Below, one piece after another: positions 1 through 64,000 of a DNA stretch of 64,000 nucleotides; position 1 is the stretch's first letter; each line of letters starts with the position of its first letter. The DNA lies in the NCBI RefSeq assembly GCF_000250635.1, contig NC_016940.1, positions 1,416,995-1,480,994 of the forward strand. The letters run 5' to 3'. The position numbers were made by a program, and so were the translations under genes. Origin of the DNA: Saprospira grandis str. Lewin (lineage in GTDB: Bacteria > Bacteroidota > Bacteroidia > Chitinophagales > Saprospiraceae). The notes beneath the pieces are model-generated. The model was not told the DNA's origin, searched no databases, and saw only the letters and a program-made list of their open reading frames with translations.

Positions 1-1377
1 TTTCATGATATCAGTTTTGCCCAAAGAGTTTTCACTAGAAGAGAAAAAAGCGTACTCCCCAGAAGCAGGCAAAGAGTAATAGGCATCAAAATCAGGCGTA
101 TTGAGCTTGGGGCCCAGGTTGAGGGGCTCCGACCAATTGGTCCAGCTATCGTCCAAACGACGGCTCATAAACATATCGGCCTGCCCATAGCCTGGCCGAC
201 CAGAAGTGGCAAAATAAAGGGTTTTGCCATCGGCCGCCAAATAGGGAGACAGCTCAGAAGCAGCGGTATTCAGGACCTCTCCCGTATGCAAGGGGGCAGT
301 CCAGCTGCCATCTTCCTCTCTAAAAGAAACATAAATATCCTTGGCCCCCTCCGTGTCATCTCGCTCAATGGCCAAGACCAGGGTTTTGCCATCATTGGCC
401 AAACTATACTCGCCAAACTTATTGTGGTTGTAGTAGTCTTCAATTTCTAAGGCCTCGGGAAAAGACCAGCGGTCGGCCCCATCCTTATGCGAAAAAGAAA
501 GCCCCTTCTCCGAGCCCCCATCTTTTTTATAAACATTGAGGACCAAAAGGGTTTGGCCATCGGGCGTGACCGAACAGATGGAGTTATTGCGCTCATTATT
601 GATGGGCGCACCAATATTTTCGGCAGGCAAAAACTGCCCATCTTCGCCCAGTTTTGCGCACCAAACATCCTGATTCCCTTTGTCGCCTAGATTATCGGGA
701 TGGTTCTGGCGGGTATAATAAAGCAATTGGCCATCGGGAGAAATCAAGGGGGCCAATTCATCGGTTGGGCTATTTATATTTGCCCCAAGATTGACCGGAT
801 CATCGACCTCATCGGCTCCAGCCACAGTTTGCACCTCTACCTGATAGTCAACCTCCTCTTCAGAAATTCCAATGGCATCGATCTGATTATAGCCGTACAC
901 CATACGAGTATTGAGTTGGAGCTGAATAGCAGAGACCAGAAAATCCGTCTGTTCTTCCAATACAAATTTGGTCAATTTACCCTTGCGATCTTTATTTTCT
1001 TTGCTCAATTCGGGCGTTTGCTCAAAAATCAAGCGGACCTCTCCCTTGCTGCCATAGGCCACAATTTTTTCAATCGCACCAGGGTTAAAGGCCTCAGAAA
1101 CCGTGATCTGCTTTACCTTTTGAGGCGTTTTATAGCCCACTTTAATAAACTCGCCATCTCCATTAGATTTTGACTTGGGCGTCCAAGCACAAGGTGTTCC
1201 TTTACAGTTTTCTGCAATGACAGAAGGTGGGCCCACTACTTCCTTGGCCACATACTGCCCCTTATGTTTGGGCAAGGCCAGTTCAGAAGATTTGTCGAAA
1301 ACCACAGCCGCCCATTGTATAGATTGGGCCGCCAGGAGCTGAGGGATAATACAACTGAGGATGATTAAATAACGCAT
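1..1377 (-). CDS. TolB-like PD40 beta-propeller repeat protein, probably OmpA-family outer-membrane protein; partial, 3' end lies beyond the window start
   Basis: Minus-strand ATG at 1377 (MRYLIILSCIIPQLLAAQ signal peptide), then an open frame to position 1. Repeated PD40-like units (DG..LYF.S.R.GG.G..DI). Not in the ORF track because no stop falls inside the window. Confidence 0.6.
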   Translation of the reverse strand, partial: MRYLIILSCIIPQLLAAQSIQWAAVVFDKSSELALPKHKGQYVAKEVVGPPSVIAENCKGTPCAWTPKSKSNGDGEFIKVGYKTPQKVKQITVSEAFNPGAIEKIVAYGSKGEVRLIFEQTPELSKENKDRKGKLTKFVLEEQTDFLVSAIQLQLNTRMVYGYNQIDAIGISEEEVDYQVEVQTVAGADEVDDPVNLGANINSPTDELAPLISPDGQLLYYTRQNHPDNLGDKGNQDVWCAKLGEDGQFLPAENIGAPINNERNNSICSVTPDGQTLLVLNVYKKDGGSEKGLSFSHKDGADRWSFPEALEIEDYYNHNKFGEYSLANDGKTLVLAIERDDTEGAKDIYVSFREEDGSWTAPLHTGEVLNTAASELSPYLAADGKTLYFATSGRPGYGQADMFMSRRLDDSWTNWSEPLNLGPKLNTPDFDAYYSLPASGEYAFFSSSENSLGKTDIMK

Positions 1378-1476
1378 AAAATATTATAGATTTTGTGGAG
1401 AATTTGTTCGAAGATATAAACGCTATACAGAGTTCTATGCAATTTATACCCCAGAAAGCCAAAAGTTAGTTCCCTA

Positions 1477-1511
1477 ACAAAAAAAGGCCCAACCTATTCA
1501 TAGGCTGGGCC
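1477..1511 (-). terminator. rho-independent terminator downstream of htrA
   Basis: Minus-strand reading gives GGCCCAGCCTATGAATAGGTTGGGCC followed by TTTTTTTGTT. Confidence 0.5.
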
Positions 1512-1534
1512 AGTTGTGACAGCTTAAAACTAAG

Positions 1535-2992
1535 CTATTTATTAAACAAATAGCTATAATCGCCACTAAAATTCTCATAAAAACCATCTAGCTTCACTTC
1601 ATCCTCGGCCTGAATAATGGCCTGAATAAATTCCTCTTCGGTTTTTACTTTTTCTCCATTTACGGTCTCAATGATGAAGTCGCGGTCCATATTGGTACTT
1701 TCCATTAGGCTGCCCGAACGGATTTTAGTCACAATCAAGCCCTTCTCCAGATCCAAGCGGCGACGCTCTTTGCTATTGAGGGGGCGAATATCAATACCCA
1801 ACTCTTCCAATACGGTTTCTTCATTTCTGAAGCGCTCCGAACGAGGCTTGTCCTCGATGCTATTGCCATTAGAGGCATTCTTGAGCTCTACCTTTGTTTC
1901 ATAAGATTTTCCATCTCGGAAGTAAATGATGGCCACCTCTTGCCCAGGTCGGAAAAGCCCCACCTGCTCTTGCAGTTCTGGCGAGCTCTTCACCTTTACA
2001 TTATTTACATGCGTAATAATATCGCCTGACTTTAAGCCGCCTTCTTCGGCTGCACTGCCCGAATTTACTCGGTCCAAATATACTCCATCTAAGGAGTTGA
2101 GCGACATTTCTTTGGCCAATTCATTGCTCACATCTCGAATCGTTACGCCCAAAAATCCTCTTTGGACCTCCCCATATTCTATCAGATCTTTGGCCACTTT
2201 ACGCGCCAAATTGACCGGCACCGCAAAAGAGTAACCCTCATATCGGCCCGAACGAGTAATAATAGCGGTGTTAATCCCCACCAAACGGCCCTCTGCATCA
2301 ATCAAAGCGCCACCACTATTGCCCGGATTCACCGCCGCATCGGTCTGAATAAAAGACTCAATAGAGTAAGTTCCCTCCAAAATATCAATGTTACGGCCCT
2401 TAGCCGACACAATCCCCGCCGTTACCGTAGAGGTCAAATTAAAGGGATTACCCACGGCCAAAACCCATTCGCCCACCTGCAGCTGATCCGAATTGGCAAA
2501 GCCCAAAACAGGCAGTTCGCGGCCATCCAACTCCTCTTCTTCTACCTTAATCACGGCCAAATCCGTAGAAGGATCGGTCCCAATCACCTTCGCCTTGTAT
2601 TTTCTGCGGTCATTCAAGGTCACCTCTACCTGCCGAGCGCCTTCCACCACATGGTTGTTCGTCAGCATATAGCCGTCCTTACTAATAATCACCCCAGAAC
2701 CCGAAGCCCCAGAACCAAAATCAAATAACTCCTCATTCCCCCCATTAGACTGAATATGCACCACCGAAGGCCGAGCCAAATTAGCCGCCGCCTTAAAATC
2801 CTTGGGCCGATCCGTTAACGGACTGCCATAAGGGCTATCATTATAATAAGTCGCTTGGTATTTAGGCACAAATTCCCGCACAATCACTTCTTGGCCGGCA
2901 GGACGTTCTTTTTCTAGACAGGTTTTATAAACCCCTAAGGTCAATCCCGAACTCAAGATCGAAACCGCCAATAGGATAATTCCATTTCTCAT
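1535..2992 (-). CDS. htrA: DegP/HtrA (Do) family periplasmic serine endopeptidase with PDZ domains
   Basis: 485 aa with signal peptide. Trypsin-like motifs TNNHVV, DLAVIKV and GNSGGAL (catalytic Ser), followed by two PDZ-like segments. Confidence 0.85.
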   Translation of the reverse strand: MRNGIILLAVSILSSGLTLGVYKTCLEKERPAGQEVIVREFVPKYQATYYNDSPYGSPLTDRPKDFKAAANLARPSVVHIQSNGGNEELFDFGSGASGSGVIISKDGYMLTNNHVVEGARQVEVTLNDRRKYKAKVIGTDPSTDLAVIKVEEEELDGRELPVLGFANSDQLQVGEWVLAVGNPFNLTSTVTAGIVSAKGRNIDILEGTYSIESFIQTDAAVNPGNSGGALIDAEGRLVGINTAIITRSGRYEGYSFAVPVNLARKVAKDLIEYGEVQRGFLGVTIRDVSNELAKEMSLNSLDGVYLDRVNSGSAAEEGGLKSGDIITHVNNVKVKSSPELQEQVGLFRPGQEVAIIYFRDGKSYETKVELKNASNGNSIEDKPRSERFRNEETVLEELGIDIRPLNSKERRRLDLEKGLIVTKIRSGSLMESTNMDRDFIIETVNGEKVKTEEEFIQAIIQAEDEVKLDGFYENFSGDYSYLFNK

Positions 2993-3127
2993 AGGCTATA
3001 TATAGATTAGATGCTGATTTAGAAGATCTGATTTTAAACTTTAAAATCCTAACTGAAGTTCATACTTTTGCAGCTTTGAGGAGAAAAACTGCCAGAAGTT
3101 TAGTGCAAAAGGTCTTTTCTGCTTTTT

Positions 3128-3280
3128 TTGGGGCCTCCCCTCGCCCTCAAGGGCTCAGGGCGCTACGTTCCGGGGCTCGCTACTCGCTCGGCCCTTCACC
3201 AGCAAGCTGGCTCGGTCTGGCCCTGCGGGCCACCCCTACACATCGCTAGGCCATGATGGCCTTCGGCCATCCTTTAAAAG
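3128..3280 (+). repeat. dispersed GC-rich intergenic repeat, family copy 1, forward orientation
   Basis: GGGGCCTCC...GCGCTACGTTCCGGGGCTCGC...GGTCTGGCC...GGCCACCCCTACACATCGCTAGGCC; shares its core with more than 17 other copies in the window. Confidence 0.75.
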
Positions 3281-3344
3281 CTGTTAAAGCCTAAACGCTA
3301 AACAACGCCCTTAGCTCTACCCAATTTAAAACGCCTATTTAGCT

Positions 3345-3626
3345 ATGAGAGAAAAACCAAACCCCTATGAGGGCATGAGCCGCAAAGAACGGCGAGAAGC
3401 AGCCTTAGACCAAGTCTTTGGCAAGAACAGAAAAGAATATATGGGCAATATTTGGGGCTGGAAGTTTACCTATTTTGGCCTTGTTTTCCTATTAGCCGTT
3501 TTTGCCTTTGCGGCCTATGGCGTTTGGACAGGTAAAATTGACCTCAAAAAACAACAGTTTGAGGCCACCCCCTCCCGACATATCCAACAAAATAGCTTGC
3601 ACCATCAAAAAGATACAGCAAACTAG
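3345..3626 (+). CDS. small hypothetical membrane protein
   Basis: 93-aa ORF with one predicted TM helix (FGLVFLLAVFAFAAYGVW). No recognisable family. Confidence 0.3.
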   Translation: MREKPNPYEGMSRKERREAALDQVFGKNRKEYMGNIWGWKFTYFGLVFLLAVFAFAAYGVWTGKIDLKKQQFEATPSRHIQQNSLHHQKDTAN

Positions 3627-3668
3627 CTAGGCCTTTCTTTTTTCATCCTTTTTTAACATTGCTTTAAA

Positions 3669-4466
3669 ATGTCAGCCATTCCTTTCTATAAATATCAAGC
3701 AGCAGGCAATGATTTTGTCATCTTTGACAACCGAAATGGGCAGTTTTCTTTTTCGGCCCAAGAAATTGCCCGCATCTGCCATCGGCAGTTTGGCATTGGG
3801 GCCGATGGCATTATGCTCTTAGAAACAGATGCTTCTACAGACTTTAAGATGGTCTATTTTAATGCCGATGGCGCCCCCAGCAGTATGTGCGGCAATGGCG
3901 GAAGAGCTTTGGTCGCTTTTGCCCATCATTTGGGCCTCTTTGAAAATAGCTGTAGCTTTATGGCCGTGGATGGCCTGCACCAGGCCAAGGTCTTAGGGCC
4001 TAATTATATTGCCCTAGAAATGCAGGATTATAAGGATTTACTCCTGGCCGATACGCACTGCTTTTTAGATACGGGCTCTCCTCACCATATTGAGTTTGTC
4101 GCCCAATCCGAAGCCGTCGATGTGGTCCAAGAAGGCCGAAAAATTCGCTATGCCGCTCCCTATGGAGAAAAAGGCGCAAATGTCAATTTTGTAGAAGTCC
4201 TCGGCCCTAAACAACTCCAAATTGCCACCTACGAAAGAGGGGTCGAAAATGAAACTTTGGCCTGTGGCACCGGCGTTACCGCCGCCGCTATTGCTCATTT
4301 TCTACAACATGGCCCAAAAGCAAAAGGCCATCATCGCATAGAGGTCCGCGCCAAAGGCGGAGAACTAGCCGTAGAGTTCGATTACCAAGAAGAAATTAAA
4401 AATATTTGGCTGTTGGGCCCCGCCCAAGCCGTTTTTCAAGGCCAGTATTTCGGCCTCCAAAAATAA
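3669..4466 (+). CDS. dapF: diaminopimelate epimerase
   Basis: 265 aa. N-terminal YQAAGNDFVIFD (GNDF signature), active-site CGNGGR, and a second catalytic Cys in ACGTGV. Confidence 0.9.
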   Translation: MSAIPFYKYQAAGNDFVIFDNRNGQFSFSAQEIARICHRQFGIGADGIMLLETDASTDFKMVYFNADGAPSSMCGNGGRALVAFAHHLGLFENSCSFMAVDGLHQAKVLGPNYIALEMQDYKDLLLADTHCFLDTGSPHHIEFVAQSEAVDVVQEGRKIRYAAPYGEKGANVNFVEVLGPKQLQIATYERGVENETLACGTGVTAAAIAHFLQHGPKAKGHHRIEVRAKGGELAVEFDYQEEIKNIWLLGPAQAVFQGQYFGLQK

Positions 4467-4475
4467 AAGTAAATC

Positions 4476-4832
4476 ATGGGAAAAGATACCAACAAAGTGG
4501 TCCAAGAAAATAATATCCAATTGACTGTCGGCCTCAATGCCGATCGCACCCCCGTCAAAATTGAATGGGAAGCCTCCGATAGCCAAAACGGCCCCGAAGA
4601 ATGCAAGGCCATGCTGATCTCGCTCTTCGATAAGGCGCATAAAGATACCCTCAAAATTGATCTCTGGACCCTCGATATGCAGGTCAATGAAATGGACCGT
4701 TTTATGTACCAAACCCTACGCGGCCTAGCCGATACTTATTATCGGGCCACCAACAACCAACAACTCAGCAACGATTTTATGCGCTTTGTCCAGTACTTTG
4801 GCGAAAAAACAGAAACCCTACCCAAAAAGTAG
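4476..4832 (+). CDS. gldC: GldC-like gliding-motility associated protein
   Basis: 118 aa. The segment IDLWTLDMQVNEMDRFMYQTLRGLADTYYRAT resembles the GldC family as recalled. Size matches. Confidence 0.5.
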   Translation: MGKDTNKVVQENNIQLTVGLNADRTPVKIEWEASDSQNGPEECKAMLISLFDKAHKDTLKIDLWTLDMQVNEMDRFMYQTLRGLADTYYRATNNQQLSNDFMRFVQYFGEKTETLPKK

Positions 4833-4851
4833 GTCCGAATGCAAAGCCAAA

Positions 4852-4885
4852 GGCCCAACTCCTTATTGGAGTTGGGCCTTTTTTA
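4852..4885. terminator. bidirectional rho-independent terminator between convergent genes
   Basis: GGCCCAACTCC-TTATT-GGAGTTGGGCC followed by TTTTTT; an A/T run on the other side too. Confidence 0.6.
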
Positions 4886-6019
4886 TTCCCGCCAATCTTC
4901 TAGCCGCCAATGTTTTGCAGGCTGCAAAAGCGGTAGTTCCCTATACATTAAGGTATTGGCCCGCCAAGAAACCTCTTGGCCCGCCCACTGCCCAAATAAG
5001 AAGAGTTGGTCACTAGTTTGGCGATAATATAAACGAGCCCAAAGGCTATCGCTCTGCAAATCGTAGAGGGCAAGGCCCTCTTTGGGCAAATAGCGCAAAC
5101 GATAGCTCTTTTGCCTCCTCCCCTGCTGCATGATCCAATAGCCCCGACGATGAATATAGAATTGTTGGCCATCTTCTAGGGCATAGGCCCCATGCAAGGG
5201 CGGCCTAGTCTCCATATCATCATTCCAATGCTGCCGATGCCGATAGGGCCAAGCAATATTCAGAAGGATCAATAGGAGGAGGGCTGTTTTGAGTACTCTT
5301 TTTTGCCCTTTGCGAAAACTAGGCCCTAAGGACTGTTTTGCCGCCAAAGCCTGCCCGCTAGACCAAGCCCAAAGCCCCTTTAATCTGGGCCAAAGAAGAT
5401 ATAAGGCCATCCATAAAAGCCCAGCCGAATATATCTTGACGTTGATGTCAAAGCTGATATTGATGAGCAAAACCTGCCCCATGACCCCAGCCGCTAATAA
5501 AGCGCCCAATGCTCGACTAGGACGATAGAATAATGCTAATGCCGCTAAGAGTTCTACTATACCGGTCCAAAAACTATAGCTCCAAGAACTGCCCATGACC
5601 GACCAAAAAGCTAAATCCTTCTCGATATAGCCCAAAGGCTGATATAAGGTATTGGGCTCTGGCAAAAAGAACTGCTGTTTGAGCAGTTTGTCTAGACCAT
5701 AACGCCCCAGTTGCATGCCTAAGTAATAGGCGATACCCAATTGTAAATAAGGCTGCAACTGCCAACTCCAGTTTTTTTTGTCCCAAACTAATAGTAAAGC
5801 CGCCCCCGCAGCCAAAACAATAAGGTGCAAATAAAAGCCTGTACTATCCGATGCTAAGACATAATAGCCCTCTTCTATCCCTAAAGCTACCCCAGAAGCC
5901 TTATAAAAGGGCTCAAATACTTCGGCCCAAAAGCTAGAGTAGGCAGGCCATAGGGGCTGTTCAATTGGAGCCGTTAGGGCAAAAAGAATTAAGTATATAG
6001 TTGTCCAACGATAAAGCAT
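4883..6019 (-). CDS. hypothetical polytopic membrane protein (DoxX/HTTM-like N-terminal region plus soluble C-terminal domain)
   Basis: The track ORF 4883..6256 is trimmed to the first ATG outside the tandem repeat (MLYRWTTIYLILF...). Several TM helices, then a hydrophilic W/R-rich C-terminal domain. Confidence 0.5.
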   Translation of the reverse strand: MLYRWTTIYLILFALTAPIEQPLWPAYSSFWAEVFEPFYKASGVALGIEEGYYVLASDSTGFYLHLIVLAAGAALLLVWDKKNWSWQLQPYLQLGIAYYLGMQLGRYGLDKLLKQQFFLPEPNTLYQPLGYIEKDLAFWSVMGSSWSYSFWTGIVELLAALALFYRPSRALGALLAAGVMGQVLLINISFDINVKIYSAGLLWMALYLLWPRLKGLWAWSSGQALAAKQSLGPSFRKGQKRVLKTALLLLILLNIAWPYRHRQHWNDDMETRPPLHGAYALEDGQQFYIHRRGYWIMQQGRRQKSYRLRYLPKEGLALYDLQSDSLWARLYYRQTSDQLFLFGQWAGQEVSWRANTLMYRELPLLQPAKHWRLEDWRE

Positions 6020-6051
6020 CTGTATTTTTTTAGCTTTTCTATCTAATCCAG

Positions 6052-6540
6052 GGAGCCAATCCGAGATGTCCGTAGACCTCCGTGGCCGCCACGGAACCAA
6101 TCTGAGATGTCCGTAGCGCTCCGTGGCCACCACGGAGCTAATCTGAGATGTCCGTAGACCTCCGTGGCCGCCACGGAGCCAATCCGAGATGTCCGTAGAC
6201 CTCCGTGGCCGCCACGGAACCAATCCGAGATGTCCGTAGACCTCCGTGGCCGCCACGGAACCAATCCGAGATGTCCGTAGACCTCCGTGGCCGCCACGGA
6301 GCTAATCCGAGATGTCCGTAAGCCTCCGTGGCCGCCACGGAACCAATCCGAGATGTCCGTAGACCTCCGTGGCGGCCACGGAACCAATCCGAGATGTCCG
6401 TAGACCTCCGTGGCGGCCACGGAACCAATCTGAGATGTCCGTAGACCTCCCGTGGTGGCCACGGAACCAATCTGAGATGTCCGTAGACCTCCGTGGTGGC
6501 CACGGAACCAATCTGAGATGTCCGTAAGCTTCCGTGGCTC
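6052..6540. repeat. tandem repeat, 41-bp unit x about 12, each unit with a hairpin
   Basis: AACCAATCCGAGATGTCCGTAGACCTCCGTGGCCGCCACGG repeated head-to-tail with point variants. CCGTGG-CCG-CCACGG forms a 6-bp stem with a 3-nt loop. No unique spacers. Confidence 0.9.
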
Positions 6541-6635
6541 ATTTTAAGCCCCTCTTTTAATTTCCCTATGGTCCCCCTAATTAAAAAATAAAAAGCGCTT
6601 AGGCCCTAAAATAAGCGATCCTTTATTTAGAAGGA

Positions 6636-6667
6636 TAAAAAAAGGCCCCAAACTGTAGTTTGGGGCC
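6636..6667 (-). terminator. rho-independent terminator (minus strand)
   Basis: Minus-strand reading gives GGCCCCAAACTACAGTTTGGGGCC followed by TTTTTTT. Confidence 0.5.
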
Positions 6668-6715
6668 TTTCTGAGCCATCAAATTATTGAGCATAAAAGC
6701 TTGAGCAAGGAATTA

Positions 6716-6895
6716 GGCCAGCCAATAACAACAACAGCGGCAAGCAGGCCCGAAGGGCCGCAGGCCTAGCGATGTGCAGCAGTGGCCGTCAGGCCAGACC
6801 CAGCCGCTGAAAGCGGCGCAGGGCCGAGCAGACTTGCGAGCTGCGGAACGTAGCGCCGACGAGCGCAGCGAGGCGGAGGCCCCCAAAAATCGCCC
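6716..6895 (-). repeat. dispersed GC-rich repeat, reverse orientation copy
   Basis: GGCCTAGCGATGTGCAGCAGTGGCC...GGCCAGACC...GGGCCGAGCAGACTTGCGAGCTGCGGAACGTAGCGCC...GGAGGCCCCCAAAAA. Confidence 0.75.
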
Positions 6896-6925
6896 TTATC
6901 CTCGGTTATTTTCTTCAGAAGTGCT

Positions 6926-8428
6926 CTAATTATTGGTTAATTGGGCAAGCGGGCTATCTTTTTCGGCAATAAAGTCAATAGCCTTGGCTAAATCTTGGGC
7001 AAACACCCGATCGCCTTCAATGGCGGGCACGACTTGGCGGAAAGCTTGGCGGCAATTTTCGATAGCGGCAGAGCTAGTTAGAGTTCTAAACTCTAGGCTT
7101 TGCATAGCCGCCATTAGTTCAATAGCCAAAAGGCGTTCTAGATTATGGACCAAGCGATAAAGTTTGGTGCCTGCATTGGCGGCCATACTCACATGGTCCT
7201 CTTGGCCATTGCAAGAGACCAGAGAATCTACAGAAGCGGGGGTACAGAGCTGTTTATTTTGGCTAGCGATAGAGGCCGCGGTATATTGGCCGATCATCAG
7301 GCCAGAGTGCAGGCCCGAATTGGGCGTAAGGAAAGCGGGCAGGCCTCTTTTTCCGCCAATGAGTTGATAAAGACGGCGTTCTGAGATACTTCCGAGTTCG
7401 GAGAGGGCCATTGCCATAAAATCGAGCGTAAGGGCCAGCGGTTGGGCGTGGAAATTTCCGCCAGAGAGAATCGCATCTGTTTCGGGGAAGATATTGGGGT
7501 TGTCGGTGACACTATTGAGCTCGGTAGTCAGTACCTTTTTGGCATATTCTAGGGCATCTTTGCTGGCCCCATGCACCTGAGGCACGCAGCGGAAAGAATA
7601 GGGATCTTGCACCACTTCTTTTTCGGCCTTCATCAGGGGAGAATCGGCCAGTAGAGTTCTAATATTTTTGGCCGTTTGCAATTGGCCATTATGGGGGCGG
7701 ATAAGATGAAGGCGCTCATCAAAGGGGCTAAGCAGACCGCCAAAGCCATCAATAGAAATAGCGGCGATGCTATCGGCCCAAAGGCTGAGCTTTTCTGCCT
7801 TCCAGTAGCTATATATTCCATAGGCCAAAGAAAACTGTGTACCATTGAGCAGGGCCAGGCCCTCCTTCATTTCGAGAGCAAGAGGCTGCCAGCCCAATTT
7901 TTCTAGGGCTTGGGTCGAGGGCATGCGTTCCCCTTTAAAATAGACCTCTCCCTCGCCCAAAATGGGAAGAGAAAGGTGGGCCAGGGGGGCTAAATCGCCA
8001 GAGGCGCCTAGGCTACCGAGTTGATAAATGACGGGAATGAGGTCTGCATTATAGCTATCAATGAGGCGTTGGAGCAAAATAGGGCGGACGCCAGAAAACC
8101 CTTGGGCCAGATTCTGTATTTTGAGTAATAGCATGAGGCGGGCCAGCTCTTGGGGCACCAAATCGCCCGTACCAAAGGCATGAGAGCGGACCAAATTATG
8201 CTGCAGTTCACTTAGGGCCTCCTTGCCAATTTTGACATCGCAAAGGGAGCCAAAGCCCGTATTGATGCCATAAAAAGAGTCTTCTGACGCTGCCACCTTC
8301 TGCTCTAGAAAATCGCGGCAAGCCTTTACTTTGGTCCAAAGGGAGTCCGTTAATTCAATTGCTGTATGTTCAGCCCAAAGCTGATGCAATGCGGCTAATG
8401 TTAGTTCTTTTTCGGTAAGCAAATGCAT
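6926..8428 (-). CDS. hutH: histidine ammonia-lyase (MIO-dependent HAL/PAL/TAL family)
   Basis: 500 aa with GINTGFG and GSLGASGDLAPLAHL (Ala-Ser-Gly MIO-forming triad). No other hut genes are adjacent, so a PAL/TAL-type role is not excluded. Confidence 0.75.
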   Translation of the reverse strand: MHLLTEKELTLAALHQLWAEHTAIELTDSLWTKVKACRDFLEQKVAASEDSFYGINTGFGSLCDVKIGKEALSELQHNLVRSHAFGTGDLVPQELARLMLLLKIQNLAQGFSGVRPILLQRLIDSYNADLIPVIYQLGSLGASGDLAPLAHLSLPILGEGEVYFKGERMPSTQALEKLGWQPLALEMKEGLALLNGTQFSLAYGIYSYWKAEKLSLWADSIAAISIDGFGGLLSPFDERLHLIRPHNGQLQTAKNIRTLLADSPLMKAEKEVVQDPYSFRCVPQVHGASKDALEYAKKVLTTELNSVTDNPNIFPETDAILSGGNFHAQPLALTLDFMAMALSELGSISERRLYQLIGGKRGLPAFLTPNSGLHSGLMIGQYTAASIASQNKQLCTPASVDSLVSCNGQEDHVSMAANAGTKLYRLVHNLERLLAIELMAAMQSLEFRTLTSSAAIENCRQAFRQVVPAIEGDRVFAQDLAKAIDFIAEKDSPLAQLTNN

Positions 8429-8530
8429 AAATTGTTAGCTGTTGAGGCCCATTTTGGGCCATAAAATCAATTATTTTCTGTTTGTCGGCGGAAAATATAC
8501 GGAAGAGAATTTATAAATAAATAAAGCGAT

Positions 8531-9208
8531 ATGAATAGCTCGAAAAATAAGGTCAAGTTTTTGGCCCGCGCCTACTTTTTTCTCCTTCCTTGGAGTCGTC
8601 CTAAGAGATTATGGGCTTTGGCGGCCCTACTGCTCTTACTATTTCTGAGTTTTCAGTACCTCATTTCTCATTGGCAGGCTGCGCTGGGGCCATTGGCCTC
8701 TGGGGAGGAGCTGCAGTTGCTAGATGCTCATTTTGGCATTCGGGAAAAAGAGATAATTCCCTTGCTAGAGCATTTGGGCCCCTCCTATCGACAAGCGCAG
8801 AGCTACTTATATATTAGTCTAGACTTGATTTATCCGCTTGCTTATGGATTATTTTTTTCGGCCTGGCTACTTTTTCTGCTCCAAAACTCATTTCCTCGTT
8901 ATTTGGGCAGTCTTTATCAGGGCTGTTTTTTCCCTTTTTTGATCTCTATCACTGATCTTTTAGAAAATATATCTTTTATATTGTTGCTTTGGCGCTATCC
9001 TCGGCTTCCCGCTTGGCTTTGGTCCTTGGCCTCCTTTTTTAATCAGGCAAAATGGATTGGAGTCAACTTGCTGCTCATCTTCCTCCTCTTAGGATACATT
9101 GCTCGTTGGATGAACCGAGTAGAAGTGGCCGAATTTAAGGCCATGCAAAAGCGCTTTGGCTCAAAGAACTACAATCATTACACTAAAAAACAAGATCAAG
9201 ATGTCTAA
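8531..9208 (+). CDS. hypothetical integral membrane protein
   Basis: 225 aa with multiple hydrophobic helices and no recognisable motif. Confidence 0.45.
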   Translation: MNSSKNKVKFLARAYFFLLPWSRPKRLWALAALLLLLFLSFQYLISHWQAALGPLASGEELQLLDAHFGIREKEIIPLLEHLGPSYRQAQSYLYISLDLIYPLAYGLFFSAWLLFLLQNSFPRYLGSLYQGCFFPFLISITDLLENISFILLLWRYPRLPAWLWSLASFFNQAKWIGVNLLLIFLLLGYIARWMNRVEVAEFKAMQKRFGSKNYNHYTKKQDQDV

Positions 9209-9791
9209 GAACTTATTATGGGATACGGCCTTGGCCAAATTGAAAGCGGGAAACGACCGCTTTGTCAATGAACAAGCAGAAGGGAAAAAACAGGCCATGG
9301 ATCGCCGCCAAGAGCTCACTAAAGGGCAGGCGCCTTGGGCGATTATTTTGAGTTGTGCCGACTCTAGAGTGGTGCCCGAACTTGCCTTTGATACTGGCCT
9401 AGGCGAGCTCTTTGTTATTCGGGTAGCGGGCAATATTGCCAATACCTCTACCATTGCGAGTATTGAGTATGCCGTGGCCCACCTAGACGTCAATTTGATT
9501 GTGGTCATGGGCCACGAAAGCTGCGGAGCAGTTACGGCCGCCATGGCCGAGGGCGATGCAGAAAGCAATAACCTCAAGCATTTGTTGGACTATATTCAGC
9601 CGGCGCTTTCGGCCTGCCCCAACTGCCAAGATGTGAACGAAGTGGTTAAGAAAAATGCCGAACTAACGGCAGAAGCCCTAGCCGCCAACTCCAGCATCAT
9701 CCAAAATGAAATCCAGAATGGGGAGCTCAAGGTCTTTTCGGCCTACTACAACCTTTCTGATGGGCATGTAGACTTTTTTGAGGAGGCTTAG
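9201..9791 (+). CDS. beta-class carbonic anhydrase
   Basis: CADSRV...HESCGAV zinc-ligand motifs (Cys-Asp-Arg ... His-x-x-Cys). Start set to ATG 9201 (MSKNLLWD) rather than the track's 9156. Confidence 0.85.
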   Translation: MSKNLLWDTALAKLKAGNDRFVNEQAEGKKQAMDRRQELTKGQAPWAIILSCADSRVVPELAFDTGLGELFVIRVAGNIANTSTIASIEYAVAHLDVNLIVVMGHESCGAVTAAMAEGDAESNNLKHLLDYIQPALSACPNCQDVNEVVKKNAELTAEALAANSSIIQNEIQNGELKVFSAYYNLSDGHVDFFEEA

Positions 9792-9817
9792 GCCAAATTG
9801 AAAAGGGGAATAAAAAA

Positions 9818-9848
9818 CGCCAGCTCGACAAAAGCTGGCGTTTTTTTG
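9818..9848 (+). terminator. rho-independent terminator after the carbonic anhydrase gene
   Basis: CGCCAGC-tcgacaaaa-GCTGGCG followed by TTTTTTT. Confidence 0.6.
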
Positions 9849-9874
9849 TGGTCCTATATTATTCCTTTTTTGGG

Positions 9875-9935
9875 GCCCGCGGCCAGCTTTGCTGGCCGCC
9901 GCTATGCTGCGGGGCTCACTGTGCCGCTAATATCT
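9875..9935 (+). repeat. partial copy (terminal module) of the composite dispersed repeat
   Basis: TTTTTTGGGGCCCGCGGCCAGCTTTGCTGGCCGCCGCTATGCTGCGGGGCTCAC is identical to the start of the composite element at 11020 and to the reverse complement of the end of the element at 17660. Confidence 0.7.
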
Positions 9936-10857
9936 AACATGGGTATATTATTTTCTTTAACCCTTTCTTTTTGGATATACAAGGGCCAAGGACTAGGGGG
10001 CTACAGTCACAAATCTCTAATCTTTCTAAATTTTCGCATTTTAAATTAGACAAATCTGTACTAGTCGTCCCATCTCTATCAACCGTCCCAAACAAACTTA
10101 AAGACTTCAAATTGAGTTTATCTAGCCTTATTAGAGATAAAGGTATATTATAACAGCTTAACTTTTTCAAAAATCTAAGGTGGTGTATTTCTCTACAAAA
10201 ATCCAGATTTATTCTACCACCTCCACCTATAGATAAATCTATTTCTCTTAAATTAGGGAGGCGATCCAAAAAAGGTATACTATCTACATACATATAGCAT
10301 GAAGCTGAAAAACGCTCTAATGTGTCAGGGAGACAGATGTACCAATCTTTCAGAGATGGGAGGGAGCGTATTTCTAATTCTTTGAGTTTGTCTAATTCGA
10401 TAATTTCTTCAAAATTTTTCACAGAAGAACGTAGGGACAAGCTTTCTATAGCGCTCTGCTGTATCGCTTTAAAATCTATTCTGCTAAAAGATAAATGTAG
10501 TTTTTTTAGTGTACCTAGATCTTCTACAAAGCTAATATCTTCGGTTGTTGTCTCCAAATAGGATATATCTAAAGTCTCTAATTCTGAAGGAAATGAGGCC
10601 CTACTCAAAGGTATTTCAGTAAAACCTGTAAGTATCAAATACTTTATTTGGGGCAGTCGATCTAATAGATATAGTATAGATTCATTTTCTTCATATACGG
10701 TAAGTGAAATGGTTTCCAACCAATTCATTTTTGAAATTTCATCTAGTTGTTGCTCTGTTATTAGGTCTAACCACCCGCCTCCAAACTCCTCGCATAAAAA
10801 GAGACTTCCAGATCTTTCAATATTTTCCTCTTCGATTAAACCGTCGATATTGTCCAT
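9934..10857 (-). CDS. leucine-rich repeat (LRR) protein
   Basis: 307 aa. Repeated L..L.L....I..L..L segments (LETLDISYLETT, LKKLHLSFSRIDF, LKELEIRSLPSL, LREIDLSI). Strongly AT-rich coding region compared with neighbours. Confidence 0.65.
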   Translation of the reverse strand: MDNIDGLIEEENIERSGSLFLCEEFGGGWLDLITEQQLDEISKMNWLETISLTVYEENESILYLLDRLPQIKYLILTGFTEIPLSRASFPSELETLDISYLETTTEDISFVEDLGTLKKLHLSFSRIDFKAIQQSAIESLSLRSSVKNFEEIIELDKLKELEIRSLPSLKDWYICLPDTLERFSASCYMYVDSIPFLDRLPNLREIDLSIGGGGRINLDFCREIHHLRFLKKLSCYNIPLSLIRLDKLNLKSLSLFGTVDRDGTTSTDLSNLKCENLERLEICDCSPLVLGPCISKKKGLKKIIYPC

Positions 10858-11019
10858 GCAAATATTTTTAGTTAGATAATCCCATAAAGCTAAAAAAATA
10901 GTTTTTCATTTTTAGTAAAAAACTTTAAATCACAATTGCTCATGGCAAACAAAATTCTTGTTCTTAAATGAGTCGCGGACAGTAGTGGGAGGAGAATTGT
11001 TAAGCACCTATATTATTTT

Positions 11020-11560
11020 TTTTGGGGCCCGCGGCCAGCTTTGCTGGCCGCCGCTATGCTGCGGGGCTCACAGGCCTGTTCGGCCCTGCAGCCGCCTGCG
11101 GCGGCTTTGGTCTGGCCTGCGGCCACCCCTCCGCAGCGCTGGGCCGCTCATCAGGGCGGTTTAGCTTGGGCAGTTTGCTTTGGCCTTTTGGCCTTCCCTT
11201 TTAAGCGGTATTCGTCGCTGCGCTCCTCATTCGCCAATATGTCCCCGCCCACCCACCCCTCTGCGGGATTCCCTAAGGAATCCCTCGGGGAGGCGGGCAA
11301 CAAGCTAGCTGCAGACTTGGTCCAAGTTGCCTATAAGATGACGAAGCAATACCGCTCTTGCTGTAGGTGTTCACCTACAAGCACAGATAGCAGGCGGCAA
11401 AGCCGCCACAGGCTGAGGGGCTGTAGCAGGGCCGCCGAAGGCGGCAGACCAAGGCGCTTTGCGCCGAAGGGCCGAGCAGACCTGCGAGCTGCGCAATGGC
11501 CCGACCCGAAGGCCCAAAGGGCCGAAGGGGCAGCCCCAAAAAAAGAAACTACTTCCCCTC
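11020..11560 (+). repeat. composite dispersed repeat, about 540 bp (GC-rich repeat modules plus palindromic core), forward copy
   Basis: Near-identical to the reverse complement of 17150-17660. Contains the palindromes GTAGGTGAACACCTAC and GGGATTCCCTAAGGAATCCC. Overlaps the 3' end of the ketosynthase gene. Confidence 0.8.
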
Positions 11561-12835
11561 CCAACGGGCAAAAAGCAAACAACTATTCACATCCCCAAAG
11601 CCAAAACTCGCCTTGGCCATATAGCGCAAATCGGCCGCCTCCATTTGCAGGGGAATACAGGCGGCAGAAATCTGGGCCGCAATCTCGGGATGAAGATCTT
11701 CGGCATTTTTGCTGGGGTGCAAAAAGCCATGGACCAATTGCAAGACCACCGCCACCGACTCAATGGCGCCCGCCGCCGATAAACAATGACCAATCAAGGA
11801 TTTTAGGCTATTAATCTTAGGAAAATCATCGGCAGAGCGGCCCAAAGCCCGCAGCCAAGCCCCAATTTCGGCAGGGTCGCCCATGGTGGCCGTCAGATGG
11901 CCCGAAATAGCGTCTAGCTCCTGCGCAGCAATGCCCGCATCGGCCAAAGCCAAGCGAATACAGCGCTCAATCGCCTTGATATTGGGAGCCGTCATGCTGC
12001 CCCCCTGACGCTGACCGCCCGCATTTAAATGCCCCCCTTTTAGCTCGGCATAAATGTGCGCGCCCCTTGCTTGAGCCGAGGCCAAACTCTCTAAAACCAA
12101 TGCGCCAGCGCCACTGCCGGGCACAAAACCCGCCGCCTGCTCGCTCATTGGGCGAGAAGCCTGCTCTGGGCGGTCATTAAACTTGCGGCAAAGCACCCGC
12201 ATCGAATCAAAACCCGCCCAAATATATGGACCAGAACTGTTGCAGCTGCCGACCAGCATCCGCTCCGCTCGTCCCGACCGAATACGATCATAGCCCATTA
12301 ATATGGCCTCACTGCCCGTGCTGCAAGCCGCCGAATTAGAACTCAACTGATTGCCAAGGCCCAAAAAACCGCCCAAATAAGCGCTGATGCTGCTCTCCAT
12401 CGTCTGTTGAATCAAAGAAGAGCCAATGCGGCGGACCTTGCCCGCATCCACCTTATAAATTCCCTCTCGAACCACCTCAATACTAGACTGCCCGCCGCCA
12501 AAAATGCAGCCCGCCTCCCAATCGGGTTCCTCTTCCTTTTCAGAAATTGGCAAGGCGGCATCCTGCCAAGCCTCTAGGCCCGCCAAACAGCCATACATAA
12601 GGCCAGAGCCCTGAATATATCGCCTTTGTAAGGGCGTCAAAAAGCTATTAATGTACTCTTCGGTCAGCGGAGGGCTGCCTGCGACTCGACAAGCAAACTG
12701 TAGCTCCTCCAAATCTGGACGATAGCTAATTCCCGACTTTCCCGACTGCAAAGCGGCCAAAAAATCGGCCTTTCCCAAGGCGTTGGGAGCCACAACCCCC
12801 AAACCCGTAATCACGACTCTATTTTCCTGCATCAT
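11549..12835 (-). CDS. beta-ketoacyl-[ACP] synthase (FabF/FabB-like KAS I/II)
   Basis: 428 aa. Ketosynthase fold with active-site Cys in NSAACSTGSEA and downstream His motifs (HLTATMGDP; GHCLSAAG). Confidence 0.85.
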   Translation of the reverse strand: MMQENRVVITGLGVVAPNALGKADFLAALQSGKSGISYRPDLEELQFACRVAGSPPLTEEYINSFLTPLQRRYIQGSGLMYGCLAGLEAWQDAALPISEKEEEPDWEAGCIFGGGQSSIEVVREGIYKVDAGKVRRIGSSLIQQTMESSISAYLGGFLGLGNQLSSNSAACSTGSEAILMGYDRIRSGRAERMLVGSCNSSGPYIWAGFDSMRVLCRKFNDRPEQASRPMSEQAAGFVPGSGAGALVLESLASAQARGAHIYAELKGGHLNAGGQRQGGSMTAPNIKAIERCIRLALADAGIAAQELDAISGHLTATMGDPAEIGAWLRALGRSADDFPKINSLKSLIGHCLSAAGAIESVAVVLQLVHGFLHPSKNAEDLHPEIAAQISAACIPLQMEAADLRYMAKASFGFGDVNSCLLFARWEGK

Positions 12836-13280
12836 GGCTATTTTTTTTGGTCCACATTCCCGCTAATTCGGCCTTAGCGACCAGATCGCCAGCCTCATTA
12901 TAGGCTGAGGCCGTCACTCGAAGCTGTTGGAGACGAAATAATTTCTTTTTGGCCTCTACCCTCAGCAGCTCTCCAGGGCGATGGAGCTGGTAAAAATTCA
13001 CCTTAGAGCTACTAAAAGCAATTTTGGGGACCTCCTGCAGCTCCTCTTTCAATAAATAAATGCCTAGGCAAACCAGGCCAATTTGGGCCATGCACTCCAA
13101 GAGCAGCACCCCGGGCGTAATGGGGTCTTCGGGAAAATGGTCCGCATAAAAAGGGGCATCCTCTGCAAAGCGGTATTGGCCAATAACGCCCTCCTCATTC
13201 AGCTCCAACAACTCATCTACAAAGCAGAAGTTGGGACCATAGGGAAGCAAGGCCAAAATATCTTGATAGTTTTCTTTCAT
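12819..13280 (-). CDS. FabZ/FabA-like 3-hydroxyacyl-ACP dehydratase (hot-dog fold)
   Basis: 153 aa. HFPEDPITPGVLLLECMAQ matches the FabZ catalytic His / PGVL motif. Confidence 0.75.
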   Translation of the reverse strand: MKENYQDILALLPYGPNFCFVDELLELNEEGVIGQYRFAEDAPFYADHFPEDPITPGVLLLECMAQIGLVCLGIYLLKEELQEVPKIAFSSSKVNFYQLHRPGELLRVEAKKKLFRLQQLRVTASAYNEAGDLVAKAELAGMWTKKNSHDAGK

Positions 13281-13286
13281 CTTTTC

Positions 13287-14096
13287 TTAAATCAATCGTT
13301 CTCCCCCATCTACGGGGATAATAGCGCCATTAATCCAAGCCGATTCTGCTCGGCAAAGCAGCTCGATGACTTTGGCCACATCTTCGGCCTTAGTCATTCG
13401 GCCCAAGGGGTTTCGGCTTTTGGCAAATTGGGCCAAATCATCGCTGCCTGGAATCAGTTGAAAAGAGCGAGTATTCATCATGCCCGCCTGTACAATATTG
13501 GCTCGGATGCCCAGAGGCGCATACTCTAGGGCCATAGAACGGATGATAGCCTCTAGGGCCGTTTTGGCGGCAGATACAGCCGCATAATGGGACCAAGCCC
13601 GCTGGTTGCCGCCACTACTGAGGCCCAAAATTCGGGCATCTTCGGCAAAGCGGCCTAGAGCAATTAATCCCTGCGCCCAATCGACAATACTATAGGCCAT
13701 ATTTTGGGCCGTGAGCTGAAAATCAGTACTCGTCAAATTATTCTGTCCTAAAAAAGCCTTGAGATTTCCCTTGGCAATACTATGCAGCAACAGCCGAAAA
13801 CGCGCCTCAGCAGGCAGGCGTTCCGAGAGCTCGGCCAAAGAGCGAGCAATTTGCTCCTTCTGCGTAGCATCCACATTATAATGCAAAATGCTTACGCCCG
13901 TTTCTAGGGACAAGGCCTGAAAACGAGCTTGGGCCTCTCGGGCATCGGCTCGCCTTTCTCGATAATAAATGCAAAGCGACATGCCCTTTTTGGCCAGTAC
14001 TTGAGCCGCAGCCCAACCTAATCCAGAAGAGCCCCCTAAAATGAGCCCCCAAAGTTCTTTTTCCTTATACATGGGTTTACTAATTTTCTGGGGCAA
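13287..14096 (-). CDS. FabI-like enoyl-ACP reductase (SDR with Y-x6-K)
   Basis: 269 aa. Gly-rich NAD(P)-binding N-terminus. SHYAAVSAAK gives Tyr-x6-Lys spacing, typical of FabI rather than a classical YxxxK ketoreductase. Confidence 0.65.
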   Translation of the reverse strand: MPQKISKPMYKEKELWGLILGGSSGLGWAAAQVLAKKGMSLCIYYRERRADAREAQARFQALSLETGVSILHYNVDATQKEQIARSLAELSERLPAEARFRLLLHSIAKGNLKAFLGQNNLTSTDFQLTAQNMAYSIVDWAQGLIALGRFAEDARILGLSSGGNQRAWSHYAAVSAAKTALEAIIRSMALEYAPLGIRANIVQAGMMNTRSFQLIPGSDDLAQFAKSRNPLGRMTKAEDVAKVIELLCRAESAWINGAIIPVDGGERLI

Positions 14097-14099
14097 AGC

Positions 14100-15158
14100 C
14101 TACTCCCAATTTAATAATAGCCGCTGGGCCGAAAAGCCTGGGCCAAAGCTAAGCATTAGGCCCTTTTCGCCTGCGGCAATCTCCTTTTCTAGATAGCGCT
14201 CGAGCACATAAAGCACCGTGGCCGAAGACATATTGCCATAAAGGCGCAAGACCTCCTTGGTCTCCTCGATATTTTTGCCCAAATCGGCAAAAAGGCCCTC
14301 TACCATCTGTACAATCTTTTTGCCGCCAGGATGAAAAATCAAATGCTCAATCTCTTCGATCGTCAAGCCATTCTTTTCAATAAATGGGAAGAGGACCGAT
14401 TTAAAATGTCGCTCAATTTTATTGGGCACTTCCTTGTCCAAAATCATTTGAAGGCCCGTATTGCGCAGCTTGAAGCCCATCATATCAATTTCGTCATAAA
14501 AATGATACATTTCTCCTGCAATAATGGCGGGTTTTAGCTCCTCAGAGGGCCCCAAAATGGTACAAACCGCTCCATCGCCAAAGATGGCCGCACTGACCAT
14601 ATTGACCATACTCATATCATCCTGCTGAAAGGTAGCCGTAGGCGACTCAAAAGCGACGATAGCCGCCCGCTTACCCGGATTGGCCAAAAGCAGATTATAG
14701 GCATAAATCAAAGCGGAGGTTCCCCCCGCACAGCCCATTTCCGTTACGGGCAAACGCATAATATCTTGGCGCATTCTCAGCGCATTAATCAAGTAGGCAT
14801 CTATAGAGGGAATCATAATGCCCGTACAGCTCACACTAATGATAATATCGATATCTGTAGGCTGCAAATTGGCTTTTTTGAGGGCCCCTTCTACGGCTTG
14901 CTGCGTCAGTAGGGTATATTCCTCGGCATAGCGGGCATTTTTTTCTTCAAAAGAAGTTTGCTGAAACACCTCTTCGATATCCATAATAGAATAGCGGCGA
15001 TCTACCTGCGCATAGCGAAAAATACGCTCCACCTTACGGCGAAAGCGTTCGTCTTGGCCCTTGGCCTGCAGCCAAAGATCGATATAGGGTAAAATATCTG
15101 CTGTAGATCTAGAATAGGGCGGCAGGGCCTTATGTGTGGAAAGTATTTTTATAGACAA
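14100..15158 (-). CDS. type III polyketide synthase (chalcone/stilbene synthase superfamily)
   Basis: 352 aa. Catalytic triad motifs MGCAGG (Cys), FHPGG (His) and GNMSSATV (Asn), plus C-terminal GFGPGFS. Confidence 0.8.
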   Translation of the reverse strand: MSIKILSTHKALPPYSRSTADILPYIDLWLQAKGQDERFRRKVERIFRYAQVDRRYSIMDIEEVFQQTSFEEKNARYAEEYTLLTQQAVEGALKKANLQPTDIDIIISVSCTGIMIPSIDAYLINALRMRQDIMRLPVTEMGCAGGTSALIYAYNLLLANPGKRAAIVAFESPTATFQQDDMSMVNMVSAAIFGDGAVCTILGPSEELKPAIIAGEMYHFYDEIDMMGFKLRNTGLQMILDKEVPNKIERHFKSVLFPFIEKNGLTIEEIEHLIFHPGGKKIVQMVEGLFADLGKNIEETKEVLRLYGNMSSATVLYVLERYLEKEIAAGEKGLMLSFGPGFSAQRLLLNWE

Positions 15159-15297
15159 GGGAGTGTATTTTAAGTTTTTTGGGGTAAGCGATTTTTAAAA
15201 TACGAGAAAAAATAGGCTATGGAGTTATTTGCCTGCTTTTTTATCTTTCTTCAAATGGAATCACTTCCTTAAATTAAGGCCCAATAAAAACCAAATC

Positions 15298-16203
15298 ATG
15301 CCATTACATCAAAAAACGGCCTGCCGAAAACAATGGGGATTATCTCAGCGGAGCGGGCAAAATATTTACTACAAACTAGACTGTCAGCAGCCTTCGGGCT
15401 CCTTTAAAATTCGGGGCATTGGCCATTATGCCGAGCAGCTGAAGGCCCAAGGGGTCTTGTCTTTAGTTATTGCCTCTGGCGGAAATGCGGGTTTGGCAGT
15501 GGCCTATGCGGCCCAAGCCTTGCAGCTCAAGGCCAAGGTGGTTTTGCCCCTAAGCAGCTCCCTCTTTGTCGAGCAGTTGCTGCTTGACCTTGGCGCTAAG
15601 GTCTACCGCTCTGGCGAAAGCTGGGCCGAGGCCCAAACATTGGCCCTAGAACTAGCCCAGGCGCCCCAAGCAACCTATATCCCTCCCTTCGATCATCCGA
15701 TGCTTTGGGAAGGCCATAGCAGTTTGGTGGAGGAGTTGGCCGAGCAATTGCCGCAAGCGCCCGATCTCATTTTGCTATCTGTAGGAGGTGGAGGCCTTTT
15801 TAAGGGCGTGATGCAGGGCTTAGCAGCCCATGACTGGCCCACTAAGGTATTGTGTTTGGAGACGGAAGGTACGGCCTCCCTGCATCAGTCTTTGGCGGCG
15901 GGTCGACAAATTGAGTTGGCTAAAATTGAGGGCATAGCCAGCAGCTTAGGCGCCAAAAAGATTGCTCAAGCAGCTTGGGAGGCGGCCCAATCGCCCCAAG
16001 TGTATAGTCGAGTTTTGCCTGATGAGCAGGCCCTCTGGGGCGTGAAGCAACTCTTGTCCGAAACAGGACATTTGACCGAGCCTGCCTGCGGGCTGGTCCG
16101 AGCGGCCTTGGTCCAAGACTGGCCCGAAATTCAAGCTGCAAAACATATTGTGGCCATTATTTGCGGCGGAAGAACGATGCCGATAGAACAACTAAGCCTC
16201 TAA
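15298..16203 (+). CDS. PLP-dependent serine/threonine dehydratase family enzyme (fold type II)
   Basis: PSGSFKIRG lysine-PLP signature and a glycine-rich GGGG loop. Start moved from 15229 to ATG 15298 (MPLHQK). Confidence 0.7.
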   Translation: MPLHQKTACRKQWGLSQRSGQNIYYKLDCQQPSGSFKIRGIGHYAEQLKAQGVLSLVIASGGNAGLAVAYAAQALQLKAKVVLPLSSSLFVEQLLLDLGAKVYRSGESWAEAQTLALELAQAPQATYIPPFDHPMLWEGHSSLVEELAEQLPQAPDLILLSVGGGGLFKGVMQGLAAHDWPTKVLCLETEGTASLHQSLAAGRQIELAKIEGIASSLGAKKIAQAAWEAAQSPQVYSRVLPDEQALWGVKQLLSETGHLTEPACGLVRAALVQDWPEIQAAKHIVAIICGGRTMPIEQLSL

Positions 16204-16206
16204 ATT

Positions 16207-17136
16207 ATGATTATCTACAAGCCTTCGGGCTCTTTCTTCAGAGACATTCGCCATTTTAATCGCACAGCGGTCATTAGACGGCTGATTGCTTATGTGTTGT
16301 TTTATGGCTTGGCGGTGGCCGCTTTGGCGGCTCTATTCCTCTGGGCCGATTGGTCCAAATACCTGAAATTAGACGGACTGAGCAGCATTTTCTCCTTTCT
16401 GGGGGTGGTTTTGAGCATCCTTTTGGTTTTTCGGACCAATACAGCCTATGACCGTTGGTGGGAGGGCCGCAAGCAATGGGGTGCCTTGGTCAATCACAGT
16501 AGAAATTTGGCCATTGTGGGACAGGTTTGCTTTCCCGAAGAGAATAAGGCCCTTCGTCATCGTTTGGCCCTGCTGATCAGCAATTTTTGTCTGGCCTTTA
16601 AGGAGCATTTGCGGGAGGGGGTGCGTTTGGAGGAGCTGATTGAATTGACTGCCAGAGATCGGCAGTTGTATGCGGAGCAGCAGCATTTGCCCGCCTATAT
16701 TTCGGCCCAAATTCAGCAGTTGGTGGTGCAGGCCTACCGTCGTGGCGAAATCCGGGAGCTGGACCAGCTCAATTTTAAGCCGCACACCCAAGCCCTGCTA
16801 GATGTTTTGGGGGCCTGCGAACGCATCAAGAAAACGCCCATTCCCTTTTCTTATGAGATTTTTCTGCGGCTCTTTATTGTTTGCTATGCCCTGATTTTGC
16901 CCTTTGTGATTTTGCCCAGTTTTGGCTTTTGGGGCCTGCCTGTGCTGATGCTGATTCTCTTTGCTTTTTTGGGCCTAGAGCTCATGGCGGCCGAGATTCA
17001 GGACCCTTTTGGCCGAGATTGCAACGACCTCCCTACGGGCGATATGGCCCATACTATTCGCAAGAATGTTTTTGAGATTTTAGAGGCCAAGCATGAAAAA
17101 GGAAGTCTGACTAGCAATTATAGTAAGTTGTCTTAG
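16207..17136 (+). CDS. bestrophin/UPF0187 family anion channel
   Basis: 309 aa. VFRTNTAYDRWWEGRKQWG is the bestrophin-family signature; 4 TM helices. Begins 3 nt after the previous gene. Confidence 0.85.
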   Translation: MIIYKPSGSFFRDIRHFNRTAVIRRLIAYVLFYGLAVAALAALFLWADWSKYLKLDGLSSIFSFLGVVLSILLVFRTNTAYDRWWEGRKQWGALVNHSRNLAIVGQVCFPEENKALRHRLALLISNFCLAFKEHLREGVRLEELIELTARDRQLYAEQQHLPAYISAQIQQLVVQAYRRGEIRELDQLNFKPHTQALLDVLGACERIKKTPIPFSYEIFLRLFIVCYALILPFVILPSFGFWGLPVLMLILFAFLGLELMAAEIQDPFGRDCNDLPTGDMAHTIRKNVFEILEAKHEKGSLTSNYSKLS

Positions 17137-17149
17137 GAGGAGGATTTGG

Positions 17150-17660
17150 GGCTGCCCCTTCGGCCCTTTGGGCCTTCGGGTCGGGCTCTGTCGCAGCTCG
17201 CAGGTCTGCTCGGCCCTGCGCCGCCAAGGGCGGCTGGGTCTGGCCCTTTGGGCCACTGCTATCCATCCCTCAGCCTGCGGCGGCTTTGCCGCCTGCTATC
17301 TGTGCTTGTAGGTGAACACCTACAGCAAGAGCGGTATTGCTGCGCAAGCTTATAGGCAACTTGGACCAAGTCTGCAGCTAGCTTGTTGCCCGCCTCCCCG
17401 AGGGATTCCTTAGGGAATCCCGCAGAGGGGTGGGTGGGCGGGGACATATAAACGAATGAGGAGCGCAGCGACGAATACCGCTTAAAAGGGAAGGCCAAAA
17501 GGCCGAAGCCTAAAGATTTGAAGCAACAAAAAAAGTGGAGCGGCCCAGCGCTGCGGAGGGGTGGCCGAAGGCCAGACCGAGCTTTTGAGCAAAGCGAAAA
17601 AGCGAAGGGCCGAACAGGCCTGTGAGCCCCGCAGCATAGCGGCGGCCAGCAAAGCTGGCC
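17150..17660 (-). repeat. composite dispersed repeat, about 510 bp, inverted copy of 11020-11560
   Basis: Reverse complement matches 11020-11560 module for module (GGGATTCCTTAGGGAATCCC, GTAGGTGAACACCTAC, terminal GGCCAGCAAAGCTGGCCGCGGGCCCCAAAAAAAA). Confidence 0.8.
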
Positions 17661-17798
17661 GCGGGCCCCAAAAAAAAATAAAAAAATCTTACGCTCCTAA
17701 ATAGCTGATAAAAAACAACTTAGTCGGCGATTAAAAAATAAATGCAGAAAAAAAGCGGCTAAAAATGAAAAAAGATTTGCGAGATCCAAAAAGCTGCC

Positions 17799-17807
17799 TT
17801 ATATTTG
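17799..17807 (+). promoter_or_regulatory. putative Bacteroidota -7 promoter box (TAnnTTTG) for tRNA-Leu
   Basis: TTATATTTG lies 19 nt upstream of the mature tRNA 5' end. Confidence 0.35.
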
Positions 17808-17825
17808 CAACGTCGAAAATGATAA

Positions 17826-17910
17826 GCGGATGTGGTGAAATTGGTAGACACGCTAGACTTAGGATCTAGTGCCGCAAGGTGTGTGGGTTCGAGTCCCTCC
17901 ATCCGCACCA
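17826..17910 (+). tRNA. tRNA-Leu (anticodon TAG), with encoded CCA
   Basis: GCGGATG acceptor stem pairs with CATCCGC. Anticodon loop CTTAGGA, long variable arm (type II), T-loop GGTTCGAGTCC, 3' CCA; 85 nt. Confidence 0.9.
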
Positions 17911-17921
17911 ATTTAGAAAGT

Positions 17922-17953
17922 GCAAATTCTGATGGGATTTGCGCTTTTTTTTT
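17922..17953 (+). terminator. rho-independent terminator after tRNA-Leu
   Basis: GCAAAT-tctgatggg-ATTTGC followed by GCTTTTTTTTT. Confidence 0.55.
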
Positions 17954-18080
17954 GTGCAAAACCAAAGATCGGCCTTAAATCTATGCCTAGAATTAAGACA
18001 ACTTCAGTATCTTTGGGCCACTTTTGGGGAAAATCCCTAAAATTAAGATTTGATTATTAAGTTATTAAAGACTAGACACG

Positions 18081-19484
18081 ATGCCAGTTGCAACGCATAC
18101 GTTTAATGAGGGGGAGCAGACCGTAGTGCTGCACCTGCAGATTGCCAAGAATGAATACATGAGCTTGGTGGATAAGAAGCTAAAGGAAGTTCGTAAAAAC
18201 TTTCAGCAGCCCGGTTTCCGCCCCGGCAAAGCCCCTATGGGCCTATTGCGTAAGAAGTTTGGGAATGAAATCCTTTGGGATGAGGTAAACAAGCTTTTGG
18301 ACCAAGAAGTACGTGCTTTCATCCAAGAAAAAGAACTCAAGGTATTGGGTAACCCCATGCCTCAGAATAGCCTAGAAACCAACATCAACAAACCTGTAGA
18401 TGTACAACTAGATATTGAGATTGGTTATATGCCCAAGCAAGAGATTGCTGGCATTAGCGAAGAAACCGCTTTTCCTTTCTACAAAGTAGAAATGAGCGAA
18501 ACAGAACTAGCTGAAGAGATCGAGGCACAGCGCAAGCAGCGTAGCCAAGACCTAAGCGAAGATGCTACCGATATTCAAGACAACGATCTTTTGGAAATCA
18601 AAGTAGTGGCTAACAATGAGGGAGCTTGGACCAATGAGTCGACTATGGTGGCTATGGACAAAGCTACTGCTGATGTACAAGCTCAACTCAAAGCCATTGA
18701 GGTAGGTGGAAGCATCGTTTGCAAATTGTCTGATTTGGATACCGCCCTCACGGCAGAGCGTCGTATGGGCATGTTCTTCCCCGAAGTAGAAACAGAAGAG
18801 GAAGACGTAGAAGTAACCGTTGAAGTACTCAAAGTAAAGCGTCAGATTCCTCGCGAATTGAATGAGGAATTCTTTGCTGAGCTTTTCCCTGAGGATGAAA
18901 TCAAAACAGAAGAAGAATTTAAGGCCAAATTTGCTGAAATGGTGAGCGAGCAATTTGCTCCCGCCGCTAAGAGCATCTTCTTCCGCTATGTTTATGAGGA
19001 GTTGATGGAGAAAAACAACTTTGACCTTCCTGAGAAATTCTTGCGCAAATGGCTAGAAGAAAGCCGTGAAGAAAAGCAAGAAGAAGTAAATGACGATAAC
19101 TTTGCCGACTTTATGCGTCGTCTACGTTGGTCTTTGATCATCGATCAACTCACTAACGAGCACAATGTAGAAGTAAGCAAAGAAGAAGTAGAGCATGCTA
19201 TCCGTATGGCTATCGCTCGTCAGTACAACTTCCAGATTCCTCCTTACCACCCCATCATGGACAGCCAAATCGAGAACTTGATGAAGGATGAGGCTACTGT
19301 TCGTCAGTTTGGAGAGCAAGTACAAGAACAAAAAGTATTTGATGCACTCCTTCCCCTCTTTGGCAAAGCCGAAGAAACTGTAGACGCCGCCAAATTTGAC
19401 GAAATCTACAAGGCTCGCTTCGAGCAAAACGAAGAAGCTACAGAAGAAGTAGTGGAAGAAGTAGAAGCCGAAGAAGCAGAATAA
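18081..19484 (+). CDS. tig: trigger factor (ribosome-associated chaperone / PPIase)
   Basis: 467 aa. N-terminal GFRPGKAP ribosome-binding signature (GFRxGxxP) and a highly acidic C-terminal tail. Confidence 0.9.
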   Translation: MPVATHTFNEGEQTVVLHLQIAKNEYMSLVDKKLKEVRKNFQQPGFRPGKAPMGLLRKKFGNEILWDEVNKLLDQEVRAFIQEKELKVLGNPMPQNSLETNINKPVDVQLDIEIGYMPKQEIAGISEETAFPFYKVEMSETELAEEIEAQRKQRSQDLSEDATDIQDNDLLEIKVVANNEGAWTNESTMVAMDKATADVQAQLKAIEVGGSIVCKLSDLDTALTAERRMGMFFPEVETEEEDVEVTVEVLKVKRQIPRELNEEFFAELFPEDEIKTEEEFKAKFAEMVSEQFAPAAKSIFFRYVYEELMEKNNFDLPEKFLRKWLEESREEKQEEVNDDNFADFMRRLRWSLIIDQLTNEHNVEVSKEEVEHAIRMAIARQYNFQIPPYHPIMDSQIENLMKDEATVRQFGEQVQEQKVFDALLPLFGKAEETVDAAKFDEIYKARFEQNEEATEEVVEEVEAEEAE

Positions 19485-19520
19485 CTACTGTCACATATAT
19501 AGGCCAAGGCCTAAAGCTAA

Positions 19521-19557
19521 GAGCAGAACTACGAAATGTAGTTCTGCTCTTTTTTTA
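19521..19557 (+). terminator. rho-independent terminator after tig
   Basis: GAGCAGAACTAC-gaaat-GTAGTTCTGCTC followed by TTTTTTT. Confidence 0.7.
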
Positions 19558-19740
19558 TCTAAATGTTAAAATGCATTGATAAAATGTTAATAAATAGGGT
19601 ACCTTATTGCAAAAAGCTAAAAATCAGCCCTTTTTATTTTGAACATTTAAACAATATCTTAATTTTGTACTTATAAAAAGTACTGTTGCATTTACAGCAG
19701 TAGAACTCCACGACCATGCCCCCTCATAAAACAAACTGCT

Positions 19741-20076
19741 ATGCCTACACCAGTCAACAAAAGTTATCATTTTTCTGATCAGGAAACTGAGATTCAGTTT
19801 CAGTTTAAAGACCTGCGCAAAATTGTTTTAGATCTTCGTGCCCTTAATCATGAGCTGAGGCAAAAAATTGTTCAGCTGCTTTTAGCCAATGGACCAATGA
19901 CTGTCACCCAACTCTACGTTAAGCTAAGAATTGAGCAATCTGTGGCCTCTCAGCATTTGGCGATTCTTAGAAAAGCCAATATTGTTGTGGCCGAAAGAGA
20001 AGGTAAGTTTATTCATTACCACATCCATCAAGAACAACTAGAAGCCGTCAAAGCACTGCTTTTGGGCCTACAGTAA
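19741..20076 (+). CDS. ArsR/SmtB-family HTH transcriptional regulator
   Basis: 111 aa. Winged-helix pattern LRALNHELRQKIVQLL...QSVASQHLAILRKANIVVAEREGK. A possible TAATTTTG -7 box sits at about 19660. Confidence 0.7.
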   Translation: MPTPVNKSYHFSDQETEIQFQFKDLRKIVLDLRALNHELRQKIVQLLLANGPMTVTQLYVKLRIEQSVASQHLAILRKANIVVAEREGKFIHYHIHQEQLEAVKALLLGLQ

Positions 20077-20164
20077 ATACACCTCTTTCCACCCTTCCAA
20101 AACTATTACCACTATGGCTGCATCTACTCTTTCGGGACTGTTCAGGATTTTGTGTATCAGAATA

Positions 20165-21465
20165 AAATTTGGTCAATAGAGACTAGGAGGCGAGTGGTAA
20201 AATTTAGATGACCCGGTCAGGGAAACAGACACAAAGCTGGCTGAAAACTTTGGTCCAACCAGCTCGTTTGACCTTCCATCGTTTTTGAATTTGCATAGCG
20301 GCTAAATAGATAGATTTTATGGCCGCAGCATCATTTGGAAATGAGCGTTTGTTATTGGTATATTTTCTCAGGCCAGCATTAAAGCCTTCAATAATATTTG
20401 TGGTATAAATAAGCTTTCTGATTTCTTGAGGATAGTATAAAAAGACAGTGAGATTGTCCCAGTTTTTCTCCCAAGATTTAATGATGTAAGGATAGCGATC
20501 ACCCCATTTTTCTTCAAAATCTTGAAGCCGATTTCTGGCCTCAGCTTCATTAGGAGCTGTATAAATGAGCTTAATATCTTTGGCCACTTTTCTTCTATTA
20601 GAGGCTTCAACAACCTTCATAGAATTGCGAATTTGATGGACCACACAAATTTGATGAGCTGCCTGAGGAAAGACGGCCTCAACGCTTTGGTCCAAGCCAG
20701 CTAGATTGTCTGAGCAGATAAATAAAACATCCTTTACCCCTCTTGTTTTAATGTCATTCAAAGTTGTAGCCCAATTTGCAGCAGTCTCTTTTTCAAAGAG
20801 ATACATGCCAATAATGTCTTGGTAGCCTGCTAAATTAACCCCAAGGACAATCATGCAAACCTTGCTCTTAATCTGCCCATCTTCTCTAATTTTATAGTGA
20901 ATCCCATCAATCCAAAGAATCGCATATTTCTCATCAAGAACCCGATTTTGCCACTCTCGAATACTATCTAAGAGGCTATTAGTAATGGTTGTAATTTGAC
21001 TCTTAGAGTACTGCTGCCCATAAATTTCATCCATATACTCTACTATATCAGACAGGCTCATACCTTTAGCATACAATAGTGTAATCACACTCTCCAGCTT
21101 AGCCGTCATCGACTTGTGTTTGGGGACCGTTACAGGGTCAAATTTACCCTCTCGATCTCTTGGTATTTCTATTTGTAATTTGCCACTTTCCGTCTTGATC
21201 TTCTTTGAAGAATGGCCATTTCTGCGATTTTCTCCTTGGACTTCTTCGCCACGAGCATACCCTAAATGCGCTGACATTTCTCCTTCTAACAAACTTTGAA
21301 TTCCTCGTTTTTTGAGGTCATCTGTTAGCTTGTCTAGCTCCTCAATGTTCTTCACATCTCCTAGTAGGCGGTTTAATAACTCTTCTTGTTTCTTGTCCAT
21401 AGCGGTACTTTTTTTCTAAGTAATTAAATTGATATTAAACCTCCTAATCTTTACCCCTTTTTTTG
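20165..21465 (-). mobile_element. IS256-family insertion sequence (boundaries approximate)
   Basis: A single mutator-type transposase gene flanked by imperfect terminal inverted repeats (GACTAGGAGG... at the left end; reverse complement GATTAGGAGG... at the right end). AT-rich compared with flanks. Confidence 0.6.
20204..21400 (-). CDS. IS256-family (mutator-type) transposase
   Basis: 398 aa with the typical IS256 transposase architecture (DxxH, CVVHQIRNS, D/E-rich catalytic core). Confidence 0.85.
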   Translation of the reverse strand: MDKKQEELLNRLLGDVKNIEELDKLTDDLKKRGIQSLLEGEMSAHLGYARGEEVQGENRRNGHSSKKIKTESGKLQIEIPRDREGKFDPVTVPKHKSMTAKLESVITLLYAKGMSLSDIVEYMDEIYGQQYSKSQITTITNSLLDSIREWQNRVLDEKYAILWIDGIHYKIREDGQIKSKVCMIVLGVNLAGYQDIIGMYLFEKETAANWATTLNDIKTRGVKDVLFICSDNLAGLDQSVEAVFPQAAHQICVVHQIRNSMKVVEASNRRKVAKDIKLIYTAPNEAEARNRLQDFEEKWGDRYPYIIKSWEKNWDNLTVFLYYPQEIRKLIYTTNIIEGFNAGLRKYTNNKRSFPNDAAAIKSIYLAAMQIQKRWKVKRAGWTKVFSQLCVCFPDRVI

Positions 21466-21801
21466 CCCATACACAAAATTTTAAACAGTCTCACTCTTTC
21501 TGACGATAATACGAATCCCTTCAACTTAGACAGTTTAGCAAAAGCAAACCAAACTATCCGCGCCTTGGCGCATGCCCTTCGTCTAGATATTCTATCTTAT
21601 ATTGACCAACATCCAGGCACAAATGTGAATAGTATTTATAATGCTTTAGAACTCGAGCAATCAATTACCTCTCAGCATTTGCGCATTCTTCGCCAAGCAG
21701 AATTGGTCAATTGTGTGCGAGAAGGAAAACAGATTCTCTATAGTCTTAACTACCCCAGACTGCATTCGTTACAGTCTGCGATCCAAGAATTTTTAAAATA
21801 A
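21463..21801 (+). CDS. ArsR/SmtB-family HTH transcriptional regulator (paralogue of 19741..20076)
   Basis: 112 aa. LAHALRLDILSYI...QSITSQHLRILRQAELVNCVREGK. Start uncertain because the N-terminus abuts or overlaps the IS right end. Confidence 0.6.
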   Translation: MPIHKILNSLTLSDDNTNPFNLDSLAKANQTIRALAHALRLDILSYIDQHPGTNVNSIYNALELEQSITSQHLRILRQAELVNCVREGKQILYSLNYPRLHSLQSAIQEFLK

Positions 21802-21887
21802 TGCCCTTTTTTTCTTAGGGTCCAAGAAAACAAAAGCTCCTGCGAGAATCTCGCAGGAGCTTTTTCTGGTCCAAAATGAAGCCTTCG

Positions 21888-22409
21888 CTAAAAACGCTCC
21901 TTAAAGTCCAACCGGTTTTTGTCTTTTTGGTAAATGCTCGTCTTGACACTACGCTTGCCCGTTTTGCTATCTACAGACTCTTGCTCAAAACGCAAAAGCT
22001 CGTTTTTATAGGATAAGCGCCCCCCTAAGTTTTGGCCAAAGTCTTCACCTACTTGCAAAAGATAACTCAAGCTCTCTACTTTGGCGCCCTTTTTCTTAAA
22101 GGAAACCGCATCTACGGTAATCATTTTTCCAGCCTCTTTTTTGCTGGCATAAAGCAATACCCAGCCCTTTTTTAAGGCAATTTTACCCAAGGGAAAATAA
22201 TTGGTCCCGGCAGGAATATAGCCCAAACCCAATTTGGCCACTTCTGAAGCAGGCAAGGCCTGCGCCGATTGGCTACAGATTTTTTCTAGTTGCTCGGCCT
22301 CTAAACTGCCCGAAAAATCTTTAAAATGGCCCAATAAAGCCTCATCAATTTGTGCAGAAAGCCCTAGGCTCAACAACATGCTCAGAGAAAATAATAGGAA
22401 GTTTTTCAT
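21888..22409 (-). CDS. hypothetical secreted protein
   Basis: 173 aa with signal peptide MKNFLLFSLSMLLSLGLSAQ. Co-directional with the downstream nuclease-family gene. Confidence 0.45.
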   Translation of the reverse strand: MKNFLLFSLSMLLSLGLSAQIDEALLGHFKDFSGSLEAEQLEKICSQSAQALPASEVAKLGLGYIPAGTNYFPLGKIALKKGWVLLYASKKEAGKMITVDAVSFKKKGAKVESLSYLLQVGEDFGQNLGGRLSYKNELLRFEQESVDSKTGKRSVKTSIYQKDKNRLDFKERF

Positions 22410-22447
22410 CTTTTCGTTTTTTTATGCGTTTCCTACAAAAAGAAGGC

Positions 22448-23563
22448 CTACTCATAGATTAGGTCCACATAAATAGGCAAATGATCGCTAAATCCACCCA
22501 AAAACTTGGGCCCGCCATAGGTCCGAAAGGGCTGCAAGCCCATATACGCCCGATCTTCTTCTAGTAAAAAACGAGCAGAAAAAATTTGTGCCCCCAAAGG
22601 AGCGGCCCGCAAACGCCCTTTGCGGCTTTCCTGAACCAAAGGCGTAGACACCACCATATGGTCTAAGGTGCCCCAATGCCCCCTAAATTTATGCGAGCCC
22701 AATTGCCAATTCTTAGAAAGGGCGTGCATATAATTATACATATCGCCCGGCCCCAAGTCTTCTTTTTCGGGCACAGCACGCAGTACTTCGGTCAATGAAA
22801 TATTTTCGGCCTCATCGTTAAAATCTCCCATAACGGCTATCTTAGCCTCCGGGCTCGCCTTGTAAATAGAGTCTATTTTGGCCCGAACCAAGCCCGCCAC
22901 AAAAACCCGTTTGGGCTCGCTGGCCGCCTGTCCCCCTCTTCGAGAAGGCCAGTGATTGACAAAAATGTGCAGGCTGTCTTTGCTCCCCAATACTTTGCCG
23001 CAAACATAAAGAACATCCCGCGTTTTGACCGCCGTATCAAAGGGAAAAACCACCCGAATAGGCTCATGATGCAAGACCTCAAATTTGTCGGAGCGATAAA
23101 TAAAGCCCACATCAATTCCCCGCCGATCAGGCGATTCTTCATGCACAATTTTATAGCGAAATTTCTGCAAAGGGGTCAAACGAAGCAGATCTTCCAATAC
23201 TTTTCGGTTTTCTAGCTCGCAAAATCCCACCATTTCGGGCGGGCCGCCCCAGCCCCCTAGGGCCGTCAACACCTTATAAATATTGCTCAATTTCTGTTTA
23301 TAACGGAAATAGCTCCAGCCCTTCAGGCCCCTTGGCGTAAACTCATCGTCTCGTTTTTTGGGGTCATCTTCTGTATCAAAAAGGTTCTCGACATTATAAA
23401 AGGTAAGGCGAACGGCCCGCCCTTGTCGGGGTCCATCATCAAAGTTTTTGAGGCCCAATTTGAGGGCGCCTTCTTCGGCTGCACGGGCCGCACTGCTGTC
23501 TGCCTGGGCCGAAAGCTGCCAAAAACTAGCACAACACCATAGTAAAGCTAGATAATACCGCAT
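22448..23563 (-). CDS. endonuclease/exonuclease/phosphatase (EEP) family secreted protein
   Basis: 371 aa with signal peptide. N-terminal LTFYNVENLFD and C-terminal SDHLPIYVDL motifs, typical of the EEP fold. Confidence 0.7.
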   Translation of the reverse strand: MRYYLALLWCCASFWQLSAQADSSAARAAEEGALKLGLKNFDDGPRQGRAVRLTFYNVENLFDTEDDPKKRDDEFTPRGLKGWSYFRYKQKLSNIYKVLTALGGWGGPPEMVGFCELENRKVLEDLLRLTPLQKFRYKIVHEESPDRRGIDVGFIYRSDKFEVLHHEPIRVVFPFDTAVKTRDVLYVCGKVLGSKDSLHIFVNHWPSRRGGQAASEPKRVFVAGLVRAKIDSIYKASPEAKIAVMGDFNDEAENISLTEVLRAVPEKEDLGPGDMYNYMHALSKNWQLGSHKFRGHWGTLDHMVVSTPLVQESRKGRLRAAPLGAQIFSARFLLEEDRAYMGLQPFRTYGGPKFLGGFSDHLPIYVDLIYE

Positions 23564-23599
23564 TTTCTATAATTTTAAAGTAGACTAATGTATTTTTGA

Positions 23600-23935
23600 T
23601 TTGGGGCCTGCGGGCCTTTGGCCCGCCCTTACGCTTCGGGGCTCGCAGGTCTGCTCGGCCCTGCGGCGGCTGCGCCGCCTGGGTCTGGCCTTCGGCCACC
23701 CCTACGCATCAGTAGGCCGCTCATCTTTTTGGGGAGCTCGGGGCGGGGCGGCTGCGGCCGCTAATTGGTCCAGAAAGGCGCGAAGCGCCTTGGCTTAGGG
23801 ATGGAAAGCAGTGGCCCGCAGGGCCAGACCCAAGTTTTTTGAAGCGAAGCGAAAAAAACTGCAGGGCCGAGCGAACAGCGAGCTGCGACACAGCCCGACC
23901 CGACCGCAGGGAGGGGAAGCCCCAAAAAAACGACT
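23600..23935. repeat. two dispersed-repeat copies in inverted (head-to-head) arrangement
   Basis: Forward copy about 23605-23730 (GGGGCTCGCAGGTCTGCTCGGCCCTGCGGCGGCTGCGCCGCCTGGGTCTGGCC...CACCCCTACGCATC). Reverse copy about 23790-23935 (...GGGCCGAGCGAACAGCGAGCTGCGACACAGCCCGACC...CCCCAAAAAAA). Confidence 0.75.
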
Positions 23936-24022
23936 CCCCTACCCTAGCTAAATTACACAAAATGCCGGGCTCTACCTTAGCCCATCTAGAATCTTTACCC
24001 TTTTTTAATTTGCGCAGGAAAA

Positions 24023-25717
24023 ATGAAAGCTTGGAAACTTCGGTCTTTTAATAGCACTACCGCTCAGCAGCTACAAGAGGCGCTGAAGGTGCATCCTGTT
24101 TTTTGCCAGTTGTTGGTCCAAAGAGAGGTGCATAATTTTGAGCAGGCCAAGGCCTTTTTTCGGCCCAATTTGGCCCATTTGCATGCCCCCAATTTGCTGC
24201 AGGGCCTGCCTGCTGCCTTGGCTCGTTTGGGGCAGGCCTTGGCTAGAGGAGAAAAAACCCTGCTTTTTGCCGACTATGATGTAGACGGCCTGGCGGCCTT
24301 AGTTATTTTGCATCGGATATTGGACCAAAAGCTGCCCTTAGACTACCTTTTGCCCGATCGTTTTGAGCAGGGCTATGGCCTTTCTGTTTATGCGGTAGAG
24401 TTTGCGCAGGCCGTCAATTGCTCCCTTATTATTGCTTTAGATTGTGGCAGTAGGGACCATAAAGCTTTGGCTTTGGCCAAAAAGCTGGGCATTGATGTGA
24501 TTATTGTGGACCATCATGAATTGGCTCGTCAGCAGCAGCCCAAATCGGCCGCTTTGATCAATCCCAAGCAGGCCAACTGCAATTATCCGAATCCAGAAAT
24601 TACGGCTGCGGGCTTGGCCTTTAAACTCGCTCAGGCCTTGGTGGAGCAAGAAAATTGGTCCGAGGCGCCACTTTGGCCGCTTTTGCAGTGGGTAGCGCTC
24701 AGTTTGGCGGCAGACCAAGCCCCATTGACTGGCGAAAATCGAATTTTGGCCCATCATGGATTGCGTTTTTTAGAGGAAGAAGGCGAAGAAATTTTGCAGC
24801 AGATTCAGCAGCGTTTGGAGCGGCCTAGGCCCTATAATATGCAGGCCCTTTATTTTGGTTTGGTCCCCTTACTCAATGCGCCGGGGCGGATGGGGCATGC
24901 CCAAACCGCTGCCGATTGTTTGTTGGCCAAGGGAGAAAAAGCGCAAAAGAAGAAATTGGAGCTTTTATTTTTGCAAAATCAGGCTAGGAAAAGAGCGCAA
25001 GAAGAGGTCTATCGGGACATTCAGCGCATCTTACAAGAGCAGGGGCAATGGATGGAGCGTTCGCTTTTATTGTTAGCACAGCCCCATTGGCCCCTAGGCG
25101 TTTTGGGCATTTTGGCCAGTCGATTGAGCAAAGAATGGGGGCGGCCCTGCCTTCTTTTGGGCCAAAATAAGGCGGGAAACTGGCAGGGATCGGGGCGTTG
25201 CCCCGAGGGCCAAGAATTACTGCCTGCGGTAGAGGCTTGTTCGGCGCAATTACTGCAATATGGTGGACATAGTCGGGCCCTAGGTTTAGAGCTCAAAAAA
25301 GAAGAATTGGCTGCTTTTGAGGCCGCCCTAGAGGCCCAGCTTTATCAGCAAATGAGTAGAGGGCCAGAACCCGAGGCCATTGCCATAGATGCGCAGCTAG
25401 ATTTTTCTTTAATTGGGCCAAAATTTTGGAAACTGCTCAAGCAATTTGCGCCCTTTGGGCCGGGCAATCCCAATCCTTGTTTCATGAGCAAAAACCTTTG
25501 CGATAGTGGCTACTCCAAAGCCATCAACCAAAAGCATTTGCGTTTATTTTTGCGGCAGGGCCAAGGGAGTCCGCAAGAAGGCATTGCCTATAACTTTATG
25601 GAACATTTTGAGCAAATCAAGAGTCGCAAGCCCTTTCACCTATGCTATCAGTTAGAAGAGCATTTTTATCGGGGTCGGAGAAAGCTACAATTTGTAGCTC
25701 GGGACATTAAGTTTTAA
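24023..25717 (+). CDS. recJ: single-stranded-DNA-specific exonuclease RecJ
   Basis: 564 aa. DHH-family motifs FADYDVDG, DCGS and IVDHHE, followed by the DHHA1 region. Confidence 0.9.
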   Translation: MKAWKLRSFNSTTAQQLQEALKVHPVFCQLLVQREVHNFEQAKAFFRPNLAHLHAPNLLQGLPAALARLGQALARGEKTLLFADYDVDGLAALVILHRILDQKLPLDYLLPDRFEQGYGLSVYAVEFAQAVNCSLIIALDCGSRDHKALALAKKLGIDVIIVDHHELARQQQPKSAALINPKQANCNYPNPEITAAGLAFKLAQALVEQENWSEAPLWPLLQWVALSLAADQAPLTGENRILAHHGLRFLEEEGEEILQQIQQRLERPRPYNMQALYFGLVPLLNAPGRMGHAQTAADCLLAKGEKAQKKKLELLFLQNQARKRAQEEVYRDIQRILQEQGQWMERSLLLLAQPHWPLGVLGILASRLSKEWGRPCLLLGQNKAGNWQGSGRCPEGQELLPAVEACSAQLLQYGGHSRALGLELKKEELAAFEAALEAQLYQQMSRGPEPEAIAIDAQLDFSLIGPKFWKLLKQFAPFGPGNPNPCFMSKNLCDSGYSKAINQKHLRLFLRQGQGSPQEGIAYNFMEHFEQIKSRKPFHLCYQLEEHFYRGRRKLQFVARDIKF

Positions 25718-25721
25718 CAAA

Positions 25722-25757
25722 AAAGCGCTAAGCCCTTGGGGCTTAGCGCTTTTTTAG
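25722..25757. terminator. bidirectional rho-independent terminator between recJ and the giant repeat-protein gene
   Basis: AAAAAAGCGCTAAGCCC-ttgg-GGCTTAGCGCTTTTTT; an A-run on one side and a T-run on the other. Confidence 0.7.
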
Positions 25758-25776
25758 GTCTTTTTTGGGCCAGAAA

Positions 25777-28700
25777 TTAGTTCAAATCATTTTCCATTAG
25801 GCCGCCACCATTGAGGCCAGCTCCTAGGTCCATTTGGACCTCTAACTGGTTAATCAGGCTTTCACCAGCTTTAAGACTTAGGCTAGCAAAATCGACAGTA
25901 ATATCTCGGCTATTGCCGCCATCTTCTACAGGCACCGAAAACTGTCCAGCTTGTAGCTTTACCTCTCGGCTACTTTCTAAGTACTCGAAAGAATTGGAGC
26001 TAAACTTCAGGTCGGCAATTTGGAACTCCACAGCTGCTTGGTGGAGCCAATTGGCTTGACTATCGGAGGTATAGAAAGCGCCATTTCCTTGAATTTGGAG
26101 TTGGCTATCTTGGTAGCTATAGCTTCCTTGGAGCGTAAACTCATCATTGGTCATGCTAAGATAATCGAGTAGGGCTTTGGGTTCGGAGCTACCGCCCTTA
26201 GTAAAGCCGAGTTGGTCCTCGATACCTTCATAAACCATATTGAGTTCCTCGAAGGCTTCAAAATGTTCCTCTTGAGCCATTTCGAGTTCCTCCTGTAATT
26301 CGTCTAATTCTGCTCGGATCTCTTCTAATTCGCTTTGTTCCTCTGCGGACAATTGATTTTCTCGGGCTTCTAGCCCTTCTTTAGCGATCGTTTTCTCCTT
26401 AATTTGATCTTGGAGATCTAGGGTCGCATCTTCTGCAGAATAGAAAAGCTCTTGATCTTGGGCCACCACATCGGTGTACTCAAAAAGCAGGTCTAGTACC
26501 GGATCGTATTGGTTGAGTAAAGAAAGGCTATTCACATCTCCATCTTCAATCAGACCTGCTTCGAGTTGCTCATGTATTTTTTCTACTGCGCTATATTCGG
26601 CATTACCAGAGCCCACGCCATCTACGCCTGTATTTCCGGCTAGGACCTCTTGAATTCCGGCGGTATATCCGGCTTGGAAGCCCTCCTTATATTGTTGGAA
26701 AAAGGGTTGGATTTGGCTTTGGTAAAGCGCTTGAAAATTAGCTTTTAGTTGTTTGCGAATAGATTTATCGAGGCTACGTTTGCCCTCCTTATCTAGTTCG
26801 GCAATAAAATTATCGTATTCTGTTTGTAGGGCCAGTACTTGGTCCTCGATATAATCATTTTGGTTTTGGCCTGGGGCCAAAGCGGTAGGATGTTCTTGTC
26901 CAAAAATGCGCTCAAGGTCTTTATAGGCATTAGTCACCTCTGTGGCTAAGGCTTTATCCTCTTCTGAGGCAGAAGTTTGTTGTAAAGCCTCTGACTTCTC
27001 TTTTTTGATGAGTTCATTTAAGGCCTTTCTCATCTCGCCAACTAGGCGGTAGCGGCCTTTCTCCATTTCGGCAGAAGAGGCATTTGGGCTTTTATAAGAG
27101 TCATCGATGAGGAGTTCGCGAGCTTTTTCATAGCCTAGAACATACTTATCTTGACCAACATTACCAGCGGCGGCCAGCAATTGGTTTTGATAATCGGTTG
27201 CTTCGGCTAGGGCGGCTCCTTCCTCGGCGGTATCTGAATTATTGATTCCTTCTACCAGGCCTTTTCTGGCTCCACGGATATAGCCTTCTTTAAAGTTTTG
27301 CAGTTGTTTTTCCCATTCGGCGATTGCGCTGCGCAAGAACTGTTTCTCTTCATTAGACAGCTGTTCTGAGAGTAAGCCTTCGGCCTGTTTGCTCAATTCT
27401 GCGCTTAATTCCTGATAATTTTCTAGGGGCGTAGCATTTTGGTCAAAGCTAAGCAGGCTTTGAGCTTGGCCTTCAATTTGGGCCAGCAACGCTGGGATTT
27501 GGCTATCCTCTAATTCTTCGGCGGCAGCTTGGCCCGACTCTTTAGCGGCCTGAATAATTTGGGGTACAAATGCTTTCAGGTCTTCGAGCATAGTAGGCAC
27601 ACCATTGGCTTCAAACTCTCCTTGGAGGTTGGCCATTTGGCTCGGGCTAGCTTGGCGTTGATCTCGTCCATAGGCATAGCCTTTTTCATAGGCGCTGGCA
27701 TAGGCATCGCCCAGCGTGCTGCGTAGCTCCTCTATTCTTTGGTCGAGGACAGAGCCTGACTTTTTGGTTTCTCCCTTAATTGTTTGGTTCAGGCCATCTT
27801 GGCGACCATTTGTACGGCCGAGGTGGAACTGTCCTTCTAATTCAGAAGCATAAGAGAGGCTAGGATCTTTGGGCGTATAGCTTAATTCTTCAAAATTATC
27901 GCCTTCTTTTTCGTTGGTAGCGGCTAGATAGCCTTGTTGATACCCTAGGTTATAGGCTTCTCCCTTATCAAAAAGATATTGGTAACCTTCTAAGAAGCCC
28001 TCTTGTGTGGGGGCATCTAATTCTGCGGCGACCGTTTCTTTGGTGGCTTCAAAGCTCTCGCCATTCAGCAAGGCCTTTTTATGTGCTTCAATATCTTTTC
28101 GGGCAGTTTCTTGGCCCAGCTGATAGCCTCTATCGTGGCCACCGCCTTGCATTTTTCGGCTCACCTCTTCCGTAGAGATCAGGCCAGCTTGCAGCATTTG
28201 GGCCATCTTATAGCCTTCTGCGCGACCGGCATTAAAGGCGGCAAGCGTATTCTTATCGGCTTGGGCATATTCTGCATCCTTGCCAGCGGCAGCGGCCAGC
28301 GCCTCTTCTTGTCCTGCTAGCGGAGGATAGCCCTCCAAAGACTGATAGCCAAAGAGCAGACCATCTTGGCGGGCTTTTTCGGCATTATCTTCTTTGGCCA
28401 CCTTGGCGGTAGCATCATCTAATGCTTGCTGGTAGCCTTTTTCGATTTCGGTCATTTGGCGATCCACCTCTGCTTGGGGATCTTCATTACTGCTGCCTTT
28501 TTTTGTATTGGCGGCTGTTTTTTGGGCCTGCTCTTCTAGCTCTTTGCGTTTTTTGGCCAATGCGGCCTGCATTTTGGCGGCTTTTTGGGCTAAGATCTCA
28601 TTGGCTTGAGCTTTAGCGGCCTCTGCAGTTTGGGCTTCGGGGGCTTCCTCATCGCCATAAAGCTTTAAGCTTCCGCTCAGTTCTTCAGTTAGTTGGCCAC

Positions 28701-31700
28701 TAGCCATTTTGGCAATATAGAGCCAGTTATCATAATCGAGATCATAGCCTTCACGGTACTCCTTAGATTGGCCAATAGAAGCAGCTTGAGCGCTATCATT
28801 TTCATAGCCATCAATCATTTGAGAGAGCGCTTGGCCTCTAAAATTATCATATTGGCTAGCTTGGCGACCAGCATTATAGCCTTGATAATAATGCTCTTGC
28901 GCTCCGGCTTCTTTTTGTTTGCCTGTCATGGCATCATCATAGCCAGCAAAATACAGTTTTCCTTCTCTGGCACCAGCGGCGCTGCCCACCTCATAGCCTT
29001 TTTCGAAGGCGGCTTCTAGCTTTTTGGTATCTGCTTTTCCTTGCATTTCCTCTTCAATCACCTTAGCCAGGCCTTTCTTTTTATTGGTCCAGGCTTCTTC
29101 TGGTGTTTGGCTGGGGCGTTCTTTAGCGGTAGCGCTCTCGTATTTAAACCAGAGGCCATAGCCATATTCCCAGCCTTTTTCGACATAATCGACACCGCCA
29201 GACGTTGCGCCAAACTCCTCCTTTGCATTTCGGATAGTTTGCGCTTCTTCTCGCTCCTCTTTAGTTTGGGCCTGTTTGCCTGCATTATTTCCGCTGTATA
29301 CCGTTTGGTTGTAGCCGACATAAAAACCTTTTTCGAACTCCTCCCCTTCTGCTTTTGCATTGGCAAAAGCCTCTTTGACCTTGGCATCGACCTCGGCCTT
29401 TTTCTCGGGCTTGCCAATAGCTGCTTGATAGTGCTGATAGAAGAGCCCGCCCATATGTCGGCCGGCCTCATAGCCTTTTGCCTTAGGGCTATCGGCGGCT
29501 ACAGACATCTCTTTATCGACTAGCTTTTGCTTTTCGACATTATAGTTCGTATTGAAAGCATGATAATAGCCTGTGCTGAACTCTTTTTTGACATTTTCAT
29601 CATTGAGTTGCGCCTTAATTGTGGCTAAGTTCTCTTCAATTTTTTCAATTTTGGCCGTTAGTTCCTCTTTTTTAGCGGGATCTTCAGTTGCCTTAAGTTC
29701 CTTTTTATATTTATCGAGATTAACGGTAGCGGCTGCGGCAATTTTACCAATATCTTGGCCCTTCTTATACTCTACACTATTGGTTTTGGCCTTTTGTTCA
29801 TTATCGAGCTTTTGCTGCTTAAACTGATTATAAGAGGCATTAAAAGCGTGATAATAGCCTACCTCAAAGCTTTTCTTTTGCTCTGCGGTTTGTTCTTTAT
29901 CCTTTCCTTCTGCAAAATACTGTTTAGCTGAATCGGGGACTGGGGGAAGATTCTCGCCCAATTCGGAGAGGGGCAGGCTTCCTTTGAGGACCTGCGTCGC
30001 TTTTTCTTTAGAAGACATAGCGGCAAGGGTGCCTAAAACATGGCCCACTGCATAATGAGGATCTTTTTTACGCTCATCTTTTTCCGCCTGAACCTTTGTC
30101 TCTTTGCCCTTCATATAAGAGGCATTAAAGCCATGATAAAAGGCTCTAGAATAAAGCTTTTTGGGATCTTCCGCAATAGGTTGACCGGAACTATCCTTAT
30201 TGGCTTTGGCGTAAGTGGCGGCTTGTTGGCCCTCCTCCTTGCTCATGCCTTCGGGAGCCTTGCCTTGGCCTTGGGCCAAACCAATATTATAGCCTAGTTC
30301 ATAGCCTTTGCGATAAGTGGGATTTTCCATCAGCTCTGCGGGGCCGGGCATTGACTTTTTGACAGCGGCGGCTCGGGCCTGCATATAGACCGCATTAAAG
30401 GCGCGATAATAAGCGACTTGATAGGTTTTAGAGCGGCTTTTCATGGCCGCTTTAATTTCTTTTACTCTTTCCTTATCCTCGGCCTTATTGCTATTACTTT
30501 TCACGGCAGATTCAGTCCCATCCTTAGTGCCTTCTTGGGCTTCGGGATCGGTTGCCATTTTTTGTTGTTCTTCTATTTGGGCGGCCTCCACCTTTAGTTT
30601 TTGGCCTTCTGGATAGCCTTGATTAAAGCCCTGATAAAAGCCCGTTTGGTACTTTTTGCTTTTGCTAGCCATCACCTCTTTTTGGGCGGCCACATAAGCA
30701 TCTGCGGTTTCGCCTTCTGCAAAGGGCGTTACATTCATTTTGCCAGACTCATCGGTAGTCACTTTTTTGCCCAGGCCGCCAGAGCGGCCAACATCTAAAC
30801 CAAAGGCTCGGCCAGCTTCTAATTCTTGGGCCTCTGCACTTTCTTCGGCAGTTTGGGCCACGGGGCCCATATTCATACGGGCGGCAAAGGCGGCACCGAC
30901 CTCCTCGCCTTTTTGCTCGCCGGTAGTTGCATTGGCGGGGGCTTCGCCTCCTGCGGCAGAGTTTTGCTGTTTATTTTGGGGATTGCCCGTTGGGCTAGTT
31001 TCTCCAGTTGATTTATCTCCGCCTTTTGCTCCTGTTTTTGCGCCCACCTTAGCTTCTTCGGGGCTGACCTCCGTATTCATTTGGCTAGCTTGGCGAGCGA
31101 TTTCCTCTGACTTTGCCTCTGTATTTTCGCTGCTATTTTCGCTACTGCCCTCCTCTGTTTCTCCTTCGGCCAGGGTTTCTTCTAGGGCCGCTTTGAGTTC
31201 TGCTGCTGCGGCGGTGGCCTTATCTTCAGCAAGAGTTTCCTCTATAGCGGCATCTAGCTCTGTTTCATTAAAGCTAGGGACTTCTTGGCCTAGGGTGGCG
31301 GCAATTTCGGCATCTAATTCGGCCTCATTGAAGGCGGCGCCTAGAGGCGGCATTTCTGGACCTTCCTCGGCGGTGGTTGTTGTTTCCTTGCCTGCGTTTT
31401 CTTCCTCTCCTCCTTCTTGCAAGCTAATCCCTTCGGCTAGTTTTTCGATACCACTATTGAGGCTAGCGGCAGATAATTGTTCATTGAGGGGATTTGCGGA
31501 TTCGTTTAGGGGTTGGCTAAACTCCTCTTGAGTGCTTTCTTGATGAAAGCCTTCGGCCGCAGTTTGGACCACCGCATTAGCTTGGCTATTGAGTTGTTCG
31601 CCCGCAGATTGAACAGACTGCAACTCTTCATTGGCCTCAAATTCCTCGAGGCTTTGGTAGAGTTGTTCGTAAATGCGTTGATTTTCTTGCGAAGAATTTT

Positions 31701-31716
31701 GATTTCCCTTAGACAT
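25777..31716 (-). CDS. giant (1979 aa) acidic, coiled-coil-like repeat protein of unknown function
   Basis: Long uninterrupted ORF with no signal peptide. Composition is rich in E, K, A, Q and G. About 25 degenerate repeats of G-[YF]-[YF]-x-[AG]-[FY]-N-x-x-Y (for example GYYHAFNASYN, AFYHGFNASYMKG, GFYQGFNQGY, GYQQGYLAATN) spaced about 40-70 aa apart. Confidence 0.7.
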   Translation of the reverse strand: MSKGNQNSSQENQRIYEQLYQSLEEFEANEELQSVQSAGEQLNSQANAVVQTAAEGFHQESTQEEFSQPLNESANPLNEQLSAASLNSGIEKLAEGISLQEGGEEENAGKETTTTAEEGPEMPPLGAAFNEAELDAEIAATLGQEVPSFNETELDAAIEETLAEDKATAAAAELKAALEETLAEGETEEGSSENSSENTEAKSEEIARQASQMNTEVSPEEAKVGAKTGAKGGDKSTGETSPTGNPQNKQQNSAAGGEAPANATTGEQKGEEVGAAFAARMNMGPVAQTAEESAEAQELEAGRAFGLDVGRSGGLGKKVTTDESGKMNVTPFAEGETADAYVAAQKEVMASKSKKYQTGFYQGFNQGYPEGQKLKVEAAQIEEQQKMATDPEAQEGTKDGTESAVKSNSNKAEDKERVKEIKAAMKSRSKTYQVAYYRAFNAVYMQARAAAVKKSMPGPAELMENPTYRKGYELGYNIGLAQGQGKAPEGMSKEEGQQAATYAKANKDSSGQPIAEDPKKLYSRAFYHGFNASYMKGKETKVQAEKDERKKDPHYAVGHVLGTLAAMSSKEKATQVLKGSLPLSELGENLPPVPDSAKQYFAEGKDKEQTAEQKKSFEVGYYHAFNASYNQFKQQKLDNEQKAKTNSVEYKKGQDIGKIAAAATVNLDKYKKELKATEDPAKKEELTAKIEKIEENLATIKAQLNDENVKKEFSTGYYHAFNTNYNVEKQKLVDKEMSVAADSPKAKGYEAGRHMGGLFYQHYQAAIGKPEKKAEVDAKVKEAFANAKAEGEEFEKGFYVGYNQTVYSGNNAGKQAQTKEEREEAQTIRNAKEEFGATSGGVDYVEKGWEYGYGLWFKYESATAKERPSQTPEEAWTNKKKGLAKVIEEEMQGKADTKKLEAAFEKGYEVGSAAGAREGKLYFAGYDDAMTGKQKEAGAQEHYYQGYNAGRQASQYDNFRGQALSQMIDGYENDSAQAASIGQSKEYREGYDLDYDNWLYIAKMASGQLTEELSGSLKLYGDEEAPEAQTAEAAKAQANEILAQKAAKMQAALAKKRKELEEQAQKTAANTKKGSSNEDPQAEVDRQMTEIEKGYQQALDDATAKVAKEDNAEKARQDGLLFGYQSLEGYPPLAGQEEALAAAAGKDAEYAQADKNTLAAFNAGRAEGYKMAQMLQAGLISTEEVSRKMQGGGHDRGYQLGQETARKDIEAHKKALLNGESFEATKETVAAELDAPTQEGFLEGYQYLFDKGEAYNLGYQQGYLAATNEKEGDNFEELSYTPKDPSLSYASELEGQFHLGRTNGRQDGLNQTIKGETKKSGSVLDQRIEELRSTLGDAYASAYEKGYAYGRDQRQASPSQMANLQGEFEANGVPTMLEDLKAFVPQIIQAAKESGQAAAEELEDSQIPALLAQIEGQAQSLLSFDQNATPLENYQELSAELSKQAEGLLSEQLSNEEKQFLRSAIAEWEKQLQNFKEGYIRGARKGLVEGINNSDTAEEGAALAEATDYQNQLLAAAGNVGQDKYVLGYEKARELLIDDSYKSPNASSAEMEKGRYRLVGEMRKALNELIKKEKSEALQQTSASEEDKALATEVTNAYKDLERIFGQEHPTALAPGQNQNDYIEDQVLALQTEYDNFIAELDKEGKRSLDKSIRKQLKANFQALYQSQIQPFFQQYKEGFQAGYTAGIQEVLAGNTGVDGVGSGNAEYSAVEKIHEQLEAGLIEDGDVNSLSLLNQYDPVLDLLFEYTDVVAQDQELFYSAEDATLDLQDQIKEKTIAKEGLEARENQLSAEEQSELEEIRAELDELQEELEMAQEEHFEAFEELNMVYEGIEDQLGFTKGGSSEPKALLDYLSMTNDEFTLQGSYSYQDSQLQIQGNGAFYTSDSQANWLHQAAVEFQIADLKFSSNSFEYLESSREVKLQAGQFSVPVEDGGNSRDITVDFASLSLKAGESLINQLEVQMDLGAGLNGGGLMENDLN

Positions 31717-31859
31717 AACTTATAAGGCTTAATTTGGAGCAAGGTAAAGGTATTGCATAGGCCCTAACAAATTACTAACAAAAGGGCCCTTTGCCAAAAC
31801 AAAGACTATATATTTTTCTTTTCTTTTCCGAATTGCGTACTTAGCAGTTCTTTGGGGGC

Positions 31860-32030
31860 CATTTGCGCTTATTTTTGGCCTAGCGATGTGCAGGGGTGGC
31901 CGATAGGCCAGACCAAGGCGGCTTTGCCGCCGCAGGGCCGAGCGAATAGCGAGCCCCGAAACGTAGCGCCGCAAGCGGCCCAATGAGCGATAGCGAATAG
32001 AGGGCCGCGCAGCGGAGGCCCCAAATCAAA
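31860..32030 (-). repeat. dispersed GC-rich repeat, reverse orientation
   Basis: GGCCTAGCGATGTGCAGGGGTGGCC...GGCCAGACC...GGGCCGAGCGAATAGCGAGCCCCGAAACGTAGCGCC...GGAGGCCCCAAA. Confidence 0.75.
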
Positions 32031-32042
32031 AATAAAAAGAAT

Positions 32043-32549
32043 TTGAAGATGAACAGCAAGAAAATTTGGAGCTTAGGCGCTTTACTTTTGTTGACGGTTA
32101 GCCTAAAGGCGCAGATTGTAGACAACAGTCATTTGGTGAACCTCAAGGAGGTGCTTCCCTATGTTTATATTTTTTACGGCCTGACCTTTTTGGCCCTTAG
32201 TTTATTGATTATGAAGCTCTTGAAGCCTCAAATGAAGACCTACTTTTTGTATGCGGCTTGTATTTTGGGCATTTTGGGGGCAGTTTTCACGAATCAGGCC
32301 TTTAATCGGGTACAAGAAGAGCAGCTGCCGGAGGTAGCGGGCAGTGAAATTCCGAAAGAAGAGATGAGCGATTATAGCCGACAGATGGTGGAGAAACAGG
32401 AGCGGGAAGTGGAGCAGCAAAAGATGGCGAACTTCTGGATTATTGCCATTCCGAACATCATTATGTTGGGTTTGGGGGTAGTTATAGACATAAAAGCCCG
32501 TCAATCGGGGAATGACGGGCAGCTTCGTGGTCGTTATGACGGGATGTAA
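32043..32549 (+). CDS. hypothetical membrane protein
   Basis: 168 aa with a signal/TM N-terminus, three further TM helices and an acidic central loop. Confidence 0.45.
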   Translation: MKMNSKKIWSLGALLLLTVSLKAQIVDNSHLVNLKEVLPYVYIFYGLTFLALSLLIMKLLKPQMKTYFLYAACILGILGAVFTNQAFNRVQEEQLPEVAGSEIPKEEMSDYSRQMVEKQEREVEQQKMANFWIIAIPNIIMLGLGVVIDIKARQSGNDGQLRGRYDGM

Positions 32550-32969
32550 CTAGCGGAGTCGGTCAGAATCCTTAACAAGTTGGTCATCGGCATTGATTGC
32601 GCGGTTGGCCAAGAAAAGGAAAAGCATGGCCAAAACGGGGGTAAACAGCCCTAATCCAGCAGTCACTTCCTCGCTAATGGTCATGCTCCAATAAGAGGCT
32701 AAACCCATAAGGATCAAGCAATTGGCCAAGCTCAAATTATTGAGCAGCATTTGCAATTTTCTGTTTTTAAAGAGGAAGATTGTGCCAAGGCTGAGCAAGG
32801 CGGGAAAGAGGGCTAGGAGTAGCAGGACGAATTGGTCCATCAGGTCATAATCGCCATCTTGCAAGGGGCCTTCAGCCGTGCTGGGGGCCGTACCGAAGGG
32901 AAAAACGAAGAGCAAGGCCAGCGCTAGGGCCGCCAAGAGCATGTAAATAGTTTGAATACGTTGTATCAT
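32550..32969 (-). CDS. hypothetical small polytopic membrane protein
   Basis: 139 aa with four predicted TM helices. Convergent with the previous gene with no spacer. Confidence 0.45.
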   Translation of the reverse strand: MIQRIQTIYMLLAALALALLFVFPFGTAPSTAEGPLQDGDYDLMDQFVLLLLALFPALLSLGTIFLFKNRKLQMLLNNLSLANCLILMGLASYWSMTISEEVTAGLGLFTPVLAMLFLFLANRAINADDQLVKDSDRLR

Positions 32970-33026
32970 AATAATTCGGCTTTTTTTCAGATGAAATCAG
33001 GCCACAAAGTTAATTAATTCAGTTAA

Positions 33027-34202
33027 ATGAACAAGTCTGCCCCCATCTATATCCTAGCAGCAAAGAGGAGTCCTATTGGCCGCCTATATGGGGCTTTGGC
33101 TAGCATTCGGCCCGATGATTTGGGGCTAGCGGTACTGCAAGAGTTCTCCAATTTATCGCCTACGGATCTATCGGCCATTTATGTAGGGGCGGCCAATCAG
33201 GCGGGAGAAGACAACCGCAATTTGGCTCGGCAGCTTGTTTTTTTGGCCCAATGGCCGGCGCATATTTGGGGGATTACGGTCAATAGCCTTTGTAATTCGG
33301 GTTTAGATGCCTGCGTTCAGGCTTTTCGGGCTTTGGCCTTGGGCGAGCAGGAATTGGTCTTGGCTGGGGGCGTAGAAAACATGAGTCGCAGCCCTTTTGT
33401 TCGTCTGCGGAATCAGGAGCAAGAGATAGACAGCAGCATAGGTTGGCGGATGGTCAACCCCCATTTGCCGCCAGTTTATGCGCCCTTGAGTATGCCAGAA
33501 ACTGCGGAGCGTTTGGCCAAAAAAAGAGGCGTTAGTCGGGCCGAACAAGATGCCTACAGCCAGGCGAGTCGAGCTCGTTTTTTGGCGGCCCAAGCGGCGG
33601 GCGCCTTTGATCGGGAGCTGGTTTCGGTCTACAATCGATCGGGAGAGCTGCTCTTAGATCGAGACGAGCAGCCGAGGGCGCTAACGGCTTCTCTTTTGGC
33701 CAAACTGCCGCCTTTGGTCAAAAATGGCCAATTTATTAGCCTGGGGAATTCGGCTCGTTTGGGCGATGGGGCGGCCTTTTTACTCTTGGCTCAGGGCAGT
33801 TATTTGGAGCGAGAAGGGGGGCAGCCACTGGCCCAGGTAGTGGCTTGGACAAGCATGGCCTTGCCTCCCGAAGATATGGGCGAGGCCCAAATTATGGCCG
33901 TTCAGCAATTGCTTCGGCAGCAGGGACTCTCGGCTAATGAGATTGATTTTTTTGAGTTTGCCGAGTCTTTTGCGCTTCAAGGCGTTTTGGCTCAAAAGGC
34001 CCTAAATCTACGGCCCGATCAGCTGAATCCCTATGGCGGCAGTTTGAGTATGGGCAACCCTTTGGGCATGGGTGGCGCCCGAATTTTGGTCTCTTTGGCC
34101 CATGCTTTGGCCCGTCGGCCCAAGGCCAAATACGCTATTGGAGCAAGTTCGGCGGGTTTGGGGCTGGGCACTGCCGTTTTATTGAAGAAATATATTGACT
34201 AA
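33027..34202 (+). CDS. acetyl-CoA C-acetyltransferase / 3-ketoacyl-CoA thiolase
   Basis: 391 aa. Thiolase motifs VNSLCNSGLDA (active-site Cys), GGVENMS, and C-terminal His/Cys segments. Confidence 0.85.
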   Translation: MNKSAPIYILAAKRSPIGRLYGALASIRPDDLGLAVLQEFSNLSPTDLSAIYVGAANQAGEDNRNLARQLVFLAQWPAHIWGITVNSLCNSGLDACVQAFRALALGEQELVLAGGVENMSRSPFVRLRNQEQEIDSSIGWRMVNPHLPPVYAPLSMPETAERLAKKRGVSRAEQDAYSQASRARFLAAQAAGAFDRELVSVYNRSGELLLDRDEQPRALTASLLAKLPPLVKNGQFISLGNSARLGDGAAFLLLAQGSYLEREGGQPLAQVVAWTSMALPPEDMGEAQIMAVQQLLRQQGLSANEIDFFEFAESFALQGVLAQKALNLRPDQLNPYGGSLSMGNPLGMGGARILVSLAHALARRPKAKYAIGASSAGLGLGTAVLLKKYID

Positions 34203-34215
34203 AATTAGAACTTAT

Positions 34216-35193
34216 CTACTGCATCAATACATCCATCACTCGATTTGGATAATCACTAATGATTCCGTCTAAGGGATAAGCTAACATGGCTTCTATATCT
34301 GCCGTTTCATTAACGGTCCAAGGAATGAGCTGCATCTTATGGCCCTTGACCCAATCTACCAAAGTATCATTGACCATAGAGAAATGGCAGCTGTAAATCT
34401 CTGGCGTAAAACCTAGCTCATCCAGATCTTTTTGCGGATCATCCGTCTCTTCTACCAACATAGATATCGGCATTTTGGGGCGCTTCTGATGGACCAATCG
34501 CAGGGTTTCCCAATCAAAAGCCTGAATATTCGCATGCCCCGATATACCCGCACTATCTATAGCCGCCAAAACCAAATCCACAAATTCTTCTACTGGCGGA
34601 CAATAACGGCCATCATATTCTGGCAATCGCTTAATTTCTATATTATAATGTATGGGCTTTTCTAATTCGGCCTTCATCTCAAATAAATTTACCGACTTCA
34701 CCACATCCAACAAACGAGGCTTGATCACTTTCATCTTCTGCTGAGTCGGAAAGTATGGATGGGGCAAACTCCCACAGTCATATTTAATCAGCTCCGAATA
34801 AGGCATTTTGTAGATATTAAAGCGCCGCTCTTCATTTGGCCCAATTGGACGCCCATCCAATTTATTGGCCAACAGATGCGAGACCCAAGGCTCATGCGAA
34901 ACAACGACTTGGCTGTCTTGGGTCACTACCACATCCAACTCTAAGGTCCGAACACCCAACTCTAAAGCCTTCATAAAGGCCGGAATGCTATTTTCGGGCA
35001 TCAAGCCACGGCAGCCTCTATGGCCCTGTATATCAATCTCTCTAAATTTAAAACTACTCATTTTAGGGCGTTTGGGCTCCGCCTCTACTTGCTCTTTCTC
35101 GCCCTCCTGCGGCTCCGAGACGTTAGCACAACTGTAAAGGCCAAAAAATAGGGGCAAAAGCCAAAGTAAAAAAGTATTTTGTCGCTTCATCAT
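34216..35193 (-). CDS. glycerophosphodiester phosphodiesterase (GDPD family) lipoprotein
   Basis: 325 aa. Lipobox LYSC. GHRGCRGLMPENSIPAF ... LELDV catalytic motifs. Confidence 0.8.
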   Translation of the reverse strand: MMKRQNTFLLWLLPLFFGLYSCANVSEPQEGEKEQVEAEPKRPKMSSFKFREIDIQGHRGCRGLMPENSIPAFMKALELGVRTLELDVVVTQDSQVVVSHEPWVSHLLANKLDGRPIGPNEERRFNIYKMPYSELIKYDCGSLPHPYFPTQQKMKVIKPRLLDVVKSVNLFEMKAELEKPIHYNIEIKRLPEYDGRYCPPVEEFVDLVLAAIDSAGISGHANIQAFDWETLRLVHQKRPKMPISMLVEETDDPQKDLDELGFTPEIYSCHFSMVNDTLVDWVKGHKMQLIPWTVNETADIEAMLAYPLDGIISDYPNRVMDVLMQ

Positions 35194-35234
35194 GGTCTAT
35201 CTAATTTGATTGTCTTTCTTTCGTATTTTTGGGG

Positions 35235-35420
35235 CGATTTGGGGCCTCCCGCCTTCGGCGGGCGCTACGCTTTGGGGCTCGCAGGTCTGCTCGGCCCTGC
35301 GGCGGCTGCGCCGCCTGGGTCTGGCCTGACGGCCACCCCGCCGCATCGCTAGGCCAATTGGCCCCTTGGGCCAAAGGCGGCTTCGCCGCCTTGCCAACGA
35401 AAAATATACTTCCAACAAAA
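35235..35420 (+). repeat. dispersed GC-rich repeat, forward orientation
   Basis: GGGGCCTCCCGCCTTCGGCGGGCGCTACGCTTTGGGGCTCGCAGGTCTGCTCGGCCCTGCGGCGGCTGCGCCGCCTGGGTCTGGCC...CACCCCGCCGCATCGCTAGGCC. Confidence 0.75.
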
Positions 35421-35436
35421 TACAAAATCCCTAGAG

Positions 35437-36216
35437 ATGTCTAGAGCTATCTTCTTGCTTTTTATGGCTTTTAGTACTAGCCTTTTGGCCCAAGCCCCCA
35501 TTACTACCGTCAATAAAATTATTTTGGACCAAGAGATTCTCTTAGATCAAAAACAGAAGCGCAGCCACAGCAAACAAATAGAACTGCCCTTAGTACCCGA
35601 GTTCTGGACACAGTTCGAGTCGATTAAATCCGCCCAACTGCTATTTTATATTTATGCAGAAAGCAGTGGACAAGCGCAGTTTGAAGCCGATAGCCTAGCC
35701 CAGCTCTCCGAACTCCGCCCAGTCCTACAATGGGCCCAAGGCAAGCAAATTTTTAATCGGCCCGCAGGCCAACAACTCCCCTATGGCATCGAATGGGCCA
35801 TCCTTAAAGATCCCGCTAAAGAAAAATGCCTGAAACGCTACCACAAAAAGGGAATTACCCCCGCTGGCTGGTGGAAGCGCTGCATCCTTAAACGCGATTA
35901 TTTTATTTCCCCCAATTATTATAGCCCAGTCTATAGCCTCCCCAGATCGATCTACTTAAAAGAAGTGCCTCAAAGTTTGCCCCTGCTGCTCAGAACCAGC
36001 GCCAAAAGCGATACCGTCCGCCTGAGAATTCAAGCAGTGCTGCGCCTCAAGGGCAAACGCAAAGCCTATGAGGATTTAGACCAAAGCCTGCGTACGGGCC
36101 AAGAGGGCCGCCAACTGATAACAGACCCGCGCCCCAACGTTGCCGTCCCATTCCGTAGCAGAACCTACCTCGCAGAGATCAAAACCAATGAGCTCTTTCC
36201 CAGCCTGGGCCAATAG
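35437..36216 (+). CDS. hypothetical secreted protein
   Basis: 259 aa with signal peptide MSRAIFLLFMAFSTSLLAQA. Its 3' 140 nt overlap the convergent ureohydrolase gene, so its true end is uncertain. Confidence 0.4.
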   Translation: MSRAIFLLFMAFSTSLLAQAPITTVNKIILDQEILLDQKQKRSHSKQIELPLVPEFWTQFESIKSAQLLFYIYAESSGQAQFEADSLAQLSELRPVLQWAQGKQIFNRPAGQQLPYGIEWAILKDPAKEKCLKRYHKKGITPAGWWKRCILKRDYFISPNYYSPVYSLPRSIYLKEVPQSLPLLLRTSAKSDTVRLRIQAVLRLKGKRKAYEDLDQSLRTGQEGRQLITDPRPNVAVPFRSRTYLAEIKTNELFPSLGQ

Positions 36217-37149
36217 CTCAAAAATATAGCTGACCTCGGCCAGATCAAAGCCCCCCACGACTGGTGTGCCTGTATTGGGACAAAGTTCTGGACGTAGACC
36301 ATCTATATCAAAGCTGATGTATATTTTCTGGGGCAAACTCTTGATAAATGGCAAGACCAACTCTTCAAAGCTGAGCCCCCGCATTTTTCCACGGGCCAAG
36401 TCTTGGTCAAAGAGGACCTGAATGCGCTCGCCTTGCTGCTTGATGTAATCTACCTCCTCATGGCAGTAGTCTCGAATGCCCATTTGGACCAAGGACAGCT
36501 TGGGCATCTGCTCCAAAGCATTATAAAAAATAGAGGCATGAGAGTAGGTAAAGCCCTCATAAGCTTCTCGCAAATCGCAATGGGCATCTATTTGCAAAAT
36601 AGCAAAGCCCTCTTCATGCCGCTCGGCCAAGGCCCGCAAATAACCCAAGGGCGTAGAATGATCGCCCCCCAATAAACCAACATATTTACCCTGCGCTAGC
36701 AAATCCTTAGCCTGCTGATAGACCCAGTTTTCTAGTTTTTCGCAGGCAGAGTTCACCGCCAAGCGAGCGGCTTCATTGCCGCCTTCGCCAGCTTCTAAAG
36801 CATCTATATGCCGACTGGCCAAGCTTCTGGCCGCCTGACTTTGGGCCAAGATCTGCGTATCGGGCTGCCGCATATAAATGCCCATTTTATAGGCATTTGG
36901 GCAGTCGGCCAAATAGAGGTCTAGCTGATAAGAAGCCTCTAGGATATTGGCGGGCCCCTCTGCTGTTCCAGCCGAATAAGAGACGGTTGCCTCCCAAGGA
37001 ACAGGCAAAAGGACCAAATTAGCGCTCTCCTCCGTAAAAGGTAAGCCAATAAAGTTATCGTTCTTTAGGGCAAAGCCACTAGGGTCAAAATCTTGAATAG
37101 ACATGCGTTTATATTTTGGACGAAGTTCGTGCTTTTCCCTTTTTTTCAA
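36076..37149 (-). CDS. arginase/agmatinase/formimidoylglutamase (ureohydrolase) family enzyme
   Basis: Mn-binding motifs GGDHS, DAHCD and SFDIDGLRP. Alternative start ATG at 37104 (MSIQDF). Confidence 0.75.
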   Translation of the reverse strand: MKKREKHELRPKYKRMSIQDFDPSGFALKNDNFIGLPFTEESANLVLLPVPWEATVSYSAGTAEGPANILEASYQLDLYLADCPNAYKMGIYMRQPDTQILAQSQAARSLASRHIDALEAGEGGNEAARLAVNSACEKLENWVYQQAKDLLAQGKYVGLLGGDHSTPLGYLRALAERHEEGFAILQIDAHCDLREAYEGFTYSHASIFYNALEQMPKLSLVQMGIRDYCHEEVDYIKQQGERIQVLFDQDLARGKMRGLSFEELVLPFIKSLPQKIYISFDIDGLRPELCPNTGTPVVGGFDLAEVSYIFELLAQAGKELIGFDLCEVGSATEWDGNVGARVCYQLAALLARTQALV

Positions 37150-37194
37150 AGCAATTTTCTAGAAAAAATTGGCCCTAGAGCGGGCCTTTCTCCA

Positions 37195-37370
37195 GCTCTT
37201 TTTCGGCTAGGGCCAAACAAAAGCGGCCCCCTCTGGCCTAGCGATGTGCAGCAGTGGCCGTCAGGCCAGACCGAAGCCCGAAGGGCTGAAGGGCCGAGCG
37301 AATAGCGAGCTGCGAAACGTAGCGCCGCAAGGCGAAGCCGCAGCGGAGGCCCCAAAAAACATCCCCCTAC
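37195..37370 (-). repeat. dispersed GC-rich repeat, reverse orientation
   Basis: GGCCTAGCGATGTGCAGCAGTGGCCGTCAGGCCAGACC...GGGCCGAGCGAATAGCGAGCTGCGAAACGTAGCGCC...GGAGGCCCCAAAAAA. Confidence 0.75.
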
Positions 37371-38725
37371 TTCCGACTCCAATAAGCAATGGGCCAAAAG
37401 CCCAACTTGCGATAGGCCCAATAGGCCAGACTAAGATCGAAAACAGCCAAGCCCAGAAAGGCCGCTATGGCTGCCCCATTAATGCCTAAAATGGGAATCA
37501 AACTATATTGTAGAATAGCCGTAATTGCGAGAGAGAACGCCAAAAGATATGCAGCCATTTTTTCTTGGCCTACAAGGCCCAGCAATTGGCTCACAGGACC
37601 CACCAACACATGTATGCCCTTGCCCAAACAGAGCCAAAGCAAGGCCGTATAAGCCTGCTGATATTCGGGACCATAAATGAGTAAAAAGTAAGGACCAAAG
37701 GCGATAAAAACAGCCAAAACGGCCATAATCGCTAAGGTAATCAGGGCTGTGCTGCCTTGGTATAGCCGTCCCAACTCCTCTAATTTCCCTTGATGATAAA
37801 GAGAGGAAAAGGTTGGCAAACTAACGGTGGTCAGCACCAAATAGGGAATTAGGGCAATATCCGAGAACTTTAAGGCCACATTATAATAAGCGATCTGTTC
37901 GGGGGGCAGCTCAAAAAAGCCCAAAAACAAAATATCTATTCGGCTATTGAGCAGATAGAGCAAGGAGCCCAAATTGAAATAAAAACTAGCTTTTTTGTAG
38001 GCGGGAAGATCTAATTTTGGCCAATTGCTCGCTTTGGGCTGTGCTTGACGATAGCGCCGCCAAAGCCAAAAGGCAAGGCCAGCGGCCAGCACAAAGCTCA
38101 GGCTTCGTCCGGCAATTAGGCCCAAATCGCTAATGGGGTAAGCAAAGAGATAGAGCAGGGCCAAAAAGGCAAAGAAGAGCAAAGGCTGCACAATTCGGTC
38201 GCCCAATTGCCCCCAACTCATCTGTCCCTCGGCCCGCAAAGCCGATTGCCAAAGCTGCAAAAAGGCATAGGCGGGAATAATAGGCAGGGCCCAAAAATAA
38301 TAATCAGCATAATTGCTCAAGCCAGGTATATCAGTATACCGAAGCAAAAGATAAAAGCCAATCATCAGGAGCAAACTCGCCCAAAGGGTCCGTTTCTCGG
38401 CCCAAGCGAGCAAGGCATCTCGCTTGCCCCAAGCTTTTTGGTCCTTAAAGATAGGTAGCTCTTTGAGCAAAAGATCATCTAGGCCCATATTGGCGGCTAC
38501 TTGCAAAATCAACAGCCAACTAAAGACCAAACTATAAATGCCAAAGCCCTCATCTCCCCCCAAACGGGCCAAAAGGACCGAACTGAGAAAAGTGAGGGCT
38601 GATAAACCTATTTGTAAGATAAAGCTCCAGCTTGCCGCCTTAATTAAAAAGCGGCCTAAGGGACTATCTGTTCCCATCTTGGCCCGCCATTTCTTCCACA
38701 TTGCTTTGCCTAATTTTGGGCCCAA
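37367..38725 (-). CDS. polysaccharide biosynthesis / Wzx-like oligosaccharide flippase (MOP superfamily) membrane protein
   Basis: 452 aa with about 12-14 TM helices. N-terminal LLARLGGDEGFGIYSLVFSWL is typical of O-unit flippases. Confidence 0.55.
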   Translation of the reverse strand: MGPKLGKAMWKKWRAKMGTDSPLGRFLIKAASWSFILQIGLSALTFLSSVLLARLGGDEGFGIYSLVFSWLLILQVAANMGLDDLLLKELPIFKDQKAWGKRDALLAWAEKRTLWASLLLMIGFYLLLRYTDIPGLSNYADYYFWALPIIPAYAFLQLWQSALRAEGQMSWGQLGDRIVQPLLFFAFLALLYLFAYPISDLGLIAGRSLSFVLAAGLAFWLWRRYRQAQPKASNWPKLDLPAYKKASFYFNLGSLLYLLNSRIDILFLGFFELPPEQIAYYNVALKFSDIALIPYLVLTTVSLPTFSSLYHQGKLEELGRLYQGSTALITLAIMAVLAVFIAFGPYFLLIYGPEYQQAYTALLWLCLGKGIHVLVGPVSQLLGLVGQEKMAAYLLAFSLAITAILQYSLIPILGINGAAIAAFLGLAVFDLSLAYWAYRKLGFWPIAYWSRK

Positions 38726-38735
38726 GATAAGTTTT

Positions 38736-40004
38736 CTATTCTACAATCGACATATCTTTGAAGGGCGAACGGGGCGTCCAGTCCTCTTTGGGGCTCAAAT
38801 GGTCAAAGACTAATTTCATCAATTCGCTAGATAAGCGATTGCGATGACGCAAGTAGCAGTCAAACTCCTGCGCTACCGCCCCCACCGAACTCTTAATCTC
38901 CAAAGCCGTACGGGCGAAGTCAATTTTTTCTACCCCTCTATAAATACCCATACGCACCAAGGCATATAAAATATTGAGATACAACTGATGCGAGCGGTTC
39001 AGGCTATGCTCTAGGCCCAAGAAATGAGCTTCTAGGGTTTGGCCCGAAAAGATCGCCGTATAAAAAGCCACCAAGCGGCCCTCTAAATAGCAAGCCACCA
39101 GCTGCATATCTTCGCCCAACTCTCTTTTGAGGGCCGAAAAATACTGCTCATCAAAGGCATAGGCATTAAAGTCTACATTATCCGATATATTTCGGTAGAG
39201 GGCATAAATTTCTTTTTCTTGGGCCAAGATTTCCTCTAGTTCCAAGGCTCTCCACTCCAGATCCTTGCCCTTTTTGGCGGCTCTTTTGGCCCGCACCCGA
39301 TACTTAGAAGACATATCGGCCAAATAATCCTCAAAGCTATCCCAATGCGCAGGCAACCGCATATACATGCCCGGCTGAATCCGATAGCGATGATAGCCCT
39401 CTTGCTGTAAAATGGGCTGTAAATTTTGCTCAGTAACTCCATCCAAGGCAAAATCCTTAAACATCTGTAGCTGATACTTCTTCTGCTCGCTTAGCTCTAG
39501 CTCCGTTTGCAAACGGTCCGTGGCCTCTTGCAGCCAAGCCAATTGTTTAGGGCCATGTCCCTCCTTAAAATAAAAGCCATGTTCTCCGGTTAGGCTTAAG
39601 TTACCGCAAATGAGGACATTAAAAACTGCCTGCCGCAGAAAAAACTGCTGCAACTTCTTGCGCAAAGAGCCCAAGAGCCCCTCGCCTTGCAATTCCTTTT
39701 GCACACTTTCTTGCATGTCCAAATAATAGGTCTGATAATAGGCCAAACCTACCGCCTCCTTATCTCGATAAAAGACCAAATAGCAAAAGCCCATACCTTT
39801 GGGGGGATGGGCTTCTAGGGCCTGCAAATACTCATATTGTAGAAATTTGTTTTCTTTGGGGGCCAAGCTTTGCCAGGCAACCTTCAAATCAGAGATATTC
39901 CGACTCAATCGAAAACAAAGCCCAGCCTCTACTAAAGCACTACAGGCAGGCTGTTCTTCTTGTTCTAAGAGCGAGAGAGGGGCCTTGGTCTTATTACAAA
40001 ACAT
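38736..40004 (-). CDS. FemAB/CelD-like GNAT-fold acyltransferase family protein (tentative)
   Basis: 422 aa soluble protein. Family assignment rests on general resemblance only; no decisive motif. Confidence 0.35.
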   Translation of the reverse strand: MFCNKTKAPLSLLEQEEQPACSALVEAGLCFRLSRNISDLKVAWQSLAPKENKFLQYEYLQALEAHPPKGMGFCYLVFYRDKEAVGLAYYQTYYLDMQESVQKELQGEGLLGSLRKKLQQFFLRQAVFNVLICGNLSLTGEHGFYFKEGHGPKQLAWLQEATDRLQTELELSEQKKYQLQMFKDFALDGVTEQNLQPILQQEGYHRYRIQPGMYMRLPAHWDSFEDYLADMSSKYRVRAKRAAKKGKDLEWRALELEEILAQEKEIYALYRNISDNVDFNAYAFDEQYFSALKRELGEDMQLVACYLEGRLVAFYTAIFSGQTLEAHFLGLEHSLNRSHQLYLNILYALVRMGIYRGVEKIDFARTALEIKSSVGAVAQEFDCYLRHRNRLSSELMKLVFDHLSPKEDWTPRSPFKDMSIVE

Positions 40005-40117
40005 AGGTTATTCTTATTTTTGATGCGAAAAGGGACTGTTTTTTTTAAATATACAAGCTTTTGATGTAGCTACTTCTTTTTTACCGATTCTTTAACGCAA
40101 ATCCCCCCCTATAGTTT

Positions 40118-40741
40118 ATGTCAGCATGGAGACATCTACAGAAGAGCAAGGACCAATTGGCCATTTTTCTAAGCTATCTTTTGGCTTGCTTGGCTTGGTC
40201 GCTTTGGCAGTTCGAACTCAATTTCTTGGTGGGCTGGAAAGGTATGCACTGGCTGCATGTTCCTTTTTACACGACCCCAATTATATGCGGAATTATTGCC
40301 GCTACTTATATGCTACCGCTTTTTATTTGGGGCAAAAAGGTACCCACCTACAAATATTGGGCTATATTTCTTGTCCTTTGGGGCAGTAGCTGGGGGAGTT
40401 ATAGCCTAGCCTATTTAGCTTTTGCCAATCTCTACAGCAAAATCCATTTTGGAGATACTGGTTTTATGGTGGGCTCGGCCCTCTTTCTCCTGGTCTTTTT
40501 AGAGAGCTTTGTCTTTTGGGCTGCTAGAGCCTTTGTGGGCCGTTCGCCTAGTTTTCATATTCTCAGCCTAGCCTTTATGTTCATTATGTGTGTGCCGCTC
40601 AGCCTAATCACCATTGACTTTTTTCCCGCTTTTGGCGGGGGCCAAAACTTTATTGATGCCGTCAAAATGGGCTATCCCATTTTTTGGGTTTGCCTACAAT
40701 TGGGTTTACTCTCTTACGCCATTCATCGGCGGATGGTTTAG
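40118..40741 (+). CDS. hypothetical polytopic membrane protein
   Basis: 207 aa with about six TM helices. Confidence 0.45.
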   Translation: MSAWRHLQKSKDQLAIFLSYLLACLAWSLWQFELNFLVGWKGMHWLHVPFYTTPIICGIIAATYMLPLFIWGKKVPTYKYWAIFLVLWGSSWGSYSLAYLAFANLYSKIHFGDTGFMVGSALFLLVFLESFVFWAARAFVGRSPSFHILSLAFMFIMCVPLSLITIDFFPAFGGGQNFIDAVKMGYPIFWVCLQLGLLSYAIHRRMV

Positions 40742-40779
40742 GCAAAGCTTGTCTTTTTGCTGTTCTGTTTTTCTGTTAG

Positions 40780-40960
40780 GGAGGGAATTTGGGGCTGCCC
40801 CGCCCTCTGGGCGGGTCGGGCCATTGCGCAGCTCGCAAGTCTGCTCGGCCCTGCAGCGGCAAAGCCGCTTTGGTCTGCCGCCTGCGGCGGCCCTGCTACA
40901 GCCCCTCAGCCTGCGGCCCCTTCGGGCCCTGCTAGACCCAAAAAGGGCCAGCCATTTTCT
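40780..40960 (+). repeat. dispersed GC-rich repeat, subtype B, forward
   Basis: GGGGCTGCCCCGCCCTCTGGGCGGGTCGGGC...GCAGCTCGCAAGTCTGCTCGGCCCTGCAGCGGCAAAGCCGCTTTGGTCTGCCGCC...CCCTCAGCCTGCGGCC. Confidence 0.75.
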
Positions 40961-40997
40961 GGCCAGCCCCTATATTATGTAAAGTTCTACTCATTTG

Positions 40998-41606
40998 CTA
41001 CTGAAAGTATTTATCGTCTACTTTCTGCCGAACAATAGAAAGGACCTTAGTTTTAGAAATCAGCTTCCCATATTTATCATAGGTAGTAGAATTTAAGGGA
41101 AAGCCCTTTGCCCCAGTCTGAATGAGGGCCTGTATGCCATAATCGTTCTTTAGGTAGGCGGCATATTTTTTTAGGTCCACATCAATTTCCTTGACCAGCT
41201 CGACCTCTGTATTAAATTTATCGGTTTCGATATTGAGCGTATACAGCTGCCCAAACTCTACTGATTTTCGGACCTTTTCGCTCTTAATCACCGCATTGCT
41301 CAGGCCCAGATCAGCCTCTATATCTCGAGAAGATATTTCCTTTTTGCTCTGCCCTTCCTCCGATTGAATGACCATGAGCATGTTGTTTTTTTGTGGCTGA
41401 GGCACAAAACGCATCTTTAGAGAGTTCGGGTCTGATTTGGTTTGCACCTCAAAGGCAATTTGGTCCTTTTTGATGTACCAGTTTAGCTGATAACGCATAC
41501 CAGCTTCCCCTTCTTGCTCCATTTTAATGACCCCTTCAAAGTTTTGGCCCTGTAAAGGGAGTAGGCCTATGAGTAGGAGAATCAATCCCCCGAAAAGCTT
41601 ATGCAT
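40998..41606 (-). CDS. hypothetical secreted protein
   Basis: 202 aa with signal peptide MHKLFGGLILLLIGLLPLQGQ. Confidence 0.45.
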   Translation of the reverse strand: MHKLFGGLILLLIGLLPLQGQNFEGVIKMEQEGEAGMRYQLNWYIKKDQIAFEVQTKSDPNSLKMRFVPQPQKNNMLMVIQSEEGQSKKEISSRDIEADLGLSNAVIKSEKVRKSVEFGQLYTLNIETDKFNTEVELVKEIDVDLKKYAAYLKNDYGIQALIQTGAKGFPLNSTTYDKYGKLISKTKVLSIVRQKVDDKYFQ

Positions 41607-41759
41607 AAGTAGTAGCTCTATTTAAGTTAAGTAGTTTCTAGTCGGTAATTTTGCGCAAGTATAAAAGTTGCAAACAATTTGCCAAGATTGTTTTCTGCTC
41701 AGGCTTGGCCGCTAATTTAGGTATTACACCCAAAAAGCCCCCTTATATAAATTTAGCTT

Positions 41760-41940
41760 AGGGTTAAATCCTTTTTTTGCGGCGGACAGGCGGCGAAGCC
41801 GCCGCAGGCTGAGGGATGGGCAGCAGGGCCGCCAAAGGCGGCAGACCAAAGCGGCTTTGCCGCTGCAGGGCCGAGCAGACCTGCGAGCTGCGAGACAGCC
41901 CGACCCGCCCAGAGGGCGGGGCAGCCCCAAACAATAATAT
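41760..41940 (-). repeat. dispersed GC-rich repeat, subtype B, reverse
   Basis: GGCTGAGGGATGGGCAGCAGGGCCGCCAAAGGCGGCAGACCAAAGCGGCTTTGCCGCTGCAGGGCCGAGCAGACCTGCGAGCTGCGAGACAGCCCGACCCGCCCAGAGGGCGGGGCAGCCCC. Confidence 0.75.
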
Positions 41941-41999
41941 TATTAGATAAATCCTTTTGCAAAAGGTTGAATCCAATTGGCTGATCTATAAAAAAGAAG

Positions 42000-43430
42000 T
42001 TAATTGCCAATGTAGCCCTTCATGGCTCCAGACAAATAGTAGCCATCAATGAAGCTACCGAGCAGGCTGTGGCCGTTGCGCTTAACGGCAAAGCCCGCTG
42101 TTCCCCCTACTGGGAAATTAGTGTTGGGTGGGTCGGGAAAATCTTGGTCATAAAGTGTAATCATCCCTACGACGGGCGCCCCCACTTGTACCAAAACATT
42201 GACAAAGAGGTAGCCCGCCTGCCCATCCTCGCCATAGCCACCGCCATCGCCGCCATAAACATTGGGCGTAATGGTAAAATCTGCCCCAAAGAGGTTAAAG
42301 TTGTAGGGATTGTTCAAGGCGCCGCCTCGACCTCCCTGAGCAAAGGCTCCCGTTCCTGCCGTTTGGCCTGGCTCATAGTATCCAAAGCCCGATCCTAGGT
42401 TGCCTCCAGCCCCACCATAAGCACCGCCGCCACCACCAGCACCAATGCCTAGGTTATAAGTCCCAATGCCCAAGTTAATGGGTTGGATCATCCCCACAGA
42501 GCCCCCGCCGCCGCCACCGGAATAGATACGGCCTTGGTTGCGCAAATCCGTGTCTACGGTCAGACTAATCGCATGGGTCCCATCAAAGCCAGTTCCAGCA
42601 CCGCCACCACTAGCGCCTGCGCCAGCACCGCCATCGCCACCACGGGCCAAGAGGGTCCCTTGGTTGAGAATGCCGACCTTAGAGTCGGGATGTAGCCCAC
42701 CTGTAGTAAAGACGGCAGGAGCCGTAGGATTGTCTAGGACCACCCCAGGACCAATGGTTGCAAGTACACAAATAGGTACGGCCGTTGGCAAAGCATTGGC
42801 CGCTTGCAAATCATAATCACTTTGAGGCGAGTTAATATATACTTCCATACAACTATCTACGGCCACCACAAACACTTGGTTACCGACAGTATTTCCACAA
42901 ACGGCCTGAACAATCACAGAATAGACGCCAGGAGGCGCAAAGATATCAGCCTCCACATTGAGTTGTATCGTATCGGTTCCATTTACTATATGCTGATCCA
43001 AACTAGCCGTAATGCCCGCAGGCAGGTTAGGGATGATGTAGACCGAGATGTCATTGGAAAATCCATTGCGTTGATTGAGGTACAAATAAGCCGAATCTCG
43101 ATTGGTATACACTCGGTCAATGTGCCCAGCAGGATTATCTATCCGAAAATCAAAGGCACAATCATCACAACTGCTCTGATTGAAGGCCAACCAGCAGCTG
43201 CCGTTAAAATATTCCATAAGGCTATCTGTAGCATTATAGACCGTAAGTCCCGGCTTGGGATTTTGGATATTATCTCTTTGTTGGCGGCTCATCCGAGGAG
43301 GCAAAAAGCCTCTATCGGTAGATTCTAGATGCAAAACCGCGCTGCTATCTGGCTGCAAGATGTTGATCCCAACTTGTGCAGTAAGCGGAAGGGCCAAAAG
43401 TAAGCCCAAAAAAGCAAGTATTGTTTTCAT
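42000..43430 (-). CDS. secreted glycine-rich protein with a conserved Bacteroidota N-terminal domain (possible fibre/adhesin-like)
   Basis: 476 aa with a signal peptide. N-terminal QVGINILQPDSSAVLHLES..GFLPPRMSRQQRDNI.NPKPGLTVYNATDSLMEYFNGSCW. The middle and C-terminal parts are dominated by GGxGxG / GGGGG runs. Confidence 0.55.
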   Translation of the reverse strand: MKTILAFLGLLLALPLTAQVGINILQPDSSAVLHLESTDRGFLPPRMSRQQRDNIQNPKPGLTVYNATDSLMEYFNGSCWLAFNQSSCDDCAFDFRIDNPAGHIDRVYTNRDSAYLYLNQRNGFSNDISVYIIPNLPAGITASLDQHIVNGTDTIQLNVEADIFAPPGVYSVIVQAVCGNTVGNQVFVVAVDSCMEVYINSPQSDYDLQAANALPTAVPICVLATIGPGVVLDNPTAPAVFTTGGLHPDSKVGILNQGTLLARGGDGGAGAGASGGGAGTGFDGTHAISLTVDTDLRNQGRIYSGGGGGGSVGMIQPINLGIGTYNLGIGAGGGGGAYGGAGGNLGSGFGYYEPGQTAGTGAFAQGGRGGALNNPYNFNLFGADFTITPNVYGGDGGGYGEDGQAGYLFVNVLVQVGAPVVGMITLYDQDFPDPPNTNFPVGGTAGFAVKRNGHSLLGSFIDGYYLSGAMKGYIGN

Positions 43431-43515
43431 TATAATTGTAGTATTGTAGCTAGCCCTAAAAATAGCTAAAAGCTTAGCTTCTAATATTAAGGATAAATTT
43501 TTAAATCAATATAAT

Positions 43516-44685
43516 ATGGATACATCTTATTTGCTGACGCATTTGGGAGAAGAGCGAGAAGACTATTACAATGCAGTGATTCCGCCCATTATGCAGTCTT
43601 CTAATTTTGCCTATAATAGCTTGGCCGACTTTAGATCGGCGATTCTCAACGAGTTAGATAATTTTGTCTACAGCCGTGGCAATAACCCCACAGTGGCCAT
43701 CTTGCGCCAAAAATTAGCCGCCTTAGAACAGGCTGAGGATGCCTTGGTCTTTGGCAGTGGGAGCGCCGCCTGTGCAGTGGCGATTATCTCGCAGCTCCAA
43801 GCGGGCGATCATCTGCTTTCGGTACAAAGTCCTTATTCCTGGACCTATAAATTGATTAGCAAGTTGCTTAGCCGCTTTGGCATTAGCTATGATTTTATTG
43901 ATGCCAGCAATTTGCAGGAAATTGAGGCGGCTATCCGCCCCAATACCAAGGTTCTTTTCTTGGAATCGCCTAATTCGCTTACTTTTGAGCTGCAAGATTT
44001 GGCTGCCTGTGCGGCCTTGGCCAAAAAACACGGCATTCGGACCATCTGCGATAATAGTTATGCTAGCCCGATTTACCAAAACCCTATCGCCTTGGGCATT
44101 GATCTGGTTGTTCATTCGGCCACCAAATACCTCAATGGCCATAGTGATGTGGTGGCGGGGGTGGTCTGCGGAAGCAAGGCCCTGATTCAAAAGATGTTTG
44201 AGCTAGATTACATGGCCTTAGGTCCCGCTATTTCGCCCAATGATGCTTGGCTGCTCCTTAGGGGGCTGCGTACTCTGCCTTTGCGCATTCAAAAGTCTAA
44301 TGAGCATGCCAAAAAGGTGGTCGATTATCTGGCCCAGCACCCCAAGGTGGACTATGTCCTCTATCCTGGCCATCCCTCTCATCCGCAGTATGAATTGGCC
44401 CAAAAACAGATGTCTGGCTTTGGCGGCTTATTCTCGGTAAACTTCAAAGCCAAGCGTATCGAACAAATGGAGCGCTTTTCGGAGGCCCTAATGCCTACTT
44501 TTTTGCTGGCGGTCTCTTGGGGAGGCTTCGAGTCTTTGCAGGTCCCTACCGCCTGCTTCTATAATCTAGGCACAGCGCCCCCTCCTCCCCTGCCCTTTAG
44601 TTTTGTGCGTTATTATGTTGGCCTAGAAGATCCCGACTATATTATCGATGCCTTCGAAAAGGCCTTTGTTCATCTAGAGGATTAG
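43516..44685 (+). CDS. Cys/Met-metabolism PLP-dependent enzyme (cystathionine beta-lyase / gamma-synthase family)
   Basis: 389 aa. HSATKYLNGHSDVVAG PLP-lysine signature of the trans-sulfuration enzyme family. Confidence 0.85.
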   Translation: MDTSYLLTHLGEEREDYYNAVIPPIMQSSNFAYNSLADFRSAILNELDNFVYSRGNNPTVAILRQKLAALEQAEDALVFGSGSAACAVAIISQLQAGDHLLSVQSPYSWTYKLISKLLSRFGISYDFIDASNLQEIEAAIRPNTKVLFLESPNSLTFELQDLAACAALAKKHGIRTICDNSYASPIYQNPIALGIDLVVHSATKYLNGHSDVVAGVVCGSKALIQKMFELDYMALGPAISPNDAWLLLRGLRTLPLRIQKSNEHAKKVVDYLAQHPKVDYVLYPGHPSHPQYELAQKQMSGFGGLFSVNFKAKRIEQMERFSEALMPTFLLAVSWGGFESLQVPTACFYNLGTAPPPPLPFSFVRYYVGLEDPDYIIDAFEKAFVHLED

Positions 44686-44689
44686 AGTT

Positions 44690-44940
44690 TGGGGCTGCCG
44701 CTACGCCCTTCGGTTGTCGAACTGGCGCCCCTTTGGGGCTGGTTGTCGCTCTGCTCGGGGTCGGGCTGTTTATACCCGTTGGTCATCGAACTGGCGCCCC
44801 TTTGGGGCTGGTTGTCGCAGCTCGCTGTTACTTGCTTCGCTGCGTCGGCTCCCGTTGGTCGGGTCGCTCGCCCCCTGCTGCTGCCCATCCCTCAGCCATT
44901 CTGGCCTGCGGCCAGTGGGGCCTTGGCCGCCCTAGCTTAG
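44690..44940 (+). repeat. dispersed GC-rich repeat, subtype C, with an internal direct duplication
   Basis: TCGAACTGGCGCCCCTTTGGGGCTGGTTGTCGC occurs twice; ends with ...CCCATCCCTCAGCC. Related copies at 50325-50620 and, inverted, at 62365-62590. Confidence 0.7.
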
Positions 44941-44994
44941 TATTCTTCCCTTTTTATTGCTTTGGATTTAGGCCAAGCCTTCTAAATAATCCCT

Positions 44995-45350
44995 CAGTGC
45001 ATTTTTTTTCTAGCGAATGCTCCAAAAGAGTTGAAATGCAGTATTTCTTTTCCAGCAAATGCTAAGAATAAATCCACCAGAGCGTTTTTTTTCCAGCAAA
45101 TGCTCCAAAAGAGTTGAAATGCAGTATTTCTTTTCCAGCAAATGCTAAGAATAAATCCACCAAAGCGTTTTTTTTCTAGCAAATGGCCTGAGGGATGCTA
45201 TCTGAGCGTTTTTTTTCCAGCAAATGCTCTTTTGGAGTTCCAATGCAGTGTTTTTTTTCCAGCGAATGGCCTGAGGGATGCTATCTGGCCATTTTTTTCC
45301 CAGGCAATGCTCCAATGCAATCATATTGTCCTTATCTTTTTTCGGTAACC
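44995..45350 (+). repeat. tandem array of about 9 direct repeats with a TTTTTTTTCCAGCAAATGC core (period about 40 bp)
   Basis: Two near-identical 80-85-bp super-units (TTTTCCAGCAAATGCTCCAAAAGAGTTGAAATGCAGTATTTC + TTTTCCAGCAAATGCTAAGAATAAATCCACCAGAGCG) followed by degenerate units. Lies directly upstream of the gene at 45370. Confidence 0.85.
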
Positions 45351-45369
45351 CAATAAAAGCAGTCTTTAT

Positions 45370-46617
45370 ATGCGCTATACTATATTAGCTAGTCTATTTT
45401 CTTTCTTGATTTTAATGGCTTGTCAGTCGGAACAAGGGCCATTGGCCCCTATTAAAGACAAAAGTTTAGAGCAAGGAGCTTGGCGGGGGCTTTTGCGCCT
45501 CAATGACAGTTTGGAGCTCCCCTTTGAGTTGGCTTATGATGGGCAGTCTTGGGAAATCATCAATGGAGAGGAGCGGATTCTCTTGCAAGTAGATTCTTTA
45601 GGGCCAGACAGTATGCGTTGGACCCTACCTGTTTTTGGGACCTACTTCAACATCAAGCAATTGAATAGGCATCAGTTGCGGGGAGAGTGGGTAAACAGCC
45701 AAAAAGAAGACTATCGTCTTCCGTTTAAGGCGGAAGCTGGCCAAGCTTTTCGCTTTGGACCAAAAACAGCAGCCCAAAGCAGCTTGGCCAAAAAGTGGGC
45801 GGTACAATTTTCTCCTCAAGACAGTGCCAATAGCTATCCTGGAGTAGCCTTATTTGAGCTCGACCCTCAAACTTCTATTCTAAAAGCTAGCTTTATGACC
45901 GAAACAGGCGACTATCGTTATTTGGCTGGAGAATTTAAGCGCGAGCGCTTGCAGCTTTCAGCCTTTGATGGGGCGCATGCCTTCTTATTTACCGCCCAGC
46001 GGCAGGGCGACGGCAGCCTATGGGGGCAATTCTACTCGGGCAAGCATTGGTCTACCTACTGGCGAGCGCAGCCCAACCCCAAGGCCCAGCTCCGCCCCAT
46101 GGACAGCCTCTCTTTTTTAAAGGAAGGCTATGAGAAAATAAGCTTTAGCTTTCCCAACTCGCAGGGGGATAGTTTAAGTTTGGAAGATGAGCGCTTTGAG
46201 GGCAAAGTTGTTATTGTTCAGATTATGGGTAGTTGGTGTCCCAACTGCATGGATGAAAGCCGATTGTTAGAAGAGTACTACAGACGTTATCGGAAAGAGG
46301 GGCTAGAAGTCATTGCCCTAAGTTATGAGTTGCCTAAAGATATGGACAACTTCAAGCAAATAGAAAAGCGCTTACGGACTGACTTAGGCATTAGCTATCC
46401 CATGGTTTTGGCGGGGCCAGCAGATAAGAAAGCGGCGGCCAAGAGTTTGCCCATGCTCAACCATATCTTATCTTTTCCCACGGCCATTATTATAGATCGT
46501 CAGGGGAAGGTGCGGAAAATCCATACGGGCTTTAATGGCCCTGGAACAGGAGACTACTACGAAGAATATCGAGAAGAATTGGCCCAATTGATTGAGCAGC
46601 TATTGGTAGAACAATAG
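45370..46617 (+). CDS. TlpA/ResA-like thiol-disulfide oxidoreductase (thioredoxin fold) lipoprotein
   Basis: 415 aa. Lipobox LMAC. C-terminal thioredoxin-like domain with a GSWCPNC active site. Confidence 0.7.
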   Translation: MRYTILASLFSFLILMACQSEQGPLAPIKDKSLEQGAWRGLLRLNDSLELPFELAYDGQSWEIINGEERILLQVDSLGPDSMRWTLPVFGTYFNIKQLNRHQLRGEWVNSQKEDYRLPFKAEAGQAFRFGPKTAAQSSLAKKWAVQFSPQDSANSYPGVALFELDPQTSILKASFMTETGDYRYLAGEFKRERLQLSAFDGAHAFLFTAQRQGDGSLWGQFYSGKHWSTYWRAQPNPKAQLRPMDSLSFLKEGYEKISFSFPNSQGDSLSLEDERFEGKVVIVQIMGSWCPNCMDESRLLEEYYRRYRKEGLEVIALSYELPKDMDNFKQIEKRLRTDLGISYPMVLAGPADKKAAAKSLPMLNHILSFPTAIIIDRQGKVRKIHTGFNGPGTGDYYEEYREELAQLIEQLLVEQ

Positions 46618-46624
46618 GGAGGGC

Positions 46625-46815
46625 CAACAGCTAGCGCTAGCCCATTGGTCCCTGCGCACTACAGGCCCCGAAGGGGCCGCAGGCCTAGCGATGTGCAGCA
46701 GTGGCCCGGAGGGCCAGACCCAGGCGGCTTTGCCGCCGCAGGGCCGAGCGAATAGCGAGCTGCGGAACGTAGCGCCCTGCGCCCTTCAGGGCGCAGGGAG
46801 GCCCCAAAACATAAA
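46625..46815 (-). repeat. dispersed GC-rich repeat, reverse orientation
   Basis: GGCCTAGCGATGTGCAGCAGTGGCCCGGAGGGCCAGACC...GGGCCGAGCGAATAGCGAGCTGCGGAACGTAGCGCC...GGAGGCCCCAAAAC. Confidence 0.75.
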
Positions 46816-47096
46816 AAAGAGGCTTTTGGCCTTAAGTTTCTTTATTTTTGGAGCAGTTATTTGTTGATTTGCTGCAACAAAAAGGGGGCTTTTTGTCTTT
46901 TTTCATTGGTGGTAAAAGTCCTTGTCCTTTTGCCCAAACTCCCTTATCTTAAAAGAGCCATTTGGAGCAAAAACAAAGAAGAGAAACTCCTTTGTTGAGT
47001 TTATTCCCAGCGGCCTTAGTTCATCTGGCCCGACACACCTTATTCTGAGCCTAGTCCTTGGTTTTGCCAATAGCCAAACGACCTTAAAGACCAAAT

Positions 47097-47774
47097 TTGA
47101 TGCGCTTTCTTAGTGGGCCAGAGGCCCTTTTGAATGAATTTGAGTTAATTGCGGACAAAGAAAGCTTTGCCGTGCTTCATTTCTATGAGCGGAACAAAGC
47201 GGAATTGGCCCTATTGCCTTTTGCGGACTACTACCGTTTGCGGAGCTATTATGCCAATGCCTTATTTGCGGCTCAGGCCTATGCGCAGCATATAGAAGAG
47301 GCGGATTGGTTGATTGAGCAATCTATAATTTCAGACATTCGGCAGGTAGATGGGCGGGATGTCTACTTACATTTTTTATTTAGTGCTATGCGGGCCCTTT
47401 TTTATTTGGGCCAATACGAAGCTTCTTTTAAGCGGGCAAAGGCCCTAGTGGGCATGCGGCCTCATGAGCCCAAATATTTGCTTTGGTTGCGTCGCAACTT
47501 AATGCTTTGGCGGCCGAGCTGGGTGCGTTGGGGTTTTGCGGGGGCCATCTTGAGTTTGGCCAGTTGGTTGGGAGTTAGTTTATTTTCTCTTTTTCTGGTA
47601 GATCCTTTTTTCCCTTATTTGCGAGAGCTTGTCTTTTGGCTTCGGCAGGTTTCTGCCATTATGGGGGCGGCATCTATTAGCTTTGGGATATTTGGCCGAT
47701 ACTACTATGTAGAAAGAGAGCTCCGTAAATTGATTCGGGCTAGGCGGCCGAAAAAAGCGGCTCAGGAGCAATAA
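47097..47774 (+). CDS. hypothetical protein with C-terminal TM segments
   Basis: 225-aa ORF with no recognisable motifs. Confidence 0.35.
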   Translation: MMRFLSGPEALLNEFELIADKESFAVLHFYERNKAELALLPFADYYRLRSYYANALFAAQAYAQHIEEADWLIEQSIISDIRQVDGRDVYLHFLFSAMRALFYLGQYEASFKRAKALVGMRPHEPKYLLWLRRNLMLWRPSWVRWGFAGAILSLASWLGVSLFSLFLVDPFFPYLRELVFWLRQVSAIMGAASISFGIFGRYYYVERELRKLIRARRPKKAAQEQ

Positions 47775-47817
47775 AAAAGCCCTGCTAGGCAGGGCTTTAA
47801 TGGAAGCTATTTGGGCC

Positions 47818-48870
47818 TTAATTAAAAACCAAGGCTGTTTTTTCGAGGGCTTGAAAGGCCAGCAACTGCTTCATAGCTGCGGCAATTCGGGCCCGTTCTT
47901 TTTTGGGTTTATCGAAAGCATTTTTGAGAAAGACGGCATAATAAATAGGGCGTTGGCCGGCTTCTCTTTCTATCCAACCGGCATCATTATAAATGCCGGG
48001 CAGGCTTCCGGTTTTATGGGCCACTTGGCGGTTGGGGGGCAGGACTTCGGGGAGGAAATAGCGGCCAGTTCGGCAAGAGAGCAGGCAGTCTCTGAGCCAT
48101 TGGCTAGAGTTTGCATTTAGCCAATGTTCTTGATCTAGGCCTTTGAGGAGTTGGACAAAAGCTTTTGGGGAGCCTTGGTCGCGGCGGTCCCAGAGGAACT
48201 TACGTCTAGCGACTTTACGTTCGGACCAGGGAGAAGTAGATAAAATTTGGGTAGCTCGGCTATAGGTCCAGAGGCTTTGGTCCTCGGGCAGTTCTCGGTT
48301 AGCTAGATCAATAAAAATTTCGATCAGATAGCGGTTAATGTTAATATCGGAGACCATCCAGCTTTTGAGTTGGGCCTGAACAAACTCTGGTCCGCCCAAT
48401 TGGCGGAGCAGGGCATCCGTAGCGCAATTATCGCTATATCGCATCATATAGAGGGCTAGATCTTCAATTTTGGGGGCAAAATTAGTTTTGCCCGTAGTAT
48501 CCCAATCCATAAAACAGCCTGAGTGGCGGCGGTCTTCTAGGTTGAGGCGAATAGAATCGAAGAGGGAGAGCTTTCCGGCCTCTTGAGCGGCCAGCAAACT
48601 AGCCACAATAGGGAGTTTATAGACACTAGCGAGGGGGAAAAGGGTATCTCCGGCGATCGAGAAACTTTTATCGAGTTGGGCATCATAGACATAGATGCCC
48701 ATTTGGCCCTTAGGATTTTGGCAAATGGTCCTTAGGCTATCTTTGAGGGCTTCAAAACCGCTTAGATTTTCTTGATAGATGGGGACTTGGCTAAATGGGG
48801 GATGTTTTTCTTTTTGGCAGGCGAAAAGGGAAAAGAATAGAAAAGGGCAAAAAAAGTAAAGTACTTTCAT
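47818..48870 (-). CDS. class A beta-lactamase-like serine hydrolase (lipoprotein)
   Basis: 350 aa. Lipobox LFAC. SVYK (S-x-x-K), YSDNCA (SDN) and HKTGS (KTG) motifs in canonical order. Confidence 0.75.
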   Translation of the reverse strand: MKVLYFFCPFLFFSLFACQKEKHPPFSQVPIYQENLSGFEALKDSLRTICQNPKGQMGIYVYDAQLDKSFSIAGDTLFPLASVYKLPIVASLLAAQEAGKLSLFDSIRLNLEDRRHSGCFMDWDTTGKTNFAPKIEDLALYMMRYSDNCATDALLRQLGGPEFVQAQLKSWMVSDININRYLIEIFIDLANRELPEDQSLWTYSRATQILSTSPWSERKVARRKFLWDRRDQGSPKAFVQLLKGLDQEHWLNANSSQWLRDCLLSCRTGRYFLPEVLPPNRQVAHKTGSLPGIYNDAGWIEREAGQRPIYYAVFLKNAFDKPKKERARIAAAMKQLLAFQALEKTALVFN

Positions 48871-49106
48871 AAGCTATTGGTTATAGTGTTGGGTCACAAA
48901 TTAAGGAATTGAGCAGACTTTTAGGGGAGGAATACTTGAGGCTTTGGCTTTTTTAGAAAGGGGGGAAGCGAAGAATTCGGCTTAGGGCGAAGAAAGCATA
49001 AAGTTTATTTTAGAGAATTACAAACTTACCTCCTCAGATAATCAATCAGTTAGCAAGAAAACCAAATAAAAAGGCATTAAAAGCTTGGAAAACGAGATTC
49101 TTGCCG

Positions 49107-49114
49107 TATATTTG
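49107..49114 (+). promoter_or_regulatory. putative Bacteroidota -7 box (TATATTTG) immediately upstream of tRNA-Met
   Basis: TATATTTG ends 3 nt before the predicted tRNA 5' end. Confidence 0.3.
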
Positions 49115-49117
49115 CAA

Positions 49118-49189
<72 letters not shown>

Positions 49190-49197
49190 CAACTTAA

Positions 49198-49229
49198 AGC
49201 CTTCCAGTAATTGGAAGGCTTTTTTTTTG
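49198..49229 (+). terminator. rho-independent terminator after tRNA-Met
   Basis: AGCCTTCCA-gtaat-TGGAAGGCT followed by TTTTTTTT. Confidence 0.65.
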
Positions 49230-49343
49230 CTCCTATTATATCTAGCTACGGCCGCAACCTAAAGGATTATTATTTGTATAATTGCAAACTTTATTTTTGA
49301 GTCTTTGGCGGCTTTATTTTGGGCCTCAATTGCAAGTGTATAC

Positions 49344-50201
49344 ATGATGAAAAACTACCTTTCTTTAATTAAATTTAGCCATACGATTTTTGCTCTTCCC
49401 TTTGCGATGATTGGCTTTTTCTTGGCCACTGTAGAGGGCAATGGAGAATTAAACTGGCGTTTATTTGCCTTAGTTCTTTTGTGTATGGTCTTTGCGCGTT
49501 CGGCGGCTATGGCCTTTAATCGTTATGCGGATCGGGACATTGATCGGCGGAATCCGCGGACGGTCACTCGGGAGATTCCGGCTGGGGTAATTTCGGCTCG
49601 CAATGCCTTATTTTTTGTATTGATCAACTGTGCCTTATTTGTGGCCACCACTTATTTTATCAATTGGCTTTGCTTTTTGCTCTCGCCCATTGCCTTATTG
49701 GTGGTTTTGGGTTATTCTTATACCAAGCGATTTACGGCTCTTTGTCATTTTGTTTTGGGGGTAGGTTTGGCTTTGGCGCCAATTGGGGCCTATATAGCGG
49801 TGAGTAATCAGTTTGCCTTATTGCCGATTATTTATTCTTTTGTGGTTTTGTTTTGGGTGTCTGGTTTTGACATTATATATGCTTTGCAGGATGAGGAGTT
49901 TGATCGTTCTTTGGGCTTAAATTCGATTCCGGCGGCTTTGGGAAAAAAGCGGGCCTTGATGGTTTCTAATGTCTTGCATGGACTGACGGCCCTTTTGGTC
50001 ATTTATCCAGGCATACAAGCAACAGAGTTCTTTGGGCTTTATTATTGGATTGCGGTGGCTTTATTTATTGGTTTATTGGCCTATCAGCATTTTTTGGTCA
50101 AGCCAAATGATTTATCTAAGGTAAATTTGGCCTTTTTTACGACCAATGGAATTGCCTCGACTATTTTTGGGGCTTTGGTCATCTTTGATTTATATTTCTA
50201 A
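49344..50201 (+). CDS. UbiA-family aromatic prenyltransferase
   Basis: NRYADRDIDRRN matches the Asp-rich motif (NDxxDxxxD) of the UbiA family; a second Asp-rich segment YALQDEEFD; 8-9 TM helices. Start set to ATG 49344. Confidence 0.75.
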   Translation: MMKNYLSLIKFSHTIFALPFAMIGFFLATVEGNGELNWRLFALVLLCMVFARSAAMAFNRYADRDIDRRNPRTVTREIPAGVISARNALFFVLINCALFVATTYFINWLCFLLSPIALLVVLGYSYTKRFTALCHFVLGVGLALAPIGAYIAVSNQFALLPIIYSFVVLFWVSGFDIIYALQDEEFDRSLGLNSIPAALGKKRALMVSNVLHGLTALLVIYPGIQATEFFGLYYWIAVALFIGLLAYQHFLVKPNDLSKVNLAFFTTNGIASTIFGALVIFDLYF

Positions 50202-50324
50202 TGGGCCTTTGGTCCTTTTTGCTCCCCGCCTGCTTTTCTGAGTAGGCGGGGATTTTTTGTTGGTTTGGGGGCAAAAAAAGTCCATCCCTTCCCTTCTGGA
50301 CTGGATGGCTAAATATCTACTGCT

Positions 50325-50815
50325 GTTTTGGGGCCTCCGCAGCAAAGCTGCGGCGGTTACTCCCTTCGGTCGTCGAACTGCGAACTAAAGTTCTTGTTGT
50401 CGTTTCAGGGCTCGCAGGTCTGCTCGGCCCTGCGCTTCGGTGCTACGCACCTTCGGTTACTCCCTTTGGTCGTTGAACTGCGCCCTAAAGGGCTTGTTCT
50501 GGTCTGGCCTTTGGCCACTGCTGCACATCGGTTACTCCCTTTGGTCGTCGAACTGCGGACTAAAGTCCTTGTTGTGGCCAGGCGCTGCGCGCCTTTGCGG
50601 CCCTTTGGGCCTATTGCATGGCGGCGGCTGAAAGCCGCTGGCCATTTTTGGGTTTCAACCCGAAAAATTGGCTGAGGGATGGATAGCAGTGGCGCGAAGC
50701 GCCAGACCCAGGGCTTTTGCAGCGAAGCGAAAAAGCCCGCAGGGCCGAGCAGACCTGCGAGCTGCGGCACAGCCCGACCCAGCCGCAGGCTGGGGCAGCC
50801 CCAAAAAAAATTAGT
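50325..50815. repeat. compound dispersed-repeat block (subtype C forward plus subtype B reverse)
   Basis: GGTTACTCCCTTTGGTCGTCGAACTGCG.. occurs three times internally. The shared core GGGCTCGCAGGTCTGCTCGGCCC occurs once in each orientation. Confidence 0.75.
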
Positions 50816-51659
50816 CCTTCTTGGTCTGTTCTACAAGAGTTTCTATAGTATTATATAGATTCTGGATAATATTCGATTGGTTTTGGACCATTTTGCGGAG
50901 CTCCTCCATTTCTGAGCGGAGCATATTATTGATATTGGAGGGAGAGGGTAAAAAGGGAGAAATTTTGGCTCGGACATACCAAATTTCTTGAATATCCTTC
51001 ACGCTCATTTCGAAGGGTTCATAATAAGTATTATCGGAGAGAAGCAGCAGTTTTTGCTCGGCTTTGATATGATTGTGTACGCGTTTGATGAGGACATCGC
51101 CCTTAGTGACCACCACATAGACATAATTATCTTTGAGAGAAGAGGCCCAGAGGCTAGGTTCTAGGTAGCTACAGACCACCTTATCGCCTTCAAAAAGGGT
51201 GGGTTCCATACTATCTCCGGAGAGATCGAAAGAGCGGTGAGTGCCCACCTTATACTTATAATCGGGCAGGGTATAATTGGGTAATTCCTGAATAAAAGTG
51301 GGGTCTTTAGACTCTGAGGCATAGCCAGCTTGAGCGGGCACGGGCACATGCACAATCCGTTCATCATTGTGAGAATCGGTCACTACGGTAAGGACCTTAA
51401 GATTAGCTTGTGCGTCTTCGGTCATAAAGAGCGGGCCTTCTCCGGAGAAAAGATAAACGGGATTTAGCTTATAGGCATCGATTGCTTTTCGGAGCAACTC
51501 GATGGTTACATCTCGGCGTTTTTTGAGGATTTCGCTCAGGCTTTGGGGCAGATAATCGAGAGAGAGGGCAAATTGTCGGCTAGAGCGGATGCGTTGCTCT
51601 TTTTTGAGTTGGTCATGACAATGGATAAAGCGTTCGGTTACTACAGAATTCATAAGCAA
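50811..51659 (-). CDS. XRE-HTH + S24 peptidase (LexA/CI-like) repressor with a C-terminal coiled-coil extension
   Basis: 282 aa. N-terminal HTH; S24 motifs GDSMEPT (Ser) and KRV (Lys); extra C-terminal region of about 60 aa. Confidence 0.7.
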   Translation of the reverse strand: MLMNSVVTERFIHCHDQLKKEQRIRSSRQFALSLDYLPQSLSEILKKRRDVTIELLRKAIDAYKLNPVYLFSGEGPLFMTEDAQANLKVLTVVTDSHNDERIVHVPVPAQAGYASESKDPTFIQELPNYTLPDYKYKVGTHRSFDLSGDSMEPTLFEGDKVVCSYLEPSLWASSLKDNYVYVVVTKGDVLIKRVHNHIKAEQKLLLLSDNTYYEPFEMSVKDIQEIWYVRAKISPFLPSPSNINNMLRSEMEELRKMVQNQSNIIQNLYNTIETLVEQTKKD

Positions 51660-51986
51660 AAAGTTAATGCCCTAAAGCTATTATAAATGAACTCGATAGG
51701 GAGTTCTAGAACAAATTTAACTTTTTGCGTGTACAGTGACAACTATTTACGCAAATAATTTAAACTCTAAGCTAATTATTTAGATAAATTCAAAAGAGCG
51801 GACTTTAACAGTCTGCTCTTTGTTTGGGTTTAGGTCTTTTGCTGTAGTGGTTTTAACTTCATCTAATATTAACAGAACCTTTAGGTATTTTGCCTAAATT
51901 TAAACAATTGGTTAAATCAGGCTTAATAAATTTGGAAATATCGAGTTATTGCAATACTTCCAATTGAAACTAACAAAAAACAACTT

Positions 51987-52283
51987 ATGGAAAATTATTA
52001 CATGCTAGAATTTGAGGTACCTGCAGAGATGCAGTCCCATGTAGAGGCTCGTTCTGCAGAACATCATGCAAAAGTAGAAGAATTGATGGCCCAAGGGCGG
52101 ATTCAGTCTTTTTCTTATTCAGCCAACGCTTTGCGTTCTTGGGCCATTGTAAGGGCGAGTTCGGCGATTGAGGTGATGCGTTTGATTCAGGAACTACCTT
52201 TGCAAGATTGTATGATTCCTAGCATTATTAGTTTGGAAAGTCATCATGCGGCGGCTCCTGCTTTGGCGGTAGCGGCGCAGTAG
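51987..52283 (+). CDS. muconolactone-isomerase-like small alpha+beta barrel protein (tentative)
   Basis: 98 aa. Spacing of conserved hydrophobic and Pro positions resembles the MLI/YciI-like dimeric alpha+beta barrel family. Confidence 0.35.
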   Translation: MENYYMLEFEVPAEMQSHVEARSAEHHAKVEELMAQGRIQSFSYSANALRSWAIVRASSAIEVMRLIQELPLQDCMIPSIISLESHHAAAPALAVAAQ

Positions 52284-52315
52284 GTCAAAAACTTAATATA
52301 AAGGCAAAGTTGGCT

Positions 52316-52738
52316 TTAAGAGCAATAGCGGTTCTTTTGCGAACAATTGACATATATAATCGTCGCTTGTTCTAAGTCTAAGCGCTGTTTTTGTCTAGCC
52401 TTTACCCAAATGGCAAATTCTGAGGGCGCTTCTTCTTGAAACTCGCCCAACTTTAATACGGTATACAGTCCTTCTCCTGCAGGCAACAACCAACTTTGTT
52501 CATCTAGGGCAATAAGTTGGCCTTCGGGGTAGGCATGTACGGATAAAACTGGCCTAGAAGCTTGTTCTTTAAGGACTTCTATAGCCATTTCGGCCAAATC
52601 ATCTGTAGTGGGGTCTTCCTTTTCGGCTTCTAATATGACGCAACTTCCGTTTTGGAAGAGGACCCAGTGGGGATAATGTTCGGCAGTTAACTTACTAATT
52701 GTAGTTAACCATTGTTCGTGTATAACTGGATTGTTCAA
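52316..52738 (-). CDS. hypothetical protein
   Basis: 140-aa ORF with coding-like composition and no motif. Confidence 0.35.
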   Translation of the reverse strand: MNNPVIHEQWLTTISKLTAEHYPHWVLFQNGSCVILEAEKEDPTTDDLAEMAIEVLKEQASRPVLSVHAYPEGQLIALDEQSWLLPAGEGLYTVLKLGEFQEEAPSEFAIWVKARQKQRLDLEQATIIYVNCSQKNRYCS

Positions 52739-53153
52739 TAGTCTGTTTTTTGGTTTGCTACCAATAAGTTAGGGCAAATAATACAGCTATACAATAGGCC
52801 TAGGGCCCTGAGCGCAACTGTTGCGCTCAGGGCCCTTTTTGTTAAAATAAAGTTAACTGTTTTCACTGTGATTGATGTTACTACATCAATGCATTTTATC
52901 TCGGATATTTGTAACAGACAATTAGCCCAAAGGGCTAGTTCAAGAAAAGCAAAATAAAAAAATCGCTTTTGTCAATTTGGTCACAAAGATATACGATAAG
53001 CCGCCGTACTTTTGTAATGAACAAGAAAGGAAACGGCAAGTTTATAAAATAAAATTTCAGCTTGTCACAAAAGTCACAAACAATCTTTTAGAACGACCTT
53101 ATCTTTGTATCAACAACAATTTACTAAACATCACACTTAAAAATATAAGCATT

Positions 53154-54560
53154 ATGAAAGTTGAACAGCTGTATACTGGATGTCTCGCACAAGGTGCCTA
53201 CTACATTGAATCTGAAGGCGAAGCCGCTATCATTGACCCTCTTCGTGAAACTGCTCCTTATATGGAAATGGCCGAAGAGCGTGGTGCAAAGATCAAATAC
53301 ATCTTGGAAACTCACTTTCATGCCGACTTTGTTTCGGGACATATCGATCTAGCTAAGAAATCTGGCGCCCAAATCGTTTTTGGCCCTAAAGCAGAAACTG
53401 GCTATGACGCTTATGTAGCTAAAGATAATGAAGAGTTGAAACTCGGAAAGTTGCGCATCAAAGTATTGCACACCCCCGGCCACACTCAAGAGTCTAGCTG
53501 CTTCCTCCTACTCAATGAAGAAGACGAACAACTAGCAATCTTTACTGGAGATACCCTCTTCATTGGAGATGTTGGACGCCCTGACCTAGCCATCAAGTCT
53601 GATGTTACTATGGATGACTTGGCTGGTATGCTCTACGACTCTCTACACAACAAAATCATGCCTCTAAACGACGACCTCACTGTTTATCCTGGTCATGGCG
53701 CTGGTTCTGCTTGTGGTAAGAATATGTCTAAAGAAACTTATGCTACTTTGGGCAACCAAAAAGAATTCAACTATGCCCTTCAGCCTATGAGCCGCGAAGA
53801 GTTCATCGTAAAAGTAACTTCTGGTTTGGCTACGCCTCCTCAGTACTTTGGCCACAATGCCATGATGAACAAAGCAGGCTACAATAGCTTTGATGAAGCC
53901 CTCGCTCAAGGAACTACTCCTCTAGATGTAGACGCCTTCAAAGCAGAAATGGCTAAAGGTACTCTCATCCTCGATACTCGCCACCAAGATACTTTCGAAA
54001 AAGGCTATATCGCAGGCGCTATCAATATCGGTCTCGACGGTAGCTTTGCCCCTTGGGTTGGCGCTATGATCGAAAACCTCAAACGCCCTATCTTGCTTAT
54101 CGTTCAAGAAGGCCGTGAAGAAGAAGCCGTTACTCGCCTAGCCCGCGTTGGCTACGATAATGTTGTCGGTTTCCTGAAAGGAGGTATCGATGCTTGGACA
54201 GCCGCTGGCGAAGAAGTAACTACTGTAAATACAATTTCTGCCACCGCCCTTGCCGAAGCTATCGCTAAAGGCGATGACGTAAAAGTTATCGATGTCCGTA
54301 ATGAAGGAGAGTTTATCTCTGAGCACTTGCTCGTAGCGACTAGCTACCCCCTAGCCGAAATGGCCAAAAAAGTAGAAGACCTTGACAAAAAAGCCACTTA
54401 CTATGTACACTGTGCTGGTGGTTACCGCTCAATGATCGCTTCTGCCGTTCTACAAAATATGGGCTTCGAAAATATCATCAACGTAGCCGGCGGTTTCAAA
54501 GCTATTAGCGAAACCGACGCTCCTAAGAGTGACTACGTTTGCCCTTCTACCCTACTCTAG
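53154..54560 (+). CDS. MBL-fold persulfide dioxygenase-like domain fused to two rhodanese domains (ETHE1/CstB-like)
   Basis: HFHADFVSGH (HxHxDH) metal site and a further His; C-terminal rhodanese active-site loop YVHCAGGYRS. Start moved from the track's 52977 to ATG 53154. Confidence 0.8.
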   Translation: MKVEQLYTGCLAQGAYYIESEGEAAIIDPLRETAPYMEMAEERGAKIKYILETHFHADFVSGHIDLAKKSGAQIVFGPKAETGYDAYVAKDNEELKLGKLRIKVLHTPGHTQESSCFLLLNEEDEQLAIFTGDTLFIGDVGRPDLAIKSDVTMDDLAGMLYDSLHNKIMPLNDDLTVYPGHGAGSACGKNMSKETYATLGNQKEFNYALQPMSREEFIVKVTSGLATPPQYFGHNAMMNKAGYNSFDEALAQGTTPLDVDAFKAEMAKGTLILDTRHQDTFEKGYIAGAINIGLDGSFAPWVGAMIENLKRPILLIVQEGREEEAVTRLARVGYDNVVGFLKGGIDAWTAAGEEVTTVNTISATALAEAIAKGDDVKVIDVRNEGEFISEHLLVATSYPLAEMAKKVEDLDKKATYYVHCAGGYRSMIASAVLQNMGFENIINVAGGFKAISETDAPKSDYVCPSTLL

Positions 54561-54688
54561 ACGACACACACCCTTTAGAGTACACCCAATTAAAACAAGT
54601 CGATAGTCTTCTATCTTAATTAAAATGCGCTAACCAGTTAGGGAGCTAGCTGGTTCAGCGCCTTTTTCTACCTAAATTTCAATTCATC

Positions 54689-55297
54689 ATGTTCTTATTT
54701 GCGCAAGAAGTTACAGACATGTTGTCTCAACCTTGGCCTTGGTATGTCTCCGGGGCACTGATCGTTCTGGTTATGCAACTGCTCGTTTTTAACGGCAAAT
54801 CCTTTGGCGTTTCCGCTAGTATGCGCGCCGCCTGCTCTGCTATGGGCGCCGGCAAAAGCGTCTCTTTCTTCGATTTTGACTGGAAAGGTAGCCAGGGCTG
54901 GAATATGCTCTTTATCATCGGTGCAGCTATCGGAGGCTTTATCTCTATGCAGTTTCTCTCCGGCGATGAAGCTATGGATCTAGGCAGCAAGACAATGGAA
55001 TACGTCAAAAGTATCGGCTTCTCAGAGCCAGAAGTAGCAGATAACGGTAAAACTATGCTTTTACCCAAAGAATATAATGATCCCAACTTTGTGTTCTCCG
55101 CTAAAGGCCTATTTACCCTGATCTTTGGTGGCTTCCTAATCGGATTTGGCGCCCGCTATGCCGGCGGTTGTACCTCTGGACACGCTATTAGCGGCCTGTC
55201 TCAACTCCAAATCCCTTCTCTTATCGCTGTGATTGGCTTCTTTATCGGTGGCCTCACAATGACTTATTTTATCTTGCCTTTGCTATTTGGCGCCTAA
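54689..55297 (+). CDS. YeeE/YedE family sulfur-compound transporter, N-terminal half-size subunit
   Basis: Four TM helices; GARYAGGCTSGHAISGL motif. Confidence 0.7.
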   Translation: MFLFAQEVTDMLSQPWPWYVSGALIVLVMQLLVFNGKSFGVSASMRAACSAMGAGKSVSFFDFDWKGSQGWNMLFIIGAAIGGFISMQFLSGDEAMDLGSKTMEYVKSIGFSEPEVADNGKTMLLPKEYNDPNFVFSAKGLFTLIFGGFLIGFGARYAGGCTSGHAISGLSQLQIPSLIAVIGFFIGGLTMTYFILPLLFGA

Positions 55298-55310
55298 ATC
55301 TATCTACAAT

Positions 55311-55724
55311 ATGAAATTTGTAAAATATCTAGGTCTAGGCCTCCTCTTTGGCATGGTCATGACCAAATCCGAAGCAGTATCTTGGTACAGAATCCAAGAA
55401 ATGTTCCTCTTCGATAGTTTCCATATGTACGGTATCATCGGTACCGCCGTGGTACTCGGAATTATCACTACCGCCCTGATTAAAGCACTCAATCTGCAAA
55501 CCTTCAAGGGCGAAGAAATTAAGTTCCACCCCAAAAATATGTCTATTCCACGCTACCTCATCGGTGGTATTATTTTCGGCCTCGGCTGGTCTATGACCGG
55601 CGCCTGCCCCGGCCCCATGTATACCCTACTGGGCCAAGGCTACTGGGCCGTACTCATTATTATCGCATCTGCTCTAGTCGGTACTTACCTTTATGGCGCC
55701 CTGCGCTCTAAATTACCGCACTAG
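55311..55724 (+). CDS. YeeE/YedE family sulfur-compound transporter, second half-size subunit
   Basis: GLGWSMTGACPGP motif. Start set to ATG 55311. Confidence 0.7.
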   Translation: MKFVKYLGLGLLFGMVMTKSEAVSWYRIQEMFLFDSFHMYGIIGTAVVLGIITTALIKALNLQTFKGEEIKFHPKNMSIPRYLIGGIIFGLGWSMTGACPGPMYTLLGQGYWAVLIIIASALVGTYLYGALRSKLPH

Positions 55725-55904
55725 TCCGCATAAATTTTAGCTAGTTGTTTGGACCGGACGACTAGTCTAGGAGGGGAAATCGGTCTGGCTCAGCTTCTTT
55801 TATAGAGGCTGGGCCTTTTTTTTGCCCTTTCCCCTAAACTTTTGCCTCAAAAGTTCCTTAACTTTGACAAGATTACATCCACTTTAGGGGTGTTTAGTTT
55901 TTAT

Positions 55905-56030
55905 TTGGGGCCTCCCGCCTGCGGCGGGCGCTACGTTGCGGGGCTCGCAGGTCTGCTCGGCCCTTCAGCGCTTGCAGCGCTTCGGTCTGGCCTACGGCCA
56001 CCCCTCCACATCGCTAGGCCAATAACGCCC
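55905..56030 (+). repeat. dispersed GC-rich repeat, forward orientation
   Basis: GGGGCCTCCCGCCTGCGGCGGGCGCTACGTTGCGGGGCTCGCAGGTCTGCTCGGCCC...GGTCTGGCCTACGGCCACCCCTCCACATCGCTAGGCC. Confidence 0.75.
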
Positions 56031-56125
56031 AGCCATTAAGCAAAAACTAAACTGAGAATAGACCCTTATCACCTGATGCAGCTCGTACTGCCGTAGGGAA
56101 AAGTGCCGTCCTCTTGCTTCAGGAT
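56030..56125 (+). promoter_or_regulatory. TPP (thiamine pyrophosphate) riboswitch, THI element
   Basis: CTGAGAATAGACCCTTATCACCTGATGCAGCTCGTACTGCCGTAGGGAA closely matches the THI-box consensus (CUGAGA ... ACCUGAU..GGAUAAUGCCAGCGUAGGGAA). P1 closes with AAGCAA / TTGCTT. Immediately upstream of thiS-thiC. Confidence 0.8.
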
Positions 56126-56170
56126 AGCCATACCTATGCCATCAAAGAGCCGCCTAAGCTCCTCTCATCT

Positions 56171-58289
<2,119 letters not shown>

Positions 58290-58299
58290 AGATAGCTAC

Positions 58300-58490
58300 C
58301 CGCCCCTACTGCGGGCCCTGCCCGCAGAAAAGGAGCGCAGCGACTGGCTGAGGGATGGTAGGCAGTGGCCCAAAGGGCCAGACCAAAGGCTTTTGAAGCA
58401 AAGCGAAAAAGCCTGAAGGGCCGAGCAGACTTGCGAGCTGCCGAACAGCCCGACCCAGCCGAAGGCTGGGGCAGCCCCAAATTATTCATC
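58300..58490 (-). repeat. dispersed GC-rich repeat (subtype B, reverse) inserted inside the thi operon
   Basis: CTGGCTGAGGGATGGTAGGCAGTGGCC...GGCCAGACC...GGGCCGAGCAGACTTGCGAGCTGCCGAACAGCCCGACC...GGGGCAGCCCCAAA. Confidence 0.75.
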
Positions 58491-58540
58491 TAATTGTTAA
58501 AGGCCTCTAGATGGGGCCTTTGGCTTTTGAAATAGCAAAA

Positions 58541-59167
58541 ATGAAGATCAGATTATTGACGCATCCCGAACTCTTGACGGATGAAATACAACTTATCAAT
58601 GCCCTTTTTGCCGAGGGCTTAGCCTGCCTCAATTTGCGTAAGCCCAATTTTACGGCCCAGCAATATGAAGACTTTCTGGCCCAGATTGATGCCCAATATC
58701 ACCCCAAAATTATTTTGCACGACCACTATGAACTCTGCGATAAGTATAAAGTGCAGGGGATTCATTTGGGCGAGGCCCGCCGCCGCAGCTATAAACCCGC
58801 AGAACTCTTGGCGCTCCGCCAAAAGCTCCAAAAAGCAGGCTTGGCCCTAGGCTCCTCGGTGCATGAACGCGCTACTTTAGACGAATTGGCCCCCAAGCAT
58901 TTCGATTATATTTTTGTGAGTCCCGTCTTTAGCTCTATTTCTAAGCAAGGTTATGGCCCCAAAGAAGATTGGACGATTAGCGGCTACAAGGCCCAATACG
59001 ACTTTAACATTGTAGGCTTGGGCGGCATTGATTTGGACAGCCTGGGCGCCGCCGCCGAAAAAGGCTTTGAAGAAGTAGGTGCCCTAGGCTCCGTTTGGCT
59101 CAAAGGCGAGGCCGCCCCCGCCTATTTTGCTAAAATGCTCGCAGCATGTCAGGCCCTTTTGTCTTAA
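58541..59167 (+). CDS. ThiE/TenI-family protein (thiamine-phosphate synthase-like; possibly thiazole tautomerase TenI)
   Basis: TIM-barrel ThiE-like pattern (HLGEARR; SPVFSSISK; GLGGIDLD). A better ThiE lies downstream, so this copy may be TenI-like. Confidence 0.6.
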   Translation: MKIRLLTHPELLTDEIQLINALFAEGLACLNLRKPNFTAQQYEDFLAQIDAQYHPKIILHDHYELCDKYKVQGIHLGEARRRSYKPAELLALRQKLQKAGLALGSSVHERATLDELAPKHFDYIFVSPVFSSISKQGYGPKEDWTISGYKAQYDFNIVGLGGIDLDSLGAAAEKGFEEVGALGSVWLKGEAAPAYFAKMLAACQALLS

Positions 59168-59907
59168 GTATTGCGGGTTTTGATCCCTCTGCGGGGGCGG
59201 GCCTTTTGGCCGATATCAAAACCTTTGAACAGCTGGGCGTCTATGGCCTCTCGGTTTGTAGCGCCCAAACCATACAACGACCCGGCCGCTTTGCCGATTT
59301 GCGCTGGACCGAAGCCGATTGGGTGGAGCGACAACTGGCCTTTTTGCTGCAAAGCTATACGCCCAAGGCCGTGAAGATCGGCATTATTGGAGATTTGGCC
59401 CTTTTGGGTCGCCTTTTGGACCAACTAGCGGCCTTGGCCGCTCCGCCTCTAGTGGTTTGGGACCCCGTGCTTAGCGCCTCTGCGGGTTTTGACTTTCAGC
59501 AGGCCGATGCTTTTGAGGACCTCAAAGCACTGATTGAGCGAGTAGATGTTTTTATGCCCAATCGCCAAGAGCTAGAGCGCCTTTGGCCCAAACAATCGCC
59601 CTTGGCCGTGGCCCAAAGCATTAGCCAGCAAACGGCTTTATTGCTCAAAGGGGGACATGATCCCCAAGCGAAGGGCTTGGACCAACTCTTTTTGGCGGGC
59701 GAGCTAGCCGCTCAATGGCCCCCAAAAATGATTGCGCCCTATGATAAGCATGGAACAGGTTGCGTGCTTTCCTCTGCCCTCACTGCCTTTTTGGCCCTAG
59801 GGCTCCCCTTAACCACCGCCTTTGGAAAAGCCAAAGACTACAACCTTCAATTTATGAACAGCCAGCCCTCTCTGCTCGGTTGGCACAGGAGCTATCAAGA
59901 TGAGTAA
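59146..59907 (+). CDS. thiD: hydroxymethylpyrimidine/phosphomethylpyrimidine kinase ThiD
   Basis: IAGFDPSAGAGLLADIKTF and HGTGCVLSSAL motifs. Confidence 0.85.
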   Translation: MSGPFVLSIAGFDPSAGAGLLADIKTFEQLGVYGLSVCSAQTIQRPGRFADLRWTEADWVERQLAFLLQSYTPKAVKIGIIGDLALLGRLLDQLAALAAPPLVVWDPVLSASAGFDFQQADAFEDLKALIERVDVFMPNRQELERLWPKQSPLAVAQSISQQTALLLKGGHDPQAKGLDQLFLAGELAAQWPPKMIAPYDKHGTGCVLSSALTAFLALGLPLTTAFGKAKDYNLQFMNSQPSLLGWHRSYQDE

Positions 59908-60556
59908 AAAAGAAATTGCCGCCTTACAATATGTGAGTAGCGGGCAGCGAATACAAGAACATCTGGACCAAATTGCAGATTTTCTGGCGGCAGGTGGCCG
60001 CTGGGTTCAACTTCGCCTCAAAGAAGTGAGTACCGCCGATTATTTGGCCGCTGGAAAAACTGCCCGTGCCCTCTGCGATCAGTATCAGGCCCAACTCATT
60101 ATTAACGACCAGATTGAGGTGGCCCAAGCTGTAGCCGCCGATGGCCTGCACCTAGGCCGTAGCGATATGCCCTTGGAGGAAGCTCGGGCCATTTTGGGCC
60201 CAGATTTTATTTTGGGCGGCACCGCCAATAGCTGGGAAGATATTCGGGAAGTTTATTTGGCTGGAGCCGATTATATTGGGCTGGGCCCCTTCCGATTTAC
60301 CCCCACCAAAAAGAAATTAAGTCCTATTTTGGGCATGAAAGGCTATCGAGAACGGCTGCAACAACTAGAGCGTAAAGGCTGGGAGATTCCCGTAGTTGGC
60401 ATTGGCGGCATTAAGCTGGCCGATATAGAAGGCTTATTGCGGACTGGCCTGCATGGGGTGGCCCTTTCTGGCCTCATCAACCAAACGACAGACAAAAAGA
60501 CCCTAGTCAAAGAAATTTATCAACTTTTGGAAATGGCCCCTAGTGGGTATAAATGA
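59900..60556 (+). CDS. thiE: thiamine-phosphate synthase ThiE
   Basis: VQLRLKE, LHLGRSD, GGTANS and [14 protein letters not shown] motifs. Confidence 0.85.
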
Positions 60557-61335
60557 AGATAGGCATGGATACATTAAAAATTGCCGATAAGGAATTTAAC
60601 TCAAGATTATTTACGGGCACAGGCAAGTTTGCCTCTTCTGCCCTGATGCGGGAGGCCCTTTTGGCTTCTGGTTCGGAGCTGGTCACGGTGGCCCTCAAGC
60701 GGATGAATGTGGAGAAGTCGGAGGACCCTATTGTGGACCAACTTGATGCGCCACACATTCACCTTTTGCCCAATACCTCTGGGGCTCGCACGGCTGAGGA
60801 GGCCATTTTTGCGGCCCAATTGGCTAGAGAGGCCTTGGGGACCAACTGGTTGAAACTCGAAATTCACCCAGATCCCAAATACTTGATGCCCGATCCCATC
60901 GAGACCCTCAAAGCGGCCGAAAAGCTCGTCAAATTGGGCTTTGTGGTCCTGCCCTACATCCATGCTGATCCCGTGCTTTGCAAGCGCTTGGAAGAGGTGG
61001 GCGTGGCTGCCGTCATGCCTTTGGGCTCGCCCATTGGGAGCAATAAAGGCCTAAGAACCCTTGATTTTCTAGAGATTATCATTGAGCAAAGTCAGTTGCC
61101 CGTGGTGGTAGATGCGGGTATCGGTAGCCCTTCTGATGCCGCCAAAGCCCTAGAAATGGGGGCCGATGCGGTTTTGGTCAATACGGCCATTGCCGCTGCT
61201 CAAGACCCGGTAGAAATGGCCAAAGCCTTTAAATTGGGCGTTATGGCGGGGCGCATGGCCTTTGAGGCCCGCCTAGCCGAGCAGCGCATGGGGGCCGAGG
61301 CCAGCAGTCCCCTGACCTCCTTCCTTGGCGATTAA
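60553..61335 (+). CDS. thiG: thiazole synthase ThiG
   Basis: 260 aa. [15 protein letters not shown] and [13 protein letters not shown] motifs. Confidence 0.9.
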
Positions 61336-61409
61336 GCGCCCATCAACAACCTTTAGCAAGCCCTACTATTCTTGGATAGTGGGGCTTTTCTTATTGATTT
61401 TTTGGGGCC

Positions 61410-61560
61410 TGCCGCCTTCGGCGGCCGGGCCCTTGCAGGGCTCGCAGGTCTGCTCGGCCCTTCAGCCCTTCGGGCTTCGGTCTGGCCTGACGGCCACCCT
61501 TTCAGGCCCCTAGGCCGTTTGGCCTTCGGCCATCATAGCTGCAGGTTAAAACCCGCAGCC
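61410..61560 (+). repeat. dispersed GC-rich repeat, forward orientation
   Basis: GGGGCCTGCCGCCTTCGGCGGCCGGGCCCTTGCAGGGCTCGCAGGTCTGCTCGGCCC...GGTCTGGCCTGACGGCCACCC. Confidence 0.75.
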
Positions 61561-61659
61561 AATTTCGGAACAACTAAGCTAGATTTTGGCCCCCCTTTGG
61601 CCTGCAGCTTAAAAGCCGCAGGACCTGAAAAAAGACTGTTTAAAATTTTGTGTCTGCCC

Positions 61660-61845
61660 TTTCCTCTGCCTAGGGACAAGCCCCTAGGCTAGCTTTTTTA
61701 GACAGCCCTCTAAAGAGGGCCTTTGGATAAGGTTCTTCTCTACGATAACAACTGAACAAGGCCTTGTATATCAATAGTTGAGGCCCTTGTCAGGGCTGAC
61801 TCCATTGGATTAGCCTAGGGGCTTGTCCCTAGGCGACGATTGGCC
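61660..61845. repeat. 22-bp perfect inverted repeat pair flanking a roughly 120-bp hairpin-rich segment
   Basis: GCCTAGGGACAAGCCCCTAGGC at about 61662 and its reverse complement GCCTAGGGGCTTGTCCCTAGGC at about 61812. Internal hairpin GCCCTCTAAAGAGGGC. Confidence 0.7.
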
Positions 61846-61904
61846 AAATCCTAAGCAGCTAAAAGCCCAAATTTTATTCTAATACACAAAATTCTGAATA
61901 GTCT

Positions 61905-62087
61905 CCCAAACCGAACTAGTTCACCTCCAGACCGAACTAGTTTACCTCCAGACCGAACTAGTTCATCTCCAGACCGAACTAGTTCATCTCCAGACCGAAC
62001 TAGTTCACCTCCAGACCGAACTAGTTCACCTCCAGACCGAACTAGTTTACCTCCAGACCGAACTAGTTTACCTCCAGACCGAACTTT
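61905..62087 (+). repeat. iteron-like tandem repeat, 22-bp unit x about 8.3
   Basis: CCAGACCGAACTAGTT[CT]A[CT]CTC repeated head-to-tail, followed by an AT-rich tract (about 62088-62160). Confidence 0.85.
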
Positions 62088-62364
62088 TGCCCTGTTTGAT
62101 TTTGTTACATTATTTTCATTTTTAACAATTCCTTAACAATTGGAAACCAAAATCCTGTTTCTGCAGCCTAAAGGCCGCAGCCAATCTTGTTGGGCCATCA
62201 TTTTGTTCGCCGCAGCGGCTTAAAAGCCCCTGCTTCATTGGAGATAGGCGAAAGCATTCAGTTTTCAGGTCTTGCGGCTTTTAAGCTGCAAGCCATGGGA
62301 CCGCTAAAAGCTTGCTAATTGGGACCTAATCTGGCTGCGGGTTTCAACCCGCAGGTCTATATAT

Positions 62365-62590
62365 CCATCCTACAGGCCCGAAGGGCCGCAGGCCTAGCGA
62401 TGTGCAGCAGTGCGGCGCAGCCGCAGACCAAGGCCGTCAGGCCGCAGGGCCGAGCGACCCGACCAACGGGAGCCGACGCAGCGAAGCAAGTAATAGCGAG
62501 CTGCGGAACGACAACAAGGCCTTTAGGCCGCAGTTCGACGACCAAAGGGAGTAACCGCCTGCCGCAGGCAGGAGGCCCCCAAAAACAAAA
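62365..62590 (-). repeat. dispersed GC-rich repeat, subtype C, reverse
   Basis: GGCCTAGCGATGTGCAGCAGTGCGGCGCAGCCGCAGACC...GGGCCGAGCGACCCGACCAACGGGAGCCGACGCAGCGAAGCAAGTAATAGCGAGCTGCGGAACGACAACAAGGCC...CGACGACCAAAGGGAGTAACCG. Confidence 0.75.
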
Positions 62591-62639
62591 AGGCCCAAAA
62601 CCGAAGTTCAGGGCCTTTTAGGAGAAAATTGGTTATGAA

Positions 62640-64000
62640 TTAGTTGATCCCGTGCATCCAGCGTTTCACCACTCCAGAGAGGAGGATGAGGAGGACACCG
62701 CCACCAACGGCAACAAAACCAAGAATCATAAATACGTTGATACAGATCACTAGTGTATCCTCGGCCACTGTTTTAGATACAGCGGCATTGGGGCTAGCGG
62801 CCATCATCTCTTCGATTTGTTCTTTGGGGAACTGCTTAGGCTCTTCTGTTTTGAGACTAGCATCGGTAGAGAGGAAGCTAATTTTTGCCTTTTTAATGAG
62901 GCCCTCTTTATAGAGGCCTTCTTCTTGTTTGGCGGCCTCTTCCATAATGGCTTTATCGGCCACAGTAACGGCATGATACTTCTCGCCATTTTTGTTGAGT
63001 TCTGCGAGGAAGAAATCGCTAAGAACGAACTCCTGTACAGAATGTGTTTCGAGGGCATCGGCAGCAGTAAAGCCGAGCTCCTTCATTTTGGTGGTATCTT
63101 CAGAGCTACCTACATACATTTTGTAGACCTCTTTATTGGCCAGCATGGCGGTTTTGATATCTTCATTTTCCATGCTATTGTTGAAGCGGTCGAGGCGTTC
63201 GGTTTCCACCATCAGCTCCGACATATCTACATTGGTCATTTGGGCAATTTTGGCCCCTGCCAAGTGAGCGAAAGAGGTAGACATCAGCCAGAAGCCCATG
63301 ATAAAGCCCACCACTTTGGCGGGAGAAAGCTTAGTGACTAGCGAGAGGCCCACAGGAGAGAGGGCCAATTCGCCCAAAGTGTGGAGAAGGTACAAAAGGG
63401 CCATAAAGATAGCGGGGATCATCCCTGCGGTAGCCATCCCTTCACCGAGTTTGAGGACCAAGAAACCGGCACCCAAAAGAACAAGGGCAATACCGAACTT
63501 CACGGGAGCGGCGGGTTCCTTTTTAGCCTTAGCCAACTGAATCCACATAAAAGAGAAAACAGGGGCAAACATCATGATATAAAGCGGGTTGAGCGACTGG
63601 AACATGGTAGTAGTCAGAAAGCTCGTTTTGGCCACATTATTATCGGTAAACACAGTAAGGGCACTACCGGCTAGCTCAAAGAAGGTCCAGAAAATAATGG
63701 TAAAGAAGAAGAGCGTAAGGACCACCCAGAGGCGTTCTCTTTGGACCTTATCATAGCTCAAAGAAGTAAAGATCAGGTAGCCGATCATACCGCAGCCCAT
63801 GAGCAAAACAATAAGGTCAAGTAGGCCATGGCTTTGGAGGAGGAACCAAACGAGAGGCACCACTACCAAGCTAATAATATAAATCGCCCAATTGACAGGA
63901 AGGCCTAGCACTTTGGGAGAGCTTGCATTTTCCTCTAGGGTATAAGAGGGTACCTCTTCATCGCCCACTTCATCTTCAGTGGCTTCATGAGGGGCATAGC
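62640..64000 (-). CDS. MFS-type transporter, probably POT/PTR2 peptide-transporter family; 5' end lies beyond the window
   Basis: Multiple TM helices with a roughly 150-aa hydrophilic inserted domain. The minus frame stays open upstream of the track's GTG start at 63968 through to position 64000. Confidence 0.45.
   Translation of the reverse strand, partial: YAPHEATEDEVGDEEVPSYTLEENASSPKVLGLPVNWAIYIISLVVVPLVWFLLQSHGLLDLIVLLMGCGMIGYLIFTSLSYDKVQRERLWVVLTLFFFTIIFWTFFELAGSALTVFTDNNVAKTSFLTTTMFQSLNPLYIMMFAPVFSFMWIQLAKAKKEPAAPVKFGIALVLLGAGFLVLKLGEGMATAGMIPAIFMALLYLLHTLGELALSPVGLSLVTKLSPAKVVGFIMGFWLMSTSFAHLAGAKIAQMTNVDMSELMVETERLDRFNNSMENEDIKTAMLANKEVYKMYVGSSEDTTKMKELGFTAADALETHSVQEFVLSDFFLAELNKNGEKYHAVTVADKAIMEEAAKQEEGLYKEGLIKKAKISFLSTDASLKTEEPKQFPKEQIEEMMAASPNAAVSKTVAEDTLVICINVFMILGFVAVGGGVLLILLSGVVKRWMHGIN

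What the first reader, a model, noticed from the sequence alone, without database searches (positions are those of the whole stretch)
3128..62590. Very high density of a GC-rich dispersed intergenic repeat family (at least 18 copies in 64 kb, several subtypes, both orientations)
Copies of 150-500 bp share an invariant core GCTCGCAGGTCTGCTCGGCCC (or its complement), plus modules such as GGTCTGGCC and GGCCACCCCTNCNCATCGCTAGGCC and palindromes such as GGCGGCTGCGCCGCC. They occur at almost every intergenic gap, sometimes as head-to-head pairs (23600-23935) or compound blocks (50325-50815). They are even inserted between a gene and its terminator (6716-6895) and inside the thi operon (58300-58490). 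One copy per roughly 3.5 kb is unusually high. The structured, modular nature suggests a MITE or REP/BIME-like element, possibly with RNA-level function. They also generate many false ORFs; the frame encoding GRRYAAGLTG recurs in the six-frame track.
Basis: seen in the sequence. Interest (0 to 1): 0.6.

Follow-up and report, generated by a model that had tools for sequence, protein, structure and literature searches.

The report
Alternating structured intergenic repeats of Saprospira
This stretch of the marine bacterium Saprospira grandis carries an apparently undescribed family of ~125-base GC-rich repeats that keep a conserved five-helix fold, sit between genes about every 3 kb, stay at the same sites across species, and almost always alternate in orientation, so they resemble E. 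coli REP/BIME repeats but go well beyond them.

Summary
The window (Saprospira grandis) holds 21 copies plus one fragment of a 115-215-nt GC-rich element, about one per 3 kb. The family is genome-wide, also lies on the 53-kb plasmid, and occurs in diverged form in Lewinellaceae and Saprospiraceae genomes with the same 21-nt core.

Copies share five helices: a terminal helix, a long-range helix and three variable hairpins. In 149 copies 98.7% of pair cells are Watson-Crick, with 906 double changes and no one-sided (G-U) change. Loops are strand-asymmetric: TNC 399 versus GNA 9, so one strand carries C(GNA)G triloops. This favours a folded DNA strand over RNA.

Orientation ignores gene and replication direction but alternates along the replicon: 390 of 438 neighbours, and 21 of 21 on a plasmid, even inside operons. 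All 21 orthologous sites checked in three relatives are occupied. Interiors are swapped module by module and small nested modules come and go.

No Rfam match, paper or transposase was found.

Best reading: an ancient REP/BIME-like folded-DNA repeat organised in inverted pairs, with an unidentified protein partner. It is not a recently active MITE, and an RNA role is not supported. The alternation is unexplained and is the most interesting feature.

The parts
3124..3252 (+). Element copy, termini type A (GGGGCCT...AGGCC), spacer TACTCG
   Evidence: CM R1 110.5 bits; sequence
6763..6889 (-). Element copy, type A. Lies between a gene stop (6926) and the terminator-like hairpin 6672-6639.
   Evidence: CM 121.9 bits; terminator scan. 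The DSM 2844 orthologue has a different interior.
9866..9925 (+). 5' fragment of an element (first 54 nt), identical to the start of copy 11018. It bounds a 1152-bp segment with an LRR gene that DSM 2844 lacks.
   Evidence: the repeat finder D15, 100% identity; CM 26.6 bits; BLAST gap against L014
11018..11145 (+). Element copy, type C (GGGGCCC...GGGCC). Left half of a tight inverted doublet.
   Evidence: CM 103.2 bits. The orthologue differs almost only in the spacer, AGGCCTG versus TCTTCG.
11411..11543 (-). Element copy, type B (GGGGCTG...CAGCC). Right half of the doublet.
   Evidence: CM 95.5 bits; orthologue comparison
17142..17275 (+). Element copy, type B. Left half of a doublet that is an inverted copy of 11016-11542.
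   Evidence: CM 113.3 bits; sequences; present in metagenome relative L160
17542..17675 (-). Element copy, type C. Right half of the doublet.
   Evidence: CM 107.3 bits
23597..23718 (+). Element copy, type A. Left half of a tight doublet in a divergent promoter region.
   Evidence: CM 113.9 bits; orthologue in L160
23792..23929 (-). Element copy, type D (GGGGCTT...AAGCC). Right half of the doublet.
   Evidence: CM 111.2 bits
31877..32028 (-). Element copy, type A, with an extended P2 hairpin
   Evidence: CM 115.7 bits. The CCB-QB6 orthologue is identical except that hairpin P4 is replaced.
35235..35355 (+). Element copy, type A
   Evidence: CM 109.6 bits. In the CCB-QB6 orthologue both strands of P3, the spacer and P4 are swapped.
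37235..37359 (-). Element copy, type A
   Evidence: CM 111.7 bits. The orthologue in CCB-QB6 is type B. The orthologue in L124 differs only in the spacer.
40785..40911 (+). Element copy, type B
   Evidence: CM 102.3 bits
41807..41934 (-). Element copy, type B
   Evidence: CM 108.7 bits
44688..44897 (+). Rearranged type B copy. It has two nested modules (44706-44749, 44775-44818) and a 35-nt module in the spacer (about 44830-44864). P4 and P5 are missing.
   Evidence: Read by eye; the repeat finder D14. The CCB-QB6 orthologue is an intact element at 100.6 bits.
46682..46811 (-). Element copy, type A
   Evidence: CM 120.6 bits
50324..50538 (+). Type A copy carrying three nested ~50-nt modules (50335-50403, 50435-50503, 50510-50578). 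Left half of a doublet.
   Evidence: CM 36.1 bits; the repeat finder D12. The DSM 2844 orthologue has only the first module.
50670..50808 (-). Element copy, type B. Right half of the doublet.
   Evidence: CM 114.1 bits. The DSM 2844 orthologue carries an extra 44-nt nested module.
55901..56020 (+). Element copy, type A, directly upstream of a TPP-riboswitch-like stretch and thiC
   Evidence: CM 123.4 bits
58346..58484 (-). Element copy, type B, between thiC and the next thiamine gene
   Evidence: CM 114.2 bits
61398..61516 (+). Element copy, 100% identical to its orthologue in a relative whose flanks are 91% identical
   Evidence: CM 102.1 bits; alignment
62391..62585 (-). Type A copy with a nested module (about 62511-62555) and a 35-nt spacer module (about 62457-62491)
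   Evidence: CM 37.6 bits. Orthologues in L043 and L188 lack both modules.

Best explanation
**What it is.** An ancient, very abundant family of folded-DNA intergenic repeats of the REP/BIME kind. It is specific to Saprospira, with diverged relatives elsewhere in Saprospirales.

**Anatomy (shown).** Each copy starts with an invariant TTT followed by GGGGC. As a single strand it folds into:
- a terminal helix P1 that closes the element;
- a variable hairpin P2;
- a short helix P1b;
- a long-range helix P3;
- two further variable hairpins P4 and P5;
- a 21-nt core, GCTCG-N6/7-GCTCGGCCC.

One to three extra hairpins follow the 3' end.

**Which molecule folds (inferred).** The relevant form is a DNA strand or an extruded cruciform, read by an unidentified strand-specific protein. 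A RAYT-like HUH nuclease or a recombinase is the leading guess. Three facts point this way:
- stems are strictly Watson-Crick;
- loops are C(GNA)G triloops on one strand only;
- orientation ignores transcription.

**Organisation (shown).** Copies are arranged, and probably gained, as inverted pairs. The sharply defined T-run ends face outward from short intervals and hug the coding sequence of the genes on the other side.

**Maintenance (inferred from shown ortholog comparisons).** Resident copies stay at their sites for long periods. They evolve in concert, exchanging whole modules with other copies, and chimeras that break a helix are removed.
For: **Structure**
- Consensus folding of 18 window copies: 15 of 29 pairs have compensatory changes.
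- In 149 distinct copies: 98.7% of cells paired, against 75.2% in shuffles and 31-64% when partners are slid. There are 906 double changes and no one-sided change.
- The two termini covary in four types: CT/AG 140, TG/CA 87, CC/GG 36, TT/AA 16. In all, 279 of 284 are complementary.
- Hairpin P4 has 214 distinct sequences among 321 copies.

**DNA rather than RNA**
- P4 stems: 1380 of 1450 pairs are Watson-Crick. Only 5 are G-T and 11 are A-C.
- 645 of 954 perfect hairpins have 3-nt loops, and 550 of those are closed by C-G. On the sense strand 399 are TNC and 9 are GNA. The other strand therefore carries C(GNA)G triloops, the very stable DNA mini-hairpin motif (PMC3201870, PMC13037366).
- With DNA energy parameters that strand is the more stable in 256 of 284 copies.
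- Orientation shows no bias to flanking gene direction, 62 versus 56, or to chromosome position.

**REP/BIME-like organisation**
- Extragenic and commoner between convergent than divergent genes, 69 versus 39.
- Close pairs are 37 convergent, 1 divergent and 0 tandem.
- Alternation holds in 390 of 438 neighbours, p about 1e-67.
- It holds in 21 of 21 and 18 of 19 neighbours on two annotated plasmids, including inside the paa and pur operons.
- REPs in alternating orientation define BIMEs (PMC2817692).

**Age and concerted evolution**
- 21 of 21 orthologous sites are occupied in DSM 2844, CCB-QB6 and a metagenome relative.
- Unswapped parts are about 97-100% identical where flanks are 80-91% identical.
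- Interiors are replaced module by module with pairing kept.
- The same core and architecture occur in Lewinellaceae and Saprospiraceae genomes of 41-62% GC.
Against: - No cognate protein was found. No HUH/Y1 motif ORF turned up in about 1.85 Mb sampled. This is a weak test, because such genes are usually single copy.
- The element is three to five times longer than a REP and far more complex.
- The GTAG foot typical of REPs is present only in type A copies, on the opposite strand next to P2. Type B copies lack it.
- Folded-strand models predict a bias with respect to replication. None is seen.
- Many copies are inevitably transcribed inside operons, so an RNA-level effect cannot be excluded.
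- The folding energy of a typical copy is no better than that of shuffled sequence, z = 0.2. The case for structure rests on covariation alone.
- Much of that covariation could come from swapping whole hairpins among copies rather than from independent compensatory mutations.
- Alternation over kilobases is not a known REP/BIME property, and this model does not explain it.
Confidence: 0.45

Rival explanations
1. Cis-acting RNA elements. The copies would act in mRNAs as intercistronic or 3'-UTR structures, for example as exonuclease blocks. Alternatively, neighbouring sense and antisense copies would pair in one transcript to form processing stalks like those flanking rRNA.
For: - Many copies lie inside operons and must be co-transcribed: paa and pur on the plasmid and the thi operon.
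- One copy lies between a stop codon and the terminator.
- 5' ends sit a median of 25 nt from stop codons.
- Alternation makes every neighbouring pair complementary within a transcript.
- The structure has rich covariation.
Against: - Variable helices have no G-U pairs.
- Loops are 3 nt, in register with the stems, so CTTCGG is not a UUCG tetraloop.
- Orientation is independent of gene direction.
- Alternation also holds across divergent and convergent transcription units and in promoter regions.
- Partners are no more alike than random pairs: median identity 0.70-0.75 against 0.73. There is therefore no selection for partner-partner pairing.
- No Rfam family matches, even at E = 10.
Confidence: 0.2
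2. Recognition sites of a site-specific recombination system, either attC-like folded sites or invertase/resolvase sites. Only alternating arrays would be viable, because neighbouring direct sites would be resolved into lethal deletions.
For: - The nearest-neighbour alternation is very strict.
- The conserved core has two GCTCG half-sites about one helical turn apart, flanking a 6-7-nt spacer with two states.
- Structure is conserved while sequence varies, and the folding is strand-specific, as in attC.
- One strain-specific 1152-bp segment breaks exactly inside the core.
Against: - No integrase or recombinase is linked to the elements. The plasmids carry only an ordinary recombinase-family gene.
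- No inversion or cassette reshuffling appears in about 60 kb of orthologous comparison with three relatives.
- Elements flank ordinary housekeeping genes in conserved order.
- The half-sites are direct repeats, not inverted.
Confidence: 0.12
3. Architectural double-stranded DNA sites. A nucleoid or topology protein would bind them in an oriented way, as gyrase and IHF bind BIMEs, and the hairpins would be incidental.
For: - Spacing is regular, about one per 3 kb, on both chromosome and plasmid.
- Positions are stable across species.
- The 21-nt core is invariant in genomes of very different GC content.
- Orientation follows a pairing rule that is independent of genes.
Against: A double-strand site does not need five helices kept Watson-Crick, or loops that differ between strands. 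No binding protein is known.
Confidence: 0.13
4. An ordinary MITE: a non-autonomous derivative of a DDE insertion sequence that spread recently by cut-and-paste. Inverted pairs would act as composite transposons.
For: - The outer boundary is sharp and conserved: TTT then GGGGC at 93-98%.
- The termini are complementary.
- Tight inverted doublets look like foldback elements.
- Small nested modules are gained and lost between strains.
Against: - The main element shows no presence/absence polymorphism at 21 orthologous sites.
- No target duplication is visible at the four window doublets.
- Copies are diverged and mosaic, with no recent burst.
- The only transposase in the window is an IS256-type gene with no relation to the repeat.
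- Genes between paired copies are housekeeping genes in conserved synteny.
Confidence: 0.08

Closest known systems
REP sequences and BIMEs of E. coli and other Proteobacteria (with RAYT/TnpA-REP)
   Same: - High-copy, GC-rich and extragenic, lying near gene ends.
- Hairpin-forming, and built as mosaics of modules.
- Arranged in inverted doublets and alternating orientation (PMC2817692, PMC3333891).
- Read as a folded single DNA strand.
- Often inside operon transcripts.
   Different: - 115-140 nt with five helices and long-range pairs, instead of one 20-40-nt imperfect palindrome.
- Stems are perfect rather than imperfect.
- There is no universal GTAG or CGTC foot.
- Alternation extends over kilobases and across genes, not only within clusters.
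- No RAYT was found in the DNA sampled.
- The host is Bacteroidota.
REPINs of Pseudomonas (REP doublets forming hairpins)
   Same: Tight inverted doublets with outward-facing defined ends, a short variable spacer and hundreds of copies (PMC3116915).
   Different: - The two halves are no more alike than random copies; tight doublets are in fact less alike. The doublet is therefore not one long hairpin.
- About two thirds of inverted pairs are 0.7-3 kb apart with genes between them.
Atypical structures flanking RAYT subclass 2.6 genes in Bacteroidetes (Quentin et al. 2018, PMC6006769)
   Same: Same phylum. The paper describes non-canonical secondary structures with further copies elsewhere in the genome.
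   Different: The paper does not list Saprospira, Lewinella or Haliscomenobacter in its text or its two held supplements. I could not compare sequences. This is a lead only.
Integron attC sites
   Same: - Structure is conserved while sequence varies.
- Folding is strand-specific.
- Size is about 60-140 nt.
- They lie directly after stop codons.
   Different: attC sites form same-orientation arrays next to an integrase gene and carry R''/R' boxes. Here orientation alternates, the sites are spread over the genome among housekeeping genes, and no integrase is linked.
Modular repeats of other bacteria: pneumococcal BOX, Neisseria Correia/NIME, Rickettsia RPE, and small dispersed repeats of cyanobacteria
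   Same: Modular build (conserved ends with variable numbers of internal units), nesting of small units inside larger ones, and high density.
   Different: No sequence or structural similarity. As far as I know, none shows long-range covarying helices or kilobase-scale alternation of orientation.

Membership tests
REP/BIME | High-copy (more than 100 per genome) extragenic repeat | tested here: met
   257 hits in 800 kb of DSM 2844. 21 in the 64-kb window, all between ORFs. No annotated feature lies under the plasmid copies.
REP/BIME | Unit is a single 20-40-nt imperfect palindrome | tested here: not met
   The unit is 113-213 nt (median 128). It has five helices including long-range pairs, and its stems are perfect.
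REP/BIME | Conserved GTAG or CGTC tetranucleotide at the foot of the hairpin | tested here: inconclusive
   Type A copies read ...ACGTAGCGCC + P2 on the opposite strand. Type C copies read ATAG, and type B copies have neither.
REP/BIME | Copies in inverted doublets or alternating orientation | tested here: met
   37 of 38 close pairs are convergent. 390 of 438 neighbours alternate. The plasmids give 21/21 and 18/19.
REP/BIME | Cognate RAYT (Y1 HUH) gene flanked by the repeats | tested here: inconclusive
   No IS200-like hit and no HUH+Y motif ORF in about 1.85 Mb sampled. Whole genomes could not be scanned, and the test is insensitive.
MITE | Terminal inverted repeats and target-site duplication | tested here: not met
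   Termini are complementary over only 5-7 bp. No direct repeat flanks the four window doublets. T is 93-98% at the three bases before the element and the 3' side is variable.
MITE | Presence/absence polymorphism between related genomes (recent mobility) | tested here: not met
   0 of 21 orthologous sites differ in occupancy. Only the nested 35-50-nt modules are polymorphic.
Described structured RNA family (Rfam) | Match to a curated covariance model | tested here: not met
   Only two tRNAs reach gathering score in the window. Nothing relevant appears at E up to 10 on 50300-50830.
Structured RNA in general | Covarying helices that tolerate G-U, and a fixed orientation relative to transcription | tested here: not met
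   Covariation is strong, but there are no one-sided changes and only 5 G-T in 1450 stem pairs. Sense and antisense are 62:56 in tandem gene contexts. Orientation alternates within operons.
Integron attC array | Same-orientation sites separating cassettes next to intI | tested here: not met
   Orientation alternates. Flanking genes are housekeeping genes. No integrase was seen.
IS200/IS605-derived elements (PATE) | Strand bias relative to replication, and a family transposase in the genome | tested here: not met
   Plus and minus copies are equal in every 400-kb bin of the chromosome. No TnpA-like ORF is in the sample.

The most novel reading that the evidence does not exclude
The elements are oriented boundary or synapsis sites of a genome-wide DNA-level system. 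An unknown protein would read the conserved core on the folded strand and act on nearest-neighbour inverted pairs, by looping, bridging or recombination. Copies would then be gained, or be viable, only in pairs, which would explain why orientation alternates along chromosome and plasmid regardless of genes. This would be a bacterial counterpart of an orientation rule for paired sites and a new kind of chromosome-organising repeat. The argument rests on a simple point: a single insertion into an alternating array always creates one same-orientation neighbour pair, and homologous inversions or deletions never remove more than they create.
Probability: 0.15. Interest if true: 0.9.

Novelty: new variant of a known kind. 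Interest (0 to 1): 0.68.

Why it matters
- **Scale.** By extrapolation from 1 per 3 kb, the family may have about 1,000-1,500 copies and take up roughly 5% of a free-living Bacteroidota genome. Yet it is in neither Rfam nor any paper I could find.
- **A test case for how repeats persist.** Positions are fixed across species while interiors are exchanged like cassettes with every helix kept. That separates the constraint on structure from the constraint on sequence.
- **An open rule.** Alternation over kilobases, even inside biosynthetic operons, has no precedent that I know of. It cannot arise from independent single insertions. It therefore points to pairwise gain or to a nearest-neighbour mechanism, which is testable by genome-wide analysis, protein pull-down and editing the orientation of one copy.
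- **Practical effects.** The elements break short-read assemblies: a Logan contig of this strain ends at two of them. They also generate false ORFs, for example 11041-11814, 50328-50675, 50405-50770, 61372-61692 and 62319-62621.

Tried and rejected
- **Rfam.** Searches at gathering score and at E = 10 found nothing.
- **Thermodynamics.** The folding energy of a typical copy is no better than that of shuffles, so I dropped energy as evidence.
- **Terminator idea.** The genome has ordinary A-tract/hairpin/T-tract terminators that are distinct from the elements. The element has its T-run before the stem, not after it.
- **Promoter idea.** No A is enriched at the position needed for a Bacteroidetes TAnnTTTG box.
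- **Orientation versus genes.** My first impression from the window, that copies lie mostly in sense after stop codons, was not borne out on 321 copies.
- **Replication strand bias.** None.
- **Transposase hunt.** Both found nothing.
- **Neighbouring genes.** Pfam on 20 genes next to elements in low-density Lewinellaceae and Saprospiraceae loci found only unrelated housekeeping genes.
- **Origin by inverted duplication.** Rejected, because partners are no more alike than random pairs.
- **Weak hit at 30181-30299.** This hit inside the 1979-aa gene would have restored perfect alternation in the window. At 21 bits it is not convincing.
- **More distant relatives.** No element was found in 21 kb each of Aureispira and of another Saprospiraceae genus.
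- **Viruses, phages and plasmids.** No match in viral contigs or phage records. Among 72,556 plasmids, only the two Saprospira plasmids match.
- **Literature.** Searches by organism, by repeat terms and by the core sequence found nothing.
- **Exact-protein look-up of the window strain.** It returned only a short Logan contig.

Full report

Yes. The 21-nt core GCTCGCAGGTCTGCTCGGCCC occurs 14 times at 3 mismatches or fewer, against 0 expected from shuffles. The window is about 47% GC, and the repeats stand out as 65-70% GC islands.

I extracted and oriented all candidates and aligned 18 uninterrupted copies (A1). A covariance model built from them (R1) finds 20 full copies and one 5' fragment in the window. 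A further rearranged copy at 44688-44897 was recognised by eye; its orthologue in another species is intact.

That gives 21 copies in 64 kb, one per 3 kb. The core is not strictly invariant. About 30% of copies carry an alternative spacer (GCTCGC-TNTTCG-CTCGGCCC), and two have a 35-nt module inserted in that spacer.

**2. Where does it come from, and how widespread is it?**

Nearly all are from Saprospira grandis DSM 2844, with a few from Lewinellaceae and Saprospiraceae MAGs. One hit in a Gammaproteobacteria MAG shows none of the element's other motifs in the flanking sequence and gave no model match, so it looks like a chance match.
- The window is 93-95% identical to DSM 2844, so it comes from another S. 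grandis strain.
- R1 finds 257 copies in 800 kb of those loci. About 330 more lie in 0.87 Mb of a metagenome dominated by a Saprospira relative.
- The 53-kb plasmids of S. grandis WH and Saprospira sp. CCB-QB6 carry 22 and 20 copies in the 50 kb scanned of each.
- No other plasmid among 72,556, no phage record and no viral contig matches.
- Extrapolating the density gives about 1,000-1,500 copies per 4.4-Mb genome. This figure is an inference.
- In Lewinellaceae (56-62% GC) and Saprospiraceae MAGs (41-47% GC) the element keeps the same core, both spacer variants and the same layout. The arms are diverged and the density is much lower.
- 21 kb each of Aureispira and of another Saprospiraceae genus contain none.

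**3. Anatomy**

In the orientation I call sense, the element reads:

- TTT (93-98% T at the three preceding bases), then GGGGC;
- a variable hairpin P2;
- a junction (CGCTACGTT in type A, GGTCGGGCTGT in type B);
- the 5' strand of P3;
- the core, GCTCGC-spacer-CTCGGCCC;
- a variable hairpin P4;
- GGTCTG;
- a variable hairpin P5;
- the 3' strand of P3;
- CATCGCTAGGCC or CATCCCTCAGCC, whose last five bases pair with the 5' end to form P1.

One to three further simple hairpins usually follow, so the 3' boundary is fuzzy.

Smaller modules of 35-50 nt are nested in some copies. The main one reads GTTACTCCCKTYGGTCGTCGAACTG + variable hairpin + CTTGTTGT. They always lie in the host element's orientation and at a few fixed junction positions (51 copies).

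**4. Is the structure conserved?**

- RNAalifold on A1 predicts the terminal and long-range helices, with compensatory changes in 15 of 29 pairs.
- On 149 distinct copies aligned to the model, 98.7% of cells are standard pairs. Column shuffles give 75.2%, and sliding the partners gives 31-64%.
- There are 906 cells with changes on both sides and none with a change on one side only.
- This alignment was fitted to the model, which inflates pairing somewhat. Independent regex and HMM extraction gives the same picture.
- The two bases after GGGGC and the two before GCC at the far end covary in four combinations: 140, 87, 36 and 16 copies. In all, 279 of 284 are complementary.
- P4 has 214 distinct sequences among 321 copies, almost all perfect hairpins.
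- Folding energy is uninformative because any sequence this GC-rich folds strongly; z = 0.2.

**5. RNA or DNA?**

Four results point away from RNA.

- *No wobble pairs.* The outer five pairs of P4 are Watson-Crick in 1380 of 1450 cases. Only 5 are G-T and 11 are A-C. One search shows no one-sided change anywhere.
- *Triloops, not tetraloops.* 645 of 954 perfect hairpins have 3-nt loops in register with the stem, and 550 of those are closed by C-G. CTTCGG is therefore a C(TTC)G triloop and not a UUCG tetraloop.
- *Strand-asymmetric loops.* Sense-strand counts are TTC 194 versus GAA 6, TGC 177 versus GCA 2, and TNC 399 versus GNA 9. The opposite strand therefore carries C(GNA)G triloops, the classic very stable DNA mini-hairpin (PMC3201870, PMC13037366). 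With DNA parameters that strand is the more stable in 256 of 284 copies.
- *Orientation ignores transcription.* It is unrelated to flanking gene direction, with 62 sense and 56 antisense between tandem genes using crude ORF calls. It is also unrelated to position on the chromosome.

The loop asymmetry shows that a single strand of defined polarity matters. The other results favour DNA over RNA, but none is decisive.

**6. Organisation: the unexpected result**

Close pairs (cores within 600 bp) are 37 convergent, 1 divergent and 0 tandem. The rule extends to all distances.

- *Window.* The order is + - + - + - + - | - + - + - + - + - + - + -. That is 19 of 20 alternations once the rearranged copy at 44688 is counted.
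- *All data.* Over the window, DSM 2844 loci and the metagenome relative, 390 of 438 neighbour pairs alternate, binomial p about 1e-67.
- *Annotated plasmids.* Alternation is 21 of 21 and 18 of 19. It holds inside the co-directional paa and pur operons, where copies fill successive intergenic spacers.

The two kinds of interval differ.

| Interval | Which ends face in | Length | Gene content |
|---|---|---|---|
| + then - | 3' tails | Bimodal: 75 of 237 under 350 bp, most of the rest 0.7-3 kb | 103 of 237 have no ORF of 150 aa or more |
| - then + | 5' T-run ends | Almost never under 700 bp (1 of 153) | Nearly always contain genes |

Further points from the same analysis:

- 5' ends lie a median of 25 nt from a stop codon or 76 nt from a start codon. 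3' ends lie 113-161 nt away.
- Partners are no more alike than random copies, with median identity 0.70-0.75 against 0.73. Tight doublets are significantly less alike.
- Genes between partners are ordinary: thiC, dapF, a gldC-like gene, arginase, purH, purD and paaZ.

A simple argument shows why this matters. Inserting one copy between a + and a - neighbour always creates one same-orientation adjacency. Homologous inversions leave the number of such adjacencies unchanged, and deletions between direct copies can only lower it. An alternating array therefore cannot be built by independent single insertions in random orientation. Either copies are gained in inverted pairs, or a nearest-neighbour constraint operates. 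I could not decide between these.

**7. History**

Orthologous stretches were available from four sources:

- DSM 2844 (L014, L043, L047);
- Saprospira sp. CCB-QB6 (L122, 80-86% identity);
- a JGI contig (L124, 96%);
- a metagenome relative (L160 and L188, 84-91%).

Every window element that could be checked against the three relatives is present at the same intergenic site in the same orientation, 21 of 21. The three window elements covered by the JGI contig L124 are also present at their orthologous sites.

Interiors, however, differ by whole modules:

- only P4 in copy 31877;
- both strands of P3 plus the spacer and P4 in copy 35235;
- the entire interior, including both termini (type A to type B), in copy 37235.

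Pairing is kept in each case. Parts not swapped are 97-100% identical where flanking DNA is 80-91% identical.

The spacer flips between its two states in otherwise identical orthologues: 11018 versus L014, and 37235 versus L124. Nested modules are present or absent between strains in copies 50324, 50670, 62391 and 44688. The centre of one doublet (61398/62391) is 105 bp in a relative and 875 bp here.

Within one genome the nearest relative of a copy is about 90% identical.

Together this describes an old, positionally stable family evolving in concert by short exchanges among copies. Exchange endpoints falling between the two strands of P3 or P1 should produce broken helices, and these are almost never seen. 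Some selection on the fold at resident sites is therefore likely. This last step is an inference.

**8. What it is not**

- *Not a terminator.* The genome has conventional terminators, and the element has its T-run on the wrong side.
- *Not a known RNA family*.
- *Not a recently active MITE* (section 7).
- *Not an integron array.*
- No transposase or nuclease gene was linked to it. No HUH/Y1 ORF is in about 1.85 Mb. Neighbours in low-density genomes are unrelated housekeeping genes. The single IS256-type transposase in the window is unrelated.
- Quentin et al. [quoted passage not shown] This is the best lead for a partner. Saprospira is not mentioned there, and I could not scan whole genomes.

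**9. Verdict**

Its interpretation is partly right: REP/BIME-like yes, MITE and RNA function not supported.
- The best-supported model is an ancient REP/BIME-type folded-DNA repeat organised in inverted pairs and maintained by concerted evolution, with an unidentified protein partner (confidence about 0.45).
- RNA-level, recombination-site and architectural-site readings remain possible.
- The family appears undescribed.
- Its five-helix architecture, its cassette-like module exchange and, above all, the kilobase-scale alternation of orientation set it apart from known repeats.

Noticed in passing
window 5966-6532: A tandem array of about 14 copies of a 41-bp unit lies inside or overlapping the ORFs 4883-6256 and 6138-6542, which have no Pfam match. 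Window 6062-6702 has no counterpart in the DSM 2844 orthologous locus L014.
   Followed up: partly
window 61885-62115: A 21-bp tandem repeat (CCAGACCGAACTAGTTYAYCT, about 10 copies) sits in about 770 bp of non-coding DNA between the paired elements 61398(+) and 62391(-). A relative (L188) has only 105 bp there, so the centre of the doublet is an indel hot spot.
   Followed up: partly
window 44988-45312: AT-rich 41/83-bp direct repeats (TTTTTTCCAGCAAATGCT...) lie between element 44688 and the AhpC/TSA-like gene, inside a + then - interval.
   Followed up: no
window 9866-11017: A 1152-bp segment with a leucine-rich-repeat gene (9934-10857, minus strand) is absent from DSM 2844. It is bounded by a direct duplication of about 70 bp, made of flank plus the first 54 nt of the element. 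The breakpoint falls right after GGGGCTCAC, inside the core.
   Followed up: partly
window 11016-11542 and 17134-17677: Two compound doublets, including a shared ~110-nt central linker, are inverted copies of each other. They flank a 5.6-kb segment of lipid-synthesis and other genes. No inversion of that segment is seen in DSM 2844 or the metagenome relative.
   Followed up: partly
window 20204-21400: An IS256/Mutator-family transposase gene (Pfam E = 1e-108). The region 20022-21542 is missing from the metagenome relative L160, so this is a strain-specific IS insertion unrelated to the repeat family.
   Followed up: partly
window 56006-56118: A TPP riboswitch match below the Rfam gathering score (29 bits against 54.3, E = 0.0013) starts inside the last 15 nt of element 55901-56020, upstream of thiC. 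It is either a diverged riboswitch or one disturbed by the element.
   Followed up: partly
window 58454-61423 (locus L121): The only public contig encoding the exact thiamine-operon protein of this strain is a 2,970-bp Logan contig. Its two ends fall in elements 58346 and 61398, so the repeats break short-read assemblies.
   Followed up: no
window 25777-31716: A 1979-aa ORF with a strongly skewed AT composition spans the only place in the window where element orientation fails to alternate. The weak model hit inside it (30181-30299, 21 bits) is not convincing.
   Followed up: partly
L249 and L250 (Saprospira plasmids NZ_CP110855.1, NZ_CP116809.1): The 53-kb 'plasmids' carry purine, pyrimidine and GMP biosynthesis genes (pur, pyrF, guaAB) and the paa operon, so they look like essential secondary replicons. 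Element positions are conserved between the two species. One shared same-orientation exception lies near the TetR and TPP-enzyme genes.
   Followed up: partly
window 50600-50640, 61535-61560, 62340-62365: Another small recurrent hairpin module (CTGCGGGTTGAAACCCGCAG-like) occurs in the tails and centres next to the main elements.
   Followed up: no

What the first reader, a model, noticed from the sequence alone, without database searches (positions are those of the whole stretch)
11020..17660. Type III PKS cluster with a private FabF/FabZ/FabI-like fatty-acyl module, bracketed by inverted copies of a 500-bp composite repeat
Four minus-strand genes with 3-17-nt spacing look like one operon: type III polyketide synthase (Cys/His/Asn motifs visible), FabI-like Y-x6-K enoyl reductase, FabZ-like dehydratase and FabF-like ketosynthase. 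Divergently transcribed are a PLP-dependent dehydratase-family enzyme and a bestrophin channel. A dedicated KS/DH/ER set beside a type III PKS suggests on-site synthesis of an unusual fatty-acyl starter for an alkylresorcinol- or alkylpyrone-type phenolic lipid. This follows the ars/srs logic of Azotobacter and Streptomyces, but with discrete type-II-like enzymes and no ACP or KR visible. The whole 5.6-kb block is flanked by two near-identical, oppositely oriented composite repeats (11020-11560 and 17150-17660), which looks like a mobilisable or recombinogenic cassette.
Basis: partly seen in the sequence, partly recalled or inferred. Interest (0 to 1): 0.75.

Follow-up and report, generated by a model that had tools for sequence, protein, structure and literature searches.

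The report
Invertible type III polyketide lipid cluster
This is a real but stripped-down Saprospira grandis copy of a type III polyketide synthase plus fatty-acid-elongation gene cluster found across the Bacteroidota, probably making a phenolic lipid, and its flanking inverted repeats have flipped the six-gene block in a sister strain.

Summary
Window 11549-15158 (-) carries an intact operon: type III PKS, FabL-like enoyl reductase, FabZ-like dehydratase and FabF-like ketosynthase. A PLP enzyme and a bestrophin are transcribed divergently. Inverted ~530-nt repeats flank the block at 11016-11548 and 17145-17677.

The organism is Saprospira grandis (Lewin-like). The cluster is not unusual for the phylum. 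In 80 other Bacteroidota genomes the same PKS sits in a conserved array: FAD-monooxygenase, methyltransferase, PKS, (reductase), dehydratase, ketosynthase, ACP, (PPTase). Saprospira has lost the monooxygenase, methyltransferase, ACP and PPTase. Its four remaining genes are under strong purifying selection (dN/dS 0.03-0.07). The PLP enzyme and bestrophin are not conserved partners.

The most likely product is an untailored alkylresorcinol or alkylpyrone lipid whose acyl starter is elongated on site. This is inferred, not shown.

The repeat ends belong to a dispersed hairpin-rich intergenic family, with about 18 sites in 64 kb. I found no evidence of mobility, because the block sits at one locus in all genomes examined. 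The repeats are recombinogenic, however: in Saprospira sp. CCB-QB6 the whole block is inverted between collinear flanks.

Verdict: partly supported, moderate interest.

The parts
14100..15158 (-). Type III polyketide synthase, 352 aa. Catalytic Cys143/His276/Asn309 and an SFGPGF loop.
   Evidence: Pfam Chal_sti_synt_N 67.5 bits and Chal_sti_synt_C 72.5 bits, against a cut-off of 27. The FabH models fail: TIGR00747 scores 59.9 against 292. All of the best 60 PDB hits listed are type III PKSs, led by M. tuberculosis Pks11 at 168 bits over the full length. The triad is invariant in alignment A2.
13287..14096 (-). FabL-like SDR enoyl reductase, 269 aa (261 aa from the start at 14072). Motifs GGSSGLG and Y-x6-K (YAAVSAAK).
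   Evidence: adh_short_C2 151 bits. Best NCBIfam hit is FabL at 135 bits, against 86 for FabG, but below the cut-off of 328. Best PDB hit is B. subtilis FabL 3oic, followed by 2,4-dienoyl-CoA reductase.
12819..13280 (-). FabZ/ApeI-like 3-hydroxyacyl dehydratase, 153 aa, with the HFPxxPxxPGV...E motif.
   Evidence: Pfam FabA 47.7 bits. NCBIfam FabZ 64 bits, against cut-offs of 113-155. PDB FabZ hits. Precomputed ApeI-like/ApeP-like hits.
11549..12835 (-). FabF/FabB-like elongating ketosynthase, 428 aa. Cys (AACSTG) and two His (SGHLTAT, IGHCLSAAG) motifs are visible.
   Evidence: ketoacyl-synt N 91.5 bits and C 86.6 bits. NCBIfam fabF 255 bits against a cut-off of 494. PDB KAS I/II hits.
15159..15297 (.). 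AT-rich divergent intergenic region between the PKS operon and the PLP/bestrophin pair. Presumed divergent promoters.
   Evidence: Sequence read directly. Gene-call starts. Inferred only: the sigma-70 consensus scan was uninformative.
15298..16203 (+). PLP-dependent serine/threonine-dehydratase-family enzyme. Part of the invertible block but not of the conserved cluster.
   Evidence: PALP 217.8 bits. PRK08246 180 bits against a cut-off of 331. Absent near the PKS in 62 of 62 other genomes.
16207..17136 (+). Bacterial bestrophin-family channel. Part of the invertible block but not of the conserved cluster.
   Evidence: Bestrophin_2 239.6 bits. A homologue sits next to the cluster only in Chitinophaga pinensis. 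0 of 62 in the genome survey.
11016..11548 (.). KS-side composite repeat. Outer 'A' end TTTTTTGGGGCCCGCGGCCAGC..., long core, inner 'B' end ...GGGGCAGCCCCAAA. It starts about 10 nt after the KS stop codon.
17145..17677 (.). Bestrophin-side composite repeat, inverted relative to the KS-side copy. It starts about 9 nt after the bestrophin stop codon.
11177..11419 (.). 243-nt core, with a second copy at 17267-17509 (96% identical). About 145 nt of it is an extra structured insert. That insert is found on the KS side in all three genomes where the KS side was read, and on the bestrophin side only in the Lewin-like window.
   Evidence: I1. Folding z-scores -3.4 and -4.4. No Rfam match. Alignment A4.
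9866..9919 (.). Third, partial copy of the outer 'A' end, 54 nt and 100% identical. It is a direct repeat of 11018-11071 across the LRR gene.
   Evidence: (D2).
9934..10857 (-). Strain-variable leucine-rich-repeat gene (GC 33%) inserted between carbonic anhydrase and the KS-side repeat.
   Evidence: Present in CP110854.1. Absent in CCB-QB6 and DSM 2844.
17826..17910 (+). tRNA-Leu(TAG). A fixed right-hand flank of the invertible block.

Best explanation
The window comes from Saprospira grandis (Lewin-like).

**The operon.** Genes 11549-15158(-) form one operon that most likely makes a phenolic lipid.
- The FabF-like KS, FabZ-like DH and FabL-like ER add C2 units to an ordinary fatty acyl thioester. 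The ketoreduction step is borrowed from housekeeping FabG. The acyl carrier is encoded elsewhere, most simply AcpP.
- The type III PKS takes that acyl chain as its starter, condenses it with malonyl-CoA units and cyclises the product to a 5-alkylresorcinol or alkylpyrone.
- Saprospira lacks the methyltransferase and FAD-monooxygenase that precede the PKS in other Bacteroidota, so its product would stay untailored.

**The block.** The six genes, including an unrelated PLP-enzyme/bestrophin pair, sit between two inverted copies of a hairpin-rich intergenic repeat. Homologous recombination in the outer repeat modules inverts the block, and gene conversion keeps the two copies similar. The block is not mobile.

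**What is shown.**
- Enzyme families and catalytic motifs.
- Conserved synteny.
- Purifying selection.
- The inversion.

**What is inferred.**
- Product class.
- Order of steps.
- Carrier and KR source.
- Recombination mechanism.
For: **Enzyme identities.**

**Organism.** The window's proteins are identical to S. grandis str. Lewin entries AFC24137, 39, 41 and 44.

**Spread of the PKS family.** 7133 homologues have E<=1e-10. At least 574 species genomes carry one.

**Synteny in 80 genomes, same strand, adjacent:**

| Gene | Present / assessable |
|---|---|
| Methyltransferase | 80/80 |
| FAD-monooxygenase | 76/76 |
| DH | 74/76 |
| KS | 71/72 |
| ACP | 67/68 |
| PPTase | 52/66 |
| SDR | 50/79 |

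The 84-aa protein is an ACP: PP-binding scores 22.4 against a cut-off of 20.8, and the NCBIfam ACP model gives E 2e-9.

**Closest solved PKS structures.** These are long-chain-acyl or alkylresorcinol-forming enzymes, Pks11 and CylI.

**Selection.** dN/dS between the window and a relative with dS 0.4-1.2:

| Gene | dN/dS |
|---|---|
| PKS | 0.027 |
| SDR | 0.067 |
| DH | 0.047 |
| KS | 0.058 |
| Trigger factor (comparison) | 0.034 |

**Inversion.**
- Window 6750-9919 and 17145-20043 align collinearly with CCB-QB6.
- Window 11013-17343 aligns to CCB-QB6 in reverse.
- The long core stays on the KS side while the outer flank swaps, so the breakpoints lie in the outer A modules.
- Inverted repeat pairs flank the block in CP110854.1, CCB-QB6 and DSM 2844.
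Against: - No product has been measured.
- No ACP, KR, acyltransferase or PPTase is present in the window (tblastn), nor within +/-10 kb in two other Saprospira genomes. How acyl chains are carried and handed to the PKS is therefore open.
- Resorcinol versus pyrone cyclisation cannot be read from the sequence.
- Close relatives of this PKS (73-79% identity) lack DH and KS altogether. The module is therefore dispensable for PKS function and its exact role is uncertain.
- I could not search the rest of the S. grandis genome for housekeeping fab genes or an orphan cluster-type ACP.
- Inversion by RecA-type recombination is inferred from the breakpoints alone.
Confidence: 0.6

Rival explanations
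1. The order of steps is reversed. The type III PKS acts as a priming enzyme that builds a small aromatic or beta-keto starter, and the KS/DH/ER then elongate it on an ACP. The product would be an omega-substituted fatty acid rather than an alkylresorcinol.
For: The DH has ApeI/ApeP-like hits, as in aryl-polyene pathways where a ring is built first and then extended. The best NCBIfam hit for the PKS is DpgA, which uses a malonyl starter.
Against: The DpgA score is 148 against a cut-off of 425. The nearest solved enzymes are long-chain-acyl-primed (Pks11) or alkylresorcinol-forming (CylI). No aryl-activating ligase or KR is present. Type III PKS products are released as free acids or rings, not as thioesters ready for elongation (general knowledge, not tested here).
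Confidence: 0.1
2. The Saprospira cluster is a decaying remnant. Having lost the ACP, PPTase, methyltransferase and monooxygenase, it no longer makes a product.
For: Four of the eight canonical genes are missing. Repeats occupy the position of the ACP gene.
Against: All four ORFs are intact with catalytic motifs. dN/dS is 0.03-0.07 at dS 0.4-1.2, comparable with trigger factor. The same four-gene set is kept in the window and four other Saprospira sequences.
Confidence: 0.07
3. The KS, DH and ER are the organism's housekeeping type II fatty-acid-synthesis genes and only happen to lie beside a type III PKS.
For: GenBank names the SDR 'enoyl-ACP reductase FabI' in some records. The rest of the genome was not searched.
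Against: All three score far below the NCBIfam equivalog cut-offs: fabF 255 against 494, fabZ 64 against 113-155, FabI about 78 against 337, FabL 135 against 328. Their orthologues travel with the PKS in more than 70 genomes, and the SDR is missing from 29 of 79 such clusters. There is no FabD/FabG/FabH/AcpP neighbourhood.
Confidence: 0.03
4. The block is a mobile cassette or genomic island delimited by the repeats and inserted next to tRNA-Leu.
For: Inverted terminal repeats flank the block and a tRNA gene is adjacent. Neighbouring content varies between strains: the LRR gene and an IS256 copy.
Against: No transposase, integrase or recombinase lies in or beside the block. The block sits at the same locus, between carbonic anhydrase and tRNA-Leu/trigger factor, in every Saprospira sequence where both sides could be read. 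Its GC content matches the surroundings. The repeat ends occur at about 18 other intergenic sites. The nearest PKS relatives have divergent cluster architectures, and their taxonomy was not established.
Confidence: 0.05

Closest known systems
Azotobacter vinelandii ars operon (ArsA/ArsD fatty acid synthase plus ArsB/ArsC type III PKSs; cited in PMC3098273, refs 12 and 36)
   Same: A dedicated fatty-acyl-building module is encoded next to a type III PKS. It is presumed to hand a long acyl starter to the PKS for alkylresorcinol or alkylpyrone lipids.
   Different: Ars uses two large multidomain type I FAS proteins with their own ACP and KR. Here the enzymes are discrete type II-like proteins (KS, DH, ER). 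There is no KR anywhere in the family and no ACP in Saprospira. There is one PKS rather than two.
Streptomyces griseus srsABC-type operons (type III PKS, methyltransferase, flavin hydroxylase). Recalled from my own knowledge, not tested by sequence here.
   Same: The canonical Bacteroidota array has the same trio of FAD-monooxygenase, methyltransferase and PKS, immediately upstream of and including the PKS.
   Different: Saprospira lacks both tailoring genes. srs operons have no private KS/DH/ER/ACP. Homology of the Bacteroidota methyltransferase and monooxygenase to SrsB and SrsC was not tested.
Canonical Bacteroidota type III PKS cluster, which antiSMASH surveys count as 'T3PKS' (9-11% of Flavobacteriaceae BGCs; PMC7440613, PMC10734526)
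   Same: Orthologous PKS (65-68% identity), SDR, DH and KS in the same order and on the same strand.
   Different: Saprospira has lost the FAD-monooxygenase, methyltransferase, ACP and PPTase. It has gained divergent PLP-enzyme and bestrophin neighbours and flanking inverted repeats. The papers I could search assign no product to this cluster.
Mycobacterium tuberculosis Pks11 (PDB 4jao)
   Same: Closest solved structure. The alignment is full length, 168 bits, with the same Cys/His/Asn triad. The depositors call it an alpha-pyrone synthesis PKS; long-chain acyl priming is my own knowledge.
   Different: Roughly one-third identity. The genomic context is different.
REP/REPIN/BIME-type dispersed intergenic palindromic repeats, and repeat-mediated chromosomal inversions
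   Same: The repeats are multicopy, strictly intergenic and hairpin-forming. Each element is itself an imperfect palindrome. Inverted copies have recombined to flip the DNA between them.
   Different: The elements are much longer (340-540 nt) and modular. They have conserved linkers and variable but always self-complementary hairpins. No RAYT-type transposase was looked for.

Membership tests
Type III polyketide synthase (chalcone/stilbene synthase superfamily) | Both Chal_sti_synt N- and C-terminal domains score above the Pfam gathering score | tested here: met
   67.5 and 72.5 bits against a cut-off of 27
Type III polyketide synthase (chalcone/stilbene synthase superfamily) | Cys-His-Asn catalytic triad and the GFGPG-type loop | tested here: met
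   C143, H276 and N309 are invariant in 14 homologues, and the SFGPGF loop is present. They align to the Pks11 triad.
Type III polyketide synthase (chalcone/stilbene synthase superfamily) | Closer to solved type III PKSs than to FabH | tested here: met
   All of the best 60 PDB hits listed are type III PKSs. FabH models score 60-74 bits against cut-offs of 249-292.
Alkylresorcinol/alkylpyrone synthase (ArsB/ArsC, SrsA, Pks11 type) | Uses a long-chain fatty acyl starter and releases a resorcinol or pyrone | not testable with these tools
   Only indirect evidence: the nearest structures are Pks11 and CylI, and JGI automatically labels several homologues 'alkylresorcinol/alkylpyrone synthase'.
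DpgA (3,5-dihydroxyphenylacetyl-CoA synthase) | Passes the NCBIfam equivalog cut-off and has DpgB/C/D neighbours | tested here: not met
   147.7 bits against 425. No enoyl-CoA-hydratase-type neighbours.
srs-type operon (PKS + methyltransferase + flavin hydroxylase) | Methyltransferase and FAD-monooxygenase genes adjacent to the PKS | tested here: not met
   Absent from the window and from the other Saprospira loci. Present in 80/80 and 76/76 other Bacteroidota genomes.
ars-type coupling (dedicated FAS feeding a type III PKS) | Dedicated KS, DH and ER encoded with the PKS | tested here: met
   Linkage is conserved in more than 70 genomes.
ars-type coupling (dedicated FAS feeding a type III PKS) | Own ACP and KR, with a multidomain type I architecture | tested here: not met
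   No ACP in the window. No KR in any locus. The proteins are discrete. An ACP is present in the canonical cluster (67/68).
Housekeeping type II FAS (FabF, FabZ, FabI/FabL) | Passes the NCBIfam equivalog cut-offs | tested here: not met
   fabF 255 against 494. fabZ 64 against 113-155. FabL 135 against 328. FabI 78 against 337.
Housekeeping type II FAS (FabF, FabZ, FabI/FabL) | Is the only such gene set in the genome | not tested
   Only 64 kb of the genome was available. There are no paralogues in the window.
Enoyl-ACP reductase of the FabL/FabI SDR type | Y-x6-K catalytic motif rather than the Y-x3-K of ketoreductases | tested here: met
   YAAVSAAK read from the translation. Best PDB hit is FabL 3oic.
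Mobile cassette / composite transposon / genomic island | Carries a transposase or integrase and occurs at different genomic sites | tested here: not met
   No such gene in the block or its flanks. The locus is the same in the four genomes where both flanks were read. The L010 contig ends at the KS gene.
Repeat-mediated invertible segment | Flanking inverted repeats, with both orientations found between collinear flanks | tested here: met
   (inverted repeat pairs). (inverted in CCB-QB6). (breakpoints in the outer modules).
Programmed (site-specific) inverton | Adjacent invertase or recombinase, short inverted repeats, and a promoter that switches | tested here: not met
   No recombinase within +/-10 kb. 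The inverted repeats are about 500 nt. The promoters lie inside the block.
REP/REPIN-like dispersed repeats | Many intergenic hairpin-forming copies | tested here: met
   About 18 intergenic sites in 64 kb. 16 linker-hairpin-linker units, all perfect hairpins.
REP/REPIN-like dispersed repeats | An associated RAYT (IS200/IS605-like) transposase in the genome | not tested
   The whole genome was not available.

The most novel reading that the evidence does not exclude
The Bacteroidota-wide array (FAD-monooxygenase, methyltransferase, type III PKS, ER, DH, KS, ACP) may encode an undescribed family of methoxylated alkyl-resorcinol or quinone lipids. They would be made by a direct hand-off from a discrete type II elongation module to a type III PKS. 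Saprospira's ACP-less, tailoring-less version would then be the minimal natural system, showing that the module can run on the housekeeping carrier. Separately, the block may flip within populations through a new kind of dispersed modular hairpin repeat, whose stems vary freely but always stay self-complementary.
Probability: 0.3. Interest if true: 0.6.

Novelty: new variant of a known kind. Interest (0 to 1): 0.38.

Why it matters
Type III PKS clusters make up about a tenth of all predicted biosynthetic clusters in Flavobacteriaceae, yet the literature I could search assigns them no product. This analysis gives three things.
- It defines the conserved eight-gene architecture.
- It identifies a naturally reduced four-gene version that is still under selection. 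That version is a compact target for expression and lipid analysis, and a test of how a discrete KS/DH/ER set feeds a type III PKS without its own carrier protein.
- The inversion is a clean, checkable example of intergenic repeats reshaping a biosynthetic locus. It is also a warning that short-read assemblies break exactly at these repeats.

Tried and rejected
- **Tyrosine ammonia-lyase link.** The aromatic ammonia-lyase at 6926-8428 passes the HutH equivalog (600 against 539) and fails FlxA TAL (325 against 700). It is ordinary histidase, so a coumaroyl starter is not indicated.
- **Hidden ACP, methyltransferase, monooxygenase or PPTase in the window.** tblastn with the Chitinophaga and Owenweeksia proteins and E. 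coli AcpP found nothing credible.
- **Known RNA in the repeat core.** No Rfam family matched at gathering score or at E<=1 beyond noise.
- **Copies of the core elsewhere.** An exact 22-mer scan of metagenome contigs gave 0 hits. A metagenome search with the PKS returned only one close relative, already in hand.
- **Repeats as intrinsic terminators or sigma-70 promoters.** Counts were no higher than in shuffled sequence.
- **PLP enzyme and bestrophin as cluster members.** Rejected, 0 of 62 genomes.
- **Literature.** Seven searches found surveys that count these clusters. None gave a product assignment or described the Saprospira repeats.
- **Not attempted.** A database search for an orphan cluster-type ACP in S. 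grandis. The output could not be limited to one genome and would probably have been inconclusive.

Full report

Yes. The ORF list shows four tightly packed minus-strand genes:
- KS 11549-12835.
- DH 12819-13280.
- SDR 13287-14096.
- PKS 14100-15158.

Their gaps are 3 nt, 6 nt and a 17-nt overlap. Two plus-strand genes are transcribed divergently. One is a PLP enzyme, whose ORF starts at 15229 but which gene callers start at 15298. The other is a bestrophin at 16207-17136. A 139-nt AT-rich spacer separates the PKS from the PLP gene.

Inverted repeats lie at 11016-11548 and 17145-17677. The outer 72 nt are 100% identical, a 243-nt core is 96% identical and the inner 87 nt are 91% identical, giving 87-89% overall. 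Each repeat begins about 10 nt after the stop codon of the outermost gene of the block.

**2. What are the genes?**

*The 352-aa protein is a type III PKS.*
- Both chalcone/stilbene-synthase Pfam domains pass their cut-offs.
- FabH models fail by a wide margin.
- Cys143, His276 and Asn309 and the SFGPGF loop are invariant across homologues.
- All of the best 60 PDB hits listed are type III PKSs. The best is M. tuberculosis Pks11, aligned end to end, followed by THNS and CylI.

*The SDR is a C=C reductase rather than a ketoreductase.*
- It carries Y-x6-K (YAAVSAAK).
- It is closest to FabL in both NCBIfam and the PDB (3oic), followed by 2,4-dienoyl-CoA reductase.

*The DH and KS look catalytically competent.*
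- The DH has the FabZ His/Glu motif.
- The KS has the Cys and two His motifs of an elongating KAS I/II.

None of the three passes the housekeeping equivalog cut-offs: fabF 255 against 494, fabZ 64 against 113-155, FabL 135 against 328.

The window's proteins are identical to Saprospira grandis str. Lewin entries.

**3. How common is this cluster?**

Very common. The PKS has 7133 homologues at E<=1e-10, about 65-68% identical across Flavobacteriales, Chitinophagales and other Bacteroidota. A capped scan of species-representative genomes found at least 574 carriers.

In the 80 loci fetched, tblastn with the neighbouring proteins shows a fixed co-directional array:

| Gene | Present / assessable |
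|---|---|
| FAD-monooxygenase | 76/76 |
| Methyltransferase | 80/80 |
| FabL-like SDR | 50/79 (absent from the Flavobacterium, Tenacibaculum and Pedobacter loci and most Polaribacter loci) |
| DH | 74/76 |
| KS | 71/72 |
| 84-aa ACP | 67/68 (confirmed as PP-binding) |
| PPTase | 52/66 |

Saprospira keeps only PKS-SDR-DH-KS. No homologue of the other four genes occurs in the 64-kb window or within +/-10 kb in three other Saprospira genomes.

The PLP enzyme and bestrophin accompany the PKS only in Saprospira. Bestrophin is also adjacent in Chitinophaga pinensis, but the count elsewhere is 0 of 62.

The architecture is plastic among the PKS's closest relatives, whose taxonomy was not established. 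Relatives at 73-79% identity have methyltransferase-PKS-SDR without DH or KS. One relative at 70% identity has the full set with an ACP.

**4. Is the reduced cluster alive?**

Yes, by selection. Compared with a metagenomic relative at dS 0.4-1.2, dN/dS is 0.027 for the PKS, 0.067 for the SDR, 0.047 for the DH and 0.058 for the KS. Trigger factor next door gives 0.034.

**5. Most likely mechanism.**

By analogy with dedicated-FAS/type III PKS systems, and given the Pks11/CylI-like PKS, the KS, DH and ER probably elongate an ordinary fatty acyl chain. The keto-reduction would come from FabG, and the carrier would be encoded elsewhere, most simply AcpP. The PKS would then prime with that chain, add malonyl units and cyclise to an alkylresorcinol or alkylpyrone. 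Without the methyltransferase and monooxygenase the Saprospira product would remain untailored.

The enzyme identities, linkage and selection are shown. The product class, order of steps, carrier and KR source are inferred.

**6. The repeats.**

Their end modules are not specific to this locus. BLAST and repeat searches find them at about 18 strictly intergenic sites in the window. Each element is itself an imperfect palindrome with the layout outer 'A' end, core, inner 'B' end. It is built from conserved linkers separated by variable hairpins. The unit GCTCGGCCCT-insert-GGTCTG occurs 16 times with at least 9 different inserts. Every insert is a perfect hairpin, with mean MFE -9.2 against -3.4 for shuffled inserts, and the pattern gives no hits in shuffled windows.

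Only the 243-nt core is confined to the two flanking copies. It folds strongly (z -3.4 and -4.4) but matches no Rfam family.

**7. Are the repeats a cassette boundary?**

They are not a mobile one. In S. grandis CP110854.1, DSM 2844 and Saprospira sp. CCB-QB6, the block lies between carbonic anhydrase and tRNA-Leu/trigger factor. In the metagenomic relative, the one readable side also abuts tRNA-Leu/trigger factor. No transposase or recombinase is present. An inverted repeat pair flanks the block in each of the three genomes.

In CCB-QB6, however, the block is inverted:
- Window 6750-9919 and 17145-20043 align collinearly with CCB-QB6.
- Window 11013-17343 aligns in reverse.
- The gene order confirms this.

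An alignment of seven repeat copies shows that the extra ~145-nt core insert stays on the KS side in every genome where that side was read. Only the outermost flank changes partner. This places the breakpoints in the near-identical outer A modules.

Mosaic sharing of hairpin variants points to recurrent gene conversion between the two arms. Examples are 193 nt at 96% identity in CP110854.1 and the long core on both sides only in the Lewin-like window. Both transcription units start inside the block, so inversion should not rewire expression. I read it as repeat-mediated homologous recombination, not a programmed switch.

**8. Comparison with known systems, and novelty.**

In logic the cluster resembles ars (a dedicated FAS feeding a type III PKS). 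In its canonical form it also resembles srs (PKS, methyltransferase and flavin hydroxylase). It is not a member of either as defined:
- The enzymes are discrete and type II-like.
- There is no KR in any locus.
- Saprospira has no ACP or tailoring genes.

Surveys already count these clusters as 'T3PKS', at 9-11% of Flavobacteriaceae BGCs (PMC7440613, PMC10734526). Seven literature searches found no product assignment.

I therefore rate it a new variant of a known kind, of moderate interest. Its impression of an unusual, self-contained, possibly mobile cassette was not. The 'recombinogenic' suggestion turned out to be correct.

Noticed in passing
window 3161-3252, 6763-6889, 23593-23930, 31877-31971, 35257-35355, 37235-37359, 40788-40934, 41787-41934, 44700-44874, 46662-46841, 50410-50810, 55899-56020, 58415-58481, 61398-61499, 62252-62559: A dispersed, strictly intergenic, GC-rich modular repeat family. 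Conserved linkers are separated by variable inserts that are always perfect hairpins: 16 units with at least 9 different stems. There is no Rfam match, and I found no description in the papers searched. It may be a new REPIN-like element class.
   Followed up: partly
window 9853-11071 (LRR gene 9934-10857): A low-GC (33%) leucine-rich-repeat gene is bracketed by direct, 100% identical copies of about 54-67 nt of the repeat's outer end. The gene is present in S. grandis Lewin and CP110854.1 but absent in DSM 2844 and CCB-QB6. It looks like a recent insertion at the repeat.
   Followed up: partly
window 20204-21400 (-): An IS256/Mutator-family transposase (Pfam PF00872, 364 bits). The segment containing it (about window 20.1-21.5 kb) has no counterpart in the three other Saprospira sequences compared by BLAST, so it is a strain-specific IS copy.
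   Followed up: partly
window 40788-41931: An uncharacterised 202-aa ORF (40998-41606, no Pfam hit) is bracketed by inverted copies of the same repeat's inner module (110 nt, 94%). It is a second candidate invertible segment.
   Followed up: no
window 5966-6532 and 61885-62115: Tandem repeats of 41 nt (10 copies, overlapping a 457-aa ORF with no Pfam hit) and of 21 nt (8 copies). The 41-nt array aligns at several offsets to CCB-QB6, which suggests that copy number varies.
   Followed up: no
L007 5107-6024 (Chitinophaga pinensis) and window 16207-17136: A bestrophin-family gene lies beside the type III PKS cluster in two distant lineages, Saprospira and C. pinensis, but in none of 62 other genomes. 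This may be coincidence or a weak functional link.
   Followed up: partly
loci L020, L023, L032, L035, L036, L039, L043, L045-L047, L049, L053, L055, L056, L059-L061, L065, L068, L070, L073, L075, L078, L079, L083, L084, L087, L090: In the Flavobacterium, Tenacibaculum and Pedobacter loci and most Polaribacter loci, the cluster lacks the FabL-like reductase while keeping DH, KS and ACP. The reductase is therefore an optional part of the module, and its absence may give unsaturated chains.
   Followed up: no
L002-L004, L125 (Logan short-read contigs): Independent short-read assemblies of S. grandis give contigs of about 5.65 kb that end exactly inside the two flanking repeats. The repeats break assemblies, so the orientation of this block in draft genomes should be treated with care.
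   Followed up: no

Follow-up and report, generated by a model that had tools for sequence, protein, structure and literature searches.

The 64-kb window of DNA analysed here, from the predatory bacterium Saprospira grandis str. Lewin, contains, at 25777-31716 on the minus strand, an open reading frame complete from ATG to stop. It encodes a protein of 1979 aa (216.5 kDa, pI 4.63), identical to AFC24152.1, WP_015691789.1 and UniProt H6L7T1 and annotated only as "hypothetical protein". As the first-pass annotation had stated, it is the longest ORF of the window, the second longest being 631 aa. A hairpin with a 17-bp stem flanked by A/T runs (25719-25755) separates the giant gene from the convergent recJ and looks like a bidirectional terminator, which would make the giant gene the last in its transcript. 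On the other side, a divergent gene on the plus strand (32043-32549) encodes a 168-aa membrane protein of unknown function, and a gene for such a protein of ~165-168 aa also adjoins the giant gene in Saprospira sp. CCB-QB6 and in two further loci, L004 (45% identity) and L011. The conserved neighbours in the window, CCB-QB6 and L011 are this divergent gene and housekeeping genes (thiolase, DUF4293). Genes of contractile injection systems (CIS) were found neither in the 64-kb window nor near the giant gene of CCB-QB6 or L011.

The protein is rich in A (13.1%), E (12.9%), G (8.5%), K (8.2%) and Q (7.9%), and its net charge of -136 agrees with the acidic, E/K/A/Q/G-rich composition originally described. 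Averaged over 19 residues, Kyte-Doolittle hydropathy peaks at 0.70, indicating that there is no signal peptide, as had been noted, and no transmembrane helix; on this ground the protein is predicted to be cytoplasmic, where the type VI secretion system subtype iv (T6SSiv) assembles. A secreted adhesin was considered and dropped because the signal peptide is missing. The hydrophilic N-terminus and the lack of Pfam domains do not suit a T9SS- or Sec-secreted surface repeat protein (SprB- or GhpA-like adhesin), and the body is helical in the models, not made of Ig-like repeats.

Comparison with the CCB-QB6 orthologue gave a dN/dS of 0.08 along the whole length at a dS of ~1.06, without a single indel from aa 300 to the end, that is, over the last 1680 residues. 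The protein has 1975 or 1979 aa in S. grandis strains, identical or near-identical copies being found in the three sequenced strains and in many metagenomes, and the other Saprospiraceae homologues are collinear end to end. The view that the ORF is long by chance, or that a sequencing error has joined unrelated genes, has nothing in its favour except the low-complexity composition; it is refuted by these data, and we give it practically no credence. The giant ORF is thus a real and strongly constrained gene, and the earlier opinion that a reading-frame artefact was unlikely is borne out. In addition, an indel-free stretch of 1680 residues under strong purifying selection is easier to reconcile with a defined structure than with a condensate, which tells against the phase-separating scaffold suggested at first.

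Several segments can be distinguished along the protein, all encoded on the minus strand. The N-terminal aa 1-300 (30817-31716) form an acidic segment with a net charge of -47. It is poorly conserved, being the sole part with indels between the two Saprospira species compared and having the highest dN/dS and the lowest distant conservation; family members differ in its length (237 to 357 aa), and it is probably disordered. The conserved body starts at the family motif GRSGGLGKKV (aa 310-319; 30760-30789), whose G310 and G316 do not vary. Seven strict repeats (aa 352-963; 28828-30663), recognised by profile and motif statistics, share the consensus [KR]-K-x-[YF]-x-x-[GA]-[YF]-[YF]-x-[GA]-[FY]-N-x-x-[YR], and in most of them a second helix, Y-x-x-G-x-x-x-G-x-x-x-A, stands ~35 aa further on, the unit spanning ~76-96 aa. 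A degenerate continuation (aa 964-1700; 26617-28827) adds ~12 more helices with [GA]-aromatic-x-x-[GA] stripes, and glycines within it are invariant across the family (e.g., G1164/G1168, G1300/G1304/G1308, G1478/G1486/G1490 and G1679/G1683). It is followed by a predicted long antiparallel acidic helical hairpin (aa 1737-1836; 26209-26508; pLDDT 80-94) and by a conserved C-terminal domain with a tail (aa 1853-1979; 25780-26160; pLDDT 55-73), predicted to be beta-rich. The AF2 model of aa 1360-1979 from a single sequence was unusable (pLDDT 44.7), and an alignment of nine sequences raised the pLDDT to 61.7; at this low to moderate confidence, aa 1360-1840 are all helix and aa 1853-1949 are beta. 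A Foldseek search of the PDB with the C-terminal model returned nothing below E 0.01 and no confident fold match; LptA/LptC-like and colicin-like resemblances were too weak to be trusted, and the remaining hits were generic helical hairpins. Interrupted by ~34 prolines in aa 330-1850 and by conserved glycines, the body is divided into short helices, an arrangement that speaks against long, unbroken coiled coils of the crescentin/CCRP type.

The aromatic repeat exceeded its frequency in shuffled sequences under every definition we used. [YF][YF]x[AG][FY]N matched seven times (0.007 in shuffles), [YF]xx[GA][YF] 28 times (2.4±1.5), and [GA][YFW]xx[GAS] 38 times at 26 distinct sites with a median spacing of 51 aa (9.3±2.8 matches in shuffles). 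Runs of [GA]xxx[GA]xxx[GA] numbered 30 versus 15.6±3.3, the longest comprising five small residues. The motif is a stripe of small residues with a period of four (small-xxx-small), each directly followed by an aromatic, i.e., [GA]-aromatic-x-x-[GA]; Y and F account for 32% of the residues at position x1, compared with 7.5% for the whole protein. The residues conserved in distant homologues are Gly, Tyr and Phe, and the G/A-aromatic motif is the conserved core of the family. The "about 25" repeats counted initially hold under the loose definition (26 sites), whereas a profile of the 30-residue unit recovers seven clear copies (aa 352-963) and five weak ones. Likewise, all quoted motif strings are present, but GYYHAFNASYN occurs once (aa 620) and not twice. 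No DNA-level tandem repeats were found in the gene, so the protein repeats are old, and recent tandem duplication of DNA was rejected as their origin.

Database searches with the giant protein yielded no Pfam family at E<=1, no NCBIfam match, no PHROGs match (best E 0.11, to a family of unknown function) and, with either the sequence or the family profile, no PDB match. These results agree with its description as a novel repeat protein lacking an enzymatic motif, and the confident match to a known repeat family that had been named as counter-evidence did not turn up. Orthologues, whose search in relatives had been advised, were found, some of them 86-98% identical: an exhaustive search recovered a small family of collinear proteins of 1843-2179 residues, all from Saprospiraceae, to which this previously unannotated family is confined. 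Their alignment contains no conserved 7-10-mer. From the GRSGGLGKKV motif to the protein end, members measure 1699±79 aa. One natural short form of 861 aa has no C-terminal domain, and none of the matches was assignable to Aureispira.

In seven related Saprospiraceae loci, the giant gene has a cassette as its neighbour. The order giant gene, ~100-aa secreted protein, CIS_tube+LysM protein was observed in L002, L003, L004, L006/L008, L009 and L013, while in L010 the giant gene and this cassette are divergent; in these seven loci the giant homologues are only 22-27% identical to the window protein. The profile of the CIS_tube+LysM neighbour matches solved Cis7 chains, namely All3321 of the Anabaena tCIS (7b5h, E 2.7e-36) and AlgoCIS (7aeb, E 7.7e-33), and also Afp7 and Pvc7, and we regard it as Cis7-like, a putative CIS protein of the baseplate or tube initiator. 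Neither cis8 nor any other CIS gene follows it in the loci read; these cis7-like genes stand apart from canonical clusters as orphan paralogues. The Cis7-like gene always follows the small signal-peptide protein, and the two occur without a giant gene directly upstream in L007 and L014, are duplicated in L010 and often stand beside a RAYT-like transposase gene. The secreted ~100-residue protein carries the string "WDTETGKSK...QLPSSPLY". The Cis7 profile had no match among viral contigs, and in metagenomes it matched very short contigs only.

Our best explanation, held tentatively, is that the giant protein is a Cis14-like tape-measure ruler or assembly scaffold of a very long, membrane-anchored T6SSiv, the classical "rhapidosome". 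Saprospira rhapidosomes are said to be likely T6SSiv; in the sister genus Aureispira, T6SSiv kills prey, measures 420±8 nm in strain CCB-QB1 and is no longer assembled upon loss of the putative tape measure gene cis14 (Lien et al., bioRxiv 10.1101/2024.01.29.577165). Rulers of CIS correspond to 0.229 nm per residue for Alg14 and 0.2156 in a multi-CIS fit (10.64898/2026.05.27.728243). With these coefficients, 1979 aa would give 427-453 nm, close to the Aureispira value, the one measured length used in this comparison, and the family range of 1843-2179 aa would give 397-499 nm. The tape-measure reading further draws on the Cis7-like gene adjoining the giant gene in seven related loci, on the constraint on length (no indel in 1680 residues at dS ~1), on the predicted cytoplasmic location, and on AF2 models and hydropathy that suggest a soluble precursor with a helical middle and a mixed alpha/beta terminus, like CIS tape measures. 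The giant protein would dock by its C-terminal beta domain onto the baseplate hub, at the Cis7 tube-initiator ring and the spike. Its ~1670-residue body, made up of ~26 short amphipathic helices each bearing a small-residue stripe flanked by aromatics, would thread the lumen of the growing tube, and polymerisation of tube and sheath would halt at its end. The G/A-aromatic stripes could let the helices of a probably trimeric ruler pack tightly together. Its location inside the tube, the setting of length and the equivalence to Aureispira cis14 are what we infer. Among the roles first proposed, the link to predation is therefore plausible, given the adjacencies and the ruler length; nothing was found that points to a cytoskeletal, gliding or phase-separating function.

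Several observations sit uneasily with a ruler. The gene is solitary in S. grandis, with no CIS gene in the window, CCB-QB6 or L011, and no similarity to known tape measures was found in Pfam, PHROGs, NCBIfam or the PDB, a weak objection given the great diversity of tape measures. In phage-type systems the tube lumen usually carries negative charge, as does this strongly acidic protein. Orphan cis7-like genes behind a signal-peptide protein are odd for a cytoplasmic baseplate part, the cassettes of L007 and L014 lack a giant gene directly upstream, and the 861-aa form lacks the C-terminal domain. If the S. grandis cluster had its own cis14, as Aureispira does within its cluster, the giant protein would be something else. 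Paired GxxxG-type helices could equally make a compact solenoid, which would fall short of 400 nm, and it is possible, though on balance rather unlikely, that the protein is a cytoplasmic helical-repeat scaffold independent of any CIS, for example one organising the filamentous, helical Saprospiraceae cell. The paired, conserved Gly/Ala-striped helices do resemble packing units of a folded solenoid, and housekeeping genes plus a membrane protein, not CIS genes, surround the gene in the window, CCB-QB6 and L011, the three contexts with the best sampling. The adjacency to the cassette in freshwater relatives would then stem from a gene order that was inherited, or from a mobile cassette that prefers to insert there, in keeping with its occurrence without a giant gene directly upstream, its duplication and its RAYT-like neighbours. 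Yet seven independent adjacencies at 22-27% identity, one in opposite orientation, are unlikely to arise by chance; the agreement in length with the 420 nm T6SSiv would have to be a coincidence, and neither a cytoskeletal domain nor any fold beyond generic helical hairpins was found.

The same seven adjacencies would also suit a CIS-associated protein that is not a ruler, which we consider unlikely: a giant cargo or effector loaded via the disordered acidic N-terminus, an assembly or anchoring adaptor working with the Cis7 paralogue and the small envelope protein, or part of a second, hitherto undescribed tail-derived structure. The partner Cis7-like genes are orphans always coupled to the signal-peptide protein, and the 861-aa form shows that some lineages can do without the C-terminal half. 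Loading signals of eCIS cargos are generally N-terminal and disordered, and the giant protein has ~300 N-terminal residues of seemingly disordered character and variable length. AlgoCIS cargos use an N-terminal loading sequence that directs them to the tube lumen (10.64898/2026.05.27.728243). A cargo, however, would hardly be expected to keep its length strictly free of indels, 216 kDa is very large for the lumen, no toxin, enzyme or DUF4157 domain is present, and none of the loci read has a further CIS gene close by. More speculative, and in our opinion improbable, is a self-contained Saprospiraceae module in which the giant protein, the secreted ~100-residue protein and the orphan Cis7 paralogue build or anchor a phage-tail-derived structure other than the canonical T6SSiv, with the giant protein as a new helical-stripe scaffold and not a conventional tape measure.

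If the tape-measure reading holds, ~2000 residues for ~0.4 µm would be among the longest CIS tape measures assigned, as far as we know, and encoded away from the machine that it measures. It would name a conserved 216-kDa "hypothetical protein" present in every sequenced Saprospira genome and tie a metagenomic orphan-protein family to ixotrophic predation. A motif previously discussed mainly for FliH would offer a handle on the packing of very long rulers and on length adjustment in engineered injection systems. If the protein is not a ruler, it is still a constrained, lineage-specific giant with a conserved Cis7-paralogue partnership, which would suggest that tail parts have a use not yet described.

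Among known systems, two families with period-four glycines resemble the giant protein in motif; membership in both was rejected. Yae1_N (PF09811) is not among the matches, no Pfam family being reached at E<=1. The deca-GX3 motif of Yae1/Lto1 serves helix heterodimerisation. These proteins share the period-four glycine motif with the giant protein but are eukaryotic adaptors of ~140 aa (PMC4523923). For FliH/YscL there is a resemblance of motif only, with neither a Pfam FliH match nor a contiguous segment: up to 10-12 GxxxG follow one another in a single segment of FliH, whereas the giant protein has ~26 short runs of 2-5 units over 1400 residues. To our knowledge, Bacteroidota lack flagella and T3SS. 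The FliH/YscL glycine repeats, AxxxG(xxxG)mxxxA, likewise form soluble helices with Gly/Ala at every fourth position and favour Tyr/Phe at x1 (>45%, compared with 32% here) and Glu/Gln/Ala at x2 and x3; they have been proposed to serve close helix-helix packing (Trost and Moore, 2009; PMC2674601).

Phage tape measures resemble the giant protein as long helical rulers with ancient internal duplications and regular Trp/Phe, although no PHROG or Pfam tape-measure family matches it. Belcaid, Bergeron and Poisson are said to have described in 2011 phage tape measure proteins with periodically spaced aromatics, with a period of ~11 residues. Rulers as long as the giant protein are known from long-tailed phages, the tail of phage P74-26 approaching 1 µm. 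Within CIS, Alg14 and Afp14/Pvc14 likewise combine a helical middle with mixed alpha/beta ends, and the length of Alg14 scales with that of the particle (10.64898/2026.05.27.728243). Alg14 has 526 aa, the giant protein being nearly four times longer; neither it nor Afp14/Pvc14 shows detectable sequence similarity to the giant protein, and the literature, as far as readable, reports no G/A-aromatic repeat in them. The LysM protein of AlgoCIS (7aeb), in turn, is homologous to the Cis7-like neighbour of the giant family. Aureispira Cis14, likened here by its published description, is drawn inside its CIS cluster, unlike the solitary giant gene of S. grandis; it also belongs to a cytoplasmic system of a Saprospiraceae host, and by the CIS coefficients the Aureispira T6SSiv would need a ruler of ~1830-1950 aa, which is the size of the giant family.

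The 1979-codon open reading frame at 25777-31716 on the minus strand runs from ATG to stop and has three times the length of the next longest in the window. Its product (216.5 kDa, pI 4.63, net charge -136) is abundant in A, E, G, K and Q, and all of its 19-residue stretches are too weakly hydrophobic for a signal peptide or membrane helix. The giant protein is identical to AFC24152.1 / WP_015691789.1 / UniProt H6L7T1, for which the only database name is 'hypothetical protein', and the RecJ of the window is identical to AFC24151.1. S. grandis strains DSM 2844 and WHT and numerous metagenomes contained copies of 1975 or 1979 residues. The orthologue in Saprospira sp. CCB-QB6 showed 86% identity with conserved synteny, and the comparison of both genes gave a dN/dS of 0.08 at a dS of ~1.06; all indels fell within the first 300 residues and the other 1680 residues aligned free of gaps. 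The first-pass annotation had considered a reading-frame artefact unlikely, and the low dN/dS together with the gap-free alignment of 1680 residues bore this out; the artefact reading was excluded and, as judged from this comparison, the giant gene is real and strongly constrained.

All motif strings quoted in that annotation were present in the protein, although GYYHAFNASYN occurred once and not twice as claimed. The strict pattern [YF][YF]x[AG][FY]N gave 7 matches (0.007 in shuffles), [YF]xx[GA][YF] gave 28 (2.4±1.5), and the looser [GA][YFW]xx[GAS] gave 38 matches at 26 distinct sites (9.3±2.8) with a median spacing of 51 residues; the earlier figure of about 25 repeats fits the loose motif but overstates the strict one. 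A profile of a 30-residue unit found seven clear copies at aa 352-963 and only weak ones beyond, and self-comparison indicated a repeat unit of ~76-96 residues, in which a FYxGFNxxY helix is followed ~35 residues on by a second helix, YxxGxxxGxxxA. No tandem repeat was found in the DNA of the gene. There are 30 runs of [GA]xxx[GA]xxx[GA], where shuffles gave 15.6±3.3; 32% of x1 positions carry Tyr or Phe, and A, E, Q and K predominate at x2 and x3. The aromatics recur at period 4, each immediately behind a small residue, and the motif is a Gly/Ala stripe with an adjoining aromatic stripe on one helix face.

Neither the giant protein nor the family profile matched any entry of Pfam, PHROGs, NCBIfam or the PDB sequences. 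An exhaustive phmmer search of 1.84 billion representatives, with aa 780-1979 as query, retrieved ten proteins, the full-length members having 1957-2179 residues and 22-27% identity to the query; two further members comprise 2009 residues (an ORF in contig L010) and 1843 residues (the homologue P0041). The members are collinear and align end to end, those of named source derive from Saprospiraceae MAGs, and none bears a functional name. Family-wide conservation was highest for Gly (46% of all Gly), Tyr (29%) and Phe (26%), and the invariant columns were chiefly glycines four apart, so that the motif noticed at first reading represents the selected core of the family. The acidic N-terminal part varied from 237 to 357 residues, and a conserved GRSGGLGKKV-type motif stood 1699±79 residues from the C-terminus. 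A natural form of 861 residues (the P0011 cluster), found in several samples, comprises the N-terminal half only. A 300-aa C-terminal query returned no match even though full-length proteins 86-98% identical were in the collection, and negatives of that homologue search on low-complexity sub-sequences are untrustworthy.

In S. grandis the giant gene is solitary. Upstream lie a REP-like element and a divergent gene for a 168-residue membrane protein, which also adjoins the giant gene in CCB-QB6 and in the related loci L004 and L011; downstream, a strong bidirectional terminator is followed by convergent recJ. No recognisable injection-system gene was found within the 64-kb window. The sole tail-like signal of the window was a match to a tail-fibre PHROG (phrog_11439, E 9e-10) in a 476-aa ORF (42000-43430, minus strand) that had no Pfam match and lies ~10 kb from the giant gene. 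GC-rich REP-like intergenic repeat families are scattered through the window (17156-17246, 23601-23934, 31877-31970, 35237-35363, 37227-37326, 40791-40881, 41865-41939, 46674-46776, 50669-50813, 55903-56028, 58345-58489, 61400-61524 and 62383-62445), with one copy just upstream of the giant gene and an exact 38-mer common to 31917-31954 and 46723-46760. A tandem array of 41-nt period and ~14 copies (5966-6532) overlaps the 5' part of an ORF at 4883-6256 (minus strand) that had no Pfam match; the period is not a multiple of three, which suggests that this ORF call is doubtful. Intergenic tandem arrays were also located at 61885-62115 and 44988-45312, one with a 21-nt unit (CCAGACCGAACTAGTTCACCT, ~11 copies) and one with 41/83-nt units upstream of an AhpC/TSA-family gene (45370-46617). 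An IS256/Mutator-family transposase gene (20204-21400, minus strand) between two ArsR/HTH_5-like genes is absent at the syntenic CCB-QB6 position and thus represents a strain-specific IS insertion. In addition, a gene cluster (6926-8428 and 11549-15158) encoding an aromatic amino acid lyase, ketoacyl synthase, short-chain dehydrogenase and type III PKS/KAS III-like proteins, joined in CCB-QB6 by a FabA/ApeP-like dehydratase, resembles an aryl-polyene or flexirubin-type pigment locus.

In more distant relatives, two co-directional genes come after the giant gene, the first encoding a ~100-residue signal-peptide protein and the second a ~260-residue CIS_tube+LysM protein. This order was observed in L002, L003, L004, L006/L008, L009 and, with the short form, L013. 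L010 has the cassette in divergent orientation to the giant gene, with a second, split copy on the opposite flank, and the cassettes of L007 and L014 lack a giant gene immediately upstream. The CIS_tube+LysM profile matched solved Cis7 parts of contractile injection systems (CIS), namely All3321 of the Anabaena tCIS (7b5h, E 2.7e-36) and AlgoCIS (7aeb, E 7.7e-33), as well as Afp7 and Pvc7. The cis7-like genes are orphans: neither cis8 nor any further CIS gene came after them in the contigs read. The small proteins (~97-101 aa with signal peptide; conserved WDTETGKSK and QLPSSPLY; L002-L018) matched nothing in Pfam, NCBIfam or PHROGs and were absent from the S. grandis window. One to three copies stand round the giant gene (for instance L004 9045-9338; L006 7428-7721 and 8789-9091; L005 4660-4965 and 5459-5752), and one directly precedes every cis7-like gene. 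A RAYT/IS200-type Y1-transposase-like gene, classed by eye from its HFHFLIK motif, recurs near these modules in freshwater Saprospiraceae contigs (L003 8968-9531; L005 6045-6653; L006 2-400; L014 3-467; L009 4347-4517).

Saprospiraceae carry a membrane-anchored type VI secretion system of subtype iv (T6SSiv) that kills prey; in Aureispira its assembly is lost upon IS insertions in cis14, the putative tape-measure gene, and the 'rhapidosomes' of Saprospira are regarded as likely T6SSiv (10.1101/2024.01.29.577165). A calibration for this lineage of injection systems puts the tape measure Alg14 (526 residues, 120.6 nm) at 0.229 nm per residue; versions engineered to be longer or shorter follow prediction, and the slope fitted over several systems is 0.2156 nm per residue (10.64898/2026.05.27.728243). 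With these coefficients, 1979 residues correspond to 427-453 nm and the family range to 397-499 nm, and a system of 420 nm, the length measured in Aureispira (420±8 nm), would need ~1830-1950 residues. The conserved body taken by itself would correspond to 360-383 nm, and the 861-residue form to ~190 nm. In CIS tape measures the middle is almost entirely helical and the ends mix alpha and beta structure (10.64898/2026.05.27.728243); AF2 models of the giant protein contained helices only from aa 1360 to ~1840, with a long helical hairpin confidently predicted at aa 1737-1836, and a beta domain spanning aa 1853-1949. Fold searches with these models gave no specific match. The most economical reading, tentative and somewhat short of an even chance, is that the giant family would serve as a tape-measure-like ruler, or as a scaffold for assembly, in the long T6SSiv of Saprospiraceae. 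The ruler gene would then lie beside a tube-initiator gene in numerous lineages, an arrangement shared with many phages, and would have moved away or been left on its own in marine Saprospira.

Several observations weigh against a ruler. The cis14 of Aureispira is drawn inside its cluster, whereas the S. grandis giant gene is solitary; the cis7-like neighbours in relatives are orphan paralogues tied to a secreted protein; the short form lacks the C-terminal domain; and the paired stripe helices could form a solenoid too compact ever to reach across 400 nm. A cytoplasmic scaffold independent of any CIS is a somewhat unlikely alternative, and a CIS-associated protein of another role, whether as cargo, as adaptor or within a second tail-derived structure, seems rather improbable.

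The ruler or scaffold function judged likeliest is of a known kind, and the giant family is perhaps already labelled cis14 in the sister genus. The family itself has been neither described nor annotated, and its motifs are arranged in an unusual way. Models of FliH and Yae1 did not match the giant protein. The soluble glycine repeats of FliH/YscL, for which very close helix-helix packing has been proposed, are alike in residue preference to the stripe of the giant protein (PMC2674601), a resemblance of motif only: the stripes of the giant protein are short and scattered, whereas those of FliH/YscL form one long segment.
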